From Candidatus Gottesmanbacteria bacterium UBA6580 (GTDB lineage Bacteria > Patescibacteriota > Microgenomatia > UBA10105 > UBA927): a DNA stretch of 64,000 bases. Positions 1 through 64,000 of this stretch are shown piece after piece. The stretch's first letter is position 1. The number at the start of each line of letters is the position of its first letter. The stretch is from the NCBI GenBank assembly GCA_002433895.1, contig DJJA01000005.1, forward strand, positions 3,883 through 67,882. Direction: 5' to 3'. Below the pieces are notes generated by a model. That model made no database searches and was not told the origin of the DNA. It saw nothing but the letters and a program-made list of their open reading frames with translations. The position numbers and the translations under genes were made by a program.

Positions 1-69
1 GTGACATCATAAATACCTTGGGCTATAATGATGTTAGACAGTGGTTAGTGAAATGAAGGAGGAAACGTT

Positions 70-627
70 ATGAATCAAACATTGTGGTTAGTATTAGGTG
101 CTGTAGCATTGGTCGGTGTATATTTTTGGACACTCTATAACGGGTTAATCTCCCTCAAAACCCAAATCGAAGAGGCGTGGAGCCAAATTGATATCCAGCT
201 CAAGCGCCGTGCAGACCTTATTCCTAATTTGGTGACGACAGTGAAGGGTTATGCAAAGCACGAAAAATCCGTGTTTACGGAAGTAACCAAAGCAAGAAGC
301 GCACTGATGGGTGCCAAATCTTTGCATGCCAAGGCAGAAGCAAGTGATATGCTGACGGGAGCGCTCGGCAAACTTTTTGCTATAGCCGAAAACTATCCGC
401 AGCTTAAAGCGAACGAAAACTTCGTTCATCTCCAGAAGGAGCTTTCTGACACGGAAGATAAGGTGGCATATAGCCGGCAATATTACAATTCTGTCGTCAA
501 CGATTACAACATACGCATCCGGACCTTCCCGAATACGTTGTTTAATGAAATGTTGGGATTTGCCGAGAAAGAATTCTTCGCGGCAAATGAGGAAGAGCGC
601 AAAAGCGTCAAAGTATCATTTGAGTAA
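70..627 (+). CDS. lemA: LemA family membrane protein
   Basis: 185-aa ORF with an N-terminal TM helix then the conserved LemA core (…LISLKTQIEEAWSQIDIQLKRRADLIPNLV…YAKHEK…). An RBS-like GGAGGA lies upstream. Confidence 0.75.
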   Translation: MNQTLWLVLGAVALVGVYFWTLYNGLISLKTQIEEAWSQIDIQLKRRADLIPNLVTTVKGYAKHEKSVFTEVTKARSALMGAKSLHAKAEASDMLTGALGKLFAIAENYPQLKANENFVHLQKELSDTEDKVAYSRQYYNSVVNDYNIRIRTFPNTLFNEMLGFAEKEFFAANEEERKSVKVSFE

Positions 628-709
628 ACAGGCGATGGCGCAAAGTATCGGGGAGCCCACGAACGTTCGAGCGAGTTCCGGCGGGTGATGTCCTCATATC
701 CATAATACT

Positions 710-1606
710 ATGACTATTACTTCTGCTATACAGTCTAACGTGACCAAAACCTACGCGATCATGTCGTTCTTTGTGGTATTTGTGGTGTTGGTAGGGTATG
801 TGCTGGGGCACGCGTTGGGGTATGGTAATAGCTTCATGTGGTTTGCGGTGTTGTTTTCGGTAATATCGAGTTTTGTGAGTTATTATTGGGGAGATTCGCT
901 TATCCTCGCGTTATCACACGCCCGGCCTGCCGATAGGCACCGCGATTTTGATTTTTACACTGTGGCCGAAAATCTGGCGATAGCGGCAGGGCTTCCGAAG
1001 CCGCGGCTGTATGTTATCGAGGACACGGCACTCAATGCCTTTGCGACCGGAAGAGATCCTGAGCACGCGGTAATTGTCGCCACAACCGGTATCCTTCATA
1101 GCCTCGAGCGGCGGGAGCTCGAAGGGGTTATTGCCCACGAGCTATCCCATATCAAAAATTTTGATACCCGCCTCATGGCGGTCGTTGCTGTGCTTGTGGG
1201 GACGGTTGCGTATTTAGCGGATATTTTTCTCCGATCTCTCTGGTGGGGTGGGAGGAGGGACCGTGATGATGACCGCGGGTTAGGCGCGATTTTGTTGGTC
1301 GTGGGTATAGTACTTGCGATTATCTCGCCGATTATCGCTAAACTTATACAGCTTGCCGCAAGCCGCAACCGCGAATATCTCGCTGACGCGACAGGCGCCA
1401 AGCTTACCCGGTATCCCGAAGGGCTTGCCCGCGCGTTGGAAAAATTAGGAAAAGACAAGGAGGTGTTGGAAGCTGCCACTAACGCGACCGCGCATCTTTA
1501 TATTACCAATCCTTTTAAGGGGAAAAATTTCGGCGCGTGGTTTGCGAACGCGTTTAATACCCATCCTCCGATCGCTGACCGCATCAAGCGGCTTCGCGCA
1601 ATGTAG
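710..1606 (+). CDS. htpX: HtpX-like M48 zinc metalloprotease
   Basis: HEXXH motif (HELSHIKN), multiple TM segments, and the typical Peptidase_M48 C-terminal region (…NAFNTHPPIADRIKRL). Confidence 0.75.
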   Translation: MTITSAIQSNVTKTYAIMSFFVVFVVLVGYVLGHALGYGNSFMWFAVLFSVISSFVSYYWGDSLILALSHARPADRHRDFDFYTVAENLAIAAGLPKPRLYVIEDTALNAFATGRDPEHAVIVATTGILHSLERRELEGVIAHELSHIKNFDTRLMAVVAVLVGTVAYLADIFLRSLWWGGRRDRDDDRGLGAILLVVGIVLAIISPIIAKLIQLAASRNREYLADATGAKLTRYPEGLARALEKLGKDKEVLEAATNATAHLYITNPFKGKNFGAWFANAFNTHPPIADRIKRLRAM

Positions 1607-1653
1607 GCTGTGTTTGCCTTGATAGGCGCATATGAGCGATAATACATGGTGTT

Positions 1654-2949
1654 ATGGCTTGGTTTGATCGCCTCACTGTTATATTTGCCAAAAGTATCTC
1701 CGTAATCAGCACCTCGTTGGGGCTAGGTGCGGGAGAGACATGGCCGGGGGAAATAGCCGTATCTATCCGGCCTGATATCGCCCGGTTTCTTTCGGGGAAA
1801 CTTTCTGACGGCACAATTCTCGTAGCCGGCACCAACGGGAAAACGACGACGTCACTCATGATTAAAACCATACTTGAGCATATCGGCGACTCCGTGGTGC
1901 ACAACGCCACCGGCGCGAATTTATTAAACGGCATTGTCTCATCATTTATCCGAAACACTGACTGGTTGGGCAGGGTGACCGCGGATATGGGTATATTTGA
2001 AGTAGACGAAAACTCGCTGCCGGTAGTGCTCAAATATATTACCCCCAAGCGCCTTGTGCTTCTTAACCTTTTCCGGGATCAGCTGGATAGGTACGGTGAA
2101 GTAGACGTGATTGTCGAAAAATGGATGACGGCGCTTGCTAAGCTTCCCAAAACAACCGAAGTAATTCTCAATAGCGACGACCCAGGCATTGCGGGCTTAG
2201 GGCGCGTTATAAAAGGGAAAGTGACTTATTTCGGGCTCAATGACCCGGGTAAATATTTAGGAGTACGCGAGCACGCGACTGATTCTATTTTTTGTTTCCG
2301 GTGCGGACACCGTTTGACCTATGATGGTATTTATTATTCTCATATCGGGTCATGGCGCTGCACGAAATGCGGCAATACGCGTCCCGTACCCACGGTTACC
2401 CGGGGACCAAGTCCATTGCCGGGCTTATACAACCAGTACAACGCGCTTGCGGCGGTTGGTGTCGCGACGTCTTTGGATATACCGGACAAAGAGGTTAAAA
2501 AGGCGCTGCGTGGATTTGCACCAGCATTCGGCAGGCAGGAAGAAATACGGGTAGGTAAAAAAACGGTAAAACTGTTCCTCTCCAAAAATCCGGCCGGGTT
2601 TAATGCTTCGCTTAAGACGGTATTGGAGATGGGAGCCAAAGATATCCTCCTCGTATTAAATGATCGCATTCCCGACGGCCGGGATGTGAGCTGGATTTGG
2701 GATGTTGATTTTGAAATGATACCTCCTTCCGTCACAGTTGGGGTGAGTGGTGACCGCCGGTATGATATGGCGATACGCATAAAATACGCTGATATTGATA
2801 TTCCTTCATCGCGTGTGTATCAGCAATTGGAGGACGCGATAGTGAAGTCACTCAAAAAACCGCTCAAAGGAAATGCTCTATATATTCTCGCCACGTATTC
2901 CGGCATGCTGGAAGTCCGAAAAATTCTCAAAGGCAGAAAAATACTATGA
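1654..2949 (+). CDS. murT: Mur ligase family protein MurT (lipid II isoglutaminyl synthase ligase subunit)
   Basis: Mur-ligase P-loop GTNGKTTT and a Cys-rich insert (CFRCGHRL…CTKCGN) typical of MurT. It is immediately followed, with a 4-nt overlap, by a CobB/CobQ-type amidotransferase (GatD). Confidence 0.7.
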   Translation: MAWFDRLTVIFAKSISVISTSLGLGAGETWPGEIAVSIRPDIARFLSGKLSDGTILVAGTNGKTTTSLMIKTILEHIGDSVVHNATGANLLNGIVSSFIRNTDWLGRVTADMGIFEVDENSLPVVLKYITPKRLVLLNLFRDQLDRYGEVDVIVEKWMTALAKLPKTTEVILNSDDPGIAGLGRVIKGKVTYFGLNDPGKYLGVREHATDSIFCFRCGHRLTYDGIYYSHIGSWRCTKCGNTRPVPTVTRGPSPLPGLYNQYNALAAVGVATSLDIPDKEVKKALRGFAPAFGRQEEIRVGKKTVKLFLSKNPAGFNASLKTVLEMGAKDILLVLNDRIPDGRDVSWIWDVDFEMIPPSVTVGVSGDRRYDMAIRIKYADIDIPSSRVYQQLEDAIVKSLKKPLKGNALYILATYSGMLEVRKILKGRKIL

Positions 2950-3668
2950 AACAATCAATCAAAATCGCGTGGTTGTACCCTGATCTTATGAGCACGTATG
3001 GTGATCGCGGGAATGTCATTGCGCTGCAAAAGCGGGCGGCGTGGCGGGGTATTGAAGCCAGTGTGGTTCCTGTGACGCTGGAAACGAATGTGAAAGCGCT
3101 CGCGGGAAGCGACATTTTTTTTATGGGGGGCGCGCAAGATCGGCAGCAAAAATTGGCAGGGGAAGATTTTTTGAAGCACAAAGGTCCGGTGGTAAAAGAG
3201 ATGATCGAGGCAGGTGTGCCAGCGTTGTTTGTGTGTGCCGCGTATCAATTTGCCGGCCATTATTACAAGCCATACCGGGGAGAAAAAATTCCCGGCGCCG
3301 GCATTTTTGACTTGTATACGGTGCATCCGGGCGATCAGGCGAAGCGGCTTATCGGTAATGTTGTCGCGCGCGTGGTACACCCGGAAACACTTTCAGGTAC
3401 GGTAATCGTGGGCTTTGAAAATCATGGAGGACGGACGCATTTGGGTCCTAAGATGCAGCCGCTCGCAAAAGTTATCAAGGGTAATGGGAATAATGGCGAT
3501 GACGGATGGGAAGGAGCGGTGTATAAAAACGCGATAGGGAGTTATTTTCATGGTCCGTTGCTCCCCAAAAATCCGATGATAGCTGACTGGTTATTGGCAA
3601 AAGCAGTTGGCACGCTTATCCCAATTGATGACACCCTGGAGGTAATGGCAAATAACGCAATGAGGTGA
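2946..3668 (+). CDS. gatD: CobB/CobQ-like glutamine amidotransferase GatD (partner of MurT)
   Basis: 240-aa type-1 glutamine amidotransferase-like protein translationally coupled to murT. The conserved pairing is known from lipid II amidation systems. Confidence 0.65.
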   Translation: MKQSIKIAWLYPDLMSTYGDRGNVIALQKRAAWRGIEASVVPVTLETNVKALAGSDIFFMGGAQDRQQKLAGEDFLKHKGPVVKEMIEAGVPALFVCAAYQFAGHYYKPYRGEKIPGAGIFDLYTVHPGDQAKRLIGNVVARVVHPETLSGTVIVGFENHGGRTHLGPKMQPLAKVIKGNGNNGDDGWEGAVYKNAIGSYFHGPLLPKNPMIADWLLAKAVGTLIPIDDTLEVMANNAMR

Positions 3669-3672
3669 TGTT

Positions 3673-4275
3673 ATGAAAAAACCCGTACGGTTTATTTACT
3701 TTGATGTTGGTGGTGTATTCCTGGATTGGAAGGAGGGCCACCGGAGAGCCGCGAAAAAATACAACGTGACCGCCGAAGAAATCGGAAAAATAACGCAGGC
3801 AAACATGCAGGCGGCGTTTGTCGGTTCACTCAGCGGCACTGACTACATGGCGAGATTTGCACAACTCCTGAAACTTACGGAACCATACCCGGATTTCGCG
3901 GAATTCTGGACGGATTTTCATGTCCCGATACCGGAAATGCACGCGTTTGCGCGATCGCTGCATCCGACGCATAAGCTGGGACTGTTGACGAACGCCGAAA
4001 CGGGTTCGATGCGCCAGGCGGTCAAAAAAGGGTTAGTGCCGGATGTCGCGTGGAAAGCCGTCGTTGATTCCTCGGTTTTTAAGGCTAAAAAACCCGATCC
4101 CGGGATTTTTGAAATTGCAGAAAAAGAAGCAGGGGTGGCACCACACGAAATCCTTTTCGTGGATGATCAGCCAGAAAATATCGAAGCAGTACATGCCCGC
4201 GGATGGCAAGGTATTGTGTTTGATACGGGAAACGTCACCGTTTCCATCGAAGCGATCAAAGTCGCGTTGAAATAA
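3673..4275 (+). CDS. HAD-superfamily hydrolase
   Basis: N-terminal DxG nucleophile motif (FDVGGV) and a C-terminal DD motif (ILFVDDQPEN). The length of 200 aa fits. Confidence 0.55.
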   Translation: MKKPVRFIYFDVGGVFLDWKEGHRRAAKKYNVTAEEIGKITQANMQAAFVGSLSGTDYMARFAQLLKLTEPYPDFAEFWTDFHVPIPEMHAFARSLHPTHKLGLLTNAETGSMRQAVKKGLVPDVAWKAVVDSSVFKAKKPDPGIFEIAEKEAGVAPHEILFVDDQPENIEAVHARGWQGIVFDTGNVTVSIEAIKVALK

Positions 4276-4319
4276 CCGGTTAGCTTGAGCCCACTCCCGA
4301 TGTGGGCTTGGGGGCGGGT

Positions 4320-4631
4320 TTATTCGACGCCGATAAACATGATCTTGGGGTATATTTTTTTGATTTCTTCCATAAATTTTTCGGAAAGGTTCATGCTGAA
4401 TTTACTGTATTGTCCTGCTCCCATTTTGGCGCAGAGTTTGCGTTCGTAGTCCCGGATGACATCCATGACCGTGCTGCCGATCGTGTTGTATTTTGACTGA
4501 TTTGCCGCGGGGTTTAACACATACGCGTCGTGGATCGGTTTGAATTCTTCAAATAGTTCCCTGTTCTCATCAAGCATTTGTTGCACTGCGGCACGGTATT
4601 TGGTCATATCGGGTAGTGAAATTTCGACCAT
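4320..4631 (-). CDS. hypothetical protein
   Basis: 103-aa ORF convergent with the HAD gene. No motif recognised. Confidence 0.35.
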   Translation of the reverse strand: MVEISLPDMTKYRAAVQQMLDENRELFEEFKPIHDAYVLNPAANQSKYNTIGSTVMDVIRDYERKLCAKMGAGQYSKFSMNLSEKFMEEIKKIYPKIMFIGVE

Positions 4632-4827
4632 TGCGTTTTACGCTGGCGAAAGTTCGGAATCCTTTCCTTTTGATCGTCTATATATGTCAGGGAAGTCTAG
4701 TCGACGCGCTATGAAACGGAAGCGTGTCGAAATTCTACAACCCGACATACGTACTACTCTAACAGGACTAAACCATTAGCTTCAAGTGTCTACTTCACGT
4801 GAGACAAATTTCCGCTATAATGGCTCC

Positions 4828-5169
4828 ATGAACGCTTCTCAGCCGAACCCCCAACCCAAAGATGCAAAAACCGTGGTGACGAGAGCAGATATAGACCATA
4901 TCGCCACGCTTGCGAATTTGCCGATTTCCGACGGACAATCTGAGGAATTGACCAAGCAGGTCGGCGGTACCGTAGCGTATGTATCACAACTTCAGTCATT
5001 GCCGACGGATGACGTGACAGAAACGTCACAGGTGACGGGGCTGGAAAACGTATTCCGTGAAGACGAAATAGACACCTCCCGCATGTTTACCCAGGAGGAA
5101 GCCCTTGCTAATGCAAAAAATACATACAATGGTTTCTTTGTGGTCGGACGGGTCTTAGAGGAAAAATAA
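4828..5169 (+). CDS. gatC: Asp-tRNA(Asn)/Glu-tRNA(Gln) amidotransferase subunit C
   Basis: Small protein directly upstream of gatA/gatB. The ORF track begins at a GTG at 4786, but I place the start at the ATG at 4828 (MNASQ…). Confidence 0.65.
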   Translation: MNASQPNPQPKDAKTVVTRADIDHIATLANLPISDGQSEELTKQVGGTVAYVSQLQSLPTDDVTETSQVTGLENVFREDEIDTSRMFTQEEALANAKNTYNGFFVVGRVLEEK

Positions 5170-5172
5170 ATT

Positions 5173-6591
5173 ATGTTAGCCGATCTTCCTATCAGTGTGT
5201 TGGCACAAAAACTGAAGCGCTCGGAAATAACGAGTGAACAGTTGGTGGCGGAATGTTACGACCGGATTGAAGCATATGACGGAACCATCAATTCCTTTAT
5301 TACGGTTGTCGATCGAAAAAAAGCAATTGAACGCGCTAAGTTTATAGACGCGCACCGTGAGACATTTCCGTCTCCGCTTGCGGGTATTCCCTACGTCATG
5401 AAAGATGCGTATCTTACCAAAGGGGTGCGCACGACCGCCGCCTCCAAAATTTTGGATGCGTTTATTGCTCCGTACAGCTCGACCGTTCATCAAAAACTAG
5501 AAAATGTGGGAGCGATCCTTATCGGTAAAATGAACATGGACGCATGGGGGCACGGCGCGAGTACTGAAAACACCGATTACGGCGTCACAAAAAACCCCTG
5601 GGGTAGCGACCGTTCAGCAGGCGGCAGCGGTGGCGGGCCGGCAGCAGCAATAGCAAGTAGATTTTGTGTATTTGGTATCGGTGAAGATACGGGTGGATCC
5701 ATCCGCAATCCCGCCGCATGGAACAACATCACCGCGATGAAGGTGACATACGGTCGTGTTTCCCGATACGGCGCGATTGCCTATGCATCAAGCCTGGACA
5801 CCATGGGGCCTACCGCGAAAACAGCCGAGGATTGCGCATTTGTTTTGGAAGCTATTGCAGGGTATGACGCGTACGATGCCACGAGTTCCCAAAAACCTGT
5901 TCCTTCCTATACAAAAGCATTGGACAAAAGCATCAAAGGAAAGAAAATCGCGTTTCCTACGGAATTTTATGGGGATGCACTTGATCCGAATATTAAAGAA
6001 GCTATTCTGGTTGCCCGTGATATTTTTGTGAAAGAAGGTGCTGAGGTGACTGATGTATCGCTGCCACTTCTGGAATACGGCGTTCCGGTCTACTATATTC
6101 TCGCGCCGAGCGAGACCAGTTCTAATTTGGGCCGATACGATGGGGTACGGTATGGCAACGGTAGGGATTTATTCACCAAAGAAAACATGCGCCGTATTAT
6201 GACCGGCACCTATGCATTATCAAGTGGATACTACGATGCGTATTACAAAAAAGCACAGAAAGTGCGGTCGTTATTTATCAAAGAATACGAAAAATTACTC
6301 TCCGAATATGACGCCATCCTTTCTCCTGTCACCCCGATTATGCCATCGAAGTTTGGCGAGCTGCTCGATGATCCGATTAAAAACATGATGGCGGATTTAT
6401 ACACGGTCATCGTAAACATTGTGGGGTTGCCCTCACTTGCTATCCCGTGCGGGTTTACGAAGGACAATCTTCCCATGGGGATGCAGCTCGTTGGCGCGAT
6501 GTTTGATGAAAGCACATTGTTTGCATTGGGGAATGCGTATCAAAAAGTGACCGACTGGCACACGCGCTCGCCAAATTTAGTAAATAGTTAA
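5173..6591 (+). CDS. gatA: Glu-tRNA(Gln) amidotransferase subunit A (amidase)
   Basis: Amidase signature GGSSGGPAAAIA, Ser-cisSer-Lys family, 472 aa, in gatCAB order. Confidence 0.9.
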   Translation: MLADLPISVLAQKLKRSEITSEQLVAECYDRIEAYDGTINSFITVVDRKKAIERAKFIDAHRETFPSPLAGIPYVMKDAYLTKGVRTTAASKILDAFIAPYSSTVHQKLENVGAILIGKMNMDAWGHGASTENTDYGVTKNPWGSDRSAGGSGGGPAAAIASRFCVFGIGEDTGGSIRNPAAWNNITAMKVTYGRVSRYGAIAYASSLDTMGPTAKTAEDCAFVLEAIAGYDAYDATSSQKPVPSYTKALDKSIKGKKIAFPTEFYGDALDPNIKEAILVARDIFVKEGAEVTDVSLPLLEYGVPVYYILAPSETSSNLGRYDGVRYGNGRDLFTKENMRRIMTGTYALSSGYYDAYYKKAQKVRSLFIKEYEKLLSEYDAILSPVTPIMPSKFGELLDDPIKNMMADLYTVIVNIVGLPSLAIPCGFTKDNLPMGMQLVGAMFDESTLFALGNAYQKVTDWHTRSPNLVNS

Positions 6592-6609
6592 CAGTTAATA
6601 GTTAATGGT

Positions 6610-7932
6610 ATGAAATACGAACCTGTCATCGGGTTAGAAATACATGTAGAGCTTAAAACCAAAAGCGGCATGTTTTGTGGTTGTCCCGCGGATCACTTTG
6701 CCAAAAAGCCGAATACCGGCACGTGTCCAGTATGTTTGGGCCTTCCGGGAGCACTCCCTACGCCGAATAAAAAAGCCGTTGAGTGGACGATTATGCTGGG
6801 GTTAGCGCTGGGCAGCGAGATAGCCGAAGTATCCAAGTTTGACCGCAAACATTATTTTTACCCCGATCTTCCGAAAGGCTATCAAATTTCCCAATACGAT
6901 CAGCCACTCTGCCGCGGAGGAAAGATTTCTACTTCGTTTGGCGACGTGCGGATTCATCGTGTGCATTTGGAAGAAGATACGGGTAAGTTGCAGCATGCGG
7001 TGGTGGACGGGAAAAAGGTGACGCTCGTCGATTTTAACCGGTCGGGCGTTCCGCTTGTGGAAATCGTTACGGAAGCGGATATTCATAGCTCAGAACAAGC
7101 CAAGGAATTTCTTAAAAAATTGCATCAGATCGTGCGGTACTTAGGGATATCTGACGCGGATATGGAGAAAGGCTCTATGCGCCTTGAGCCAAATATTTCC
7201 ATCCGGAAAGTCGGTGAAACGGGCATGCCGCCCTATAAGGTGGAAGTGAAAAACATTAACTCATTCCGATTTGCTGCCGCGGCCATAGAATACGAGCTCA
7301 AGCGTCACGAAGCACTGCTCAATGAAGGAAAGATTCCGGTACAGGAAACACGCGGCTGGGACGAAGCAAAAAACGGCACGGTTTCTCAGCGCAGTAAGGA
7401 AGAGGCGGCTGATTACCGATATTTCCCGGAGCCGGACATTCCACCCATGCGTTTTACGAAAGACGTTATCGCGTCTATTGGCAGCAACATTCCCGAACTT
7501 CCTGATGTGAAAAAAACGCGGTTTATGAGCGCCTATGCGTTAAACGATGCGGTTGCCAGCCAGCTTACCGACACCCGTGCGTTGGCGGATTATTTTGAAG
7601 AAGCGGTAAAGGCGGCGTCCGTATTCGAAAAGCCCTACTCACCTAAAGAAGTCGCTAATTGGCTCATCAATAAAAAACCGGACATAGAAAAGGTTCTGCC
7701 CGCCCAACTTATAGAAGAACTGCACGAAGCCAAAAAAGTGGTCGCTGTTTCAGCCGACGAATTGAACGCGATTATTACCCCCGTGCTGTCTTCTAACGAA
7801 AAAGCAGTCGCGGATTATAAAGCGGGCAAACAACAGGTCATTATGTTCCTTATGGGTCTTGTGCGCAAACAACTTCCAAAAGCCGATACCAAGATTATTT
7901 TAGAAGCGCTCAAAGGTGCGTTGGAATCATAA
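6610..7932 (+). CDS. gatB: Asp/Glu-tRNA amidotransferase subunit B
   Basis: Conserved GatB N-terminus (MKYEPVIGLEIHVEL…CGC…) and a C-terminal GatB/YqeY domain. Length 440 aa. Confidence 0.9.
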   Translation: MKYEPVIGLEIHVELKTKSGMFCGCPADHFAKKPNTGTCPVCLGLPGALPTPNKKAVEWTIMLGLALGSEIAEVSKFDRKHYFYPDLPKGYQISQYDQPLCRGGKISTSFGDVRIHRVHLEEDTGKLQHAVVDGKKVTLVDFNRSGVPLVEIVTEADIHSSEQAKEFLKKLHQIVRYLGISDADMEKGSMRLEPNISIRKVGETGMPPYKVEVKNINSFRFAAAAIEYELKRHEALLNEGKIPVQETRGWDEAKNGTVSQRSKEEAADYRYFPEPDIPPMRFTKDVIASIGSNIPELPDVKKTRFMSAYALNDAVASQLTDTRALADYFEEAVKAASVFEKPYSPKEVANWLINKKPDIEKVLPAQLIEELHEAKKVVAVSADELNAIITPVLSSNEKAVADYKAGKQQVIMFLMGLVRKQLPKADTKIILEALKGALES

Positions 7933-7936
7933 CGAA

Positions 7937-10900
7937 ATGGCAAATTTTGTCCACTTACATGTCCACAGTGAATTTTCCCTTCTCGACGGGCTTGGGAAAC
8001 TGGATCAATTAATAAACCGCACCAAAGAGCTCGGGATGGACACACTCGCCATCACCGACCATGGCGCGATGTATGGGAGCTTCAAGTTTTATCTCAAGGC
8101 CAAAGCCGCGGGTATTAAGCCCATTATTGGCGTGGAGACATACGTCGCCCGCAGAAGCCGTTTCGACAAAGAGGGAAAAATAGATACCGATCCATATCAC
8201 TTAGTGTTGCTTGCCAAAAACGAAGTAGGATACCGCAACTTACTCAAGCTTGTTACCCAGGCGCATTTGGAAGGATATTATTACAAACCACGCATTGACT
8301 GGGATTTGCTCAAGGATCACCATGAGGGGCTTATTGCGTTTTCATCGTGTTTGGCGGGGCAGGTACCGCAGCTTTTGATGCAGGATAAGCTCAAGGAGGC
8401 AGAGGAAGTCGCGAGTAAATACGCGGAACTATTTGGGCCCGATCACTACTACATAGAGTTGCAGAAGCACCCCAATATCCCCGAAATTGAGGAAACGAAT
8501 AAAAAACTCGTCGCTTTGTCGCGGAAACTCGGCCTTCCCTTGGTCGCGACCAATGACGTGCATTATGTAAATGCCGATGATGCCGAAGCTCAGGAAATTC
8601 TTCTCTGTGTGCAGACGCAGCGCACCATAGTCGAAAAAAACCGTCCGCTTTCCATGATGAGCTCGCCGGATTTTTATCTCCGGAGCCCGGAAGAAATGAC
8701 CGAACTTTTTATGCAGTATCCCGAAGCCATAGAAAATACGGTAAAAATCGCCGCCATGTGCGACATTACGCTTTCGGTGGGGAAGTGGATTTTGCCTAAA
8801 TTCCCGGTGCCCAACGATGATAAGCCGGAAGTGTATCTGCGGGCGCTTGTCGAGGAGCGGTTGCCAAACCGTTACAAAAACGTCACGGACGAGATTAAAG
8901 AGCGTATCAATTATGAGTTGGATATTATTACCAAAAAAGGCTATGCCACCTATTTCCTGATCGTTTCTGACTTTGTGAATTGGGCAAAAAGCCAAAAAAT
9001 CGGCGTGGGACCGGGGAGAGGTTCAGCAGCTGGGTCAGTTGTTTCCTATATTTTGGGTATTACCGGTATCGACCCGTTGTTTTTCCATTTGCCGTTTGAA
9101 CGTTTCCTAAACCCGATGCGGCCGAGCCCTCCGGATATTGATTTGGATTTTGCCGATGACCGCAGGGATGAAGTCATCGCCTATGTGACCCAGCGGTACG
9201 GTGACGACAAAGTGGCGCAGATTATCACCTTCGGCACCATGGAGGCGCGCGGAGCAGTACGGGACGCGGGGCGCGCGTTGGGTATGCCCTACGCCCAACC
9301 CGACCGGATATCCAAAATGATCCCTCCCGGTGCACAGGGAGCAGGTATGACGATAGATAGGGCTATTGAGATTTCCCCGGAGCTATCCGCCGCTTACCGT
9401 GCTGAACCAGAGACAAAGCGGCTACTGGATGTTGCCCGAAAGCTTGAGGGAGTGGCACGCCATGCGTCAGTGCATGCGGCGGGCGTGGTGATTGCAGATA
9501 AGCCGCTTGTGGAATACACCCCGCTGCAGCGCGAAAGCAAGGGTGATCGGGTCGTTACCCAATACGACATGTATACGGTGGGTGAAGACGGGGTGGGACT
9601 TTTAAAGATGGACTTTTTGGGACTGCGGAACTTAACTATCATGGCGGCCGCCCTAAAGTTTTTGGAGCAGACAAAAAACTTAGCTATCGATTTGTATTCC
9701 CTGCCGCTGACGGATAAAAAGACATTTGAAATGCTGGCAATCGGGGAGACCACCGGAGTATTTCAGCTTGAGTCTGCGGGCATGCGTCGCTACATAAAAG
9801 AACTCAAACCCACGACTATCTACGATCTCATGGCCATGGTCGCGCTGTTCCGGCCGGGGCCTATGCAGGTGATCCCGCAATACATCGCCCGGAAAAATAA
9901 TCCCAAGAGTATTACCTATCCTGATCCGCGGCTTGCTGACGTCCTCAAGCAATCATACGGACTTATTTGTTATCAGGACGATGTATTGCTTACGGCTATT
10001 ACACTCGCGGGCTACTCATGGGGCGACGCGGACAAACTCCGGAAAGCAGTCGGTAAAAAAATTCCGTCAGAGATGAAAAAGCAGCAGGAGAAGTTTATCC
10101 AGGGATGTGTGAAAAATGGCATGACGCAGTCAAAAGCCGAGGAGGTTTTCCACCTCATCGAGCCGTTCGCGGGTTATGGATTTAATAAAGCGCACGCGGC
10201 GTGTTATGCCGTTATCGCGTATCAGACCGCGTATCTTAAGGCAAATTATCCCGTCGAGTATATGACCGCGGTGTTGACCGCCGAGTCCCGGGCAAACACC
10301 GGCGATACCAGGGATGAAAAAATTGCCATGATTGTTGCCGAGTGTAAACGGACGGGCATTACGCTGCTCCCTCCAGACATTAACAAGTCTGATATAGAAT
10401 TTAGTATTGAAGACGGAAAGGTGCGGTTCGGGCTCTCGGCTATCAAAAATGTCGGGGAAGCAGCGATTGAAAGTATTTTGAAAACCCGTGTGAGCGACGG
10501 AGTCTTTACGTCATTTACCGATTTCCTCCGCCGTGTCGATGTGTCCAAGGTAAACAAAAAAACATTGGAAAGTCTTATCCGTACCGGGGCTATGGATGCG
10601 TTTGGTTCCCGGGCAGCAATACTGAGTACGCTTGAGACAAAGCTTGCGCAGGTGCACAAAGACCGGAAAGCCGCATCGCTCGGACAGACCGGTTTATTTG
10701 ATGTCGGCGACCCCAAAGAAGCCGCGCATCATGATCATCTCCCCAACATACCCGAGCTCACCAGCCAGGAGCTATTGGCGTTTGAAAAGCAGTTACTCGG
10801 GTTTTACCTGACGGCGCATCCTCTCGAAAAGGTGATGGAGCGGTTCAGTACTATGGACTCGGTTACACCCATTGCCCAGGTTACGGAAGAGCGTGTCGGC

Positions 10901-11167
10901 GACCGGGTGCAAACGGTCGGGATGGTGGCGCAGGTGAAGAAAATTGTGACCAGAAACGGCGGCAGCGAGATGGCATTTATCCGGCTAGAGGATCTGTCCG
11001 GAAATATCGAAGTTGTGATTTTTCCCAAGATTTATGCGCGTACTTCACAAGTATGGGTACGCGATGCGGTGGTGATGATCGCAGGAAAAGTTGATCAGAA
11101 AGACGACCGGTTGGTGCTCCTTGCGGATGAGGTGCGCCCGGTAGACACCCGGAGCACACTGGCGTAG
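7937..11167 (+). CDS. dnaE: DNA polymerase III alpha subunit
   Basis: PHP domain start (FVHLHVHSEFSLLDG), a polymerase core of about 1,080 aa, and a C-terminal OB fold. The start is placed at the ATG at 7937, just after the gatB stop. Confidence 0.9.
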   Translation: MANFVHLHVHSEFSLLDGLGKLDQLINRTKELGMDTLAITDHGAMYGSFKFYLKAKAAGIKPIIGVETYVARRSRFDKEGKIDTDPYHLVLLAKNEVGYRNLLKLVTQAHLEGYYYKPRIDWDLLKDHHEGLIAFSSCLAGQVPQLLMQDKLKEAEEVASKYAELFGPDHYYIELQKHPNIPEIEETNKKLVALSRKLGLPLVATNDVHYVNADDAEAQEILLCVQTQRTIVEKNRPLSMMSSPDFYLRSPEEMTELFMQYPEAIENTVKIAAMCDITLSVGKWILPKFPVPNDDKPEVYLRALVEERLPNRYKNVTDEIKERINYELDIITKKGYATYFLIVSDFVNWAKSQKIGVGPGRGSAAGSVVSYILGITGIDPLFFHLPFERFLNPMRPSPPDIDLDFADDRRDEVIAYVTQRYGDDKVAQIITFGTMEARGAVRDAGRALGMPYAQPDRISKMIPPGAQGAGMTIDRAIEISPELSAAYRAEPETKRLLDVARKLEGVARHASVHAAGVVIADKPLVEYTPLQRESKGDRVVTQYDMYTVGEDGVGLLKMDFLGLRNLTIMAAALKFLEQTKNLAIDLYSLPLTDKKTFEMLAIGETTGVFQLESAGMRRYIKELKPTTIYDLMAMVALFRPGPMQVIPQYIARKNNPKSITYPDPRLADVLKQSYGLICYQDDVLLTAITLAGYSWGDADKLRKAVGKKIPSEMKKQQEKFIQGCVKNGMTQSKAEEVFHLIEPFAGYGFNKAHAACYAVIAYQTAYLKANYPVEYMTAVLTAESRANTGDTRDEKIAMIVAECKRTGITLLPPDINKSDIEFSIEDGKVRFGLSAIKNVGEAAIESILKTRVSDGVFTSFTDFLRRVDVSKVNKKTLESLIRTGAMDAFGSRAAILSTLETKLAQVHKDRKAASLGQTGLFDVGDPKEAAHHDHLPNIPELTSQELLAFEKQLLGFYLTAHPLEKVMERFSTMDSVTPIAQVTEERVGDRVQTVGMVAQVKKIVTRNGGSEMAFIRLEDLSGNIEVVIFPKIYARTSQVWVRDAVVMIAGKVDQKDDRLVLLADEVRPVDTRSTLA

Positions 11168-11191
11168 TGTATTTATTGACGATCAAAAGTA

Positions 11192-11536
11192 TTGTGGGAT
11201 ACAATAATTATGGATAATACAAAGGAAGAGTTAGTTACATCTGAGGAAGAGTTTGATGTTATCTTAGAAGATGTTGAGACCGGTATCCGCCCACGGAAAG
11301 TGAAATCGGTAGAAAAAAAGAAGACACGAGGCGGCGGGTGGGAATATGCAGGGATTGCCGGGCAGATAGGATTTGAGATAGCATTACCAATGGTATTGGG
11401 ATTGGTCATAGGTACGAAGCTCGATGAGCGGTGGGGTACGCGTCCGAATGTGACGCTTATTTTATTTAGCCTCGGGTTAGTGCTCGCATGTACATCACTG
11501 ATACGTATTGTCCGGGAGGTTCTTGGTAAGCGATAA
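11192..11536 (+). CDS. small two-TM protein, AtpZ/AtpI-like, leading the ATP synthase operon
   Basis: Two hydrophobic helices. It sits where atpI/atpZ genes sit, upstream of atpB. Confidence 0.4.
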   Translation: MWDTIIMDNTKEELVTSEEEFDVILEDVETGIRPRKVKSVEKKKTRGGGWEYAGIAGQIGFEIALPMVLGLVIGTKLDERWGTRPNVTLILFSLGLVLACTSLIRIVREVLGKR

Positions 11537-11563
11537 TTGCCGGATAGATTTTATTTTTAGGGC

Positions 11564-12490
11564 ATGACGTTACATATATCATTAGCAGCTGAACGCTTAT
11601 GGACAGTCTGGGGACTGCCCATTTCTAATTCGCTTCTCACCGCATGGGTAGTGATGGGGTTACTCATCGTACTATCTGTTCTTGCTACCCGGAAGCTCAC
11701 CATGGTGCCCAGCACCGGTCAGTTGATTGCAGAAACGTTGGTGGGTGGATTGCATGACTTTTTTGGCGCCATCGCCGGCAAGCGTCTCGATCAATTTTTT
11801 CCGCTTATCGCGTCATTGTTTATATTTATTCTCGCGGCGAACTGGGTAGGACTACTGCCGGGTGTTGGTACGGTAGGTTATTTCCGTTCGGAAAAAGCGG
11901 AAGCAGCGGTAGAACAACAAGCAGCCGTTATACCAGGTGCCGAAGTGGCAGTTCCTACCGAGGAAGATAGCCATGCGCCTGCCGCGGGTACAGTTGCCGA
12001 AGAAACCACCGCGTCTTCCGCCGCCGCAGCGACAAAAGAAGAGGATGGACACGGAAAAACCGCCTTTGTCCCTATTCTCCGCGGAGCGACCGCTGATTTA
12101 AATATGACGCTTGCACTCGCGGTTGTCGCAGTGATTGCCATGCAATATTTCGGTTTCCGTAATCTTGGTGCGCATTATCTCGGGCGGTTTGTCAATTTCA
12201 AAGACCCAATACTATTTAGCGTCGGTATCCTGGAGCTTGTTTCGGATATATCAAAGGTTGTGTCATTCGCGTTCCGTTTGTTCGGTAACATATTTGCGGG
12301 TGAAGTCCTGCTTGCTGTTATCGCGTTTCTTATGCCGTTTTTCCTGCCATTACCGTTTTTGATGCTCGAGTTGTTTGTCGGCGTTATCCAGGCATTGGTG
12401 TTTTCAATGTTAACAACCGCATTCTTGAACGTCGCGGTGTCACACGGAGAAGAAGAGCACGCTGCAGCTGAGCACCATGCATCAGCATGA
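11564..12490 (+). CDS. atpB: F0F1 ATP synthase subunit a
   Basis: Conserved C-terminal subunit-a region (…FRLFGNIFAGE…LFVGVIQALVFSMLT…). It also contains an Ala/Glu/Thr-rich low-complexity insertion. Confidence 0.85.
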   Translation: MTLHISLAAERLWTVWGLPISNSLLTAWVVMGLLIVLSVLATRKLTMVPSTGQLIAETLVGGLHDFFGAIAGKRLDQFFPLIASLFIFILAANWVGLLPGVGTVGYFRSEKAEAAVEQQAAVIPGAEVAVPTEEDSHAPAAGTVAEETTASSAAAATKEEDGHGKTAFVPILRGATADLNMTLALAVVAVIAMQYFGFRNLGAHYLGRFVNFKDPILFSVGILELVSDISKVVSFAFRLFGNIFAGEVLLAVIAFLMPFFLPLPFLMLELFVGVIQALVFSMLTTAFLNVAVSHGEEEHAAAEHHASA

Positions 12491-12587
12491 TGCATATTGC
12501 GCAAATATAGATTGAAGGTATACTTATAAACATTAATCGCTGGGGAATGATAAAAATTCCGAAGCAAAAAAGGGGGTGAGTTAGAAA

Positions 12588-12815
12588 ATGGATGAAGCAT
12601 CAATTCGTATTGTTATGATGGGTTTGACCGTAGCACTTGGTGGATTAGCACCAGCTATGGCCATCGGTTTACTCACCGGTAAAGCATTGGAAGCTATGGG
12701 TAGAAACCCCGAAGCTTCTGGAGAAATCCGGACAACCATGATTTTGGGAGTGGCTTTTGCAGAAGCAATTGCTATTTACTCACTCGTCATCGCGTTGATT
12801 ATTAAGTTTGTATAA
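12588..12815 (+). CDS. atpE: F0F1 ATP synthase subunit c
   Basis: 75-aa hairpin proteolipid with the conserved carboxylate helix (…GVAFAEAIAIYSLVIALII…). Confidence 0.85.
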   Translation: MDEASIRIVMMGLTVALGGLAPAMAIGLLTGKALEAMGRNPEASGEIRTTMILGVAFAEAIAIYSLVIALIIKFV

Positions 12816-12838
12816 GGTTTGTAGAAGGAATAGATACC

Positions 12839-13354
12839 ATGGAAAAATTAGGTATAGAACCATCGTTGTTGTTGGCACAGGTCGTCAATTTTTTGGTGAT
12901 CATGGTTGTGCTGCAGAAGCTTCTCTATAAGCCAATTCTCACTATGTTGGAGAAGCGGAAAAAAGAGATTGCCGAAGGGTTACATCTGACGCAAAAAATG
13001 CGTGAGGAAGAAGAGCGCCTCAAAGAAAAGCAGGAAAAGGCGCTCGCCAAAGCCCGTGAGGACGCGCTGCAGATTATTGAAGACGCCAAGAAACAGGCAA
13101 AAGAAACAGAAAAAGAGTTGGTCGCCGAAGCACATACACAGGCGGCTGCTATTATCGCCCGTGCAAAAACTGAGGCTGAGGAGACCAAAAATGCGGCAAC
13201 CTCTGCTATCCGGCGTGAAGCAGTCGATTTGGCGGTCGTAATGGCAAAGCGGTTACTTACCTCTGTCATGGGGGTAAAAGAGCAGCATGCACTTATTTCC
13301 AAACGCGTCAAAGACCTGGAGAGTTGGGTCGCACGGGAGGAAAAAAAGTCCTGA
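12839..13354 (+). CDS. atpF: F0F1 ATP synthase subunit b
   Basis: N-terminal TM helix followed by a long charged coiled coil. The operon position fits. Confidence 0.8.
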   Translation: MEKLGIEPSLLLAQVVNFLVIMVVLQKLLYKPILTMLEKRKKEIAEGLHLTQKMREEEERLKEKQEKALAKAREDALQIIEDAKKQAKETEKELVAEAHTQAAAIIARAKTEAEETKNAATSAIRREAVDLAVVMAKRLLTSVMGVKEQHALISKRVKDLESWVAREEKKS

Positions 13355-13379
13355 TAAAGGGCTATTCATAGAATACTGT

Positions 13380-13733
13380 ATGAAATCTGTTTCCAAAGAT
13401 GCTCGAGGATTTGTGGAAGGGGTAATTAGCCATCTGAAGCGTGGCAAATCGGGTAATGTTGCCCCGAAAGTGCAGTCATTGTTACTTAAAATGACGGCCA
13501 CCGCCAAACACGAACATCAGGCAAAAGTCGAGTCCGCGGTGAAACTGACAAGCGCTGAGATTCAGGCGATTGCCCGGGTATTATCGAAAGTCGCCGGACA
13601 CGAAGTGAGTCTGACGGCGGAAGTAAATCCCGCGCTTATCGGTGGACTGCGCATTACGATGGCAGATTGGGTGATGGATTCTAGTATCCGCAATGAACTG
13701 AAAGAAATGGCATCAATAGTTACTGTTTCCTAA
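13380..13733 (+). CDS. atpH: F0F1 ATP synthase subunit delta (short form)
   Basis: It lies between atpF and atpA and ends with the delta C-terminal motif (…LIGGLRIT…). At only about 117 aa it lacks most of the usual N-terminal domain. The start is set at an internal ATG, because the longer ORF would overlap atpF. Confidence 0.6.
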   Translation: MKSVSKDARGFVEGVISHLKRGKSGNVAPKVQSLLLKMTATAKHEHQAKVESAVKLTSAEIQAIARVLSKVAGHEVSLTAEVNPALIGGLRITMADWVMDSSIRNELKEMASIVTVS

Positions 13734-13742
13734 ATTTATCGT

Positions 13743-15251
13743 ATGAAAACAAGCGCTGCATCATTTATCGCAAAAGAATTAGTCAAAAAGCTCGAAAGCT
13801 TTGAATCAAATGTAACCGCCCGGCGGGTCGGGTATGTGACGACGTTGGCAGACAGCGTCGCCAAGGCATCGGGTCTCCCGGGAGCCAAATACCTGGAGCT
13901 CGTGACGTTTGCAAATGGTGTGACGGGGGTCGTCGTAAATCTTGAAGAAGACGAAGTCGGTATCATGGTACTTGGTGATTATCTCACCCTCAAAGAAGGC
14001 GATGAGGTGCGAAGTACCGGAACATTACTTTCTGTGCCGGTCAGTGAGGCATTTTTAGGAAGAGTAATTAATCCACTCGGTATTCCTATTGATGGCAAGG
14101 GCAATGTGACGACAAAAACCCGGTACCCCATGGAACAGATAGCCTCCGGTGTCGTACACCGCCAGGCAGTCACGACCCCGCTTCAGACGGGTATCAAGGC
14201 GATCGACGCAATGATCCCGATTGGCCGCGGACAGCGGGAGCTTATTATCGGCGACCGTAGCACGGGGAAAACCGCCATTGCTGTTGACACGATTATCAAT
14301 CAGAAAGGCGAAGATGTTATCTGTATTTATATCGCGATCGGCCAGAAAACATCACGCGTGGCACAGGTTATCGCTGATTTAGAGAAACATAACGCTATGG
14401 CACACACGATTATCGTGTCTGCAAGCGCGAGTGATCCGGTGACGTACCAATATCTTGCGCCGTACGCCGGTTGCGCGATTGGTGAATACTTCATGGACAA
14501 AGGAAAAGACGTCTTAGTCATCTATGATGATCTTTCCAAACACGCATGGGCATACCGCCAGATTTCGCTTACACTCCGCAGGCCATCAGGCCGTGAGGCA
14601 TATCCGGGAGATGTATTTTATCTCCACAGCCGGTTGCTCGAGCGCGCGTGCCGGCTTTCCAAAGCACGGGGAGGCGGATCAATTACCGCGCTGCCGATTA
14701 TCGAAACACAAGCGGGAGACATGTCGGCTTACATTCCCACCAACGTTATTTCCATTACCGACGGCCAGATTTATCTGGAATCTGACTTGTTTAATAGCGG
14801 GCAGCGGCCGGCAGTAAACGTCGGGCTTTCGGTGTCGCGTGTCGGCGGAAGCGCGCAGATAAAAGCCATGAAAAAGGTCGCGGGTAATCTCCGTCTCGAC
14901 TTGGCACAATTCCGGGATTTGGCAGCATTTGCCCAGTTTGCTGCTGACGTCGATGAAACGACCAAAAAACAAATCGCGCGGGGAAGCCGCATGATGGAGC
15001 TTTTGAAACAGGGGCAATTCCAGCCGGTATCGGTCGCCGCTCAGGTCGTGATTATGTGGGCAGGAGCCAAGGGTCATCTTGATGACATTCCGGTTAAGCG
15101 GATTACTGATTTTGAACAGCAATTCATCGCGTACGTCCAGGCACGCCAAAAGAAGGCACTCACCGCAATCGCGAAAGAAAAGGTGATGTCGCCAGAGGTG
15201 GAAAAAAGCCTGGAAGCAGCAATAGCTGACTTTAAAAAAGGATTTAACTAA
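13743..15251 (+). CDS. atpA: F0F1 ATP synthase subunit alpha
   Basis: Walker A GDRSTGKT, 502 aa, strongly conserved alpha-subunit sequence. Confidence 0.95.
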
Positions 15252-15257
15252 TCATTC

Positions 15258-17539
<2,282 letters not shown>

Positions 17540-17542
17540 CCC

Positions 17543-17968
17543 ATGCAATTTCTTCTTGATGTCATTACGCCGCAGCGGAAAGCGTTTTCGGAAATGGTAG
17601 ACGCGGTTTCCGTGCCGACCCCTGACGGCACCATAGAAGTGCTTTCCAAGCACCAGCCATTGTTTACGCAGTTAGCCCCCGGCGAAGTAAAAATTATTGC
17701 CGGCGGCAAGGAGTATTATCTTGCTATCGGCGGGGGATTTATGGAAGTCCGCCGCAAAGGAGAAACAACAATCCTTGTTTCCCGTGCGGTGCGGGCGGAT
17801 GAAATAAACGAAGCAGAAATCAAAAAAGCAATGGATTCCGCGAAGGATCTGATCGCGAGAAAAGCCAAAGGTGAAGAATTGGCATCGGCAATCGCGGTAC
17901 TGCAGCGATCGATGCTCGAACTCAAAGTAAGCAAACGGAAGCACCGCGCGCCCTACCGCATCCAGTAA
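17543..17968 (+). CDS. atpC: F0F1 ATP synthase subunit epsilon
   Basis: 141 aa, last gene of the operon, epsilon-like beta-sandwich plus helical tail. Confidence 0.8.
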   Translation: MQFLLDVITPQRKAFSEMVDAVSVPTPDGTIEVLSKHQPLFTQLAPGEVKIIAGGKEYYLAIGGGFMEVRRKGETTILVSRAVRADEINEAEIKKAMDSAKDLIARKAKGEELASAIAVLQRSMLELKVSKRKHRAPYRIQ

Positions 17969-17979
17969 TTCCTCTGATA

Positions 17980-18010
17980 TTGACAGTCGCTTCTTTGTGT
18001 GTGCTATACT
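17980..18010 (+). promoter_or_regulatory. sigma70-like promoter upstream of the CBS gene (TTGACA … TGcTATACT)
   Basis: TTGACA at 17980-17985 and an extended -10 TATACT at 18005-18010, spaced 19 nt apart, located 15 nt upstream of the ATG at 18026. Confidence 0.4.
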
Positions 18011-18025
18011 TTCTAAAATTACATC

Positions 18026-18547
18026 ATGACTGTATCAGAGATAATGACCAGAGATGTGATGACCGTAAGCCCGGACTCCACCTATCGTGACCTCTGCAAA
18101 AAGATTTTTACCTCGCATATCCATACCCTCCCTGTCGTCACCCGTGACAATAAGCTCGTCGGCATAGTGACCCGTAGAGATATCCTCGAGCGGATTTATC
18201 CCAAGTATCAGGACGTGATGGATTATCTGGAGACACCGCAGGATTTTGAAGCCATGGAAGAGCGTATCAAAGACATGGCGCCTATTAAAGCCAAGGATAT
18301 TATGTGTAAAACCGTCATTTTCGCCCGTGAAACGACGCTCGTGATGCGCGCGCTTTCGCGGATGATCGTGCGGCATGTCGACCAGTTGCCGATATTAAAT
18401 GATGACGACCAGGTGGTGGGTATGGTGACCAAGGGGGATATTTTTTATTCGCTATTCCGCAAGCACATGGCGGGCGAGCGCCGGCCGGACAGAGTACGGC
18501 AGGAAACGGAAAAACGTCAGCGTGTCAAACAGCGTAAGGTAAAATAA
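18026..18547 (+). CDS. CBS-pair domain protein
   Basis: Two CBS motifs (…HTLPVVTRDNKLVGIVTRRDIL… and …QLPILNDDDQVVGMVTKGDIF…). Confidence 0.7.
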   Translation: MTVSEIMTRDVMTVSPDSTYRDLCKKIFTSHIHTLPVVTRDNKLVGIVTRRDILERIYPKYQDVMDYLETPQDFEAMEERIKDMAPIKAKDIMCKTVIFARETTLVMRALSRMIVRHVDQLPILNDDDQVVGMVTKGDIFYSLFRKHMAGERRPDRVRQETEKRQRVKQRKVK

Positions 18548-18615
18548 CCGGAAATTATACTCCCAGTCAGACGGTAAAAAGTTGACGGGGAGGGTATTTT
18601 TTGGTATCTTAAACC

Positions 18616-20298
18616 ATGCACTCTACAGAAACCAAATATATTTTTGTTTCTGGCGGGGTACTCTCAGGATTAGGAAAGGGGATTACCACCGCTTCTATTG
18701 GCTTCCTTCTTCAGGCAAGAGGTTATCGGGTCACCCCCGTAAAATTTGAAAACTACCTCAACGTCGATTCCGGCCTTATCAATCCTATTGAGCACGGTGA
18801 TCCGTTTCTGTGTGATGACGGCACTGAAGCTGACATGGACATGGGAACCTATGAGAAATTTCTGGGTAAAAATGTCCACCGGCACAATTTCGTGACCATG
18901 GGACAGATATATACTGCCGTTATCAACCGTGAACGGAATTTTGAATATAAAGGCGAAGATGTTGAGGCTATCCCCCATATCACCGACGAAATTCTTAAGC
19001 GGATAGAAGACGCAGCGAAAAAAGATGACGCGGAAATCGTGGTAATCGAGCTTGGCGGTACCGCTGGTGAATACCAAAACATGCTCTACTATGAAGCATC
19101 CCGGATTTTGAAAACGGTGAAAAAAGCTCCCGTCGTGCACGTGCATGTGAGTTATTTGCCCACTCCGCATCATCTCGGGGAGCCTAAAACAAAGCCAACA
19201 CAGCTTTCCGTAAAGTTTTTACTTTCAATGGGTATCCAACCGGACTTTATCGTTTGCCGTGGTGAAAAGGCGATCGATGTGAGACGCAGGGAACGGCTGG
19301 CGATGTTTTGTAATGTCGATGCGGATAACGTCATCAGCAATCCCGATGAAGATACGCCGTATGCCGTGCCCCGGACATTTGAAGAACAGGGGTTTGCGCA
19401 GAAAATCCTGAAGCTATTTGGATTACCTGACCGACCGGTGGAGATGGAAAAATGGACGCAACTATTGGCGCGAGTCAAGGAAAGCAAAAAGAAAGTGATC
19501 GAAGTTGCTATCGTGGGGAAGTACTTTGGAACGGGTGATTATGAGCTCCGGGATTCGTACGCCGCGCTGATGGACTCTCTTGATCATGCCGGGTGGGCAG
19601 AGGGCGTCACGGTCAAAACACGTTGGGTAAACTCCGAAAAGATAGAAAAAGGAAAAAAGCCGGAAGAGCTGCTCAAAGGGGTCGCCGGCGTTATTGTGCC
19701 CATAGGGTGGGGAGCACGGGGTGTGGAAGGAATGCTTGAGGCTATCCGGTTTGCACGGGAACAGAAAATTCCCTACCTTGGGCTTTGTTATGGCATGCAA
19801 CTTGCCGTTGTGGAATACGCGCGGAATGTCTTGCAGCTAAAGGGCGCCAATACGACCGAATGTGACGAAAAGACACCGTTTCCGGTGATCCACATGAATC
19901 CGATGCAGGAAGAGAATCAGAAGCGCCGGGCGTATGGCGGCACCATGCGGCTCGGGAGATGGGAGTGTAAAGTAAAGGAAGGCTCACTCGCCGATCAAAG
20001 TTACCTTACGCACAAAGGTTATAGTGACGAAAGCAAGAAAACCGTATGGGAACGTCACCGGCACCGATACGAGTTTAACGACGAGTTCGCCACACAATTG
20101 GAAGAAAAAGGGTTGATATTTTCCGGGCGGTCAATCGTCGAAAACCTGGCGGAAATTATTGAATTACCCACGAGTGTGCACCCGTTTTTCCTCGGTACCC
20201 AGTATCATCCGGAATACCGTTCAAGCCCCTTAGTTCCCCATCCATTATTTATCAGCTATATCCGAGCTTGTATCAATCAGGCTGGGATGGTAAAATAA
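18616..20298 (+). CDS. pyrG: CTP synthase
   Basis: Conserved N-terminus ([18 protein letters not shown]) and a C-terminal GATase domain (GLCYGMQ). Confidence 0.95.
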
Positions 20299-20308
20299 GC
20301 ATCTTACT

Positions 20309-20719
20309 ATGGCTAACCACATTGTTTGGACTGGCAAAGACGGTGAAAAAGATCTGAGCGTCGACATGCATGTCGGCGACACGGTCCGTGTGCATTACAA
20401 GCTCATCGAAAAAGAAAAAGTAGCCGGTAAAACCAAGCGGGAAGTCAAAGAAGAGACCCGTGAGCGTATTCAGGTATTTGAAGGTATCGTAATTTCCGTG
20501 AAAGGAAGCGGGGTAAACGCAATGTTTACCGTCCGCAAAATCGGCGCAGCGGCAGTCGGTATTGAGCGTATTTTCCCGTTAATTTCCCCATGGATCCGCA
20601 AGATTGAAGTGAAAAAGCGTGGCGTTACCCGCCGCGCGAAGCTGTACTATCTGCGTGGTAAGATAGGTAAAGATGCTACCCGGATTGCAGAAGTCACCCC
20701 CACACAGGCCGCGAAATAA
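20309..20719 (+). CDS. rplS: 50S ribosomal protein L19
   Basis: L19 signature (…[15 protein letters not shown]…[11 protein letters not shown]…). Confidence 0.85.
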
Positions 20720-21068
20720 TACCGGCGCGTACGGCGAACAGCTGGCGGTTTCCTATCTTCAGCATCATCATTTCCGAATACTTGAACGGAATTACCGTGC
20801 GGGTCACGGTGAAATCGATATAATTGCGGTTTGGCGGGACACGCTGGTCTTTGTGGAGGTGAAAACACGCATATCGTTTTCCTACGGGCGTCCGGAAGAT
20901 GCAATCAGCAGGAGAAAGCTTCAGGAAATTACGCGTACCGCGCTGATGTATAAACACGGTCACCCGGAGCTTCCGGAGAGTCTCCGTATTGATGTGATTG
21001 CCATCGTGCTCGCTTCATCCGGCGGCGAAGTTATATCTTTCGAGCATATTCCAAATATCACGTTATGA
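20673..21068 (+). CDS. yraN: YraN family (UPF0102) endonuclease
   Basis: …[32 protein letters not shown]…FVEVKTR… matches the YraN core. The exact start is uncertain, because the ORF overlaps the rplS 3' end. Confidence 0.55.
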
Positions 21069-21758
21069 CCGTGATTGGCGGGATGTCTTTTCGTGGTCGT
21101 GTTTTATCTTCATGTCGATATCCCAGATGGTTTTCTGCGCGCGGTAAATGTTTATCACAAGATAGAGGATATTAAGTCCGAAAAAAGCTAAAAGCAGCGG
21201 CACAAAAATAATACGGTCAAGAAAAATAAGCATGGTGTTGATAATAATCACCAGCACCCGGAATTCCGACGGTCCGAAGCCTTCTTTTGCGAGTTCCAGC
21301 TGTCCTGTGGCGCCAAAATAAAGAATTACATGGACAAAATACGCCGCGCTTATGGCAAGTACCACAAGCAGTACATATTTGTATTCGTAGGGCGTCAGAA
21401 ACCAGTAACTCATGACAATCGCACACAGAAACAGGTAATCGAGAAAATGATCCATGTAAAATCCCCATTTGATAAGCCCGGTATTCCGGTAACGTCCGAC
21501 TTCACCATCAAGACGGTCAGTAATTGCCTGCGCGAATACGCCGAATGACATGAGCCACAGATAGTGAATATTTTGGATGGCGAGATATCCTCCGACCAGA
21601 ATAAATCCGATCCAGAGGAAAGTTGCCAGCGTGAGATGATATGTTTCAAGCCAGGGCGGCAAATGCGGGATAACGGTTTTCGCGAACGTATCTTCCGTAC
21701 TTTTGAGGAACCAGAAGCCGCGTTTGTCGGCCAGTTTGTTAAACCGCTTGTGTTGCAT
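21063..21758 (-). CDS. CDP-alcohol phosphatidyltransferase family protein
   Basis: Polytopic membrane protein with a D-G-x2-G-R…D…D like motif (ITDRLDGEVGRYRN…DHFLDYL). Confidence 0.5.
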   Translation of the reverse strand: MQHKRFNKLADKRGFWFLKSTEDTFAKTVIPHLPPWLETYHLTLATFLWIGFILVGGYLAIQNIHYLWLMSFGVFAQAITDRLDGEVGRYRNTGLIKWGFYMDHFLDYLFLCAIVMSYWFLTPYEYKYVLLVVLAISAAYFVHVILYFGATGQLELAKEGFGPSEFRVLVIIINTMLIFLDRIIFVPLLLAFFGLNILYLVINIYRAQKTIWDIDMKIKHDHEKTSRQSRS

Positions 21759-21843
21759 TAGCTCTATTCTACTCCTGAGGGCGAGCGGATGGTAACCCCG
21801 TAAAAAAAGCGGGAAGTACCCTTTCCTTGGTATAATAGATCAC

Positions 21844-22590
21844 ATGACTATCCGTGAGATTAGCTTTGTGGCGTTACCGTTTATCGTGGCCATTGTGGTT
21901 AACAAGCTGCTGCAGCGGTTTATCCGTGTGCCAAAAAACCTGGATTCTGCCAGAACCGCTACGTATATCACCGTGCTCAAAAGCATGCTCACATTCATTA
22001 TCTACGCAATCGCCGGCTACATGACGTTTCAGGCCCTCAAGATCGATATGACGCCGGTATTTGCCTCTGCAGGAGTGTTGGGTATTATCATCGGTTTGGG
22101 ACTGCGCTCATTTATCGAAGATATCTTTACCGGTATATTTATATTGACCGAAGATACCATCAGGGTCGGTGATTATGTTGATATTGGTGGATCAGAGGGG
22201 ATCACTGAATCCCTCGGGCTACGCACCGTACGGATACGTGATAAAAATGGCGCCGTGCATATATTCCCCAACCGGGAAATCAAAAAAATCATCAATTATT
22301 CAAAACGTCAGGCGAGGGTGATTGCTGATTTTCCTATTAAATCAAACCAACCACTTGATGGTGTGCTTACGGCGTTGGGTCACGCGATGTCGGAAATAAA
22401 GAAGGATAAACGTCTGGGGCAGTATATACAGGAAAACTCGCGGATTGAAGGCGTCGAAGCGATTAACCCCGGGCATGTCGTGGTACGGGTGCTTATTCTG
22501 ACCCGTGCATCAGAACGGTGGAACGCTGCAAGAACATTCCGGAAGCTCGCCCTTCAGGAACTGGAAAAAGCCAATATCCTCCTTGCCTAA
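21844..22590 (+). CDS. small-conductance mechanosensitive channel (MscS family)
   Basis: Three TM helices followed by the MscS beta-domain (…FTGIFILTEDTIRVGDYVDIGG…IRDKNGAVHIFPN…). Confidence 0.7.
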   Translation: MTIREISFVALPFIVAIVVNKLLQRFIRVPKNLDSARTATYITVLKSMLTFIIYAIAGYMTFQALKIDMTPVFASAGVLGIIIGLGLRSFIEDIFTGIFILTEDTIRVGDYVDIGGSEGITESLGLRTVRIRDKNGAVHIFPNREIKKIINYSKRQARVIADFPIKSNQPLDGVLTALGHAMSEIKKDKRLGQYIQENSRIEGVEAINPGHVVVRVLILTRASERWNAARTFRKLALQELEKANILLA

Positions 22591-22593
22591 CGG

Positions 22594-23532
22594 TTATCCC
22601 TTTGGCAAAAACGAGCGGTATTGTGCAATAAGCGGCGCGCTGCCCAGCGCAATAGGTACCCGTTGGTCGTGCTTTACCGGGACGAGTTCCAATGGATTGG
22701 TCATGCCGCTTGTGGCATCTCCCCCTGCCTGGATCATGAGAAATGAAAGGGGAGCCACTTCGTAAAGTAAACGGAGCTTGCCGCTCTCGTGTTTCTTGTC
22801 GGCGGGATAGATAAATATGCCGCCTTTCAGTAGCGTGCGGTGGATATCCGCGACCATGGAGCCGATGTACCGGCCAGAAAAATCACCCGCGCTTTTTACT
22901 GCCGTGAGATAATTTTTTTCGGCATCAAAGAATAGCTCCCAGTTACCCTCGTTTATGGCGTAGTATTTCTTGTCGCCTACCCGCACGTTTTCATAGCTTA
23001 AAACAAATGTCTCCTGCACAGGATCAAAGGTAAATCCATTAACCGACCCTTTTACCGCGTAAAAAAGGAGCATGCTGGGTCCGTACAAAATATACCCTGA
23101 CGCTACCTGGGTACTTCCCTTCTGCAAAATAGAGTCTGCCTTGGGGTAGATTCCAAAAATCGTCCCAATCGGGAGGTTAGTGTCTATATTGCTTGATCCG
23201 TCGACCGGATCATGGGTGAGCGTAAACACACCCGTGCCGTTTCCCGATGTTTTTGGCGTTTCGAGTTCCTCAGAGCCAACGGCATGGATTGCCGGACACG
23301 CAAGCAGCGCGTCAGTGAGCGTTTTATCGGCATACGCGTCCAGTTTCTGCACGTTTTCGCCATACACGTTGGTGCCGCCTGAGTCTCCTGATTCATCGAT
23401 CAGCCCGTTCCGCGAAACTTTTTCGCGGATGGTTTTGGCGAACGACTCCAATACATCCATAACCTGGGCAAACGGCTCGCCGAGGTCAGCGTTGTGTTGG
23501 TGAACAAATTCATGAAGGGTAACTCGTGCCAT
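22594..23532 (-). CDS. fbp: fructose-1,6-bisphosphatase class I
   Basis: DPVDGSSNID metal-binding motif and a GG…Y…R C-terminal region. Length 312 aa. Confidence 0.8.
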   Translation of the reverse strand: MARVTLHEFVHQHNADLGEPFAQVMDVLESFAKTIREKVSRNGLIDESGDSGGTNVYGENVQKLDAYADKTLTDALLACPAIHAVGSEELETPKTSGNGTGVFTLTHDPVDGSSNIDTNLPIGTIFGIYPKADSILQKGSTQVASGYILYGPSMLLFYAVKGSVNGFTFDPVQETFVLSYENVRVGDKKYYAINEGNWELFFDAEKNYLTAVKSAGDFSGRYIGSMVADIHRTLLKGGIFIYPADKKHESGKLRLLYEVAPLSFLMIQAGGDATSGMTNPLELVPVKHDQRVPIALGSAPLIAQYRSFLPKG

Positions 23533-23673
23533 ACTGGGTAGTAGATTCGCGTTGCATCGTTTTCACGATGCGAACACGAGCCTTCCTCCTTTCGAAATGA
23601 ATGTAATAATGCTCATGTACCGTTATATGCCTTTGTAGGTTCGCATCTGTACGCGAAATCACTACCCAGCATA

Positions 23674-24588
23674 TTATTTCCCTCCCGTGTAAATAGCGAA
23701 TGCTTCGTCTACCGAAACTTTGTCATAGGTAAGTGCCGAGACCGCGTTGGCAAACCGTACCGCTTCGTCAAGCGGTTTCTGGTGGATATTGCGCCCCGTC
23801 GCGTTACCGGAGGTGCCAGAGATATGAATTTGGTCATGGAGTGTCTGGAGGAATTCTTTAACCTCCACACTACTGCCACCAGCGCAGATGAGCTTTGTGC
23901 GTCCGGCAGCTACCACCGCTTCTTTGAGCGCTTCCGCCCGGTTCCCTTCTTTTGGTTTCGGGTAATTTACCTTGGTGAAGTCTGATCCTAGGCACGCGGC
24001 AACACCCGCCGCCCCGGCTACCAAATGCGGGTCCTTTTCATCGGCGACCGCTTTGCCCCGCGGATACATCCAGAGTACGGTGAAAAGACCATGTTGATGT
24101 GCCTGAAATACCGCCTGTGCGGCTTCGTGGAGCATTTCTCCCTCAAACTCGCTTCCGGCGTAGACGGTGTAGCCGACACCTAATATCTTGAGCCCGCTCA
24201 TTTCCTTAAACCGCACGACGTCTGCCACGCTATACCAGCTTTGGCTCCGTGGATCCATTTGAGCGGCCTTGACGAGATTTGTTTTGGAGTTGAGTTTGAC
24301 TAAGTATGGGACATTAGCATAGCCGTGCCCATAACGGGCAATAAGCCCGAGTTGCGCGGCAAAAACGCCAATACGGGCTTTGGAGGCGATTTTGAAGATA
24401 TGCTCGGCGTCCGCGTCATCGGGGGCGATACCTTCGCCAAAAAAATCGTTATTTAAATGCTCTACTTTTTGATCTCCGGCAAATAACATGAGGCGGCCGG
24501 TATCATGGGTAGCAAGGCGTATATTACTTTCGTATTCGCTCTTTTTATCTTGAGGGACATCCAGTGGGGTAATGATGGTGTTCGTCAT
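23674..24588 (-). CDS. fba: class I fructose-bisphosphate aldolase (DhnA/archaeal type)
   Basis: About 300 aa with DhnA-family motifs (…GAAGVAA… and …GRNIHQ…). It is adjacent to fbp. Confidence 0.65.
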   Translation of the reverse strand: MTNTIITPLDVPQDKKSEYESNIRLATHDTGRLMLFAGDQKVEHLNNDFFGEGIAPDDADAEHIFKIASKARIGVFAAQLGLIARYGHGYANVPYLVKLNSKTNLVKAAQMDPRSQSWYSVADVVRFKEMSGLKILGVGYTVYAGSEFEGEMLHEAAQAVFQAHQHGLFTVLWMYPRGKAVADEKDPHLVAGAAGVAACLGSDFTKVNYPKPKEGNRAEALKEAVVAAGRTKLICAGGSSVEVKEFLQTLHDQIHISGTSGNATGRNIHQKPLDEAVRFANAVSALTYDKVSVDEAFAIYTGGK

Positions 24589-24698
24589 ACGTATACCTCC
24601 TTATACACCGGTGTGTAATATAAAACACCGGTAAATATCATCATATACTACAAGGACCGAGGAAAACAAATCAAACCGGCATTGCACCAGAAAAATAA

Positions 24699-25331
24699 CT
24701 ATGCTGCGTATTCGGGACAGAGATCGCCCAGTGTACAACCCTCGCACGTATGCGGCCGGGCAGTACAAACATAGCGTCCATGAAGCGTGAGCAGGTGCCC
24801 AAAGTCAATCCATTTATCCCGGGGAATGAGTTGCATCAGCTCCTGTTCGATTTTAACCGGATCTTTTTGTGTGGTGAGGCCGAATTTATTCGAAAGCCTG
24901 ATGCCATGGGTGTCGATTACTATTCCCTCGGCCTTGCCGAAAATACTTCCCAAAATAACGTTGGCCGTTTTTCTGGCGACCCCGGGCAGTGCGTCGAGCT
25001 TCTCCATCGTGTCGGGGATGTTGCCACCATAGTCGGTCATGATCATCTTAGCTGCAGCGACGATGTTTTTCGCTTTGTTGGAGTGGAAATTGATTTTGAC
25101 TACCATCCGGTCGATTTCCTCCGGAGTGGCGTTTGCGTAATCCTGAATGGCCGGGTATTTTGTAAATAATGCGGGGGTCACAGTGTTGACGAGTTTGTCA
25201 GTGCATTGGGCGGAAAGAATAGTCGCCACCAATAGTTCAAATGGTGTGGAGTAGTGAAGTTCAACCTTGGGATGCGGGGTGGCTATATACAGCCTGCGCA
25301 TAATCTCCAGTGCTTTTTCTTGTTTGGTCAT
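24699..25331 (-). CDS. nth: endonuclease III
   Basis: HhH-GPD domain and a C-terminal 4Fe-4S cluster loop (C-x6-C-x2-C-x5-C: CTARPHTCEGCTLGDLCPEYA). Confidence 0.9.
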   Translation of the reverse strand: MTKQEKALEIMRRLYIATPHPKVELHYSTPFELLVATILSAQCTDKLVNTVTPALFTKYPAIQDYANATPEEIDRMVVKINFHSNKAKNIVAAAKMIMTDYGGNIPDTMEKLDALPGVARKTANVILGSIFGKAEGIVIDTHGIRLSNKFGLTTQKDPVKIEQELMQLIPRDKWIDFGHLLTLHGRYVCTARPHTCEGCTLGDLCPEYAA

Positions 25332-25332
25332 A

Positions 25333-25560
25333 TTACTGTGGGCGTGCGTCGCAAGCCATGAGCGTACATGCTACCTGGCCGTTTTGGCAACTGCAGGTGT
25401 TGCAGTCGTCCCGGAATGATTCTCCGTGCTTATACGTTTGATTGTTGAAAGAACAGGAAAGCGGCAGTATGTTTGGAATTTGATAATTTGATTTGCCGAA
25501 CATAAATCCAATAATAATGCCAAGAAGCAAGAAGAACAGTGCGAGAACAAGAGTCTTCAT
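25333..25560 (-). CDS. small secreted Cys-rich protein
   Basis: Signal-peptide-like start MKTLVLALFFLLLGIII and a 6-Cys C-terminal module (CNTCSCQNGQVACTLMAC). The start is placed at the internal ATG at 25560. Confidence 0.35.
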   Translation of the reverse strand: MKTLVLALFFLLLGIIIGFMFGKSNYQIPNILPLSCSFNNQTYKHGESFRDDCNTCSCQNGQVACTLMACDARPQ

Positions 25561-25660
25561 ATGACGTGTACAGCCAAACATTAAATGTGTGTGAGCCATA
25601 CGGGTCTGGAACCGTTTAGTCCCATAACCACTGTATTTTGAGTGTATCACTTCAAGGCTA

Positions 25661-25698
25661 AATGAGACAAATGAGACACTATAAAAAAGGAGTGTCTC
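25661..25698. repeat. tandem 9-bp direct repeat (aatgagaca ×2) overlapping an 8-bp perfect inverted repeat (gagacact-N10-agtgtctc) at the GC/AT composition break
   Basis: Read directly from the sequence. It sits where core-like composition changes to AT-rich island composition. Confidence 0.5.
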
Positions 25699-25778
25699 AA
25701 AGATAATGATGTAGTTTGATATAGTATTCTTCCAAGTTGGTACTCACGTCCTGTAAGGAATATACTTAAAGCTGATAT

Positions 25779-26423
25779 ATGGCAAAAAAGACACAGAATC
25801 TAAACTCAAGAAAACTGATCTATTTGTTCCTATTTATAGTAATCCTCGGGTTAGGTTCGCTTCTGTGGTACAGAAACTGGCAAAGTAAGTTTGAAGCTCC
25901 CAGACACAATACTCAAATGGTCGAGTTCACTATCAGTAAAGACAAGACTTTGGACACTGTCATTGGCGACCTTCAGTACTACGACTTCATTAAAGACAAA
26001 GAAGCATTCAGATATGCTTTGGAACACGCAAAAGATACGAACCCGGGCAAAGATAGTTCACTAAAGATTGGAAATAATACCATTGATCGAGAAGCGAGAT
26101 ACTCTATCTCCCAAAGTATGACTGCTTGGGAAATAGCTGATGTTTTAGTTAACAAAGGTGAATATAGTCCATGTAATCATGGATGTCCTGATAGCGCATT
26201 TAACCCAGAATTAGTACCCGGTGGAGATTTAGCTCCTACTTTGAAAGAAAAATACTCTTGGGTCAAAACTTACGAAGATTGTACAAAAGCCATTGGTCAC
26301 GACGGTGGTCAACTCTCGTCAGAACAGTATTACCAAAGGACTGGAATAAGACGATGTGTGGCTCCTGACGGACGAGAATTTACAGAGGGTAAAGAGGGCT
26401 GGTCAGATGTTCCTACTCCTTAA
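25779..26423 (+). CDS. hypothetical membrane-anchored protein
   Basis: 214-aa ORF with an N-terminal signal-anchor helix. It converges on, and overlaps by 4 nt, the last gene of the candidate defence operon. It is AT-rich. Confidence 0.35.
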   Translation: MAKKTQNLNSRKLIYLFLFIVILGLGSLLWYRNWQSKFEAPRHNTQMVEFTISKDKTLDTVIGDLQYYDFIKDKEAFRYALEHAKDTNPGKDSSLKIGNNTIDREARYSISQSMTAWEIADVLVNKGEYSPCNHGCPDSAFNPELVPGGDLAPTLKEKYSWVKTYEDCTKAIGHDGGQLSSEQYYQRTGIRRCVAPDGREFTEGKEGWSDVPTP

Positions 26424-27337
26424 AATTTAATTTTTTGAATCTGAGTGCCAATTTGCTTCCAGGCTTCACCAAATTTAAAGAAATTGTCTGGTAAAGAGTT
26501 TTTCGCATATGGATTGTGGACTATAACGAAGTTACTTCCTAATTTATCAGGTTCTCTTGAACTGTTTAAGATATCCCATGGACAGTAGATCACAGCACTT
26601 ATACCTTCGTAACTGGAATCTCTAAACATAAGCATTTCAACTTCACTGCCACTAACCTTATTGAGTTTATCTCTTAAAGTCCAAGTACTTCCTTCTGACA
26701 TTGAATGAGGTGTAGTTCTTTTTAGAAAAAGAACTTGATGACCGATGGCAAAAAGGCACTTAAGTATCAATGGTATCTGCGCATCCATATGTTCCAATGG
26801 CGATCTATCAATCGCTATAATATACGGGTCACTAGAATTAATATGGCCACTTTTTAAATACGATAAGTACTTTTGATGTTTTTCTTTTAATCCTGCCGTA
26901 AGGCGAAATAGCATTTCTTTCTCAGGGACGTCCATTGCTTTACCGTATTCAATTTCTGGAACCCTATCTTTTCCAGCACCTTTTTCTACCGCAATTGCTT
27001 CAATCCAGACAGTACAATTATTATGAAGGATTTTGAAATCAGGACCAGTATCTTTATGTGTCTGTAAGTTATGACCCCTATTTAGTAACGTCGCTCCAAT
27101 GTGTAGCTCCCATGATCGTTGGTTAAACTGCTTTTTAAATTCGTTTGGAAAATTTGAATCGGCGTACGGTTCATATTGTTTCCAAATAGACTCTAACCAA
27201 TTTCTGAATTCTGGACGAGTTGCCATCGTAGCAATGGCAACATACGTAGGGTGGTAGAAATTAAACTTTTTCTTTAGAGCTGCAAGTTGTTTGCTGTTGG
27301 AGGCAACTCCTAGATTTTCATTAAATAGTTTGGTCAT
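26420..27337 (-). CDS. hypothetical protein (component C of the candidate defence operon)
   Basis: 305 aa. Its start overlaps the stop of the 1,225-aa gene by 17 nt, suggesting translational coupling. No confident domain was found. Confidence 0.4.
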   Translation of the reverse strand: MTKLFNENLGVASNSKQLAALKKKFNFYHPTYVAIATMATRPEFRNWLESIWKQYEPYADSNFPNEFKKQFNQRSWELHIGATLLNRGHNLQTHKDTGPDFKILHNNCTVWIEAIAVEKGAGKDRVPEIEYGKAMDVPEKEMLFRLTAGLKEKHQKYLSYLKSGHINSSDPYIIAIDRSPLEHMDAQIPLILKCLFAIGHQVLFLKRTTPHSMSEGSTWTLRDKLNKVSGSEVEMLMFRDSSYEGISAVIYCPWDILNSSREPDKLGSNFVIVHNPYAKNSLPDNFFKFGEAWKQIGTQIQKIKF

Positions 27338-30300
27338 GATTGTTTTCTATCCATTTTTGCTTAACCTCGTAATATTTAGGGTTACGTCTAATCAAAGAGT
27401 CAAATAGATTGTTAATCTCGTCCTTGTGACCTCGTAAAGATACCAATCTTTCAACGGCTCGATCCAAATCATTAGCTATAAGTACAGGTGCTGGATAATC
27501 GGAAAGCTTACTAAAGTAGAACAAAAACTCATCAACACCTTTATGATCTAATACGGTTTCTAATATCATGCCGTTATAGAAAAATGGCCACCAGTATAAA
27601 TCATGGAGTTTATCTTCTGACCAATTTTCTTGGTAATATTTTGATTCTAAGTCAATACATTTAGTCCATAGTTCGTAACAAATTTCAAAGTGATCAGTAT
27701 GATATTCTTCTATAAAATGATAGATGTCATTAAACACATCATGGTCATATTTAGTCAGAAGCATCGTCATATACTTTGACGATAATTTGATGGCGTCTTC
27801 TAAAGTAATAGCTCCTTTTGTTTCGGAACTCTTCTTTATCTCATCAGGTAACCTTTCTAATTGCCAGGCTAATTGTGCTCGAACTTTAGGATTTCCATTT
27901 TTGAGTTGACTCTCTAGTAGGGATTGTATTTTGGTTTGATCAAATTCCTCAAGCGGTTTCCATTGCCATTTGGGGAAGGCGTTTTGTCTGAATAGAGAAT
28001 AATAGATAAAAAGAGGCAGTATCTCCGAAATTACATCTTCATTATCACTTTTTAAGAACATTTGAATAACCTGCAAAGCCTTATCTGTTCCCAGAGTGCG
28101 GATATATGTAAACACCATTGCTAAATGTTTCGCCACCTGATTTAAGCGGATATTCTCATCAGTAAGCATGTCAAAAGCAAGGCGCTCCATTTCTTCTGCC
28201 AATTCTTCTGACACAAAACGTTCATTTGTCTTCCCAGGCAGGTGTGTGTGTCTGTTTTTAACAAGTTCAATCAGAGGTATACAGCCCTCGGCCCGCACAT
28301 AAAAATTTGAATCGAAACAAAGTATCTTTACCAACCTTAAACACTCAGGAATAATTTCTCTTGCGACTAATTGATCGGCTTCACTAAACGGAACTACTAG
28401 TTTTTGTAATGTCCATGCACAATATCCTCTTACTGTTGCCAATTCGGAAACATCATCACCTGAAGAGACTCTCTTGTGTAAATTAGATTCTCCCTTTGGA
28501 TCATCGGATGTGTTTGAACCATCCTTTGGGGGGTCGCTGTCTAAGATAAATATTTTTGTCATCCATAAGGCATCCTTTTTGTGACCGGCTTTGGCTAGTT
28601 TTTCAGCAAATTGAATTAGTGATTCTCTCGCATATCGATAACTAAATCTTTCTTCTATTGGACTGAAATCCTCTTCAGTTAACAAGTCCACTTGTTTCAC
28701 TTTCTTACCAATCAGATTCGAAAGAAGAGGCTTAACAAAGTTTTCAAAAACAAGCTTGAGAAGCTCTGGATTGTTATCATTTGTTTTGTATAGGCTACTA
28801 CATATAAGAATTTGCTGATTCGTGGTCAAATTAGCTTCTTGATTTACAGCATTTAGCAACGCTAAACCCCTATCAAAATTCTCCTCTAGCACACGGGAAA
28901 GTACTCCAGCAACATCATAGGCATCAAAAGTATCTCGCTTGGCTTTAAAATGATCGCTTTGAATATATGACTCAATTAAATCAATACCTTCAGACTTTGA
29001 CTTAGGATTGTTAATTAATTTCAGTGCACTATCAACAGTGTCCAACTCTCCGTAACTATGGCGTTTCTGATACTCAGGGTTGGATGCCCAGCTCTTTAAA
29101 ATCTCAACTGCGTTTTGACGAATTTCTTGATTGTCACTCTTCGCTGCTAAGTCTGAAACTATTTGTTCAACGAAAACATTGACAGGTAGATCACTAAAAG
29201 CTTTCAAACTGACACTTACAAGCTCCCACTTTTGTTCATCACTATAGCTATCGCTGTTTAGCGACTGAAATATTAAATCGTTTTTCCAGGGTATTCCTTT
29301 TCGCATTTTAATAAAGTCGCTTAATATTTCTCTTGCTTCATTAGAATGACTGCCTCCTTTATATTCCTCCAACAAGATTGGAAGTGAAGCTCGGTTAAGA
29401 AAATCAGGTTTTTGTCTTGTAACATCTTCCGTTTGTCGAGCGATGCAGTTTGAAATTACAAACGACCAGCCAACTTCTTTGTCTTTATATAGTTCTTGAA
29501 GTGCGGGAGTTAATATTTTTACGACAAAATGCTTATCTATAATCGAGAATTCATTCCCAGACTGGCCTATTCCTCCTCCCATGTGTTCCCAACCATCAAA
29601 GCTAATCTTCTTATTGAACCTACGGTAATACTTTTGATATTGATTAGAACATTTATCTTTTAACTCAAGTATCCTCTCAGCTGGATTTGCAATTACAAAA
29701 TCAGCTAAAATCTCGAACAGGCTTGGTGGGGTATAATGCCAAAATTTACCGTCGTCTTCTACGATATTAAAATTGCCTAAAATATAATTAACAATTTCTA
29801 CCTTAAGTTGTTGGACTGAACTTTGTTGGTAAATCTCTTTTAAGAACTTTGAGATTTCCTCGCGCTCCCACGAGCTTTCATCCTTTCTTTCAGAGTACAA
29901 GAATTTTTCAATGCGATATGCATATAGACTCTTCAGGATTCTAAATATTCTTTCAGCATATCTATGGTTTTTTTGGAATATATGTTGGCATAGATCGACA
30001 ATATCTTTTTTAATAAATTCTTCCCTATAATAATTAGCTTCATAGTTTTCAATCGCATTTTCGATGAGAGATAACGAATACTCTTGATTTTCTTGTTGAT
30101 CAATATTTTTTTCTAAAACTTTGAACAACTCTAAAGAAAAAGCACCTCTCAATGTGGCTTTCCATAGTGCATCCCAATCAGCTAACTTCAAATTCTCAAC
30201 GCTTTGTAACTTTTGCAGAACAAAATAATGAACAGATGGATTTACTGGCAAGCGGGCTATCTCATTATTAGCCCTATCTCTTCGGGAGTTGTTTTTTAAG

Positions 30301-30998
30301 TTTTTTATTATTTCCTCAACTCTACTTGTTGTAGTTTCTTTCTCTTCTTCGTACTTGTAGCCTGAATCGTCAAAAAATTGGACTTTCTTGTTATTAATTT
30401 TCTCCAAAATTTCCGATCGGGTCACAATCTTACCCTTCTGAGATCCATGATAAATATCATCAACTAATAATTTCTTTGTCCATTCGTTAAGTTGATGCGA
30501 TGGTAGCCAAAAATTTCCACCAATATTTAACACTTGAGCCATCAAAACAAGTATTCCCTTGTCATTTATCTCTTGAGGAACCTCCCAAATCTTTAATCGC
30601 GGGAGGAGTGATATATGCTCATCAGTAAATTTATGTACACTGTTTTTTAATTCTTTTTGTAACCTACCACCAAAATACTTAAAATTCTCAACTGCTCCCT
30701 TAACATCAGGATTAATCTGCTCAGTAATTATTAGTATTTCGTCATTTTTGGAAATTTGTTTATGTTTAGAAATAGTTTCTAAAATCTCACGAATATTATG
30801 CCACTCCAATGGAACGCTCCTATATTTGGATTCACAAATTATCCTTTTCTCATCAAAAACAAGAACAAAATCTTCAAGCTTAGACTGTTCAAGCTCAATC
30901 TGTTTAAAATCGGGTCGGGTGAGATATTGTAAAAACAACGATAGCCCAGCTGCCGCTTGTGCGTTTATTCCTTTAAATGTTGATTTTCCTGATGACAT
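27321..30998 (-). CDS. giant protein (component B): PD-(D/E)xK nuclease-like (Cap4/DUF4297-like) N-domain plus a roughly 1,000-aa HEAT-like repeat array
   Basis: 1,225-aa uninterrupted ORF. The N-terminus (KGINAQAAAGLSLFLQYL … EDFVLVF … ICESKY) is paralogous to the upstream 289-aa protein. The C-terminal two thirds hold repeated xxVRxxAxxxLxxL-type HEAT signatures (NFYVRAEGCIPLIELV, NPKVRAQLAWQLERL, ATVRGYCAWTLQKLV). No Walker A motif is present. Confidence 0.5.
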   Translation of the reverse strand: MSSGKSTFKGINAQAAAGLSLFLQYLTRPDFKQIELEQSKLEDFVLVFDEKRIICESKYRSVPLEWHNIREILETISKHKQISKNDEILIITEQINPDVKGAVENFKYFGGRLQKELKNSVHKFTDEHISLLPRLKIWEVPQEINDKGILVLMAQVLNIGGNFWLPSHQLNEWTKKLLVDDIYHGSQKGKIVTRSEILEKINNKKVQFFDDSGYKYEEEKETTTSRVEEIIKNLKNNSRRDRANNEIARLPVNPSVHYFVLQKLQSVENLKLADWDALWKATLRGAFSLELFKVLEKNIDQQENQEYSLSLIENAIENYEANYYREEFIKKDIVDLCQHIFQKNHRYAERIFRILKSLYAYRIEKFLYSERKDESSWEREEISKFLKEIYQQSSVQQLKVEIVNYILGNFNIVEDDGKFWHYTPPSLFEILADFVIANPAERILELKDKCSNQYQKYYRRFNKKISFDGWEHMGGGIGQSGNEFSIIDKHFVVKILTPALQELYKDKEVGWSFVISNCIARQTEDVTRQKPDFLNRASLPILLEEYKGGSHSNEAREILSDFIKMRKGIPWKNDLIFQSLNSDSYSDEQKWELVSVSLKAFSDLPVNVFVEQIVSDLAAKSDNQEIRQNAVEILKSWASNPEYQKRHSYGELDTVDSALKLINNPKSKSEGIDLIESYIQSDHFKAKRDTFDAYDVAGVLSRVLEENFDRGLALLNAVNQEANLTTNQQILICSSLYKTNDNNPELLKLVFENFVKPLLSNLIGKKVKQVDLLTEEDFSPIEERFSYRYARESLIQFAEKLAKAGHKKDALWMTKIFILDSDPPKDGSNTSDDPKGESNLHKRVSSGDDVSELATVRGYCAWTLQKLVVPFSEADQLVAREIIPECLRLVKILCFDSNFYVRAEGCIPLIELVKNRHTHLPGKTNERFVSEELAEEMERLAFDMLTDENIRLNQVAKHLAMVFTYIRTLGTDKALQVIQMFLKSDNEDVISEILPLFIYYSLFRQNAFPKWQWKPLEEFDQTKIQSLLESQLKNGNPKVRAQLAWQLERLPDEIKKSSETKGAITLEDAIKLSSKYMTMLLTKYDHDVFNDIYHFIEEYHTDHFEICYELWTKCIDLESKYYQENWSEDKLHDLYWWPFFYNGMILETVLDHKGVDEFLFYFSKLSDYPAPVLIANDLDRAVERLVSLRGHKDEINNLFDSLIRRNPKYYEVKQKWIENNHDQTI

Positions 30999-31000
30999 AT

Positions 31001-31867
31001 TTATTCTGTTAAACTTCTATTTGCTATTGGTAAAGTTGGCTGACGAGTCCACCATTGATTGAACTTAGATTGAACAACCGTTTTGATTTCACCTTTTTTC
31101 TGCTCTACTGCCGTAGGCCTCGGGTAATGCTCACTAAATAACTTTCGCATAGTAATATATTCGATAAGCGAGTCCTGGATTATAGGAACAACATCCTCCC
31201 CACTGCCTGACATCCTAACTAGGTGATATAAAAGATTGTGAAATAGAATTTCCTTGGGATATTCATAGTTGGTGGAGTCTGCTCCAAGTTCACTGATTAA
31301 ACTTTCAATTTCCTCTAAAATTAACCCCTCCAGCTGAGGATCATCTGGAGACTGAAGCGTATTACAATCTGCCGGAAGATCTTCGATCTTAATTTGGGAG
31401 CAAAAAACATGAACACTTCTCTGGTCGGGGAATACTTCTTCTTCATGATTTAGTTTATCCATTAACCATTGAGCTGAATTATGTGCTCTATCTGAATTTA
31501 GTATTTTGTACCTTCGTAGAATCGTCAAATGGCTCCAGTATTCCGAAATTGTAGGCAGGTATCCATGATTCATATATAAGTGTAGCTTAACTGTGGGAAA
31601 CGAAATACCATAAGTATGCAAATCAAGCATTGAACTGGCGATTTCCACCTCATCATCCTTAAACGTTTCACCAGTTTTAATCTCATAGACTTTTTCTTCA
31701 CCGCCAACCCTTGTTAGCAATCGGATATCCAATGATTTTTGGTCAGCTAGAGGATAATCGACGAAAAATGAAGTAAGATTTCTGGACCTAAAGTGTTTCA
31801 AAAACAAATATAATGCAACCTTATCTTGGTAATGGAATCCTTTTCTGGTAGCAAATATTGTTGACAT
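31001..31867 (-). CDS. PD-(D/E)xK nuclease-like (Cap4/DUF4297-like) protein (component A)
   Basis: 289 aa from the ATG at 31867. The N-terminus (RKGFHYQDKVALYLFLKHF … LDIRLL … EEKVYEIKTGE) carries D-(hydrophobic)n … E-x-K motifs and matches the N-terminus of the 1,225-aa protein. Its stop lies 2 nt from the start of the next gene. Confidence 0.45.
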   Translation of the reverse strand: MSTIFATRKGFHYQDKVALYLFLKHFRSRNLTSFFVDYPLADQKSLDIRLLTRVGGEEKVYEIKTGETFKDDEVEIASSMLDLHTYGISFPTVKLHLYMNHGYLPTISEYWSHLTILRRYKILNSDRAHNSAQWLMDKLNHEEEVFPDQRSVHVFCSQIKIEDLPADCNTLQSPDDPQLEGLILEEIESLISELGADSTNYEYPKEILFHNLLYHLVRMSGSGEDVVPIIQDSLIEYITMRKLFSEHYPRPTAVEQKKGEIKTVVQSKFNQWWTRQPTLPIANRSLTE

Positions 31868-31868
31868 A

Positions 31869-32051
31869 TTATCGATTGAGTAGCTTAAGAACTTCTTCTT
31901 TATTGTATTTTCTATCCTTACGTGCCCCAAACCTCACGGCCTTGAGAATACCCTTCTTGTCCCACTGCCTCAGGGTATTGGGGTGAACTTTGAGGAGCTC
32001 ACAGGTCTCCTTCATTGTCAGTAGTTCTGGTAATTGCGTGTCTTTTTTCAT
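31869..32051 (-). CDS. AlpA/excisionase-family HTH DNA-binding protein
   Basis: 60 aa (…LLTMKETCELLKVHPNTLRQWDKKGILKAVRFG…), an HTH_17-type prophage regulator. Its stop lies 1 nt from the start of component A. Confidence 0.6.
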   Translation of the reverse strand: MKKDTQLPELLTMKETCELLKVHPNTLRQWDKKGILKAVRFGARKDRKYNKEEVLKLLNR

Positions 32052-32108
32052 TGTCTAATAACCTACCATTTGATACTATTACCATACTAGAAATACCTTA
32101 AATTTACA

Positions 32109-32942
32109 ATGGAAGACAAATATATCCTTACTAGCAAAAACTTTGAAGACTGGCGAAACTATTTATTGGTTAATAGCTTCTTTTTTGATGTGTTGATGAG
32201 AATAATACGACGTGATCTTGGTCTTCCAGAGAATGGCATAAAAGATCTAGAGGAAATGATTCGCTGGGACGGAGAAAGGAAAGATCAAGTTAGACGAAAA
32301 ATTACCCCCACCTCAAAGCGTAAAAAGACCGGAGTTCAAACGGTCAAAGAAATATTTGCCATTGAGGATGAGGTGAGGCGAAAAGCATACCCACAAATCT
32401 GGGAAGCTATCGAAAAGTTTGCTGATTTTAACTTAGACTTTTCACTACTCCACACCTTTGTCTTGGGTAATACAAGAATATCGTTTGGTGGAAGCTCGAG
32501 GGTTTTAATGGTTACATCCCCAAATGATCCAATTCAAGAAACTGGTGTATATATCAAATATTCTCCCGAGCTAAGCGAAAAAGACATCATTGCATTAATC
32601 AAACAAGCACGTGAGTCGTACGAGTCGTTGTTTAAATACAGACACCCATCCGAAAGGACACATGATGAAAATGGTAAGCCGTATATCAAACGTCCGAAGC
32701 TAAAAGTTCGCCAAAGGAAAGTGTCCCAACCAACCAAAGAACAGCTAAAAATTTTCGAGTCAGTAGAAAATTGTCTAAAAGAAGATTATTCCTCCAGAAC
32801 CGATTCGATAAAAATGCAAGTTGTTTTTGAACTGGTTGCCACCAAATTAAAGAAAAATATGAACTCGGTTCAGCGAACATACCACGCCATTTTGAGAAAC
32901 TACAATTTACCTACAAGTGTCGATACCCGCAATATTTTCTAA
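32109..32942 (+). CDS. hypothetical protein (phage-associated)
   Basis: 277-aa basic protein divergently transcribed from the HTH gene. No motif recognised. Confidence 0.3.
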   Translation: MEDKYILTSKNFEDWRNYLLVNSFFFDVLMRIIRRDLGLPENGIKDLEEMIRWDGERKDQVRRKITPTSKRKKTGVQTVKEIFAIEDEVRRKAYPQIWEAIEKFADFNLDFSLLHTFVLGNTRISFGGSSRVLMVTSPNDPIQETGVYIKYSPELSEKDIIALIKQARESYESLFKYRHPSERTHDENGKPYIKRPKLKVRQRKVSQPTKEQLKIFESVENCLKEDYSSRTDSIKMQVVFELVATKLKKNMNSVQRTYHAILRNYNLPTSVDTRNIF

Positions 32943-33009
32943 CTAATGCGGTGTTAGCCTGAAAAGTCATCTGATTTTTAATTCTTAGATTGTTTGGAAA
33001 AATATAGAT

Positions 33010-34344
33010 ATGTCAAAAGTATCTATACAAACAGTTGAAGTTCCAATCAATGAATTGGTTCCAGCAGACTACAACCCACGAAAACACGATGAGACTGCTA
33101 CTGAGCAACTGAAACAAAGCATTCAACGATTTGGGTTGGTTGATCCAATAATCGTAAACTCCGCCCCGAGTCGTAAAAATATTATCATCGGTGGGCACTT
33201 TCGCTGGGAAGCAGCCAAGGAATTAGGGTTTGAGACTGTCCCCGTGGTCTTTGTTGATATTCCAGATTTAGATAAAGAAAAGGAGCTCAATCTCCGCCTC
33301 AACAAAAACACAGGAGAGTTTGATTGGAATCTTCTCGCAAAATTTGATGAATCGTTACTCTCCGAGATTGGTTTCTCTAGCGACGAACTCGATTCTATTT
33401 TTGATCTTGATATCGAACCAGAGAAATTCGATCTGGAAAAAGAACTACAAAAGCTGAACATCCAGAGTATAAACACCAAAAAAGGAGATATCTATGCTTT
33501 GGGTAATAGTCGTCTGATGTGTGGCGACTCCACAGTTGAAGAAAACATATTAGCTCTCATGAATGGGGAGAAAGCGAATATGTGTTTTACTGACCCACCC
33601 TACATCCTCGACTACTTACATGGGAAGAAAAAACATGGAAGTGCAGTAACAGGCTTTGGGGCAAAACGTGACCGCAGATACTTGGAAACAGATGTTCTAC
33701 CGCCCGACTTTACTGAAAAATGGATGAGTAATATTGCCAAAATCCAAAATGAAAGTTTCAGCATCATTGTTTATGAAAATTGGAAGAACCTTCGCACAAT
33801 TTGGGGTGAGATGGAGAAGCATTGGAAGGTCAAAAACATGATTGTTTGGCACTTGCCCAATCGCCATCAAGGGTTTTCCGCCAAGTATAAATTCTTTTCA
33901 AAACATGACATTGCTATGGTTGGGGCAAGCCCAGACAAAGATGTTGAGTTCAACATGGAGCCAGAAGCAGACGGTCTTCAAGAGGAGTACGAAACCGCTC
34001 TATATGCCATTTCCGGCAAGCCACAATGGGAAGGTTATCAAAAAGGCAAGAAAAACCAACCAACTGATCATATCGAGTATGTAGCGTCCGACGAAAAACA
34101 TTCTGGTCAAGGAATTATCTTTGGTACAAAACCAATTGAAATCCTTATTCCTTACATCAAAGTCCTAACTAAACGCGGTGACCTAATAGTTGAACCTTTC
34201 TCAGGTAGTGGAAGCACGTTAATTGCGTCAACCAAAATGAAACGCAGGTGTTACGGAATGGAAAAGTCTCCCGTTTATGCGGAAGTCATCATTAAACGTT
34301 GGGAAAAGATAACGGGACAGAAAGCAAAGAAAATATATGGATAA
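33010..34344 (+). CDS. ParB-like nuclease domain / DNA (N6-adenine or N4-cytosine) methyltransferase fusion
   Basis: N-terminal ParB/Srx-like region (…LVPADYNPRKHDE…GLVDPIIVN…GGHFRWEAAKELG…), then MTase motif IV DPPY (CFTDPPY) and motif I (FSGSGST). This is an architecture typical of phages. Confidence 0.75.
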   Translation: MSKVSIQTVEVPINELVPADYNPRKHDETATEQLKQSIQRFGLVDPIIVNSAPSRKNIIIGGHFRWEAAKELGFETVPVVFVDIPDLDKEKELNLRLNKNTGEFDWNLLAKFDESLLSEIGFSSDELDSIFDLDIEPEKFDLEKELQKLNIQSINTKKGDIYALGNSRLMCGDSTVEENILALMNGEKANMCFTDPPYILDYLHGKKKHGSAVTGFGAKRDRRYLETDVLPPDFTEKWMSNIAKIQNESFSIIVYENWKNLRTIWGEMEKHWKVKNMIVWHLPNRHQGFSAKYKFFSKHDIAMVGASPDKDVEFNMEPEADGLQEEYETALYAISGKPQWEGYQKGKKNQPTDHIEYVASDEKHSGQGIIFGTKPIEILIPYIKVLTKRGDLIVEPFSGSGSTLIASTKMKRRCYGMEKSPVYAEVIIKRWEKITGQKAKKIYG

Positions 34345-34756
34345 CACAATTGAAAAACGCCAAATCAAAAACAAAGAATTATTGTTGGAGCAACTCAAAA
34401 AGACTCCAGTGGTTCAGATTGCCTGTGAGAAAGCAGGAGTCGGCAGAGCTACTTACTATCGCTGGCGTAAGGAAGATCCAGAATTTACTAAAGCTAGTGA
34501 CCAGGCATTGCTAGATGGCAACCTCCTTGTGAATGATATGGCTGAAAGCCAAATGATGAGCGCTATCAAAGATAAAAATATGACGGCTATTATTTTTTGG
34601 CTCAAGCACCATCACCCAGCCTATGCTACCAAAATAGAAATCACTGCCACAAATAAGAACCAGGATATCGAACTCAGCGATGAACAAAAAGCGTTATTAA
34701 ACAAAGCCTTAGAAATGGTGGCATTGATGCCGCCAGAAAACGAAAACCATGAATGA
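34337..34756 (+). CDS. terminase small subunit-like HTH protein
   Basis: 139 aa with an N-terminal HTH (…VVQIACEKAGVGRATYYRWRKEDPEFTK…). It overlaps both the MTase gene and the large-terminase gene. Confidence 0.45.
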   Translation: MDNTIEKRQIKNKELLLEQLKKTPVVQIACEKAGVGRATYYRWRKEDPEFTKASDQALLDGNLLVNDMAESQMMSAIKDKNMTAIIFWLKHHHPAYATKIEITATNKNQDIELSDEQKALLNKALEMVALMPPENENHE

Positions 34757-36281
34757 CCATCAAGAAATCATTAAATTAGTCCAGATTGACTCTAATTTTA
34801 GAAGAGCTTTAACTCGGGAAAGTTTTTCTTGGTTTTTCATTACCTACTTCACCCATTACATAACTTGTCCGACTGCGCCCTTTCAGAAAGAGATATTTAA
34901 CCTCCTGCAAAATGATGGGTTGTTAAAGGTAGCGGTAACAGCTTTTCGAGGTTCGGCAAAATCCACTATTGCCAGTCTCGCATATCCAATCTGGGCAATG
35001 GTTGGTAGACCCGCCAAGAAATATACATTAGTAGTCAGTCAAACTCAGGATTTATCAAAACAAATACTGACCAACATTAAACAGGAGCTTTCATCAAATG
35101 AATTATTAATTCGAGACTTCGGACCTTTTAATGAAGTGGCTGATGAGTGGCGATCTAATTCATTCGTGATTCCTCAATTTAATGCTCGTATTTCTGCCAT
35201 CTCTCAAAGCGAAAGCATTCGAGGTTTACGTCACTACCAATATCGACCAGATTTAATCGTCATTGATGACGTTGAGGATTTGGAATCAGTTAAAACCAGA
35301 GAGGGTCGAGACAAGGTATGGAATTGGTTTACAGGCGAGGTTATGCCTATCGGTGATCTTAATACCAAGATAGTCATTATTGGCAACCTCTTACACGAAG
35401 ACTCTCTCATGATGCGACTTAAGGAAAGTATTAATAATGGAAAAATGGATGGAGTTTACAAAGAGTATCCACTGCTTGATAAAAATGACAATATCGCTTG
35501 GCTGGGTAAATATCCTTCGATGATGCATATAGAAACCAAACAAAGACAGGTAGCTGATGAATCTGCCTGGTATCGTGAGTATTTGCTTAAGTTTATCTCT
35601 GACGATAAAAGAATTGTGCAAAGGAGTTGGCCACAATTTTATGATAAGTTGCCAGATCTACGACATTATCGAATTTTAGGCATTGGAATTGATTTGGCGA
35701 TATCGGAGAAAAGTAGTGCAGATTTTACCTCCCTTGTTCCCTTTATTGTCATAGGCTATGGGGATGACCTAAAAATATATATCCTTCCATATATCGTAAA
35801 TAAGCGAATGAACTTTCCCGATACGATTTTAGAAATTAAAAGAGTTAGTGCCGTTTTAGAACAAGACTACAAACGAGTACCTACGGTTTTAGTTGAAAAT
35901 GTAAGCTACCAAATGGCAGTCGTTCAACAATTAACTATTGAAAAAATATTAGCAGAACCAGTTGCGATATCCGGCATGAATAAACAGACAAGGTTAGAAA
36001 TGGCCACGCCATATATCAGACAAGGTAAAGTTCTGTTCCCACAAAAAGGTGCAGAGTCTCTCATTAGTCAAATCGTAAATTTTGGCATCGAAAAGCATGA
36101 CGATCTGGTTGATGCATTTACCATAATCGTTTTGAAAGTCTTGCAGTCTGACAGACCAACCTATAAATCAAATGGCCCTACCGAGCCACCAAGGGATCGT
36201 TGGGGAATAGATCCATTCACTGGAGAGTACCGAAACTTAGACGCACCCATCACCGCAGGGATGTGGGGTAAAAGATTTTAA
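34749..36281 (+). CDS. phage terminase large subunit
   Basis: 510 aa. It has a Walker-A-like AFRGSAKST, an ATPase-coupling region (…LIVIDDVED…), and a C-terminal RNaseH-like nuclease region (…GIGIDLAISEKSSADFT…). Confidence 0.7.
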   Translation: MNDHQEIIKLVQIDSNFRRALTRESFSWFFITYFTHYITCPTAPFQKEIFNLLQNDGLLKVAVTAFRGSAKSTIASLAYPIWAMVGRPAKKYTLVVSQTQDLSKQILTNIKQELSSNELLIRDFGPFNEVADEWRSNSFVIPQFNARISAISQSESIRGLRHYQYRPDLIVIDDVEDLESVKTREGRDKVWNWFTGEVMPIGDLNTKIVIIGNLLHEDSLMMRLKESINNGKMDGVYKEYPLLDKNDNIAWLGKYPSMMHIETKQRQVADESAWYREYLLKFISDDKRIVQRSWPQFYDKLPDLRHYRILGIGIDLAISEKSSADFTSLVPFIVIGYGDDLKIYILPYIVNKRMNFPDTILEIKRVSAVLEQDYKRVPTVLVENVSYQMAVVQQLTIEKILAEPVAISGMNKQTRLEMATPYIRQGKVLFPQKGAESLISQIVNFGIEKHDDLVDAFTIIVLKVLQSDRPTYKSNGPTEPPRDRWGIDPFTGEYRNLDAPITAGMWGKRF

Positions 36282-36524
36282 TTATTTGAAGAACTCGTCA
36301 GCCGAGACTTTCAAGGCTTTAGCGAGTTTGTGGATATTATCCACCGACACGTTTTGCTCAGCCCTCTCAATCGAACCGATATAAGTTCTATGGAGGTTGG
36401 CTCTAAAGCCTAATTCCTCCTGAGACAGCCCAGCCTTCTTTCTTAAGGCTCTTAGCCTCTTGCCAAACTGCTTTCTTGTAGGAGTTATTGACATAGTACA
36501 CAAAGCGTATCTAAATGATGTCAA
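36282..36524 (-). CDS. XRE-family HTH transcriptional regulator
   Basis: 80 aa with a classic Cro/C1 HTH (…LRALRKKAGLSQEELGFRANLHRTYIGSIERAEQNVSVDNIHKLAKAL…). Confidence 0.7.
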   Translation of the reverse strand: MTSFRYALCTMSITPTRKQFGKRLRALRKKAGLSQEELGFRANLHRTYIGSIERAEQNVSVDNIHKLAKALKVSADEFFK

Positions 36525-36600
36525 TAGCTCTACAGTCGATAACTAGCATTTCATGGCTAAAAGCGGTATTATTCAGTTAAAGAAAGGAGGTGAGAAATTA

Positions 36601-37155
36601 ATGAAAAAATTACTAAAATGGGGCGGAATTGCCCTACTCATCATCATTGTTCTGGGAATGATTGGCAGTAAAGGTGGCGAAAGCAAGAAAGTCGGGTCCA
36701 ATGACTCCACTACTACCCAAACCGCGGCCAAGACTAATAATCAACCCACCCAGCAGATGTATAGGGTCGGTGATAAAGTCCAAATGGGCGATGTCATCCT
36801 GACGGTTAATAAAGTCGAGACGTCCCAAGGTGGTCAATACACCAAACCGTCATCTGGTAACCAATGGATAGAGTTAAATCTAACCATTGAAAACACTGGA
36901 TCAAACCAAGAGTACATTACTACCCTAGGCCAGATGTTTGTAACTGATAAAGATAATAATCAATATCAGACTACGGTAACCAGCAAGAGAATGGAAAATC
37001 CAGGATCTCTGGGATTAGACGGCGCACTGATAGCCAAAGCCAAGAAAACTGATTGGGTCGGATTTGAAGTACCCAAAACAGCCACAGGCTTAAAGTTCCA
37101 ATACAACGCCAGTTTCTGGAGCAACAAAAGCATTGTAGTCGACCTGGGTAGATAA
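36601..37155 (+). CDS. DUF4352-like membrane-anchored/secreted protein
   Basis: The start at 36601 is preceded by an AAAGGAGGTGA RBS. It has a signal-anchor helix, a Thr/Gln-rich linker, and a beta-rich domain (…YRVGDKVQMGDVILTVNKVE…WIELNLTIENTG…). Confidence 0.45.
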   Translation: MKKLLKWGGIALLIIIVLGMIGSKGGESKKVGSNDSTTTQTAAKTNNQPTQQMYRVGDKVQMGDVILTVNKVETSQGGQYTKPSSGNQWIELNLTIENTGSNQEYITTLGQMFVTDKDNNQYQTTVTSKRMENPGSLGLDGALIAKAKKTDWVGFEVPKTATGLKFQYNASFWSNKSIVVDLGR

Positions 37156-37278
37156 TGACTACGGCTACATACAAAGGATGCCTGAGTTAAACCGCAGGCA
37201 TCTTTTGTTATGTTTTATTTTCATAATGATGACAAGTTCTTTATCTTCATAAAATCTTAATCTCTGCAGAGGTACGAT

Positions 37279-37569
37279 TTGCTTATGCAAACAGCAGTTA
37301 AAAAAGTATACAAAGCAGAAATCCTTCAGAGTCTGCTTTCTACAAAAGTTCAAGTAGAAAAGCTTCTTTTTGATGCTGAAACAAACACCAGTTGGCAAGT
37401 GTTTCACCAACATACACAAACAGCTGTTAATCACTTGAATAATGTAATTAGATTACTAGCAGAACAACATATAACAATCTGTGTGTTAAGTAAATACAAG
37501 CAGATCGGGGTTAATTACTCTCCTGAAGATGTTGATGAAATTATGAAAATATACAGGTATCTAAACTAA
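37279..37569 (+). CDS. hypothetical protein
   Basis: 96-aa ORF. A TCTTCATA direct-repeat box lies immediately upstream. A minus-strand ORF (37165..37434) overlaps it, so one of the two is probably spurious. Confidence 0.25.
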   Translation: MLMQTAVKKVYKAEILQSLLSTKVQVEKLLFDAETNTSWQVFHQHTQTAVNHLNNVIRLLAEQHITICVLSKYKQIGVNYSPEDVDEIMKIYRYLN

Positions 37570-37573
37570 ACTT

Positions 37574-38071
37574 ATGTCACCAAAAACTATTTTTATCTGG
37601 ATGCTCGTGTTTATCGGATCAGTCGTCGGTTTGGCATTTATATTAACTGCCGGCCAGAAGCCTACTCCTGCGACGGCAAGTTATTCGACAGGAGAATCAG
37701 AGCGGCCGAAAGCCGAGACGGATAAAAACACAATAGATTTGGGAACGATTAAAGTATCTGATGTCAAAGTGCAGGATTTCGCACTTAAGAACTCAGGAAC
37801 GAAACCACTCCAAATCCTCAATGTGAACTCAAGCTGTGGCTGTACTGCAGGGCAAATTATCTACAAAGGAGAAACAAGTAAGGAATTCAGTATGCACACA
37901 CAGAGCGGGTTTGTGACAGAGATTGTGCCTGGTGATACCGCGACCGTGCGTTTGACATACCGCCCGGCTTCTATGCCCGTGTATGGACTTGTTGAACGTG
38001 CAGTATTTGTTGAGACGAATGATCCGGCAAACGCGAAACTTACTTTTAGCATTAGAACAAAGGTGGAATAA
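37574..38071 (+). CDS. DUF1573 domain protein
   Basis: Signal-anchor plus the characteristic …LQILNVNSSCGCTAG… motif of DUF1573. Confidence 0.5.
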   Translation: MSPKTIFIWMLVFIGSVVGLAFILTAGQKPTPATASYSTGESERPKAETDKNTIDLGTIKVSDVKVQDFALKNSGTKPLQILNVNSSCGCTAGQIIYKGETSKEFSMHTQSGFVTEIVPGDTATVRLTYRPASMPVYGLVERAVFVETNDPANAKLTFSIRTKVE

Positions 38072-38073
38072 TC

Positions 38074-38898
38074 ATGGACACAAATTTATTATTCGGGATT
38101 TCGTTAACCGCATCATTCTTAGCAGGAGTCTTGGCGCTGTTTGCACCGTGCTGCATTACGTTCCTCTTTCCGTCTTACCTGGGAACAATATTTAAAGAGC
38201 AAAAACGCGTTATGTACTATACGTTTGTATTTGCCGTTGGGTTGGCTTTTATCCTTGTCCCAATAGCACTTGGCATTCGTTCCATCATCTTTTTCCTTGA
38301 TGCGTATCACACACCGATATATTATCTCGGAGCACTCATTATGATTCTGATGGGGGTCATGACTTTAAAGCCGATTTTCCACCTGCCACAAATATTCCAC
38401 GTATCAGGGCTTCAGAATAAGAAAGTGAATACAGCAAGTGTCTTTGGGTTGGGACTTATGTCCGGGTTAACATCTGCATGCTGCGCGCCGGTTTTGTTTG
38501 CCGCCGTTACCCTCACATCACTCTCACCCTCATTGTTTCAGGCGGTGATAGTATCCCTTGCTTATGTGACTGGTATCGTAATGCCGCTCTTTCTAATGTC
38601 GATGTTTTATGACAAAGCGACTGCCAAAGTTACTGGACACAATAGACACAAGATATATACAGTCCTGAAAAATCTCGGAGCAGGAATATTCTTCCTCACC
38701 GGTATTCTCATTGCCGTCTTTAACTATCTAGGAAAGATCCAGATGAACCAGATGGAAGGCTATAGCCAGAAGATCCGTATGATTGTATTTGAAATTGCAA
38801 AATACTTCAAAAACCCGGTCGTCGATATCCTGGTTTTTGGCACAATTATCTATATTTTTTATCGACTACTGAGGTACAAAGGTCATGAAAACGAATAA
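38074..38898 (+). CDS. CcdA/DsbD-like transmembrane thiol-disulfide transporter
   Basis: Polytopic membrane protein with Cys pairs inside TM helices (…LFAPCCITF… and …TSACCAPVLFAAV…). Confidence 0.45.
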   Translation: MDTNLLFGISLTASFLAGVLALFAPCCITFLFPSYLGTIFKEQKRVMYYTFVFAVGLAFILVPIALGIRSIIFFLDAYHTPIYYLGALIMILMGVMTLKPIFHLPQIFHVSGLQNKKVNTASVFGLGLMSGLTSACCAPVLFAAVTLTSLSPSLFQAVIVSLAYVTGIVMPLFLMSMFYDKATAKVTGHNRHKIYTVLKNLGAGIFFLTGILIAVFNYLGKIQMNQMEGYSQKIRMIVFEIAKYFKNPVVDILVFGTIIYIFYRLLRYKGHENE

Positions 38899-39823
38899 AC
38901 TGTTTCCCATACTTTTAATTAGTGCAGTCGCCAACGTCATCTTGGCCGCATTCCTGCTCGCCCCGCAAATTACCAAGTTCAAAAATGCGCGGGCTGGTAT
39001 AGGAGCACAAAACAAAACGGTCGTTTCAAATGCTGCCAATCAGGATAATTTGTTTGATGAAGTCAATCCGGTTGAGGGATTTACCATTAAGGCCAGCTAT
39101 GGCAATTTGGGACCCAAAATGACCTCTTCAGGGGTTATCGACCTTGCAAAGTTTAAAGAGACATACGAAAAATCAAATTCACCGCTGACCGAAGAACAAC
39201 TAGCAATTTTAGAACAGGGGTCGGACAAAAATATAACCATCAATCGTGAGAATTCCTATTTCCTTCTTAACTTCTTTTGGGCAATGGGTCTAGCAAACAA
39301 GTCACCTATTCTCGACGAAGGGGACATGATCAAATACGGCGGCAAAGAAGGTGCTGGCAGCTTTGCCTCAACCGGAGGATGGACATTATCAAAAGGTAAC
39401 GCAATGAACTACTACTCTAAATCAGCACTTATCCCGCTTACCAAGGAGCAAGAAGCACTGGTCTATGAGGTAACATCCAACATTTTCAGACCCTGCTGCA
39501 ATAACTCGACCGCGTTTCCAGATTGTAATCACGGCATGGCGCTCCTTGCTGTTATGCAGCTTATGGCAAGTAATGGTGCTACGGAAAAAGAAATGTACGA
39601 GGCAGGTAAATACTTTAATGCCTACTGGTTCCCCGGCAACTATTATGATTTGGCGATGTACTTTAAGAATAAAGATGGGAAGTCTTTCAAGGAAATGGAT
39701 GCAAAAACAGTTCTTAGCCGTGAGTATTCGTCGGCATCAGGTGCACAAAGCATCAAGAAATGGCTTGTGGAGAAAGGATTAGTCCAACAGCCGCCTAAAA
39801 CTGGTGGCGGATGCGGAGTTTAA
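38885..39823 (+). CDS. exported hypothetical protein
   Basis: 312 aa with a signal-anchor helix and a Cys cluster (…FRPCCNNSTAFPDCNHGMA…). Confidence 0.3.
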   Translation: MKTNKLFPILLISAVANVILAAFLLAPQITKFKNARAGIGAQNKTVVSNAANQDNLFDEVNPVEGFTIKASYGNLGPKMTSSGVIDLAKFKETYEKSNSPLTEEQLAILEQGSDKNITINRENSYFLLNFFWAMGLANKSPILDEGDMIKYGGKEGAGSFASTGGWTLSKGNAMNYYSKSALIPLTKEQEALVYEVTSNIFRPCCNNSTAFPDCNHGMALLAVMQLMASNGATEKEMYEAGKYFNAYWFPGNYYDLAMYFKNKDGKSFKEMDAKTVLSREYSSASGAQSIKKWLVEKGLVQQPPKTGGGCGV

Positions 39824-40055
39824 AATAATGTGGCAGACGGTTGCGTACTACAAAGCTCTTTCAAACCCTAAAAGGCTAGCAATACTCAAACTGGTCGCGG
39901 TTCAAGAGAAAACAGTTGGAGATATTGTTAAGAGGCTACATCTACGACAAGCAAACGTATCTCAACATCTAATGCTTCTCAAAGAAGCAGGTGTTATTGT
40001 GATGAGGCGAAGTGGAAAGAATGTCTATTATCATTTGAAAAATGGAACGAAATAA
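39804..40055 (+). CDS. ArsR/SmtB-family metalloregulator
   Basis: 83 aa with a winged HTH (…LSNPKRLAILKLVAVQEKTVGDIVKRLHLRQANVSQHLMLLKEAGVI…). Confidence 0.7.
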   Translation: MADAEFKIMWQTVAYYKALSNPKRLAILKLVAVQEKTVGDIVKRLHLRQANVSQHLMLLKEAGVIVMRRSGKNVYYHLKNGTK

Positions 40056-40572
40056 GTGCTACCATGAATATAACGAACTCATGATGAAGCATTATCATAA
40101 AAGCATAATTCTACTTGCTACCCCAGATCAGGTTTTTGACTATGCTGATGACCATACCCGATTTTCTTCCCACATGAGCAGTTCTTCCTGGATGATGATG
40201 GGAAGTAAGATGCATATCTCGACAGACAGCAAACTTGGGAAAGAAGTCGGCTCACATATCCTTCTCGAAGGATCAATTCTTGGAATACCAATGTTTGTGG
40301 ACGAGGTCGTCACAGAACACAAAAAGCCAAGTGTTAAAACATGGAAAACAGTGAAGGTAAGAAACCTTTTGGTCATTGGCGATTATGTGATGAAAATAGA
40401 GATATTCCCTCAGGCTAAGAATTCTCTCTTTCGTGTCTCCATAGATTACGTGATGCCAGATAAAAATAGGTGGCTTGGATTACTTCTCGGAGATTGGTAT
40501 GCCAAGTGGTGTGTTCAACAAATGCTTGATGGGGCAAAAAAATATTTTCAGATGAAAAATCTAAGGAGGTGA
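40042..40572 (+). CDS. SRPBCC (START/Aha1-like) superfamily protein
   Basis: 176 aa. The ArsR plus SRPBCC gene pairing is a frequent arrangement. The assignment is by fold-family impression only. Confidence 0.35.
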   Translation: MERNKCYHEYNELMMKHYHKSIILLATPDQVFDYADDHTRFSSHMSSSSWMMMGSKMHISTDSKLGKEVGSHILLEGSILGIPMFVDEVVTEHKKPSVKTWKTVKVRNLLVIGDYVMKIEIFPQAKNSLFRVSIDYVMPDKNRWLGLLLGDWYAKWCVQQMLDGAKKYFQMKNLRR

Positions 40573-40578
40573 ATCATC

Positions 40579-40845
40579 ATGAAGCATAGTGTTTCAGCAA
40601 CTGCCAACGCAGCCGCGGTTACAATTGGTATCTTTTATGTAGTCTGTCGCTTGCTTGTAGGGCTATTTCCAGCGCTTATGTTTGCCGCAGCACAATCGTT
40701 ATTGCACGGTATGGCATTAACACAGGTCGGAACATGGAATTTGAGTATGGGTAATTTCCTCTTGGGCTTACTCACCTCAATGGTATCAGCGTGGTTTATG
40801 GGCTATGTGTTTGCCACGGCCTATAATTCGTTCGCAAAGAAATAA
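40579..40845 (+). CDS. small membrane protein
   Basis: 88 aa with two or three hydrophobic helices. RBS AGGAGGTGA upstream. Confidence 0.35.
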   Translation: MKHSVSATANAAAVTIGIFYVVCRLLVGLFPALMFAAAQSLLHGMALTQVGTWNLSMGNFLLGLLTSMVSAWFMGYVFATAYNSFAKK

Positions 40846-40891
40846 ACGATAACTTAATGTTTTCTTCATGATTTTTTAATATAATAAGATC

Positions 40892-41566
40892 ATGAGAATA
40901 CTTGTCGTCGAGGACGAACGCCGGCTATCTACCGTTATTAAAAAGGGCTTTGTCGAGGATGGATTTGCAGTCGATCAGGCATTTGATGGTGAAGACGGGC
41001 AGTTTTTAGCTGAAAGCGAGCAATACGACCTCATTGTCCTTGATATCATGCTTCCCAAGGTTGATGGTCTCACCCTTTGTAAAAATATCCGTGCAAAAAA
41101 TATAAAAACCCCGATTTTGATGTTAACTGCTAAATCCTCTACAGACGACAAAGTGGCCGGTCTTGATAGCGGTGCGGATGACTACCTTACCAAACCATTT
41201 TCCTTTGTCGAATTCCGCTCGCGTGTCCATGCACTAATCCGAAGAAGTCATCAGGAGACATCGCCTGTACTTGCAATCGATGATCTCGAACTTAATCCTC
41301 TGAAACACTCAGTTTCTCGTAAAGGAAATCCTCTAAAATTGACCCCGAAAGAATTCGCAATTTTAGAGCTTTTACTTCGTCACAAAGGTGAAGTCGTTAC
41401 CCGTACCATGATCACAGAACACGTGTGGGACTATAATTTTGATGGCATGAGTAACGTCGTTGATGTGTTTGTTGCGTCGCTCCGTAAAAAAGTAGATGCC
41501 AAAGGTAAAAAGAAAATTATTGAAACTGTCCATGGAGTAGGCTTTAGAATAGGTAGCGCTGTATGA
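40892..41566 (+). CDS. OmpR/PhoB-family response regulator
   Basis: Receiver domain (…DLIVLDIMLPKVDGL…) and a winged-helix C-terminal domain (…LTPKEFAILELLLRHKGEVVTR…VHGVGFRI). Confidence 0.9.
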   Translation: MRILVVEDERRLSTVIKKGFVEDGFAVDQAFDGEDGQFLAESEQYDLIVLDIMLPKVDGLTLCKNIRAKNIKTPILMLTAKSSTDDKVAGLDSGADDYLTKPFSFVEFRSRVHALIRRSHQETSPVLAIDDLELNPLKHSVSRKGNPLKLTPKEFAILELLLRHKGEVVTRTMITEHVWDYNFDGMSNVVDVFVASLRKKVDAKGKKKIIETVHGVGFRIGSAV

Positions 41567-42975
41567 ATACAAAAAGTCTCCGGTTCCGCGTGAGTGTGTG
41601 GTATACCTCCATTTTTTCCTTTGCGATGGCAATACTTTTTGTATCCTTCTATTTCTTAACTCAGCAGTCGCTTCTGTCTCATACAGACGGTGCAATTACA
41701 TCACATACTGAACGTATTGTAGAAATTATCGGTCAGGAAGACGGTAATTCGATGGATGCTTCATTTGTAAACAATAGTCAAGCGTTTGCCCATCAGTTTA
41801 CAGAAATGCCGGGAATGGTACTTATCATCGGAGATCCCTTTGGCAAGATTCTGTATTCTTCACAAAGTTTAGGTGGCAACGAGGCAGTTGCTGAGGTGCT
41901 ACTTGAAAAGTCTGCAAACATTATCAAGCCAACATTCGTCAACCGTACAATTGGTGGTAGTACTGTTCGACTCGGCGTATTTCCTGCTAGAAGAAGCGAT
42001 GATGGGAAAGTGCTTGTCATTATGGGGCAGCCCATGGATGTCATTCAAAATTCCCTAAATACGCTTGCAATAACGCTTTCAGTTGTCTATGCAGGAGTTT
42101 TTCTCTTAAGTTTGCTTGGAGGGATCATTATTGCCGGAAAAGCCATGAATCCAGTTGCGGCCATGTCCCGCGAGCTGAAGAAAATTAGTGCCGAAAACCT
42201 TGATGAACGCATGCCAAATCCCAAAACAGGTGACGAACTGGAAGAACTCTCGCAAACGTTTAACGGTCTTCTAGACCACCTACATGATGCTTTCGCGCGT
42301 GAACGACAGTTTATTGGTGATATGGCACATGAGTTGAAAACCCCTCTTGCAACCCTTAGGAGCAGTATTGAGGTAACTCTGACAAAAGCCAGGACGAATG
42401 ATGATTATAAAAAAGCATTTGCCGATACTTTGATAGACGTAAACCGCTTATCTCAAACGGTTAAGAATATTTTAGATTTAGCCTGGATTGGTGCAGAAAA
42501 TGCCCACACAATGAAAGAACCTGTTAATCTTTCAACTCTTGCGAAAGACTTGCACGAGATAGCCGAAAAACTGGCGGCAGAAAAGAAAATATCTATTTCA
42601 GCATCCATAGCATCCGGCGTTACCGTTGAAGGAGTTGAAGATAAAATATTTCGGGCGCTTCTCAATATTATAGATAATGCAGTGAAATACACTCCTGCAG
42701 GTAAATCGGTATCGTTATCGTTAAAGAAAAATAAACATCATGCCTTTTTTGTTGTAAAAGACTCGGGAGTTGGCATTTCAGCAGACGAGCAACAACATAT
42801 GTTTGAGCGTTTCTACCGGGGAGCAAAAACTGCACGAACGGTCGGATCCGGCTTAGGGCTTGCCATTGCTCACGGTATAATCAAAGCACATCTGGGAGAT
42901 ATACAAGTGAGTAGTAAACCCGGACACGGTACTATCATGACCATCGTACTTCCCCTCGCAAAATTGCAATCTTAA
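41563..42975 (+). CDS. sensor histidine kinase
   Basis: Two TM helices flank a periplasmic sensor domain of about 120 aa. It has a HAMP region, an H-box (DMAHELKTPLA) and N/G boxes (…DNAVKYT…DSGVGI…GSGLGLAI…). A 4-nt overlap with the RR gene indicates coupling. Confidence 0.85.
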   Translation: MNTKSLRFRVSVWYTSIFSFAMAILFVSFYFLTQQSLLSHTDGAITSHTERIVEIIGQEDGNSMDASFVNNSQAFAHQFTEMPGMVLIIGDPFGKILYSSQSLGGNEAVAEVLLEKSANIIKPTFVNRTIGGSTVRLGVFPARRSDDGKVLVIMGQPMDVIQNSLNTLAITLSVVYAGVFLLSLLGGIIIAGKAMNPVAAMSRELKKISAENLDERMPNPKTGDELEELSQTFNGLLDHLHDAFARERQFIGDMAHELKTPLATLRSSIEVTLTKARTNDDYKKAFADTLIDVNRLSQTVKNILDLAWIGAENAHTMKEPVNLSTLAKDLHEIAEKLAAEKKISISASIASGVTVEGVEDKIFRALLNIIDNAVKYTPAGKSVSLSLKKNKHHAFFVVKDSGVGISADEQQHMFERFYRGAKTARTVGSGLGLAIAHGIIKAHLGDIQVSSKPGHGTIMTIVLPLAKLQS

Positions 42976-43029
42976 CGATTTCTTCATACCTTTTGATCTA
43001 CTGTAGAAGTACCTTGAAAAGGAGGTATA

Positions 43030-43241
43030 TGAAAAATTATCATAGACAAAATATTCCTGCTGCAACTGGGCCAAGTCAGACCATGAAATGGGTAGGAATC
43101 TTTATTATCGTGGGAGCGATTCTCCTCATTGCCATATCCGTATTCAACATTCCGGTATATACCGTTGTTACTGGCGCATTATTACTAGCGTGCCCATTGA
43201 TCCACATGGCTATGATGCGGAATGGAGGGCATAAACATTAA
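43030..43241 (+). CDS. DUF2933 family small membrane protein (paralogue 1)
   Basis: Start at MKNYHRQ…; one TM helix then the motif …LLLACPLIHMAMMRNGGHKH. It is a paralogue of the ORF at 49893..50105. Confidence 0.5.
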
Positions 43242-43446
43242 GAATTAGTTCATCTTAATTTCACGATATCTTAATGACAGAAGGATTACTATAAAAGAGT
43301 TAACAGGAACATAGAAAGGAGGCGAAAAAACATGATGGGATGCTGTCACTATCCGATACGCAGTCCTACAATAACAAAGCGTAAACATTAAAATAAACCA
43401 CAGAAATCACCCTTTACCCCTATAAGGGTGATTTCTATTTTATAAC

Positions 43447-43566
43447 TTACTTAGCCTCTTCGTTTTTCAAAACCAAGTCCATTCCGCATTTGGGGCATTT
43501 CCCTGGTTTATCAGAAGTCACCTCAGGATGCATTGAACATGTATAAGTCTCTGTTGTTTCTGCCAT
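43447..43566 (-). CDS. 39-aa stand-alone zinc-ribbon heavy-metal-binding mini-protein (not in the ORF track)
   Basis: Minus-strand ORF MAETTETYTCSMHPEVTSDKPGKCPKCGMDLVLKNEEAK. Its C-x-M-H-P-E-V…C-P-K-C-G-M motif is the same one found at the N-terminus of the P1B ATPase at 51434. Confidence 0.5.
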   Translation of the reverse strand: MAETTETYTCSMHPEVTSDKPGKCPKCGMDLVLKNEEAK

Positions 43567-43605
43567 TAATTATCACCTCGCTTTCTTTTATCAAACACTA
43601 ATCAG

Positions 43606-44010
43606 CTAAGGAACATTTACAGTGAAATCCTTATTTTCCGTGCTTCCATCAGGCATTTTAACAGTGGTTCTAACTCTCCATGGCCCTCGCATAGACATAT
43701 TTCCAATCGCTGAATATCTTCCATTACCCTGCGATGTTGCATTACCTTGCTGCGTTCCCATATTCATTGCAGTCATATTCAGATCAAAGGAAACAGTTGC
43801 ATTATCAACTGGTTTACCGCTTTTATCCTTTACATCGATCATGAATGTGGCTTGACCAAGTCGAAGCGGATTAGGACTAGTAGACAGTGTAATGCCACCG
43901 TTTGAGTCAGCAGAAGTACCTGGAGTAGGAATTGACATTGATTTCCAACCGAGGTAAGCCACGGCGACAACTAAAACTGCGAGTAGTGCTAATAGTGTCT
44001 TATTATTCAT
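43606..44010 (-). CDS. periplasmic Met-rich YtkA/FixH-like protein
   Basis: Signal-anchor, then a beta-rich domain with Met clusters (…LNMTAMNMGTQQGN…IGNMSMRGPW…). Confidence 0.35.
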   Translation of the reverse strand: MNNKTLLALLAVLVVAVAYLGWKSMSIPTPGTSADSNGGITLSTSPNPLRLGQATFMIDVKDKSGKPVDNATVSFDLNMTAMNMGTQQGNATSQGNGRYSAIGNMSMRGPWRVRTTVKMPDGSTENKDFTVNVP

Positions 44011-44037
44011 ATTTTACCTCCATTCGATTTTTATACA

Positions 44038-45087
44038 TTAAATAACATTGATCATCATCATTAGTCCACCCGGTTCTTCATGGTCATTGGTTGTGTGGTG
44101 CGGAATATGGCAATGTAACATCCATTTACCAGGTCTGTCCGGTGTAAATTCGATATCATAACGTTCTCCCGGGGCTACTGAGACAACATCTTTTGTCCAC
44201 TGGGCACTTTCCGGGACGTCATTACCGTCCGTGGCCACGATCTTAAACGGAAATCCATGTAGGTGCATCGGATGGATCATTTGCCCGGACCCGATAAATC
44301 GTAGGCGAATTTTTTGACCTACTTTAGCCATAACATTTTCGGTATTGGGGAAAGCTTTCCCATTAATGGTAAAAAAGTTGCCGTCCATACCTGTTGCCGG
44401 CATGGCAGCATAGGTCTGGCCGTCAATGACTCTCCACTCATTTAACATAAATACTTTATCTACATCAGGCTTTGAAGCCAGTCCGCCGACCGGATCGATG
44501 ATAAACGCCCCAGATAGTCCCACTGAAATTTGTTTATCTGAATCAAAATGAGAGTGATACCAATATGTCCCGGCTGGTTTGGCAACAAACTCATAGGTAA
44601 ATGTTTCTCCTGGTTGAATAGGATCTTGTGTTTCGTCTGGAATACCATCCATATTATTGGGAACCTGGATACCATGCCAGTGGATGGTTGTCGGCTCCAT
44701 AAGATTGTTTTTGATGAGAATTTTAACTTTATCCCCATTGGTTGCACGAATAAGGGGACCCGGAACCATACCGTTATATGCCCAGGCCGTGACAACAGTA
44801 TCTTTTAGGATTGACCATCTCACTGGAGCCGCAGTCAAATTGAAAACTTTAGTGCCATTCTCCATTTTGAATGGAAGTTCCTGCAATCCAGAATCTTCGG
44901 TAGCCATGGGTACTCCCGTATCAGAAATTGCTTCCATTGCTTTTTCTCCAGCTAGATTAGCGCCAGTTGTCGTGAGCAGAGCGGGAGCGTTATTCGATTT
45001 TTTAACGATTTTCGGCACCATGAATGTGAGAATGATACCGAACAACACGATAAATCCTATGATGATTTTTTTGTTTGTATTTTCCAT
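44038..45087 (-). CDS. multicopper oxidase
   Basis: Copper-ligand motifs HWHG…, HSHF…, HPMHLHG… and HCHIPHHTTNDH, with a signal peptide from the ATG at 45087. Confidence 0.8.
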   Translation of the reverse strand: MENTNKKIIIGFIVLFGIILTFMVPKIVKKSNNAPALLTTTGANLAGEKAMEAISDTGVPMATEDSGLQELPFKMENGTKVFNLTAAPVRWSILKDTVVTAWAYNGMVPGPLIRATNGDKVKILIKNNLMEPTTIHWHGIQVPNNMDGIPDETQDPIQPGETFTYEFVAKPAGTYWYHSHFDSDKQISVGLSGAFIIDPVGGLASKPDVDKVFMLNEWRVIDGQTYAAMPATGMDGNFFTINGKAFPNTENVMAKVGQKIRLRFIGSGQMIHPMHLHGFPFKIVATDGNDVPESAQWTKDVVSVAPGERYDIEFTPDRPGKWMLHCHIPHHTTNDHEEPGGLMMMINVI

Positions 45088-45137
45088 ATTATTGCCTACT
45101 ACATAGTGTAGAACATCACACAATCATTTTCAATGAA

Positions 45138-45779
45138 CTAGTGATGATCGATGCCTTTAAATGCCTTAATAAATGTATGCATCCGATCAGCGTCAAAATC
45201 GTTGAATTTATCGATTCGCGCCCAAGCTGTCATTGCAATTTTAGCGTCCAATTTAGGGTATGGTGCCATAAAAACTTTGTCAGGGTATTTTTTGGCTACT
45301 TCTGTTAATCTCTCTACCAGTTGCCTACACTCGCCTTCAACTTCAGCACTCGGTGAGGCAGTGTCCGTCGCATTTCCCTCAGGGGAACAGTTGTATTGAA
45401 TTCCCACTCCACCATCTTCAAGGTTATGAAGCTGCAATTCATCGGGAATGGGAGAATCACTTTTGCCCCATTTCGCTTTCCCACCAACATGAGTTCCAGA
45501 GGTAGGTGGAATGGAATTATAAGGGTCATGCGCGTCCGTTATATTTTCGATGTGTTTGTTCCCGAGAGACGCCACAAATTCTCCAGGCTGAGGTTTTGAA
45601 AGCTCTTTAATGAGCAGATATCCGCCTCCGATCACAACAAGACCAATGAAAGCATAAAGGCCATATTTCTTATAATTCGATGTTGTATATTGTTTTTGCT
45701 GTTGCACACGATAATAATTCCTCTTGTACTCTTTGCGTTCATGCTTTGATAGCTGATTCCAATTATCCGGAAGTTCCAT
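45138..45779 (-). CDS. DUF3105 domain protein
   Basis: N-terminal TM helix plus the conserved …YNSIPPTSGTHVGG…GGVGIQYN… region. Confidence 0.5.
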   Translation of the reverse strand: MELPDNWNQLSKHERKEYKRNYYRVQQQKQYTTSNYKKYGLYAFIGLVVIGGGYLLIKELSKPQPGEFVASLGNKHIENITDAHDPYNSIPPTSGTHVGGKAKWGKSDSPIPDELQLHNLEDGGVGIQYNCSPEGNATDTASPSAEVEGECRQLVERLTEVAKKYPDKVFMAPYPKLDAKIAMTAWARIDKFNDFDADRMHTFIKAFKGIDHH

Positions 45780-45781
45780 AG

Positions 45782-46321
45782 TTATTTTTGATCTTTAACC
45801 ACACAAGTATATGGCTGGTTAATTTTTTTGATCGTAAAACTAATCGCAACCAAAAGGATAGATATCCCAGCAAAACCAAACTCTTGCCCGCGAAATGGTA
45901 ATATCCCCAACACGGTCGTTGCAGAACTAAACCCTATTAGGGAGGTCAGGACCACAGAACCACATGATGCACACCCTACACCAAATAAACTTGTGGCTAC
46001 TCCTGCAAAAGAAACACCCAATTCTGTCTGAATTCTTACTGATTGACGGAGATAGTAAATTAATAAACTCATCTGAATACCAGTAAGAGTCGCGCTAATT
46101 ACCGTTAGTGTCCGCGAAAGAGGGGTAAAGTTAGTTTCGAGCGAACCGAGTAAAGCCGTGAGCAAATTCGTCTTTTCCCAAATACTCATAGAGGAGGAGG
46201 TCATGGTTTTGGTTACAAGATGTAAATTTGGTAACCAGGCTGCAAAAGCAATCATTGTGACAGTTATAAATAAGGTTGCGGCTAAATATTTGGGGTGCCA
46301 AATTATTTTCGCTATGGTGGT
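45782..46321 (-). CDS. polytopic membrane protein with a TM-embedded CxxC (possible thiol-oxidoreductase partner of the adjacent DsbA)
   Basis: Several TM helices and a …GVGCASCGSV… motif. The start is placed at the internal ATG at 46321, just downstream of the dsbA stop. Confidence 0.3.
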   Translation of the reverse strand, partial: TTIAKIIWHPKYLAATLFITVTMIAFAAWLPNLHLVTKTMTSSSMSIWEKTNLLTALLGSLETNFTPLSRTLTVISATLTGIQMSLLIYYLRQSVRIQTELGVSFAGVATSLFGVGCASCGSVVLTSLIGFSSATTVLGILPFRGQEFGFAGISILLVAISFTIKKINQPYTCVVKDQK

Positions 46322-46328
46322 CATATCG

Positions 46329-47090
46329 TTATTTAAGCAGTGGATCAATAACTGCCTGGAAAGCAGCAAATGGTTGTGCTCCAACCAATAGATCACCATC
46401 AATATTCCCGTCACTGGTTGATTTTCCAATTAAGAATGTAGGGGTACCAGATGCACCGGCGGCTGAGCCGTCAGCGATGTCTTTCTTTACCTCATCTGCT
46501 TTAGCTGTGTTGGATAGACAAGTTGTAAAGGTGCTGATGTTCATTTTTAAATCTCTGGCGATTGTTTGTATTTTTGCATCATCCAGGCCATTCCCGTTAG
46601 ACGTCGTGCGCTTGAATATTTCATCGTGAAATTCATAATATTTTTTATCTCCACCCTGGTCTCGGGCACAAGTGGCAGCAATTGCCTCCTTACTGGCCAT
46701 TGGATCGTGGAATGAGAGCGGAAAATCTCTAAATACCAGCTTTGCCTTACCCGTATCAATATATTTTTTAACAAGTTCTTGATGTGTAGAATCAAAGTGA
46801 CGTTTACAAAATGGACACTCATAATCAGAAAACTCAATAATAGTTACAGGTGCGTTTTTATCACCCAAGATAGGATCGTCATCGATAGAAGCGACACCTT
46901 TGGTTACCTGAGGCGCTTGTGCAGCCGGTGCCGCTGGTTGATTATCGTTGGTTCCCTGAGCAACACCAGCAACGACTCCTTTTTCTAACATTTTGACTTT
47001 TGTGGTGAGTGATCCGAGGAAAAACGAACCAATTATTAGAAGTACTACTAATACGGGTGTGAGTTTGGAACTGGTTATTTGATCTGTCAT
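46329..47090 (-). CDS. DsbA-family thioredoxin-fold protein
   Basis: TM anchor and a CPFC active site (…FSDYECPFCKRH…), 253 aa. Confidence 0.7.
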   Translation of the reverse strand: MTDQITSSKLTPVLVVLLIIGSFFLGSLTTKVKMLEKGVVAGVAQGTNDNQPAAPAAQAPQVTKGVASIDDDPILGDKNAPVTIIEFSDYECPFCKRHFDSTHQELVKKYIDTGKAKLVFRDFPLSFHDPMASKEAIAATCARDQGGDKKYYEFHDEIFKRTTSNGNGLDDAKIQTIARDLKMNISTFTTCLSNTAKADEVKKDIADGSAAGASGTPTFLIGKSTSDGNIDGDLLVGAQPFAAFQAVIDPLLK

Positions 47091-47145
47091 ATTACTACAC
47101 AGTGTAGTAGGTAAACAGATTATCTGTCAACTATGTCTAACCACA

Positions 47146-48144
47146 TCACTTAACAGAACTGAAGTTTACAGTGGTTGCTGGTGTGTATCGAGGTTGGATG
47201 CTCTGAAGCTCCTGGAGTGTTTCTTTACGGCAGACTGATTCACAATTTGCAGAATTATTACAAAGCATAACAACGTCTTGACCGTCTTCGTGAAGTTCGA
47301 TGGTATTTACCGGAGTTACCATGAGTCCTAGTAAGGCGGTGAGAGATAAAATACTTAACCCTATGTTTCGTAAGCCGATCTTTTTGTAAGTATTGTCGAT
47401 TACGTTCATCGAACGAATGCGGGCTTCAAGTGTATCGACACTCATCATCGCTGGTAGAAAAATGGGGTTGATATCTGGTTCGTATTGGATTAGCTTTCGT
47501 AGTACATCTTTCAGTGATTGTTTATCTTTGGCGTTTGTTATCGCGGCATTGTCTGCGGTCACCTCCCTATCTGTTCGATAGACTCTTATAAAATCGGACA
47601 CCACCGGAAAAAAAGGAAAAAGTGATTCAATCGTTGAAGCCAGAAGTAAAGTAAGTGTATCTTTGTGCTCCAGGTGGTATTTTTCATGCCTTAGTATTAC
47701 CTCTAGCTCATTCTGGCTCATAAGTTGAATCAACCCAGTCGAAATATAGATTTTGGGATTACGGATACCAAAACAGAATGCTTGGGGTTTAGCTTGTGTA
47801 AAAACTAATATTTTCTCTTGTAATCCTAAAGATTTAAAAAGGTTTGTGAGATCTACAGGATGTTCAAGGTTCTTTTTTAAAAGTTTATTTCGAAAAATAA
47901 CTACATTAAATATCGATCCGAACAATTTGAAAAGGGTAAACACGACAGCAAGTATGAATATTCCGGCCAGAATCCTTCCATACTCACCGGGTATCTGAAA
48001 ATTTAATGATTTTGCCATTTCCTGACAATAATACAGACCATGATGAATAAGAATCAGAAAGTATTTGTAGATAACGAATATGTGGCCAAACGTAAGAAAT
48101 ACGAGCATTCCGGCAAATACCAATAAATAATTATGTATTTTCAT
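47146..48144 (-). CDS. BlaR1/MecR1-type M56 signal-transducing metalloprotease lacking the PBP sensor domain, with a Cys-rich C-terminal tail
   Basis: TM helices and an HEKYHLEHKD zinc motif. After the last TM there is only a tail of about 60 aa, with C-x5-C-x3-C (…MLCNNSANCESVCRKE…) in place of a beta-lactam sensor domain. Its start overlaps the stop of the blaI/copY-like gene. Confidence 0.6.
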   Translation of the reverse strand: MKIHNYLLVFAGMLVFLTFGHIFVIYKYFLILIHHGLYYCQEMAKSLNFQIPGEYGRILAGIFILAVVFTLFKLFGSIFNVVIFRNKLLKKNLEHPVDLTNLFKSLGLQEKILVFTQAKPQAFCFGIRNPKIYISTGLIQLMSQNELEVILRHEKYHLEHKDTLTLLLASTIESLFPFFPVVSDFIRVYRTDREVTADNAAITNAKDKQSLKDVLRKLIQYEPDINPIFLPAMMSVDTLEARIRSMNVIDNTYKKIGLRNIGLSILSLTALLGLMVTPVNTIELHEDGQDVVMLCNNSANCESVCRKETLQELQSIQPRYTPATTVNFSSVK

Positions 48145-48517
48145 TCTGTTTTTCTATGAGTTTTATAAAATAATCTTTCTTTTCTTTTGGCAGCTCATCT
48201 ATGGACTCTGCGAAAGAGGCTATGGCGGTGTCGCCGAAAGATTGAAAAAAATTGGTGAAAAAAGAACCAGCTACTTTCTTACTAAATTCCTTCCGGGAAA
48301 TTCTCGGAGAGTAATACACAACAGAATTTTTCTCGGATCGTTTTAACAAGCCCTTTTCATAAAGTCGCGTAAGAATAGTCGCCACGGTTGTATAAGCCAG
48401 CTCTTTCTCTTTTCTCATTTCTTCCAGGACTTCCCGCACGGAACAAGTCTCAGAGTTCCATACGATATTCATGATTTCCTGATCGAGTGGACTTAAACTC
48501 TTTTGTGTAATCTGCAT
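48131..48517 (-). CDS. BlaI/MecI/CopY-family transcriptional repressor
   Basis: 128 aa with a winged helix (…LDQEIMNIVWNSETCSVREVLEEM…YTTVATILTRLYEKGLL…). Confidence 0.75.
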   Translation of the reverse strand: MQITQKSLSPLDQEIMNIVWNSETCSVREVLEEMRKEKELAYTTVATILTRLYEKGLLKRSEKNSVVYYSPRISRKEFSKKVAGSFFTNFFQSFGDTAIASFAESIDELPKEKKDYFIKLIEKQNENT

Positions 48518-48534
48518 ACTACTGATTGTAGTAT
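48516..48534. promoter_or_regulatory. palindromic operator ATACTAC-N5-GTAGTAT overlapping the start codon of the blaI/copY-like gene
   Basis: Perfect 7-bp inverted repeat containing the TAC…TGTA cores typical of BlaI/CopY boxes. Confidence 0.45.
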
Positions 48535-48615
48535 CTCACTGACAGACATTCAATATGTGAGACTTTAAGAAATCTTCATGCTTTCTTAATCATTCAAAGT
48601 TTAGACTATGCATAT

Positions 48616-49296
48616 ATGTACGACTATGGTAACTGGTTTCTTGTTTTATTGAACATCGTTCTATTTGGTTACTTTCTGAGAAGTTCGTTTAAACCCCGAA
48701 CCAAAACAGACTGGGAGACATTTAATTCATTCGGCGCTTTTATCGTAGCTCTATTTGCAGAAATGTACGGTTTCCCGCTAACAATTTATTTACTAACGTC
48801 ACTTTTTGGTACCCGCCTTGGTATTGACTTTACCCATGATAACGGACATTTACTCAATACTTTACTTGGAATTAAAGGAGATCCGCATTTCAGTTTTCTT
48901 CATGTAGTAAGTTATGCACTCATTATCGGAGGTTTTACCCTTCTGAGTAATGCTTGGGAAGTCCTGTATAAAGCGCAAAAACGGCGCAGACTCGCACGAA
49001 CCGGAATATATACATATATCCGCCATCCACAGTACCTTGCCTTTATCATGATCATTTTCGGCTTTTTAGTACAGTGGCCAACTATAATTACGCTCATTAT
49101 GGCGCCAATTCTCATCTGGCGGTATCTACATCTTGCCAAGCTTGAAGAGAGCGAGATACACAAACAATTCGGGTCATCCTACGCCTCATATCTTAAAAAT
49201 ACTCCTGCATTTTTACCATCTTTTACCACTGTACTAGAAAAATTAAAGTCTCGTAGCGTCAAGCTTGAGATTACGAAAGGGAATACCCATGAATAA
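48616..49296 (+). CDS. isoprenylcysteine carboxyl methyltransferase (ICMT/PEMT) family membrane protein
   Basis: …RLARTGIYTYIRHPQYLAFIMIIFGFL…E… motif of the ICMT family, with multiple TM helices. Confidence 0.55.
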   Translation: MYDYGNWFLVLLNIVLFGYFLRSSFKPRTKTDWETFNSFGAFIVALFAEMYGFPLTIYLLTSLFGTRLGIDFTHDNGHLLNTLLGIKGDPHFSFLHVVSYALIIGGFTLLSNAWEVLYKAQKRRRLARTGIYTYIRHPQYLAFIMIIFGFLVQWPTIITLIMAPILIWRYLHLAKLEESEIHKQFGSSYASYLKNTPAFLPSFTTVLEKLKSRSVKLEITKGNTHE

Positions 49297-49813
49297 TCAA
49301 GTTTCTTCATCTGACCAAGCAGTCAAACTTAGAGAGCCTATACGCGAAAGTTTGATATTATTTATTATTAAAATTACATCATTACTGATCGTAACAGACA
49401 CAATATATGCGGTGCTAAATTTTGTTCTATTACAAGCTTTCTTTCTAAATCATGAATTGCCGCTCAACCTGCATGCATATGCCCCATATATTCTTACAAT
49501 ACTTCACTTGGTAAAAACGATTTTACAAGTATGGGGAATTTCTTCAATCGTATTCCAATGGGTCGGGAATTCGTATCAAATAACTAATCGGCACTTAATT
49601 CACAGTATGGGCATAATGAATTGTACTGAGAAAATATATGATTTGAATATCATCCGTTCTATTTCCATAGAGCAGTCTTGGATCGGTAAGATATTCAAAT
49701 ACGGTACGGTAAACATCGAAATTAGCGCCTCGGGTGGTTATACGGACCAAGTAACTCTTTTTGGTGTACCAAATCCTCAGCAGTATGAAAATATGCTACG
49801 AAAGCATTTTTAA
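49289..49813 (+). CDS. membrane-anchored bacterial PH domain protein (YdbT/DUF304-like)
   Basis: Start at MNNQVSS…; TM helices then …ITNRHLIHSMGIMNCTEKIYDLNIIRSISIEQSWIGKIFKYGTVNIE…. Confidence 0.45.
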   Translation: MNNQVSSSDQAVKLREPIRESLILFIIKITSLLIVTDTIYAVLNFVLLQAFFLNHELPLNLHAYAPYILTILHLVKTILQVWGISSIVFQWVGNSYQITNRHLIHSMGIMNCTEKIYDLNIIRSISIEQSWIGKIFKYGTVNIEISASGGYTDQVTLFGVPNPQQYENMLRKHF

Positions 49814-49892
49814 TGTAAAGATATGAATCTTAACGATTTCTTCATACTTCGCTTTCTATACTGAGATATTGGTATTAAAAGGAGGTATCGGT

Positions 49893-50105
49893 ATGGAAGA
49901 TCATCACAATCACAGTGTTACAAAAGCAGAGCCGGTAAGCAGTCCCCTAAAATGGGTAGGTGTTTGCTTAGCTATCGGGGCGGTGCTCCTAATAGCTATA
50001 ACCGTGTTTAAAGTCCCGGTTAATACTGTTGCTACAACTGCTATTTTTCTCGCATGTCCGTTGTTACACATCTTTATGATGAAAAACGGCAATCATAAAC
50101 ATTAA
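49893..50105 (+). CDS. DUF2933 family small membrane protein (paralogue 2)
   Basis: MEDHHNHS…; one TM helix, then …IFLACPLLHIFMMKNGNHKH. RBS AAAGGAGGT upstream. Confidence 0.5.
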   Translation: MEDHHNHSVTKAEPVSSPLKWVGVCLAIGAVLLIAITVFKVPVNTVATTAIFLACPLLHIFMMKNGNHKH

Positions 50106-50123
50106 AAATGAAAGGAATTTTAT

Positions 50124-50504
50124 ATGAATAATAATATTGGTATTGCAGCGGTTATTATCGCCGTTATTGTGGGTATAATTGGTTATACAAAATTTAATTC
50201 ATCTGCAGGAGGAAGTCAGGCTGTACAGCAGGTGGGAGATGTTGCCGTTATCAAACTTTCCAGTCTACCGAATGGAAACTACACAAATCAAAAGTTTGAA
50301 GTTAAACAAGGAACCAAAGTACGAATTGAAGGCGATCCTGCTACACTCGTTGGCTCGATGAGTAAAGTTATCGTTGATGGCTATGAAGTAAGTAAAGACA
50401 TTGCCGAAGGTGACAACGTCTTAGAGTTTGTCGCCGACAAGTCAGGTAAGTTTCGGATTCACTGTGCAAATGGCATGGGTAACGCATTTCTGACGGTCAA
50501 ATAA
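50124..50504 (+). CDS. cupredoxin-like small exported protein
   Basis: Signal-anchor and a beta-rich domain ending …KFRIHCANGMGNAFLTVK. The same C-x-x-G-M pattern recurs twice in the C-terminus of the 55970 protein. Confidence 0.35.
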   Translation: MNNNIGIAAVIIAVIVGIIGYTKFNSSAGGSQAVQQVGDVAVIKLSSLPNGNYTNQKFEVKQGTKVRIEGDPATLVGSMSKVIVDGYEVSKDIAEGDNVLEFVADKSGKFRIHCANGMGNAFLTVK

Positions 50505-50540
50505 TTCTCGCCAAGATGTTGTACTATTAAAGGTAGAACC

Positions 50541-51197
50541 ATGGATACAAAGGGAGGTACAACAATGAATAACACAAAAAATCTCTACGCTATCGGTGGA
50601 GTGGTTCTTGGTGCAGTACTGGCCTGGTTTTTGTTTTCCACTGCTGTCCGGAGTAATAACGTGGGTATGATGCAGATGATGGGGCTTCGTGCCCCTACTT
50701 CCTCCAACTCGGATACGCTGGATGCTCATTTTATCGAACAAATGATTCCTCACCATGAAGATGCCATTACTATGGCACGGCTTGCAGAAACTAAAGCCAA
50801 AACTTCTGAAGTAAAGCAATTAGCCAAAAATATAATAACTTCTCAAGGATCTGAGATCGACCAAATGAAATCATGGTACAAAGGCTGGTTTAGACGGGAT
50901 CTTCCAACAGGCAAAAACGTCATGACACAGCACAGCATGATGGGCGGAAGCCAAAGCATGCATATGGGGATGATGGGTAACGAAACAGACTCTGCCCGAC
51001 TCGAAAATGCAGACGATTTTGATACAGCATTTGTGGAGGATATGATTCCTCATCATCAAATGGCAGTTATGATGGCAAGCATGCTTAAAGATGGTTCTTC
51101 AAGGCCGGAAATGCGAAAACTTGCTGACGATATTATTGCAGCTCAAACCAGTGAAATTAATGAGATGCGGATGTGGCTTACCAAGTGGAGTAAATAA
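50541..51197 (+). CDS. DUF305 (CopM-like) periplasmic metal-binding protein
   Basis: Internal duplication with two …[FI][IV]E[QD]MIPHH[EQ]…M…MA… motifs, a Met/His-rich linker and a signal-anchor helix. Confidence 0.7.
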   Translation: MDTKGGTTMNNTKNLYAIGGVVLGAVLAWFLFSTAVRSNNVGMMQMMGLRAPTSSNSDTLDAHFIEQMIPHHEDAITMARLAETKAKTSEVKQLAKNIITSQGSEIDQMKSWYKGWFRRDLPTGKNVMTQHSMMGGSQSMHMGMMGNETDSARLENADDFDTAFVEDMIPHHQMAVMMASMLKDGSSRPEMRKLADDIIAAQTSEINEMRMWLTKWSK

Positions 51198-51200
51198 TTA

Positions 51201-51437
51201 ATGATGCACTCAATCACTACACAAACAATAAAAACTACAGCAACTTTAACATGTCCTCTTTGTCACAAAGACCATGTAGAAGAAATGCCTATAGATGCGT
51301 GCCAACATTTTTATAAATGTGAGTCATGTAAATCGATAATTAAGCCAAAAGAAGGAGATTGCTGTGTTTTTTGTTCATATTCAGATAGTTTATGTCCACC
51401 GAAGCAAGCTGAGTATCTTGCAGCTAACAACTTATGA
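51201..51437 (+). CDS. small Cys-rich putative metal-binding protein
   Basis: 78 aa with 10 Cys (CPLC…CQHFYKCESC…GDCCVFCSY…C). Its stop overlaps the ATPase start by ATGA. Confidence 0.35.
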   Translation: MMHSITTQTIKTTATLTCPLCHKDHVEEMPIDACQHFYKCESCKSIIKPKEGDCCVFCSYSDSLCPPKQAEYLAANNL

Positions 51438-53668
51438 CTACATATACCTGCTCAATGCATCCGGAAGTTATTAAAGATGCTCCTGGTACCTGTCCAAAAT
51501 GCGGAATGACATTAGTTCCCGTAGAAAAAACTCCAGACCACTCCGGGATGGATCACTCATCCCACACTGAGAGTGCTCATGATCATCATTCCATGAAGAC
51601 GGTAACAGGCATGACCTTTTGGGAAAAACTCAAAATGAGTATGACTATGTCGATGGGAATGGATCATACGGGATTGACAGGTCGCGAGATGGCTAAACTC
51701 ATGGAAGAAGATATCCGGAACAAATTTTTTGTCTCACTCCTTCTGACTCTACCCATTATTGCGTATTCCCCGATGGGTACAAATATGCTCGGCCTTTCTT
51801 TGCCGACACCTATTCCCGCTTCGTGGATTATGTTTCTTTTAACGACACCAGTGTACTTTTACTCTGGGTGGATCTTTCTGTATTCAACCTATAAAGCACT
51901 GCAAGCAAAAACTCTCAATATGGCTGTGCTTATCGCCGTCGGCATTACCGCCGCATACGCTTTTAGCATTGTTCTAACGCTTCTTGGGAGCGAAGAGTCA
52001 TTTTATGAAGCGGCAGCCATGCTTACCACATTCGTCTTGTTTGGACACTGGATGGAAATGAAGTCACGCCGGGGAACGACCGATGCCCTGCAGGCCTTAT
52101 TTAATTTGGTGCCCCCACAAGCACGGGTATTACGGGATGGCAAAGAAATGATGATCCCTACCTCTGAAGTAAAGCTCGGCGATATTCTCATACTCAAGCC
52201 AGGTGACAAGGTGCCGGTCGATGGCGAGATTATTGAAGGTGAAACCGCAATCGATGAGTCTTTAGTGACCGGCGAGTCCTTGCCTGTTGCAAAATCTATC
52301 GGTGATAGTGTCATCGGAGGATCAATCAATACATCAGGTTCAGTTCAGTTTAAGGCAACCAAAATAGGATCTGATACCGCACTTGCGCAAATCGTTAAGA
52401 TGGTTGAGACTGCACAAAACTCCAAAGCCCCTGGGCAAAAAATTGCCGATCGGTTCGCTAAATACCTTGTCATAGTGGCCGTCGGTGGTGGGCTTCTTAC
52501 GTTTCTTGTTTGGTATTTTGCCTTAGGCGCAACATTTATGGTTGCACTCACGTTTGCAATTTCTACGGTTGTTATTGCGTGTCCGGATGCGTTAGGACTT
52601 GCGACCCCTACCGCTGTTGCGGTCGGTACCGGATTGGGTGCCAAGCACAATATTCTTATCAAGGACGCCCCCACGCTTGAGCAGGTATCGAAGATCCAAG
52701 CTGTGGTACTCGATAAAACGGGAACACTTACAGAGGGGAAACCTATTATTACGGATGTTATAGCAGCAACAGGATTTACTGAGGACGAGATCATCGCACT
52801 CGACGCAGCAGCAGAGGCCAAGTCATCACATCCGTTAAGTTTGGCGGTCTTGGAAGAAGCCAAAAAACGAAAAGTAGAGATACCGACGACTGTTGAAAAA
52901 TTCCAAAACTTAGCGGGTCACGGAGTGGAAGCAGTTGTTGATGGCAAAAAAGTGTTAGTCGGCACCAACAAGCTCATGCAGGACAGAAATATATCTATTG
53001 ATCCCATCAAAGCGGATATAGATCGACTGCTGTCTGAAGGTAAAACGATAATGGTGCTGGCTGTTGACGGCAAAGTTGCCGGCGTTGCTGCAGCCTCTGA
53101 TCCTGTGAAAGCCAACGCAAAATCGGCGATTGCCCGTATGAAAGACATGGGTCTGACGGTCGCTATGATAACTGGTGACAATCAAAAAACTGCGGAAACA
53201 ATCGGCAAGCAACTCGGCATAGACCGGGTATTTGCAGAAGTACTGCCGGAGGATAAATCGTCATACGTCAAAAAACTACAGGCAGAAGGTAAATTTACAG
53301 CTATGGTCGGTGACGGTGTCAATGATGCGCCTGCCCTTGCCCAAGCTGACATCGGGATCGCTATCGGGGCAGGAACGGATGTGGCGATAGAAACAGCCAA
53401 GGTGGTGCTTATGAAATCGGATCCGGCAGATGTCCTGCGGGCAATTAAACTCTCCAAAGCGACAGTCCGGAAGATGAAGGAAAATCTCGTCTGGGCGAGT
53501 ATTTATAACCTACTAGCAATTCCGGTTGCTGCAGGCGTTTTATACCCTAGCTATGGCATTACGCTTCGCCCTGAGTTCTCTGCTCTTCTTATGTCAATTT
53601 CTTCGATAATCGTGGCCACCAATGCCGTACTCCTCAAGCGGGCAGAGAAAAGTCTAGTACAAATGTAG
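51434..53668 (+). CDS. P1B-type heavy-metal-translocating ATPase with an N-terminal zinc-ribbon metal-binding domain, a His/Met-rich linker and an atypical CPD transmembrane motif
   Basis: N-terminus YTCSMHPEV…CPKCGM, then …HSGMDHSSHTESAHDHH…MSMTMSMGMDH…. It has a TGES actuator motif, an [13 protein letters not shown]6 motif (Cys-Pro-Asp), DKTGTLT, and GDGVNDAPAL. Length 744 aa. Confidence 0.85.
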   Translation: MTTYTCSMHPEVIKDAPGTCPKCGMTLVPVEKTPDHSGMDHSSHTESAHDHHSMKTVTGMTFWEKLKMSMTMSMGMDHTGLTGREMAKLMEEDIRNKFFVSLLLTLPIIAYSPMGTNMLGLSLPTPIPASWIMFLLTTPVYFYSGWIFLYSTYKALQAKTLNMAVLIAVGITAAYAFSIVLTLLGSEESFYEAAAMLTTFVLFGHWMEMKSRRGTTDALQALFNLVPPQARVLRDGKEMMIPTSEVKLGDILILKPGDKVPVDGEIIEGETAIDESLVTGESLPVAKSIGDSVIGGSINTSGSVQFKATKIGSDTALAQIVKMVETAQNSKAPGQKIADRFAKYLVIVAVGGGLLTFLVWYFALGATFMVALTFAISTVVIACPDALGLATPTAVAVGTGLGAKHNILIKDAPTLEQVSKIQAVVLDKTGTLTEGKPIITDVIAATGFTEDEIIALDAAAEAKSSHPLSLAVLEEAKKRKVEIPTTVEKFQNLAGHGVEAVVDGKKVLVGTNKLMQDRNISIDPIKADIDRLLSEGKTIMVLAVDGKVAGVAAASDPVKANAKSAIARMKDMGLTVAMITGDNQKTAETIGKQLGIDRVFAEVLPEDKSSYVKKLQAEGKFTAMVGDGVNDAPALAQADIGIAIGAGTDVAIETAKVVLMKSDPADVLRAIKLSKATVRKMKENLVWASIYNLLAIPVAAGVLYPSYGITLRPEFSALLMSISSIIVATNAVLLKRAEKSLVQM

Positions 53669-53692
53669 TATTGCCTAAAGAGTAACTTTGAC

Positions 53693-53712
53693 ATATCATT
53701 AGATAATGATAT
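53693..53712. promoter_or_regulatory. ArsR-type operator: 9-2-9 inverted repeat ATATCATTA-GA-TAATGATAT overlapping the arsR start codon
   Basis: Perfect palindrome read from the sequence. A TTGACA hexamer lies directly upstream at 53687-53692. Confidence 0.5.
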
Positions 53713-54031
53713 GAAAAAGACTAACTACGCTATAAACGCAAAATTTTTCAGAGGATTCTCAGACCCTACCAGACTTTCCGTTCTCCTGACACTCCTTGAC
53801 AATGAGAAGACTGTGGGAGAAATAGTCGAGGACATCCAGCAATCTCAATCAAATGTATCCAATCATCTTAAATGTCTTTCAGATTGTGGATTGGTGAAAA
53901 ATAGAAGAAACGGAAAAAATATCTACTACTCACTTAGAGATCCCAAAACTAAACGGTTACTTACGTTATCCGAACAGGTAATTTCGAAAGTTTACGCTGA
54001 TATTGATGCTTGCTTGAGATACAAGGAATAA
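53711..54031 (+). CDS. ArsR/SmtB-family metalloregulator (CadC/CzrA-like)
   Basis: 106 aa with a winged HTH (…LSDPTRLSVLLTLLDNEKTVGEIVEDIQQSQSNVSNHLKCLSDCGLV…). It precedes a P1B-4-type ATPase. Confidence 0.75.
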   Translation: MKKTNYAINAKFFRGFSDPTRLSVLLTLLDNEKTVGEIVEDIQQSQSNVSNHLKCLSDCGLVKNRRNGKNIYYSLRDPKTKRLLTLSEQVISKVYADIDACLRYKE

Positions 54032-54038
54032 TAATTAT

Positions 54039-55922
54039 ATGAAAAGAATATTGTCTTATCTAAAAAATCCAAAAGTAGCAACCTCATCAGTCAGCTGGTT
54101 GGTATTTCTCATTACGTTCTTTTTAGGATTATTCGGTGTTGGACAAGCCGTCATAATTCCCCTCTATGTATCAGGCATTCTTATCGGTGGATTTTATTTC
54201 GGACGGGAAGCAATTGAAAAGTTATTTGAGAAAAAAATTGGTATCGAAATCCTGATGTCTGTTGGAATTATTGGGGCGGCAGCTCTGGGAGAGTGGAAGG
54301 AGGCATTGCTTCTGGTTGGGCTTTACTCTATTTCTGAAGCAATCGAAAGTTTCATTTCCGACAAGACCAGAAGTGCCATTCGTGCTTTGATGGATTTAGT
54401 ACCGAAAAAAGCGTTGGTCAAAGAAAATGGCAAAACAGAATATATTTTGGCAGAGAAGCTCGAAGTAGACCAGATTTTTATTGTCAAAGCGGGCGAATCT
54501 ATTGCCACCGACGGAATTATCTACACGGGGAGTGCTTCTATCAATCAAGCTGCGATTACCGGAGAGTCTATTCCTGTGTTTAGAAAAGAAGGAGAAACCG
54601 TGTTTGCTGGGACGATAAACGAGGACGGATACATAGAAGTTAAAGCCACGAAGAAGTTTTCGGAAAATACCATCTCAAAAATTATCAAACTGGTTGAAGA
54701 TGCACAGGAGAGTAAAGGCAAAAGACAACAAATGGTTGAAAAATTTTCCTATACTTTTTCACCGATAGTGCTGGGTGTCTCTATTCTCATGCCGCCAGCA
54801 CTGATCCTTTTAGGGTTTCCTCTTTCTGACGCTTTCGTAAGAGCTGTAACATTTGTGGTAGCTGCCTCTCCCTGTGCTTTCGCGGTTTCCATCCCGGTTG
54901 CGTTTGCAGCAGCAATAGGCACTTCGGCAAAAAATGGAGTGTTGGTAAAAGGAGGGATTTATTTAGAAGAGCTCGCCGATACAAAAGTAGTAGCTTTTGA
55001 CAAGACAGGCACGCTCACCACCGGTAAGCCCGTGGTAACAAATATTCTTCCTTTTGGAAACCTTGGCAAAAAACAACTCCTAGAGACCGCAGGTGGTTTA
55101 GCTGTCAACTCATCACATCCGCTTAGTAAAGCAGTTCTATCGGAGTTATATCAGAATAATGTCAATCCGTCATCAGTTGCCAGCCATCACACAATGGCAG
55201 GTGAAGGAGTTAAAGGGGTGATCGATGGAGAAACAGTCTATCTTGGCAGTCCACATCTTTTTGAAAAGCTGGGACAGCGTATTTCGGATATCCGCGAATT
55301 TAAAACATTCTCAGCAGAAGGTAAAACGGTCATTTTTGTCGGCACGGAAAAGAAACTGTTAGGCCTAATCGCAATCGCCGATGCTCCGAGAACCGAAGCC
55401 AAAGCAGCTTTATTATCACTAAAGCGATTGGGTGTAGAAAATGTCATGCTCACGGGTGACCATACGTTGGTTGGAGAAAGCATCGGAAAAGAACTTGGAG
55501 TAGATAAAGTCATTGCCGAGCTGAAACCCGACCAGAAAGTAGAGCGAATTAAGGAACTGAAAAATAAATATCATCATGTGGCTATGATTGGTGATGGTAT
55601 TAATGATGCGCCGGCACTGGCCGAGTCGTCGGTTGGACTGGCAATGGGAACGGCCGGAACAGATGCGGCTCTTGAAGCTGCAAATGTTGCGATCATGGGC
55701 GATGATCTTACTAAAATTCCTTATGCTATCCAACTATCCCGTTATGCTAAAAAGATTGTTTTTCAGAATCTTTTTTTCTCGACAGTTTTACAGGTTATAG
55801 TAATGGGACTTGCAATCTTTATGGTTTTGCCAGTTAGTCTCATATTGTTCGTGGATGAGTTTGGAGAAGTTTTAGTAGTCTTGAATGGACTTCGTCTGCT
55901 ATCTGGGAAAATAAATAGCTGA
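54039..55922 (+). CDS. P1B-4-like (SPC-motif) heavy-metal ATPase without an N-terminal metal-binding domain
   Basis: ASPCAFAVSIP TM6 motif, TGES, DKTGTLT and [10 protein letters not shown], 627 aa. The TM8 region reads DEFGEVLVVLNGLRLL rather than the canonical HEGST…. Confidence 0.8.
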   Translation: MKRILSYLKNPKVATSSVSWLVFLITFFLGLFGVGQAVIIPLYVSGILIGGFYFGREAIEKLFEKKIGIEILMSVGIIGAAALGEWKEALLLVGLYSISEAIESFISDKTRSAIRALMDLVPKKALVKENGKTEYILAEKLEVDQIFIVKAGESIATDGIIYTGSASINQAAITGESIPVFRKEGETVFAGTINEDGYIEVKATKKFSENTISKIIKLVEDAQESKGKRQQMVEKFSYTFSPIVLGVSILMPPALILLGFPLSDAFVRAVTFVVAASPCAFAVSIPVAFAAAIGTSAKNGVLVKGGIYLEELADTKVVAFDKTGTLTTGKPVVTNILPFGNLGKKQLLETAGGLAVNSSHPLSKAVLSELYQNNVNPSSVASHHTMAGEGVKGVIDGETVYLGSPHLFEKLGQRISDIREFKTFSAEGKTVIFVGTEKKLLGLIAIADAPRTEAKAALLSLKRLGVENVMLTGDHTLVGESIGKELGVDKVIAELKPDQKVERIKELKNKYHHVAMIGDGINDAPALAESSVGLAMGTAGTDAALEAANVAIMGDDLTKIPYAIQLSRYAKKIVFQNLFFSTVLQVIVMGLAIFMVLPVSLILFVDEFGEVLVVLNGLRLLSGKINS

Positions 55923-55984
55923 AAGCTAAAATTTATTGGCAAATCTTCATAAAATCTTCATAGCTTGCCTTGTATGCTCTAACA

Positions 55985-57802
55985 ATGAGTAAACAAAAAA
56001 TTCACATACAAGGCATGCATTGCCGCTCGTGCGAGATATTAATCGAGGACGAGTTGAGTAAGGTTAAAGGGGTTAAGAAAGTCTACGTCAACCACAAGAC
56101 AGGGGTTGCTGATGTTGACTGTGAGTGTGAGCTTGACCAAAACGAGGTCGCTACAGCCGTTCAAAACGCTGGCTATGTCGTCGGTGAAGACGGCAAGATG
56201 CCACTCATCTCCAAAAACCGCAAGGATTATATTGACTTAGGAATTGCCTTTTTTATAACCGTTGCTCTCTATTTTGTTGCCAAAACGCTTGGGATATTTG
56301 ACCTTGGCAAATCCATTACCGGTGGCAATTATTCCAGCTTACCTGTTGTCTTTATCGTTGGCTTAACTGCCGGAGTATCTACCTGTATGGCCTTGGTCGG
56401 TGGACTCGTGCTTGGTGCCGCCTCCCGCTTCTCGGCGAAGAATCCGCGAGCTACAGGCATGGAAAAATTTACGCCGCATATCTACTTTAACCTAGGGAGA
56501 ATTGCCTCTTATTTTGTTTTAGGTGGCGCACTTGGATTCTTAGGATCAATATTCCAGTTATCTACCTCAGTCCTAGGCATGCTCACAGTAATTGTCGGTT
56601 TAGTCATGCTCCTTTTGGGTGGCCAGCTTATAGACATATTCCCATTTCTCAAGCGCGTGTCATTTACCTTGCCAAAAGGTATCAGTCGCGCTTTAGGCAT
56701 AAAGGAACAGTCTGAACTCGAGTATAGCAATACAAACTCTGCAATTATGGGTGCCTCCACATTCTTTTTGCCCTGTGGTTTTACCCAGGCTATGCAGCTC
56801 TTTGCCATGAGTTCTGGAAGTCCTCTTACCGGTGCCCTGACTATGGGAGTATTTGCTCTAGGCACAGCTCCCGGGCTACTGGGAGTCGGTGGCTTAACTT
56901 CTGTCGTAAAAGGAAACGGTGCAAAACTGTTCTTCAAGACAGCAGGAGTAGTAGTCATACTGCTTTCACTCTTTAACATTACCAATGGTCTTAATCTCTT
57001 GGGGGTTACGCCTGAAGTTTTAGGTGCCTTCACGACTAAGGCAGCGGCAGGTAATACCGTAAATGATCCAAACGTCAAAATGGTTGGTGGCGTCCAGGAA
57101 GTGCGTATGACCCAAGCCTCCGGAGGTTATAGCCCCAACAAGTTTACAATCCGGAAAGGCATTCCTGTCAAATGGATCATTACATCCAAAGACATATATA
57201 CCTGTGCAGCAAGTATTGCCTCTCAACAGCTTAATATTAGAAAAGGTTTGCAGCTTGGAGAAAACGTCTTTGAATTTACTCCCAAAGAAACAGGCACGAT
57301 CCGCTTCTCGTGCTCGATGGGTATGTATACCGGATCATTTACTGTCGTCGATGATAAAGAATCAGCCGGTGCTACTCAGCAAACAACGTTAGCAAACACA
57401 CAAACGCAAAACTCAGGATCAGCAGGATCCTGCAGTGCGGGAGGATGTGGTTGTGGAGGTGCAGCTAAAAAGGCAGCCGCCCTACAAAATAACAACGAAC
57501 CTGCGACGAAACCTATTACCCAGGGAAATGTACAGGTCATCAAAGCAACGTATACCGCCCTTGGTGATATTTCACCCAATACCTTTACCGTCAAAGCCAA
57601 TCAGCCGGTAAAGTTTGAAATTCTATCGAAAGACAATGGTGAGGGCTGTATGGGGAGTGTAGCCGTTCCAAACTTAAGTAAAAAAGTAGAAATGCTTACC
57701 AAAGGGGAAACAACCACCTTTGAATTTACACCGACCTCAACTGGTACCTATCCCATTACCTGCGCCATGGGAGTACCTAGGGGTCAAATACAAGTTATTT
57801 AA
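55985..57802 (+). CDS. HMA-domain / polytopic membrane / 2× cupredoxin-like fusion protein
   Basis: N-terminal HMA with GMHCRSCE; a membrane domain with TM-embedded Cys (…VSTCMAL… and …FFLPCGFTQAM…); a Gly/Cys-rich linker; and two C-terminal beta domains ending …FSCSMGMYTGSFTVV… and …ITCAMGVPRGQIQVI. Confidence 0.45.
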   Translation: MSKQKIHIQGMHCRSCEILIEDELSKVKGVKKVYVNHKTGVADVDCECELDQNEVATAVQNAGYVVGEDGKMPLISKNRKDYIDLGIAFFITVALYFVAKTLGIFDLGKSITGGNYSSLPVVFIVGLTAGVSTCMALVGGLVLGAASRFSAKNPRATGMEKFTPHIYFNLGRIASYFVLGGALGFLGSIFQLSTSVLGMLTVIVGLVMLLLGGQLIDIFPFLKRVSFTLPKGISRALGIKEQSELEYSNTNSAIMGASTFFLPCGFTQAMQLFAMSSGSPLTGALTMGVFALGTAPGLLGVGGLTSVVKGNGAKLFFKTAGVVVILLSLFNITNGLNLLGVTPEVLGAFTTKAAAGNTVNDPNVKMVGGVQEVRMTQASGGYSPNKFTIRKGIPVKWIITSKDIYTCAASIASQQLNIRKGLQLGENVFEFTPKETGTIRFSCSMGMYTGSFTVVDDKESAGATQQTTLANTQTQNSGSAGSCSAGGCGCGGAAKKAAALQNNNEPATKPITQGNVQVIKATYTALGDISPNTFTVKANQPVKFEILSKDNGEGCMGSVAVPNLSKKVEMLTKGETTTFEFTPTSTGTYPITCAMGVPRGQIQVI

Positions 57803-57825
57803 CGAAAGGAATTATATGAACACAC

Positions 57826-58022
57826 AAACATTTACATTAACCGGCCTAACTTGCCCAGCCTGCAAAAAGATAACTGAAAAACGAATCGGTTCGCTTCCCG
57901 GAGTGACGCACGTCGAAGTGACAGTTTCGAATGGTTCTGCCCATGTGATGTCCGAGAGTCTTATTACAAACGTACAAATCAACGAGGTATTGAAGGATAC
58001 CCCGTATTTTATAGAAGGATAA
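57826..58022 (+). CDS. copZ: copper chaperone CopZ (HMA domain)
   Basis: 65 aa with [14 protein letters not shown]…GV, the MxCxxC-type HMA fold. RBS GAAAGGAAT upstream. The ORF track extends it upstream to 57720. Confidence 0.7.
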
Positions 58023-58026
58023 ACAT

Positions 58027-61000
58027 ATGAACAGAACAATAAATCTAGAAGTCAAAGGAATGCACTGTCAATCATGCGAGATGCTCATTAAGGATGAGTT
58101 GTCAGAGATTTCCGGTATTAAGGATATATCTATTGATGCCAAAACGGGTAAAGGATCGCTCGTCGCAACCAGTAGTAAGGTAACCGATGCTGCTATTATT
58201 GCAGCCATCAAAAACGCAGGTTACACTGGTGTCGTTTTCCCTACCACGAACGGCAATGGCCATTCATTATTGAGCCGTGAGGAATTTGACCAACACTCTG
58301 CCCCTGTATCGTTCACAATGCCACAAGAAGTTGAGATAGATGGCAAGATTGGCAAAAGTGACGACGGATTCTGGACAATTAAGGGAATCCTTCGCTTTGG
58401 AACACGAAATACTATTGTTGAAACGGTGGCGAATGCCATAGCTCCAGTAACAGTCGAAGCTGCAGGAAAATCTGGAGAGCGCACAAACTTGGTTATCCAG
58501 GGCATGCATTGCTCTTCCTGCGCAGCCATTATTGAACGACAATTGAAAAAAGTTCCGGGTGTTACGGATGCAAAAGTAAACTTTGCAGCTGAGAAAGCGT
58601 CAATTGTTCACGACTCGTCCATTGCAAAGATTACTGATCTAATCGCCGGAGTTGAGAAAGCCGGATACAGAGCAATTTCTGCTGATCAAGAAGATTCTAA
58701 AGCTCAGGCAGAACGCCAGCAAGGCGAGATTAAAGGTATGTGGCGGAAGTTTTTGGTCAGCTTAGTGCTGTCTTCCCCCATGATCTATTTCATGTTCATG
58801 GACTTTTTCGCGATGCCGTTTAAGGCGGTACTTTTACCATACATTGGAATCGTCTCACTTGTCTTATCAACTCCTGTCCAATTCTTTATTGGATCGAGTT
58901 TTTATAAAGGAATGATTTCTGCGCTGCGCATGAAGACGTTTAATATGGATAGTCTGATTGCCATCGGCACGTCGGTTGCGTATTTCTATAGTTTGGTCAA
59001 TTTCCTGACCTACAACGCACAAACCGGTTCTATCCTCGGATTGAACGGTGCCAAAATTCCTGAGCTCTACTTTGAGACTGCAGCGTTTCTTATTACCTTT
59101 GTTATTTTAGGTAAATTCCTGGAAGCAAAAGCAAAAGGAAGAACCAGCGAAGCGATCAAAAAACTGATGGGTTTGCAGGCAAAAACCGCGCGTGTCATAA
59201 GAAATGGTGAAACACTTGATATTCCGGTTGAGCAAGTCGTCAAAGATGACATTATCGTTGTCCGACCGGGTGAAAAAGTTCCTGTCGATGGCGTGATCGT
59301 CAAAGGTTCGTCCTCTGTTGATGAATCCATGATTACCGGAGAAAGTCTGCCAGTGGAGAAGCATGTTGATGACATGGTCATCGGTGGCACGATTAATAAA
59401 GTTGGTAGCTTTGAATTCATGGCTACCCGTATCGGTGGCGAGACAACCTTGGCACAGATCATCCGATTGGTTGAGGATGCCCAGGGTTCAAAAGCCCCGA
59501 TTCAGGCTGTTGCTGACCGAATCTCTGCTTATTTTGTGCCCGCAGTTATTATCGTTGCTTTACTCACCTTTGTAGTGTGGTATTTCCTTTTGGGAGCAAC
59601 GCTATCATTTGCACTCATGGCATTTACAGCCGTGATCGTTATTGCGTGTCCATGTGCCCTTGGCTTAGCCACTCCGACGGCCATTATGGTTGGTACGGGA
59701 GTTGGTGCCGAGCACGGTATTTTGGTCAAAGGCGGCGAGCCACTTGAGGCTGCCAGCAAGATTAATGCCATCGTATTTGATAAGACCGGCACGATTACCA
59801 AAGGGAAACCCGAGGTGACAGATGTAGAAGACTATGGCACGCTTGACGAAGACGACGTTCTTATGATCGCAGCCAGTCTTGAAAAACAGTCTGAGCACCC
59901 GCTTGCAGAAGCTATCTACTCCTATGCACAGGAGGAAGGTATCAAACTTGCCGAAGTCGATGGATTCTCCGCAATCCCCGGACACGGAGTCAAGGGAAAA
60001 GTCGGGAAAACCGAATATTATCTCGGGAACCGCAGACTTATAGCCGACAAACTTGGCCTTGATATTGGCCGGATTGAGCGAAAGCTTGCCAGACTTGAAG
60101 AACAAGGCAAAACCGCTATGATTCTCGCTTCCAAGAAGCAAGTGGAAGGTGTGGTCGCTGTTGCCGATACAGTCAAAGACACCTCGCGTGAAGCCGTAGA
60201 ACGCCTTAAGAAGATGGGTATCGAAGTCTGGATGATTACGGGTGACAATACCCGTACAGCCAAGGCTATTGCCGCCCAAGTCGGTATTGATAATGTCCTG
60301 GCAGAAGTCTTGCCTCAGGACAAAGCGAATGAAGTCAAGAAACTCCAGGATGCTGGCAAAAAGGTCGCCATGGTTGGCGATGGTATCAATGACGCACCAG
60401 CGCTTGCTCAGGCAGATTTAGGTATCGCCATGGGATCAGGCACTGATGTCGCTATGGAAACTGGTGGCATTGTCATTATCAAAAATGACCTTCGGGACGT
60501 TGTGCATGCACTGGAACTATCCAAGAGCACTGTGTCAAAGATCCAGCAGAATATGTTCTTTGCGCTCTTTTATAACGTCATCGGTATTCCGATTGCCGCA
60601 CGCATATTCAGCTTCATCGGCTTGGTCTTAAAGCCTGAGCTCGCTGGCCTTGCCATGGCCTTAAGTTCCGTCTCAGTTGTCGGCAACTCCCTCTTACTGA
60701 GGCAGTACAAACCCGGTAAGCGCAACTATGTGTCGCAGTTTGCCCCAGCCATAATGATGGTGGCGTTTACATTCCTATTCATAGAGTTTGCCCGGTTCAG
60801 TTCAACCATGGCAGCCAGTGAGAAGATGGATACAAAAGCGGCTGATGCAAACATTATGGTGGCAAAAACACCCGACGGCACTGAGAAGAAGTTCTTTGCC
60901 ATGGATAGAGAGCTACCGAAAGAACTTGCAGGTAAAATCCCTGCAGACGGCTTTGCCCCGGTCTATATTGGTGGAAAAAAATACTTGCCAGTCTATATTG

Positions 61001-61176
61001 GCTACGATGAAGCCAAGATCATGACCGATGAGAAACTCTTTACCAAAGAGGGTGATACCATTAAAGGCTTCTTTGGAAATGATGTGATCGTGTCCGGTAT
61101 CCTCCCCGATACCAATACGGCCTACGACACCTATCACTTCGTCAAACCTGGATTTGAAATCAAAAAGATGGACTGA
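58027..61176 (+). CDS. copA: copper-translocating P1B-1 ATPase with two N-terminal HMA domains and an extended C-terminus
   Basis: GMHCQSCE and [11 protein letters not shown] motifs, [31 protein letters not shown]. There is an extra hydrophobic segment plus a tail of about 130 aa after the last canonical TM helix. Length 1,049 aa. Confidence 0.9.
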
Positions 61177-61206
61177 CCTAGACATTTCTTATAACCACGA
61201 TGCATT

Positions 61207-61231
61207 AAGAGGGGCCTTAGCCCCTCTTTTT
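61207..61231 (+). terminator. rho-independent terminator after copA
   Basis: A 9-bp GC-rich stem (aagaggggc / gcccctctt) with a 4-nt loop, followed by a T-run. Confidence 0.65.
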
Positions 61232-61270
61232 GTATTCTTCTGCTAGACTTCCTCAAGACCCAGCGGTACC

Positions 61271-62626
61271 TTGTACCCTGAAATGAGTACAAAGTACAAC
61301 CAGAATTCAACGATAGAACCACCAAAAATAGAATACTGTCTCTATGCTCGCAAGTCGTCAGAGTCGGATGAACGACAGGCAATGTCCATCGATTCTCAGA
61401 TTGACGAGATGCTTACATTAGCGAAGCGAGATAATCTCAAAATTAAGGAGGTTAAAAAAGAAAGCCACTCGGCAAAGATGTCAGGTTCTCGGCCAGTATT
61501 TACTCAACTCCTCCAAGAAATACGCCAAAAGAAGTTCAATGGAATCTTGACTTGGGCACCAGATCGATTGAGCCGTAATGCTGGCGACTTGGGATCAGTA
61601 GTCGATCTCATGGATCAGGGGAAGTTGGTAAAGATACAAACTTACTCTCAGAGTTTTACAAACAGTCCAAACGAAAAATTCCTCTTAATGATTCTATGTT
61701 CACAGGCAAAGTTAGAAAATGACAACAAAGGATTAAATGTTCAGCGAGGTTTGCGAACGAAGTGTTCAATGGGATGGAGACCAAGCATTGCTCCCGTAGG
61801 ATATCTAAATCAAGCTGGTGATGGTCACAAGGACGAACTAATCATTCTCGACCCCGACAGAGCTTCATTTGTCACTCAAATGTTTGAAAGGGTGGCAAAT
61901 CAAGGTCATAGCGGTAGGGCGATTAAACATTGGCTAGACAGAATAGGATTTAAAACTAGGAATGACAAACCAATACCTTTGAGTAAGGTTTATTCAACAC
62001 TTAATAACCCATTCTATTATGGTGAATTTGAATTCCCTGTAGGCAGTGGAACTTGGTACCAAGGTAAACATACGCCACTCGTGACAAAAGAACTTTTCGA
62101 TAAAGTCCAAGCTGTTTTACAAACAGTCCCGAAAGGCTACAAGAACAAGATTTTTCCTTTCAAAAGTATTTTTAGATGTGGTGGGTGTGGAGGTGGAGTA
62201 ACCGCCGAAGAAAAGATCAGGAAACTAAAACATGGTGGATACACCAAACACACTTATTACCATTGTGGCAGATCATTAAATTATGAATGTGATGAGCCAT
62301 ACATTACCGAAAGCGATCTCATAAAACAATTAATCGTCAATATCGACAAAATCAAATTTAATAACGCTGGAGTGTCACGAAAAATCCAGGAAGATATCGA
62401 GAGATATCACCGTCTCAAGTCCCAAGTCCTACATCAGGAATTTTTAGATGGTCACTTGGGAGAATATGAAAGAATTCCTAAAAGCACAGCCGACAAAAAC
62501 GATATGACAAAAAACTATCTCCTCCATATCCTCCAAGTGGGGACGGCTGAGGAGCGACAAGAGGCACTCACTTTCATCAAAACGAAGTTTATTCTGACAA
62601 ATAAAACGATAGTTATCCAGAAATAA
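61271..62626 (+). CDS. large serine recombinase (integrase)
   Basis: N-terminal resolvase catalytic domain (…CLYARKSSESDERQAMSIDSQ…), a recombinase domain, and a zinc-ribbon (…CGGCGGGV…YYHCGRS…). Length 451 aa. It sits next to a tRNA. Confidence 0.8.
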   Translation: MYPEMSTKYNQNSTIEPPKIEYCLYARKSSESDERQAMSIDSQIDEMLTLAKRDNLKIKEVKKESHSAKMSGSRPVFTQLLQEIRQKKFNGILTWAPDRLSRNAGDLGSVVDLMDQGKLVKIQTYSQSFTNSPNEKFLLMILCSQAKLENDNKGLNVQRGLRTKCSMGWRPSIAPVGYLNQAGDGHKDELIILDPDRASFVTQMFERVANQGHSGRAIKHWLDRIGFKTRNDKPIPLSKVYSTLNNPFYYGEFEFPVGSGTWYQGKHTPLVTKELFDKVQAVLQTVPKGYKNKIFPFKSIFRCGGCGGGVTAEEKIRKLKHGGYTKHTYYHCGRSLNYECDEPYITESDLIKQLIVNIDKIKFNNAGVSRKIQEDIERYHRLKSQVLHQEFLDGHLGEYERIPKSTADKNDMTKNYLLHILQVGTAEERQEALTFIKTKFILTNKTIVIQK

Positions 62627-62803
62627 CGACATCTACAGGCGTGGGTGTTCTTCTCGTGGTCTTAAAACGGAGTGTCCCATTGGGGTTAATCCCTCTATTA
62701 CAGGATCTAAAACTCGATTTCGAACAAATCGAAGAAAAATTAGCAGGTGTTATCGGTCTTTTTTGAGCAGGCGAACGGGTCGCGCTGAACCTTACGATAC
62801 TTG

Positions 62804-62875
62804 TGAGCCCGCTGGGATTCGAACCCAGAACCAATAGCTTAAAAGGCTACTGCTCTACCGTTGAGCTACAGGCCC
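62804..62875 (-). tRNA. tRNA-Lys (anticodon UUU)
   Basis: 72-nt cloverleaf folded by hand: acceptor GGGCCUG/CGGGCUC (two G·U pairs), D-arm GCUC-AACGGUA-GAGC, anticodon stem GUAGC/GCUAU with loop CUUUUAA, T-arm CUGGG-UUCGAAU-CCCAG, discriminator A. No CCA is encoded. Confidence 0.75.
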
Positions 62876-63103
62876 GTGTATCAATTCGTTAATATACTTC
62901 TTACTCTTGTATGACTTTATTTGTTTTTCTCTGTTTCTCGCTTCAAGTTCAGTCGTGTATTCTTCAGTGTAAACCAATTCTTTAGTTCCTAACAATCGTG
63001 TTGTTCTGGTATTTCCGCTATTATGTTGTAGTAATCTTCTTTTTAGGTTAATGGTTGATCCAATATAAAAGCGATCTGTTGATCTATTCCATAGAATATA
63101 CAA
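62855..63103 (-). CDS. GIY-YIG nuclease family protein
   Basis: 82 aa with a GIY-YIG module (MYILWNRSTDRFYIGSTINLKRRLLQHN). AT-rich. Its last roughly 7 codons overlap the 5' end of the tRNA-Lys. Confidence 0.55.
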   Translation of the reverse strand: MYILWNRSTDRFYIGSTINLKRRLLQHNSGNTRTTRLLGTKELVYTEEYTTELEARNREKQIKSYKSKKYINELIHGPVAQR

Positions 63104-63275
63104 TCACGCCATATAGATCTTGCCATACTCCTATTCAATCGAGGCTCTACCGCTTGCTCCGATTTTATCGGGGTTCAGCTATAGACCCCATTATGGAGAG
63201 ACTACCTTAACTTGTGTGGAACACAAATCAGATCGTTCAGCTTTGATTATAGCAAAGAAGAGGCACGGGGTAAAT

Positions 63276-64000
63276 TCATCGTTGCTGGACGCGTATTCCG
63301 GCAGTGTGGAGTACCTGCATAATGGCGGGAAGCGACGCGATAGCCGCGTCATATCCTTTTTGGATTATTGCCTCGCCGTGAAGGAACTGGGTGAGATTGA
63401 TAGACGATGTTGAGGCCACGGGTGGGGTAATGGTCACGTCCGCGTCCTTACATAATTGCTTCGCGAGATTGTACCGGAGCATCCAGACGGCAGCCACTCC
63501 AACGTCCGCCGCGGACGGCCGTTTGTCCGGGTTCGTGGTGCGGATAAACTCATACGTATCCAAATTTACGGCGATGACGTAGGTTGCCCCGAGGTCACGG
63601 GCGACACTCACTGGCACCGGGTTAGAGCCGCCTCCGTCGATTAAATAGGTTTTCCCAAAAAATGCCGCATCGACAAGCGCCGGGACAGAGCTACTCGCAC
63701 GGATTGCCTTGATGAGGCTACCGTGATTTATCGTCACCGCTTCGCCACTACTCATGTCTGTGGCAATTGCGGCGTAGGGGAGCGGCAAGTCCTCGATATT
63801 CTTCCTCCCTATCAAACGGGTAAGATGCTGCTCCAGTTTGAGTCCGCGGATAAGACCGGACTTGGAGCCAAAGTCTGCAAACGCGGCAATGATATCTTTG
63901 TACGTTAAGGATTTGGCGATGTGTTCTACTTTTTCGATAGATCCGAGCGAAAGATACATGCCGCCGATAAGCGCGCCCGCGCTCGCACCGGTAATGATGT
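63276..64000 (-). CDS. patatin-like phospholipase (5' end beyond the window)
   Basis: GxSxG nucleophile motif (GASAGALIGG) at the window edge and a DGG catalytic Asp motif (…YLIDGGGSNPVPV…). GC-rich, so core genome. Confidence 0.75.
   Translation of the reverse strand, partial: IITGASAGALIGGMYLSLGSIEKVEHIAKSLTYKDIIAAFADFGSKSGLIRGLKLEQHLTRLIGRKNIEDLPLPYAAIATDMSSGEAVTINHGSLIKAIRASSSVPALVDAAFFGKTYLIDGGGSNPVPVSVARDLGATYVIAVNLDTYEFIRTTNPDKRPSAADVGVAAVWMLRYNLAKQLCKDADVTITPPVASTSSINLTQFLHGEAIIQKGYDAAIASLPAIMQVLHTAGIRVQQR

Follow-up and report, generated by a model that had tools for sequence, protein, structure and literature searches.

Direct-repeat boxes upstream of metal-related operons in a Patescibacteria island as putative operators of an island-encoded CopR-like response regulator

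The recurrence of one direct-repeat box in front of several metal-related genes raises the question of which protein reads it and to what effect. The window, i.e. the whole analysed stretch of 64,000 nucleotides, comes from a Patescibacteria (CPR) bacterium and includes an integrative element adjoining tRNA-Lys, hereafter the island. Its DNA is AT-rich, and it carries copper-type cargo comprising a CPC ATPase, CopZ, cupredoxins, DUF305 and HMA domains. The six boxes reported by the initial annotation were found exactly where it had placed them, all on the plus strand (Table 1), and its gene labels were correct. Judged from the sequence, the boxes are probably the operators of the island-encoded response regulator, which, paired with the adjacent histidine kinase, would switch on copper-resistance operons.

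Table 1. Boxes, promoter elements, regulatory genes and transcription units of the island (window coordinates).
Feature	Positions	Strand	Details
Box S1	37244-37262	+	TCTTCATAaaaTCTTAATC; PWM score 29.5 (maximum 30)
-10-like TACGAT	37273-37278	+	10 nt after S1; ATG 37285 6 nt on (leaderless layout)
Unit 1	37285-40845	+	weak CsoR-like 94 aa, DUF1573, 274-aa membrane protein, 312-aa protein, ArsR, SRPBCC, DUF5676
Box S2 (regulator's own promoter)	40852-40870	+	ACTTAATGtttTCTTCATG
Third in-phase half-site, degenerate	40874-40881	+	TTTTAATA; overlaps S2 -10
-10 TATAAT	40880-40885	+	9 nt after S2; ATG 40892 6 nt on
OmpR/PhoB-family response regulator	40892-41566	+	E7 D8 E9 D51 T79 K101; winged helix
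Sensor histidine kinase	41563-42975	+	2 TM, HAMP, HisKA with H256, HATPase
Box S3	42970-42988	+	TCTTAACGattTCTTCATA
-10-like TACTGT	42999-43004	+	10 nt after S3; then leader with GGAGG, ATG 43029
Unit 3	43029-43241	+	70-aa membrane protein, paralogue of DUF2933-like gene at 49893
Candidate weak box S7	43258-43276	+	ATTTCACGataTCTTAATG; PWM score 15.6
-10-like TACTAT	43287-43292	+	10-nt spacer after S7; then Shine-Dalgarno site
Cys-rich mini-ORF after S7	43332-43391	+	19 codons; conserved in locus L060
Terminator-like hairpin past mini-ORF	43414-43431		terminator scan
Box S4	48573-48591	+	TCTTCATGcttTCTTAATC
-10-like TAGACT	48602-48607	+	10 nt after S4; ATG 48616 8 nt on
Unit 4	48616-49813	+	ICMT-family methyltransferase, bPH_2 membrane protein
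Box S5	49828-49846	+	TCTTAACGattTCTTCATA
-10-like TATACT	49857-49862	+	10 nt after S5; then leader with AGGAGG, ATG 49893
Unit 5	49893-53668	+	DUF2933-like, cupredoxin-like 126 aa, DUF305, 78-aa Cys-rich protein, P1B-ATPase (744 aa, His/Met-rich N-terminus, CPD motif)
Box S6	55944-55962	+	TCTTCATAaaaTCTTCATA; with flank AAATCTTCAtaAAATCTTCA
-10-like TATGCT	55973-55978	+	10 nt after S6; ATG 55985 6 nt on
Unit 6	55985-61176	+	HMA-DsbD_2-cupredoxin membrane protein, CopZ-like (57816-58022), CopA-type ATPase (CPC)

The boxes follow the consensus wTCTTCATAAwwTCTTMATm, in which half-sites of 7-8 bp recur with a period of 11 bp, and the linker between them is A/T-rich, though the search pattern does not demand this. 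A direct repeat of this period fits an operator of the OmpR/PhoB family, as had been proposed. With at most one mismatch, the pattern TCTTMAYNNNNTCTTMAT matched seven times in the window, the seventh match being the overlapping third half-site at S2, compared with 0.25 expected matches in 100 dinucleotide shuffles, none of which reached seven. A first-order Markov background of the island only gave a mean of 0.15 and a maximum of 2 matches. There were no matches on the minus strand of the window or in its 26-kb host part, and a PWM scan found no box at the minus-strand multicopper-oxidase cluster, leaving part of the copper genes without one. The boxes are confined to the non-coding 4.5 % of the island, with S3 alone overlapping the end of the kinase gene, by 6 nt. 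Set against the backgrounds, these window counts dispel the concern raised at the outset that the motif might be just as frequent in coding or AT-rich DNA.

The distance between box and a TAnnnT hexamer is 10 nt at S1 and S3-S6 and 9 nt at S2, and a -35-like hexamer was absent from all box promoters. The promoter-proximal position described in the initial annotation was upheld, but its distances to the start codons had to be revised to 22, 21, 40, 24, 46 and 22 nt for S1-S6 after correction of the starts to 43029 (S3), 49893 (S5) and 55985 (S6). For the first gene, the annotated TTG at 37279 gave way to the likelier ATG at 37285, which is also picked by gene callers. At four sites the ATG follows the -10 hexamer by 6-8 nt, which implies leaderless mRNAs, and transcription at these promoters would be expected to begin at the start codon itself, on its A or no more than about 2 nt away. 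Leaderless layouts are common in the host lineage in general.

The regulator is the sole member of the OmpR family in the window, and there is likewise one histidine kinase; both the single regulator and the presence of a box in its own promoter agree with the initial annotation. The full set of phospho-acceptor residues is present in the regulator, and the kinase possesses its H-box. Both proteins score best on models of the heavy-metal CopR/CusR/SilR and CopS families, below the respective cut-offs: the best NCBIfam model for the regulator is TIGR01387 (256 bits, cut-off 279) and that for the kinase TIGR01386 (241 bits, cut-off 292.6). Against the PhoB model, the regulator reaches a lower score of 198 bits.

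Conservation was assessed in 52 CPR loci (782 kb) around orthologous regulators of 57-82 % identity, among which about 20 "CPR-like" loci bear record titles such as "uncultured Gammaproteobacteria". These loci contained 37 exact and 116 one-mismatch boxes, compared with 0 and about 2 in shuffles, and 46 of the 52 had at least one box, in a sample picked entirely via the regulator gene and thus restricted to genomes that possess it. Conservation across these 46 loci extends to the box, its distance from the -10 and the families of the genes that follow. The spacer to TAnnnT was exactly 10 nt at 66 of 116 sites and 8-11 nt at 100 of 116, for a TAnnnT background of 0.021 per position, and at the orthologous S6 promoter in locus L060 both TATGCT and its spacing recur. 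The third half-site at S2 was kept in the closest relatives only.

A non-circular test of the regulon was carried out by collecting homologues by protein similarity alone and then checking for an upstream box. Among the first genes of units, boxes preceded homologues of the HMA-DsbD-cupredoxin protein (13/16), DUF2933b (6/9), DUF1573 (10/19) and ICMT (6/13), as well as the regulator orthologues of the CPR loci (about 21/52) and the CsoR-like homologues there (2/2). For internal and other genes the counts were 1/32 (kinase), 0/9 (BlaI), 0/6 (BlaR) and 0/8 (CopA), and 1.5 % of random segments had a box. The putative metal regulon suggested initially, with boxes at the regulator promoter and at five more operon starts, is thus strongly backed by the CPR comparison. 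Neither boxes nor enrichment were found in Nitrospinota homologue loci (52-58 % identity), a contrast with the CPR loci that is confounded with phylogeny. The recognition helix and wing of the Nitrospinota homologues differ as well (TNVIDVYVNHLRKK / TLRGVGY against SN[VI]VDV[FL]xxxLRKK / T[VI]HGVGY).

In the most probable mechanism, the kinase would respond to an excess of metal, most probably copper and perhaps silver too, by phosphorylating D51 of the regulator. A head-to-tail regulator dimer would then occupy the two half-sites 11 bp apart. The box, spanning approximately -41 to -23 and ending 10 bp before the TAnnnT -10, would stand in for the -35. Since it takes the place of the -35 at this distance, the bound dimer is proposed to recruit the housekeeping RNA polymerase in a PhoB-like manner (class II activation), which would make it an activator, not a repressor. 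Six or seven transcription units could be switched on in this way. The regulator/kinase operon would be among them, indicating positive autoregulation, along with the CopA/CopZ/HMA-DsbD-cupredoxin operon and the DUF2933/cupredoxin/DUF305/P-type ATPase operon. Further targets would be the DUF1573-containing operon, the ICMT operon and the second DUF2933 gene.

It is unlikely that the same regulator instead acts as a repressor over the -35 region, blocking RNA polymerase until the signal arrives. The box would cover the usual sigma region 4 site, and the degenerate half-site over the -10 of the regulator promoter could permit autorepression. However, an unaided polymerase would find no -35-like hexamer at these promoters, and the fixed 10-bp distance and the orientation are those of PhoB activation sites. 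The strict spacing, exactly 10 nt at most of the CPR sites, is needless for simple occlusion, and the CopR protein characterised on this operator works as an activator. Binding by a different island regulator, such as the ArsR-type, the weak CsoR-like or the BlaI-like protein, is highly improbable, even though the island encodes at least four further metal-type regulators and the first gene after a box is often CsoR-like. Inverted repeats are the characteristic targets of ArsR, CsoR and BlaI/CopY proteins, whereas the motif repeats strictly head to tail with an 11-bp period. The BlaI-like gene has a 7-5-7 palindrome of its own (48516-48534), an OmpR-family regulator (CopR) has been proven to bind the same 9-2-9 sequence, and the most consistent link of the box is to the regulator gene itself.

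Even less credible is a -35/UP-like element that a housekeeping or alternative sigma factor itself would recognise, which would make the box a shared promoter type. The constant distance and orientation to the -10-like hexamer would suit such an element, but the 26-kb host part has no boxes despite its leaderless TATAAT-type promoters, and a TTGACA-like -35 is present ahead of 18026, in at least this one host promoter. The box is a 19-bp tandem repeat and no hexamer, the genes behind it are limited to a few metal-related families, neither a second regulator nor a second kinase occurs in the window, and no sigma-factor family matched any of the scanned island proteins. The box is not a shared housekeeping -35, a possibility the initial annotation had itself considered, since it contains no TTGACA and is missing from the host promoters of the window. 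Chance matches in AT-rich DNA or functionless leftovers of duplication, e.g. of the DUF2933 paralogues, would agree with the composition of the island and with the identical boxes S3 and S5 in front of paralogous genes. This explanation is effectively refuted by the enrichment (7 observed against 0.15-0.25 expected), the regulon test and the CPR conservation, in which box, spacing and target families persist although the regulators are only 57-82 % identical. In addition, S3 and S5 agree in all 19 nt while their flanks have diverged.

Activation by the CopR-like regulator can be compared with several known systems. The box positions follow the layout of the classical pho box, with 8-bp repeats and a 3-bp A/T linker 10 bp upstream of TAN3T (PMC1906773). 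Like the island boxes, the E. coli PhoB pho box consists of two 8-bp direct repeats with an A/T-rich 3-bp linker (19 bp in total), replaces the -35 and ends 10 bp before the -10, and PhoB also controls several operons including its own. The half-site (CTGTCAT-type versus TCTTCAT) and the signal (phosphate versus metal) differ. The closest protein subfamily of the island regulator and kinase is CusR/CopR/SilR/AgrR (TIGR01387), with 48-50 % identity and likewise a cargo for metal efflux and detoxification. AgrR is reported to occupy the position of a type II activator and to regulate itself positively, and the proteobacterial copper box is the inverted repeat ATKACA-N4-TGTMAT (PMC7380067). This inverted 6-4-6 operator contrasts with the direct 8-3-8 repeat of the island, where the inverted box was searched for and is absent. 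The comparison with Synechocystis CopR covered operator and regulation: this regulator belongs to a copper-responsive two-component system with autoregulated copMRS, and its putative TTCAT-N4-5-TTCAT box (PMC4182526) is a TTCAT direct repeat with a spacing of N4-5 instead of N6.

The consensus, initially thought to be unrecognised, matches the half-site and 9-2-9 layout of the Corynebacterium glutamicum CopR operator TGAAGATTTnnTGAAGATTT, defined by EMSA and mutagenesis (PMC3140484). S6 with its flank is the reverse complement of this consensus, matching at 18 of 18 specified bases; the native Corynebacterium site reads TCTTCATcaaaTCTTCAA. Phosphorylated CopR binds TGAAGATTTgaTGAAGATTT and, responding specifically to copper, switches on genes for copper resistance together with its own operon (PMC3140484, PMC3353115). 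Both systems share the half-site, the 9-2-9 tandem with 11-bp period, an OmpR-family regulator with adjacent kinase and, as predicted for the island, autoregulation and a regulon with copper P-type ATPase, HMA protein and DUF305; a Corynebacterium marinum plasmid copy has the same neighbours. Nevertheless, the regulators are only 41 % identical and their recognition helices differ (SNVVDVFVASLRKKV in the island, ERIVDVHIGNLRRKL in Corynebacterium), so the shared operator is not explained by orthology. The CopS sensor loop has about 30 aa in Corynebacterium, compared with about 135 aa between the two membrane segments of the island kinase, as estimated by reading its sequence. A single Corynebacterium site serves two divergent operons, whereas the island has six or seven, all 10 bp from the -10. 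A -10-like GATACT, 7 nt ahead of the copR ATG, follows that site after about 43 nt, the site faces the opposite way with respect to copR, and its distance to the other mapped start is 266-285 bp; given this distance and orientation, the positional mechanism there is not the same as on the island. No earlier description of such a regulon was found in the literature for uncultured Patescibacteria. The putative regulon would therefore be the first of its sort for this group; its DNA consensus was already known from Corynebacterium CopR.

The six 19-nt direct-repeat boxes of the metal island (S1 to S6) were re-read in the sequence, and all of them are present on the forward strand exactly as the initial annotation had described them, with half-sites exactly 11 bp apart at 6/6 sites. 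Its gene labels agree with Pfam, and the single OmpR-family regulator that it placed in the island is the sole one in the whole window, as is the histidine kinase. Only its start codons had to be moved slightly, to ATG 37285, 43029, 49893 and 55985; where metagenome contigs of identical sequence cover these starts, the gene calls made independently on them agree. With at most one mismatch, TCTTMAYNNNNTCTTMAT has 7 matches in the 64-kb window compared to 0.25 expected from dinucleotide shuffles, and a count of 7 was reached in 0/100 shuffles; the seventh match is an in-phase third half-site overlapping site 2. Since the GC content of the island (~0.40) is lower than that of the flank (0.49), a second control was based on the island-only background, in which first-order Markov sequences gave a mean of 0.15 and a maximum of 2 matches in 200 simulations compared to the 7 observed. 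Every box lies within the non-coding fraction, which makes up 4.5 % of the island, and the only coding overlap is at site 3, 6 nt of which belong to the end of the kinase gene. No match was found on the minus strand of the window or in its 26-kb host part outside the island. An inverted half-site copy, TTAAGAAA, is located immediately 5' of S4, between the divergent blaI and ICMT genes, and is complementary to TTTCTTAA (48582-48589).

Boxes, promoter elements and further features of the island (window coordinates; boxes by their first nucleotide)
Feature	Position	Strand	Spacer after box (nt)	-10-like hexamer	Hexamer to ATG	Remark
Island	about 26400-62875					~26.4 to 62.8 kb, low GC
ParB-N6-methyltransferase	33010-34344
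Small and large terminase subunits	34337-36281
S1	37244	+	10	TACGAT	6 nt	CsoR-like/DUF1573
S2	40852	+	9	TATAAT	6 nt	regulator/kinase
Regulator	40892-41566	+				OmpR/PhoB family
Kinase	41563-42975	+				sensor histidine kinase
S3	42970	+	10	TACTGT	leader with GGAGG before ATG	DUF2933 paralogue
Weaker seventh box	43258-43431 region		10	TACTAT		ATTTCACGataTCTTAATG
Mini-ORF	43332-43391					19 codons, Cys-rich, MMGCCHYPIRSPTITKRKH
Terminator-like hairpin	43414-43431					3' of mini-ORF
Multicopper-oxidase cluster	48517-43447	-
7-5-7 palindrome	48516-48534					ATACTAC-tgatt-GTAGTAT
Inverted half-site copy	48565-48572					5' of S4
S4	48573	+	10	TAGACT	8 nt	ICMT
S5	49828	+	10	TATACT	leader with AGGAGG before ATG	DUF2933 paralogue
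P1B-type ATPase	51434-53668					744 aa
Zn/Cd/Co-type module	53711-55922					ArsR and SPC ATPase
S6	55944	+	10	TATGCT	6 nt	HMA-DsbD-cupredoxin/CopZ/CopA
Serine integrase	61271-62626					adjoins tRNA-Lys
tRNA-Lys	62803-62875	-

Aligning the six sites in register revealed a fixed promoter geometry of box, spacer and hexamer that was absent from the initial annotation. No -35 hexamer is present at the six sites, and a scan with the sigma-70 consensus calls a promoter at 0/6 boxes. Owing to this layout, the box would be positioned at about -41 to -23. OmpR/PhoB-type class II activators have such an arrangement, in which the box lies ~10 bp before the -10 without a -35, and at least two head-to-tail repeats with a period of ~11 bp are found at 6/6 window sites and at 116 related sites. 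The same promoter layout is known for the pho box of E. coli PhoB, with two 8-bp direct repeats that are separated by a 3-bp A/T linker and end 10 bp before a -10 TAN3T (PMC1906773). Because of the short distance between hexamer and ATG, leaderless transcripts are predicted at S1, S2, S4 and S6; the leaders at S3 and S5 contain AGGAGG-type ribosome-binding sites. We infer the transcription starts, but the start codons behind the boxes are assigned within narrow limits, set for example by an HMA metal-binding motif ~10 residues past the proposed ATG in all orthologues.

A leaderless layout as a trait specific to the boxes was rejected, since the same signature occurs at long ORFs including host genes. 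Among ORFs of 120 aa or more, 21-26 % have TAnnnT 6-8 nt 5' of the ATG (~6 % would be expected by chance), whether they come from the host part, from the island or from loci of Patescibacteria (CPR), and Shine-Dalgarno-like sequences are present in only 9-26 % of the same ORF sets. This suggests that leaderless translation is common in this lineage of Patescibacteria. Examples in the host part are ATG 4828, 21844 and 21758 (minus strand), and the signature also occurs in the comparison loci L011-L060. A literature search found no description of leaderless genes or mRNAs in CPR, an absence that is no proof of absence.

The conservation of the boxes was assessed across relatives of the regulator. 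Eighteen contigs, including one of 1.13 Mb, encode an identical protein. The 10 listed places are from metagenomes of wastewater, bioreactor sludge and other samples, and gene order is the same on the longer contigs. The nearest relatives, with 77-96 % identity, are from named Patescibacteria (Gottesman-, Roizman-, Woese- and Shapirobacteria). From at least 545 relatives in a scan of one genome per species, 80 loci were taken for comparison. The CPR set comprises the 52 loci with more similar regulators (57-82 % identity), with Woese-, Collier-, Gottesman-, Ames-, Roizman- and Daviesbacteria, Levyibacteriota, WWE3 and Saccharibacteria as named members; membership was defined by regulator similarity, and about 20 of these loci bear titles such as 'uncultured Gammaproteobacteria'. 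The other set comprises 28 loci, mostly Nitrospinota, with 52-58 % identity.

In the CPR set (782 kb), 37 exact matches and 116 with at most one mismatch were found (shuffles 0 and 0-5), and 46/52 loci contain one box or more. In the other set (514 kb), the numbers are 2 and 3, respectively (shuffles 0 and 0-3). Its exact matches, in the Nitrospinota/Deltaproteobacteria loci L067 and L083, have no -10 at a suitable distance and were read as chance. The CPR boxes are followed by TAnnnT after exactly 10 nt in 66/116 cases and after 8-11 nt in 100/116, against a background of 0.021 per position, and 105/116 lie on the strand of the regulator. For the 95 sites with an assigned start, the distance from hexamer to start is 6 nt in 37, 7 nt in 13 and 8 nt in 6 cases. 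The resulting consensus is wTCTTCATAAwwTCTTMATm, N10, TAnnAT, ~N6, ATG, of which the search pattern itself did not prescribe the A/T-rich linker, the A at position 5 of the -10 or the ATG signal. In many CPR loci, the region upstream of the regulator gene, taken by gene position alone, likewise shows a direct repeat, 8-10 nt, TATAAT, 6-8 nt and ATG.

The information content of a position weight matrix inside the box was dropped as evidence, because the sites had been picked with the pattern and the box columns are therefore circular. Instead, a homologue-first test was used, in which every island gene was searched in the CPR loci with tblastn before looking for a box with at most two mismatches within 130 nt upstream. 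An upstream box was found for 13/16 homologues of the HMA-DsbD-cupredoxin protein, 6/9 of DUF2933b, 10/19 of DUF1573, 6/13 of ICMT, 3/7 of DUF2933a, 21/52 of the regulator and 2/2 of the CsoR-like protein. The numbers are 1/32 for the kinase, 0/9 for BlaI, 0/6 for BlaR, 0/6 for DUF3105, 0/5 for YtkA, 0/8 for CopA and 0/9 for a 78-aa Cys-rich protein, with 1.5 % for random segments. Thus, the families heading box-driven units in the window are those with boxes elsewhere, which does not apply to internal genes and the minus-strand cluster. Classing the proteins downstream of boxes by similarity gave the same picture and added several clear CsoR-family proteins.

The promoters of the regulator genes are less uniform. 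A systematic spacer of 8-9 nt was rejected in favor of a mixture (9 nt in 10 and 10 nt in 8 cases), compared to nearly always 10 nt at the targets; a shorter spacer at these promoters is suggestive only. A third in-phase half-site, the last one overlapping TATAAT, is present in the window (40852-40885) and in L012, L014, L060, L063 and L011. It was set aside as a general feature, as it is confined to the window and its closest relatives and not kept more widely. The three half-sites and 9-nt spacers at the regulator promoter could tune or limit autoregulation. In L017, L024, L025, L035 and L052, the regulator gene directly follows a homologue of a 312-aa protein (C-terminus ...GGGCGV) and has only a TATAAT-like hexamer without a box. 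Therefore, autoregulation is not universal in the clade.

The best-supported interpretation is that the boxes are operators of a metal-responsive two-component system, most likely for copper or silver. The phosphorylated regulator would bind the box as a tandem dimer and recruit the housekeeping polymerase in place of the -35 contact, by which six or seven units and the synthesis of the regulator itself would be switched on. Copper as the signal is suggested by the cargo, namely a CPC-type CopA, CopZ, cupredoxins, HMA domains, DUF305 and a His/Met-rich ATPase, and by the precedent in Corynebacterium. As for a pho-box-like site, a cognate regulator with receiver and winged helix is encoded nearby (Pfam Response_reg, 7.8e-28, and Trans_reg_C, 1.1e-26); it has the acidic pocket E7 D8 E9 as well as D51, T79 and K101, and the kinase contains HAMP, HisKA (H256) and HATPase domains. 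The box-bearing CPR regulators have a common recognition-helix/wing signature, SN[VI]VDV[FL]xxxLRKK ... T[VI]HGVGY, compared to TNVIDVYVNHLRKK ... TLRGVGY in Nitrospinota homologues without boxes. This difference in the helix type, SNVVDVFVASLRKK in CPR and TNVIDVYVNHLRKK in Nitrospinota, fits a possible change of specificity, although it is confounded with phylogeny. The nearest solved structure, Thermotoga DrrD (1kgs), has a generic OmpR-family fold and says nothing on specificity. In its mechanism, this would be a standard activator regulon of the OmpR/PhoB type, with an operator of the CopR type to which the regulator is predicted to bind.

Three other explanations were considered, all of them unlikely. 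The boxes could be a sigma-factor element, and a -10-like hexamer does follow each of them. The variant named in the initial annotation, a shared -35/-10 of a housekeeping sigma factor, is ruled against by the lack of both a TTGACA-like hexamer 16-18 nt 5' of the -10 and boxes in the host part; moreover, the genes behind the boxes belong to a few metal-linked families only and are not unrelated genes. It is also improbable that a different protein binds the boxes. Finally, the regulator could repress instead of activate, against which speak the lack of a -35 hexamer and the fixed spacing to the -10.

Including this two-component system, the island appears to join at least three regulatory circuits, because both the Zn/Cd/Co-type module and the minus-strand multicopper-oxidase cluster are free of CopR-type boxes and the latter has its own palindrome. 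The cluster starts with a BlaI/CopY-like repressor, followed by a BlaR-like M56 protease, DsbA, a membrane protein, DUF3105, the multicopper oxidase, YtkA and a 39-aa HMBD peptide, and the palindrome spans the start codon and leaderless-type -10 of the repressor gene. Without a CopR-type box, the cluster is probably a separate BlaI/BlaR-type circuit. The weaker seventh box has the canonical spacer and is followed by a strong AAAGGAGG site and the mini-ORF, which could encode a small copper-binding peptide or act as a regulatory leader. This mini-ORF is kept and syntenic in the CPR locus L060 (MGCCHFPCRSPTAI), where no clear box was seen. The usual motif in P1B-type ATPases is CPC, CPH or SPC; the 744-aa ATPase of the island has CPD in its transmembrane metal-binding motif, a His/Met-rich N-terminus and an HMBD-type zinc-ribbon.

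With an integrase, terminase subunits and a ParB-N6-methyltransferase, and no recognised capsid or tail genes, the island resembles a satellite-like integrative element with metal-resistance cargo. Several metagenomes from wastewater and bioreactors contain it with hardly any change (L001-L010), and the transfer of a copper module by an integrative element that carries a terminase matters for metal co-selection in treatment plants. CPR cannot be grown alone and, to our knowledge, almost nothing is known about their gene regulation. A literature search found no CPR copper two-component system or CPR regulon, which is no proof of absence. Among Patescibacteria, such a regulon is new; it is also mobile, widely conserved and unusually clean. 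We give about even chances to the joint reading that this is the first transcriptional regulon defined for Patescibacteria, a mobile copper defence spread widely through Microgenomates-type lineages, with a rigid and mostly leaderless module (box, 10 nt, TAnnnT, 6 nt, ATG), an actinobacterial CopR operator and families of unknown function under copper control. The regulon links metal stress to such families (DUF1573, DUF2933, the ICMT-like methyltransferase and the HMA-DsbD-cupredoxin fusion). The set of regulator, operator and promoter, conserved in dozens of lineages, lends itself to direct tests with synthetic DNA and the purified protein and provides a handle for reading metatranscriptomes.

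The initial annotation was right in kind in its interpretation of the boxes, but wrong in presenting a consensus not recognised as known, since this matches the CopR operator of C. glutamicum on the opposite strand. Phosphorylated CopR binds TGAAGATTTgaTGAAGATTT, and binding is lost when 3 bp within the motif are mutated. The protein activates both its own operon and a divergent copper operon, and a strain with copR deleted is sensitive to copper alone (PMC3140484, PMC3353115). The boxes have the Corynebacterium-type operator TGAAGATTTnnTGAAGATTT, a 9-2-9 tandem repeat. The opposite strand of the CopR consensus, AAATCTTCAnnAAATCTTCA, matches S6 with its flank, AAATCTTCAtaAAATCTTCA, at 18/18 positions; the consensus of 66 CPR sites is wTCTTCATAAwwTCTTMAT. 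The native C. glutamicum site, taken from the oligonucleotide table of the paper, is TCTTCATcaaaTCTTCAA (PMC3140484). A region of Corynebacterium marinum pCmarinum1 (L094), found with a 45-mer, is identical to the C. glutamicum cop intergenic region and encodes a 240-aa CopR, CopS, HMA, a copper ATPase and DUF305 as well as divergent CueP and a multicopper oxidase. The gene content and the box at the regulator promoter of the island are consistent with a putative copper-specific induction of resistance genes and the own operon. Actinobacterial plasmid relatives of the regulator (Nocardia, Mycolicibacterium, Rhodococcus) were rejected as copper systems: the two annotated loci are non-copper, the Rhodococcus record has no annotation, and a search covering all three found 0 boxes.

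The operator sequence is common to Corynebacterium CopR and the window regulator, whereas orthology and positional mechanism are not. Orthology to Cg3285 CopR was not borne out, as the CopR of the identical pCmarinum1 region has 41 % identity and a different recognition helix. Its site has the opposite orientation relative to copR and lies ~43 nt upstream of GATACT (L094 5990-6100), which is located 7 nt 5' of the copR ATG and suggests a possibly leaderless copR transcript; the transcription start could not be mapped in the 2011 paper. The best models for regulator and kinase are TIGR01387 (256.2 bits, below the cut-off of 279.2) and TIGR01386 (241.4 bits, below 292.55), so that membership in the heavy-metal subfamily TIGR01387 (CusR/CopR/SilR/CzcR) is not reached by the curated cut-off. 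Proteobacterial heavy-metal regulators are nearer in sequence (48-50 % identity), yet they bind the inverted repeat ATKACA-N4-TGTMAT (PMC7380067). This repeat is absent from the island, with one one-mismatch match in the window (482, host part) compared to 0.77 expected. For Synechocystis CopR, a putative TTCAT-N4-5-TTCAT box has been described (PMC4182526). With regard to specificity, two distant regulators would use one operator and the closer proteobacterial relatives an inverted repeat, and if true, this points to either ancient retention across distant phyla or convergence.

Follow-up and report, generated by a model that had tools for sequence, protein, structure and literature searches.

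In a Microgenomates (CPR) bacterium, a member of a group of uncultured, ultra-small bacteria, a copper-resistance island contains an overlapping pair of genes for a BlaI-like repressor and a membrane zinc protease of the M56 (BlaR1) family. Sequence comparison establishes the gene pair, its catalytic residues and a set of operators, along with the conservation of these operators and their position in promoters. We consider it highly probable that these elements make up an autoregulated circuit of proteolytic derepression of the BlaI/BlaR type. The fuller model, in which copper or thiol stress at outer cysteines is the candidate trigger of this switch, stands at about even chances in our judgement; for copper stress as the physiological input, taken by itself, the balance tips slightly in favour.

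We propose that a dimer of the BlaI-like repressor would bind operators lying over the -10 box and transcription start of three promoters and thereby shut them off. These promoters would drive blaI-M56, dsbA-TM215-DUF3105, and the multicopper oxidase gene together with that of a YtkA-like protein, with the blaI and dsbA transcripts leaderless or nearly so. On the outer face of the membrane, a cluster comprising C40 (at the end of helix 2), C295, C301, C305 and usually H285 would be perturbed, most likely by copper binding or a copper-induced thiol change, whereupon the M56 protease would cut the repressor before its invariant F102. Cleavage would part the DNA-binding half from the dimerisation half, and the thiol-oxidoreductase and copper-detoxifying genes would be expressed.

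Gene pair and copper island

The window, which is the whole stretch of 64,000 nucleotides analysed, was compared with 80 related genome loci (1.04 Mb) and with about 200 cluster representatives, of which 111 full-length ones were counted for the tail motif. On its minus strand, the blaI-like gene (48131..48517; 128 aa, winged helix, leaderless start) matches Penicillinase_R (3e-26), and the M56 gene (47146..48144; 332 aa) matches Peptidase_M56 (2e-16) with its catalytic residues intact. The two open reading frames overlap by 14 nt, the M56 ATG lying 11 nt upstream of the blaI stop codon, and the pairing is kept in related loci. The public gene call shortens the repressor to 113 aa.

By domain annotation, the pair's neighbours in the window are DsbA-like, multicopper oxidase, ICMT and DUF2933 genes. 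The island further encodes CopM, a GDCCVxC protein, a Cu-ATPase and HMA proteins, as well as a two-component system and an ArsR-family regulator of its own. Across the related loci, the module is almost always embedded in copper islands. Literature searches turned up no published account of this CPR module. A preliminary description of this DNA had named the repressor and protease, the overlap of the M56 start with the repressor stop, a perfect palindrome over the repressor start (48516–48534) and these same four neighbours. All of these are borne out, and the cluster holds two further copies of the palindrome that the description had not seen.

Operators, promoters and predicted targets

Operator 1 (ATACTACAATCAGTAGTAT, 48516..48534), the perfect palindrome ATACTAC-N5-GTAGTAT, reaches into the blaI ATG as far as its second base. 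Within the operator lies the -10 hexamer TACAAT (48525-48530), behind a -35 element TTGAAT at 48548-48553; the ATG starts 8 nt past the -10 box, a distance that fits a leaderless mRNA. Operator 2 (TACTACACTGTGTAGTA, 47093..47109) is a perfect copy before dsbA. Its -10 box is TACACT (47101-47106) and its -35 element TTGACA (47125-47130), and the dsbA ATG (47090) follows 2 nt beyond the operator. Operator 3 (TTCTACACTATGTAGTA, 45097..45113), with one mismatch, contains TACACT (45105-45110) as -10 box, has TTGAAA at 45128-45133 as -35 element, and sits 9 nt upstream of the ATG of the multicopper oxidase gene (45087), an arrangement repeated in three related loci (L001, L002 and L007).

Such sites are far more frequent than chance would provide. 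With at most one mismatch, TACTAC-N5-GTAGTA was found 4 times against 0.06 expected per window, and 3 of the 4 lie within the cluster. The 80 related loci hold 104 perfect copies where chance predicts 0.1, and almost every copy marks the start of blaI, dsbA or a copper gene. There, a conserved TTGACA lies 15 nt upstream of the operators and the start codon mostly 1-3 nt downstream; an operator follows the M56 stop codon in 69 of 78 loci. The consensus of the putative operator is TACTACA-N3-TGTAGTA. Its half-sites are conserved and its centre is variable, with no compensatory changes. This pattern fits a protein-binding site, and we rejected an RNA-hairpin reading of the palindromes on that ground; an Rfam search of 43000-50000 returned nothing relevant. 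From its distribution and conservation, the palindrome behaves as a conserved operator and putative repressor-binding site. Two other operator-like sites were taken as chance: one at 6229-6245 (one mismatch) inside a long open reading frame, and one at 50522-50538 upstream of CopM, which matches at 10 of 12 positions and lacks the inner A/T.

The genes predicted to be controlled all lie on the minus strand. Operator 2 would serve the dsbA operon, which encodes a membrane-anchored DsbA-like thioredoxin-fold protein with a CPFC active site (46329..47090), the conserved 180-aa membrane protein TM215 (45782..46324) and a DUF3105 protein identified by domain match (45138..45779). Operator 3 would serve a two-domain multicopper oxidase of 349 aa (44038..45087) and a probably co-transcribed YtkA-like protein downstream (43606..44010), both recognised by domain match. 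In the TM215 family, the motif GVGCASCGS is invariant and the C-terminus bears a Cys, and there is no Pfam or NCBIfam match; the AF2 model of TM215 (pLDDT 58) is too low in confidence for a fold search.

An operator precedes the dsbA orthologue in 54 related loci, and dsbA-TM215, which is not copper-specific, is the most constant operator target. In related loci, operator-linked genes also include those for multicopper oxidase, Cu P-type ATPases, cupredoxin, CsoR-family, HMA/CopZ-like and DsbD_2-cupredoxin proteins; in distant clades, Cys-bearing membrane or thioredoxin-like proteins are additional targets. A regulon of thiol-oxidoreductase and copper genes is supported by this pattern of operator placement.

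The M56 protease

Residues 57-206 of the M56 protein match Pfam Peptidase_M56 (PF05569) at 60.4 bits, against a gathering cut-off of 31, and M48 is matched as well. The zinc site HEKYHLEHKD occupies residues 153-162. Both the zinc-binding and catalytic motif H153-E-K-Y-H157 (codons 47674..47688, minus strand) and the third-ligand gluzincin motif ExxxD, here E194-V-T-A-D198 (47551..47565, minus strand), are invariant in 78 of 78 family members. More precisely, H153, E154, H157, E194, D198 and R242 are unchanged in all 78 sequences, and D162 is Asp in 73 of them. With an Asp five residues past the second His, ExxxD and a stabilising Arg, the full catalytic set of the M56 family is present, its BlaR1 counterparts being H201ExxH, D210, E242xxxD and R294 (PMC9834060).

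Sequence comparison with solved structures gave only weak matches (HtpX, 8e-4; BlaR1, 0.03), and it took a comparison of folds to confirm the kinship with BlaR1. The best Foldseek match in the PDB to the AF2 model is BlaR1 (8exq/8exp, E 1e-6). The model has a pLDDT of 75 and a confident core; residues 31-55 and the C-terminal tail reach only 30-54, and we therefore claim no cysteine geometry or metal site. The NCBIfam model blaR1_generic scores the protein at 37.5 bits, against a cut-off of 400.

BlaR1 itself has an Nout-Cout topology with a cytosolic active site (PMC9834060), and a similar layout with a cytoplasmic zinc site is predicted here. Hydropathy, the positive-inside pattern and the BlaR1 fold match agree with four helices in that arrangement; helix 2 shows weak hydrophobicity and is modelled by AF2 with low confidence. 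The segments that flank the protease domain are rich in K+R, averaging 3.8 on one side and 3.4 on the other. The family hydropathy profile and charge distribution place the final transmembrane helix at residues 258-279 (47308..47373, minus strand), and AF2 has a helix at 258-276. The proximal tail that follows is acidic, with family averages of 3.15 for D+E and 0.77 for K+R. Between TM2 and TM3, the loop 46-56 (SLNFQIPGEYG) is very short; P52 and G56 are conserved there, P52 nearly invariantly.

Predicted outer cysteines and the candidate signal

The C-terminal tail (residues 280-332; 47149..47307, minus strand) carries H285 and C295-x5-C301-x3-C305 (MLCNNSANCESVCRKE), the cysteine codons lying within 47230-47262 on the minus strand. 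It contains no Pfam domain, and the penicillin-binding (transpeptidase-like) sensor domain is absent. The C-x5-C-x3-C motif was correctly noted in the preliminary description, which put the tail at about 60 residues; it has 53. Of the outcomes for the tail that the description had named as speaking against its reading, a cytoplasmic prediction and a lack of conservation, neither applies: hydropathy and charge pattern put the tail in a predicted extracytoplasmic position, and its cysteines are conserved throughout about 200 sequence clusters. A further cysteine, C40 (codon 48025..48027, minus strand), lies in the motif HHGLYYC, where the second hydrophobic helix meets the outer face of the membrane.

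Conservation differs among these residues. C40 is Cys in 76 of 76 aligned sequences, and C295 is present in all 71 aligned at its column. C-x4-7-C-x3-C occurs in 84 of 111 full-length cluster representatives, and the spacing of the tail cysteines is retained down to about 25-30% overall identity. H285 is kept in 50 of 78 sequences. Among the 57 closest loci, 10 have lost C301 and C305, always jointly, and retain only C295 and C40; the full C-x5-C-x3-C motif is thus not indispensable. Relatives without the tail keep both C40 and C124; C40 occurs in such proteins of other phyla (L071, L078 and L080), so it may have a role unconnected with the tail. We tentatively assign the sensing element to the tail cysteines and C40, an assignment that is plausible and falls somewhat short of probable.

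Copper as the input has a precedent in PetP, whose substrate PetR is degraded only with copper. Several observations temper it. The two-component system, the ArsR-family regulator or, in related loci, CsoR could sense copper instead, and the steadiest target, dsbA-TM215, is not specific to copper. C301/C305 and H285 are incompletely conserved, C40 persists in the tail-less relatives, and AF2 confidence is low at just the segments concerned. Extracellular cysteines beside a DsbA may, moreover, form disulfides, which do not bind Cu(I).

The main rival, itself rather unlikely, is a reading in which the module would be an envelope thiol-disulfide sensor and its outer cysteines, hypothetically paired as C40-C295 and C301/C305, would be DsbA substrates. 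In the oxidised state the protease would be off; in the reduced state, brought about by low disulfide-forming capacity or by reductants, it would be on. dsbA-TM215 would then be raised in a homeostatic feedback, with the copper genes as secondary passengers. The near-universal operator control of dsbA-TM215 accords with such feedback, whereas operators placed before oxidase, Cu-ATPase, CopZ-like, CsoR and cupredoxin genes in several lineages, and the almost constant copper-island setting, do not. The cysteine count is similarly divided: the two common variants among close homologues have 4 outer cysteines or, where C301/C305 are jointly lost, 2, an even number either way, with C40 and C295 as the invariant pair, yet a distant clade with four tail cysteines plus C40 has an odd number. 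The Cys-bearing membrane or thioredoxin-like targets of distant clades speak for a thiol-centred regulon.

An unlikely, more specific version makes the M56 protein a protease-coupled reporter of envelope thiol status by way of a C40-C295 link, which would replace the contact between extracellular loop and sensor domain in BlaR1. The link would be either a DsbA-made disulfide or a shared Cu(I) site, and breaking or metallating it would turn the protease on. If so, the cell would monitor how well it can form disulfides, or whether copper is attacking its exported thiols, and would set the level of dsbA-TM215 to match. Such monitoring of oxidative-folding homeostasis, conserved throughout Microgenomates, would be new to the literature.

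It is quite unlikely that the cysteine tail is simply a small structural cap, stabilised by disulfides or metal, with the input sensed elsewhere. Candidate sensors would be the TM2-TM3 loop (the site proposed in PetP), residues on the membrane or cytoplasmic side such as C124, and partner proteins, among them TM215, DsbA or small neighbouring proteins. C295 is never lost and the cysteine spacing persists in distant homologues, which argues for strong selection on the tail, and in BlaR1 the segment past the last helix is the signal-input side (PMC9834060). On the other hand, the ten close loci without C301/C305 retain the same synteny and operators, and the tail is poorly conserved apart from its cysteines. 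A cap would also sit well with the retention of C40 and C124 in tail-less relatives, with the near invariance of P52 in the TM2-TM3 loop, and with PetP, which senses copper without any tail.

The repressor is BlaI-like

The preliminary description had called the repressor BlaI/CopY-like, and only the first half of that label holds. The protein matches Penicillinase_R at 92.6 bits, and its alignment with S. aureus BlaI (E 3e-15; 1sd4, residues 5-109) runs the full length. It has the winged helix, the C-terminal dimerisation helices and the putative cleavage site preceding Phe of BlaI/MecI proteins: in the alignment, S101-F102 falls where S. aureus BlaI is cut (N101-F102), F102 is unchanged in 79 of 79 repressor sequences, and the surrounding AIASFAESI is conserved. 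Cleavage before F102 is predicted from this alignment.

The C-terminal CxC...CxC that forms the CopY metal site is absent from the repressor and its homologues, and their C-terminal halves contain no Cys; by sequence, the repressor is BlaI-like and, because it is without these motifs, not CopY-like. It is very unlikely that copper acts directly on the repressor, binding to it and releasing it from the DNA, with the M56 protein merely clearing or recycling it. Such a scheme could draw on the copper-island context, on the moderately conserved C25 in the DNA-binding domain (the sole Cys here, a single Cys being present in most homologues) and on a weak similarity to the CopY/TcrY model TIGR02698; that score, however, is 45.6 bits, far under the cut-off of 121.95. 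The operator spacing is also unlike that of the cop box, and the repressor gene is tightly coupled in translation to an intact protease while its product keeps an invariant cleavage-site residue.

A canonical BlaR1/MecR1 β-lactam sensor truncated by mutation or assembly error, as the M56 domain and adjacent BlaI-like gene might suggest, is extremely improbable, and an artefact is ruled out by the length of about 330 aa common to all of the roughly 200 cluster representatives and the 80 loci; a conserved promoter and operator lie past the stop codon, and no transpeptidase domain, β-lactamase or PBP gene was found near the pair in the window or the related loci.

Comparison with known systems

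A copper-triggered, sensor-less BlaI/BlaR pair is already known, and the concept is not new: in Synechocystis sp. PCC 6803, PetP, a sensor-less M48/M56 protease, degrades PetR, a BlaI/CopY-family factor, only with copper (bioRxiv 10.1101/2020.07.31.226407). Our comparison with PetP is with its published architecture. In both systems the repressor is without the CopY cysteines and the repressor and protease genes overlap. PetP has about 300 aa with helices at 4-21, 28-50, 65-87 and 256-278, against about 5-25, 28-45, 57-83 and 258-279 here, and shares the HExxH domain, predicted to be cytoplasmic here, the lack of a penicillin-binding domain and the link to copper. The inverted repeats both have 3-nt cores with 5-nt spacing (GAC-N5-GTC for PetR, TAC-N5-GTA here). 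PetP, however, has no Cys-bearing tail, and its proposed copper ligands, M53 and M58, lie in the TM2-TM3 loop, which contains no Met here. PetR acts on petE/petJ to economise on cofactors and doubles as an activator of transcription, whereas the predicted targets here are dsbA-TM215 and copper detoxification, with operators on the -10 box and start of mostly leaderless genes in a CPR host. Novel in the present case are the tail with its cysteines, a regulon that joins dsbA to copper genes, leaderless promoters and a CPR bacterium as host.

BlaR1/BlaI and MecR1/MecI of S. aureus and Bacillus licheniformis share the M56 gluzincin site (HExxH, D, ExxxD and R), the best fold match, the predicted Nout-Cout layout, the autoregulated operon, the full-length repressor alignment and Phe at P1' of the cleavage site. 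The protein here differs in having a 53-aa tail in place of a transpeptidase-like sensor domain and an extracellular loop 1 of about 11 aa, against 41 aa in BlaR1. There is no β-lactamase or PBP2a target, and the operator cores are one base wider than TACA-N2-TGTA of BlaI/MecI. The earlier suggestion that β-lactam-sensing logic had been 'rewired' is misleading: only about 6% of M56 proteins bear a penicillin-binding domain, and the majority are without it (PMC13081940).

With CopY/CopR/TcrY of Firmicutes, the repressor shares the Penicillinase_R winged helix, a TAC/GTA-type inverted repeat and control of copper defence; it differs in its lack of C-terminal CxC-x4-CxC, its score below the family cut-off and its protease partner. 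The cop box consensus KACANNTGTA, within RNYKACANNTGTMRNY (PMC7253601), has 2 central bases between the ACA and TGT cores, whereas the operators here have 3 and do not conform to RNYKACANNTGTMRNY. CenIR of C. difficile, PvmSR of P. aeruginosa and mycobacterial BlaIR likewise combine a short, unannotated M56 C-terminus with a BlaI-like repressor, the commonest architecture in the family, and have functions unrelated to β-lactams. Their regulons, in contrast, concern the cell wall, virulence or energy metabolism, and no conserved extracytoplasmic Cys cluster or dsbA/copper regulon has been reported for them. By analogy only, the suppressor of copper sensitivity (Scs) system also sets a DsbA-like protein and a Cys-containing membrane partner against copper stress, and ScsC binds Cu(I) (PMC8900818); the regulation of Scs differs from that of the BlaI/M56 module.

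Implications for Microgenomates and atypical BlaR proteins

Transcriptional regulation in CPR/Patescibacteria is almost uncharted. Here, a repressor, its operator, promoters and a multi-gene regulon are legible from the DNA, and the comparative footprint that they leave in many lineages is very strong. The module would be the second, independent case of copper-tied proteolytic signalling of the BlaI/BlaR type after PetRP. Its candidate sensor is different, with outer cysteines in place of loop methionines, and its output would be the disulfide-bond machinery together with copper detoxification. The analysis also points to TM215 as an unannotated membrane partner of DsbA in Microgenomates, and the pair may serve as a compact model of signal sensing by atypical BlaR proteins, which are abundant.

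Gene pair and metal island

The window derives from a 119-kb JGI metagenome contig (3300005673, Ga0074422_100594) and is most closely related to Microgenomates/CPR bacteria (Gottesman-, Woese-, Roizman-, Levy- and Collierbacteria and WWE3). On the reverse strand, a blaI-like repressor gene (48131-48517; 128 aa, Penicillinase_R) lies upstream of an M56 protease gene (47146-48144; 332 aa, Peptidase_M56/M48), the two ORFs overlapping by 14 nt. The HEKYHLEHKD motif, the tail with C-x5-C-x3-C and the perfect 19-nt palindrome (48516-48534) of the preliminary description were all found exactly as claimed; the tail measures 53 residues, not about 60, and the palindrome, said to overlap the blaI start codon, extends two bases into the ATG. 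The public repressor call begins at an internal Met (113 aa; region concerned 48473-48517 (-), and 898-1239 in related locus L081). As the first 15 residues are conserved, translation really begins at the upstream ATG. The short call presumably arose because the true start is leaderless, without a ribosome-binding site, and other leaderless genes in CPR annotations may be miscalled likewise.

More than 50 loci have the gene order blaI-M56-dsbA-TM215(-DUF3105-MCO-YtkA), where TM215 denotes a membrane protein and MCO a multicopper oxidase. The window's own module sits in a ~20-kb metal island (40.9-61.2 kb) encoding a two-component system, DUF2933 twice, a small heavy-metal-binding-domain protein, YtkA, MCO, CopM (exceeding the NCBIfam cut-off), a GDCCVxC protein, three P-type ATPases, an ArsR regulator and an HMA-DsbD_2-cupredoxin fusion. 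Because a large serine recombinase gene (61271-62626) directly follows the last island gene, the region (40892-62626 including the recombinase) is suggested to be a mobile metal-resistance island.

Several island genes have features of their own. An ICMT/PEMT-family methyltransferase gene (48616-49296, +) starts 82 nt away from the operator and is transcribed in the opposite direction to blaI, a divergent layout also seen in related loci L001, L009, L011 and L014-L016. The copper-type P1B ATPase (51434-53668, +) has CPD in place of the usual CPC at about residue 383 (VVIACPDALGLATP), as do all 16 close homologues (>=70% identity, related loci); the 1049-aa ATPase (58027-61176) has a normal CPC. 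Adjoining the copper ATPase gene is a GDCCVxC (seleno)protein-family member (51201-51437, +), and the DsbA-like protein (46329-47090, -) is most similar in NCBIfam to the Rcas_1661 thioredoxin-like (seleno)lipoprotein family (125 bits, short of the 190-bit cut-off). Selenocysteine variants of both families are known elsewhere.

Operators, promoters and repressor

The pattern TACTAC-N5-GTAGTA (at most one mismatch) occurs four times in the window against 0.06 expected, three of them in the blaI-M56 cluster: operator 1, the blaI palindrome (promoter TTGAAT-17-TACAAT); operator 2 at dsbA (47093-47109; perfect; TTGACA-18-TACACT); and operator 3 at the MCO gene (45097-45113; TTGAAA-17-TACACT). An independent promoter scan placed a sigma-70-like -10 hexamer inside each. 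Across 80 related genome loci (1.04 Mb) we found 104 perfect copies against 0.1 expected, with an operator within 150 nt after the M56 stop in 69 of 78 loci and one of at least 11/12 upstream of blaI in 47 of 76. In aligned promoters, TTGACA is conserved 15 nt before the operator, and the start codon usually comes 1-3 nt after the operator, making the mRNAs leaderless or near-leaderless. Elsewhere, operators precede genes for Cu P-type ATPases, cupredoxin, ICMT, ArsR, CsoR-family, HMA/CopZ-like, DsbD_2-cupredoxin, thioredoxin-like and Met-rich proteins.

The half-sites keep their sequence, the three central bases vary, and an Rfam scan around the operators gave nothing relevant; on these grounds we rejected an RNA hairpin. 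The palindrome fits a protein-binding site, with one central base more than the cop box and bla operator.

Described earlier as BlaI/CopY-like, the repressor proved BlaI-like: it aligns full length with S. aureus BlaI (1sd4, E 3e-15) and also with MecI, whereas it has no CopY-type C-terminal Cys motif and scores far under the CopY/TcrY cut-off. Its S101-F102 aligns with the BlaI cleavage site N101-F102, and F102, within a conserved AIASFAESI segment, is invariant in 79 of 79 homologues. A Ser-Phe bond is also where BlaR1 cleaves itself (PMC9834060).

Protease and predicted outer cysteines

Searching 1.84 billion cluster representatives with a profile of the protease recovered 208 clusters at E<=1e-30, and 28,837, the wider M56/M48 superfamily, at E<=1e-3. 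Homologues are ~330 aa throughout Microgenomates; the short form is the family's ancestral state, not a truncation. H153, E154, H157, E194, D198 and R242 are invariant (n=78) and Asp occupies position 162 in 73 of 78; H153ExxH157, D162, E194xxxD198 and R242 correspond to the catalytic H201ExxH, D210, E242xxxD and R294 defined in BlaR1 by cryo-EM (PMC9834060). BlaR1 from S. aureus is also the top PDB match (8exq/8exp, E 1e-6) of the AF2 model (pLDDT 75). With catalytic residues kept and this structural match, the enzyme is very probably active.

Family-averaged hydropathy gives helices at ~5-25, 28-45 (weaker), 57-83 and 258-279. K+R-rich segments (3.8 and 3.4 on average) flank the protease domain, and acidic residues prevail over the first 20 positions of the tail (D+E 3.15 versus K+R 0.77). 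Combined with the Nout-Cout layout that experiments have established for BlaR1 (PMC9834060), these patterns predict an extracellular tail, in agreement with the location first proposed.

The tail cysteines are also conserved. C295 is present in 71 of 71 sequences aligned at that column, C301 in 60/78 and C305 in 63/78; C-x4-7-C-x3-C occurs in 84 of 111 full-length cluster representatives, all 111 of which have at least one tail cysteine. The 57 closest genome loci split into 47 with three tail cysteines and 10 with one; a count of two never occurs, so C301 and C305 are lost only together. A fourth cysteine, C40 (HHGLYYC, outer end of helix 2), is found in 76 of 76 sequences, and H285 is retained in 50 of 78. 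AF2 confidence is low for the C40 and tail regions, and contact between these residues is not readable from the model.

TM215, paralogues and a distant clade

TM215 (45782-46324, -; ~180 aa) is a conserved membrane protein with invariant AAWLPN, GVGCASCGS, LPFRGQEFG and KKINQPxxC motifs and no family match in Pfam or NCBIfam. In Microgenomates its gene almost always lies directly 3' of the operator-controlled DsbA gene, and it may be an unrecognised DsbB-, VKOR- or CcdA-like redox partner of DsbA. A distant clade has the homologous region within proteins of 410-470 aa.

In several genomes the BlaI-M56 pair exists as two paralogues (L036+L063 on the WWE3 RAAC2 chromosome, L038/L041, L055/L056 and two copies in L029), differing in tails (three or four cysteines) and downstream genes. 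Their common TACTACA-N3-TGTAGTA consensus suggests cross-talk or a shared regulon. The distant clade has different operator-controlled genes (directly after M56 in L058, L061, L063, L064, L066, L067, L069 and L072; second site in L062-L077), including unannotated, Cys-bearing proteins: a 90-aa single-helix protein with a GGC end and a 308-aa membrane protein with a CCAHH motif.

Discussion

From sequence, an autoregulated proteolytic derepression circuit is highly probable. The repressor would cover the -10 and start site of three promoters; an outer-face signal would switch on the cytoplasmic M56 site, the repressor would be cleaved before F102, and thiol-oxidoreductase and copper-detoxifying genes would then be expressed. 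The original observation is confirmed, with much added to it, and its interpretation is partly supported. The likeliest input is copper, or copper damage to exported thiols, in agreement with the regulon, the island and the precedent of PetR/PetP (PetRP), a Synechocystis BlaI-like factor and sensor-less protease. PetR degradation needs PetP and copper (bioRxiv 10.1101/2020.07.31.226407).

The main rival to a copper input is that M56 senses disulfide-forming capacity, in favour of which are the universality of dsbA-TM215 among the targets and an outer cysteine count that is even. Possibly the tail is only a structural cap and the signal is perceived at another site, as in PetP, which has no tail. 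A repressor that senses metal itself is unlikely, and a canonical beta-lactam sensor is refuted.

M56 proteins that lack a sensor domain are no rarity. In a recent survey of BlaR-like proteins, M56 followed by an unannotated C-terminal region was the commonest architecture, only about 6% had a penicillin-binding domain and about 96% lay near a BlaI-like gene (PMC13081940); PvmSR and mycobacterial BlaIR are further atypical sensor-less examples. The closest functional analogue, PetRP, shares the arrangement of helices, the gene overlap, a repressor that lacks CopY cysteines and a repeat of 3-nt cores spaced by 5 nt, but PetP has no Cys tail and PetRP regulates petE/petJ. Our literature search found no description of this CPR system. 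PetRP and the range of BlaR-like sensors already known limit how new the concept is. With its conserved Cys cluster, dsbA/copper regulon, leaderless operator-promoters and CPR-wide footprint, the system is clean and open to direct testing.
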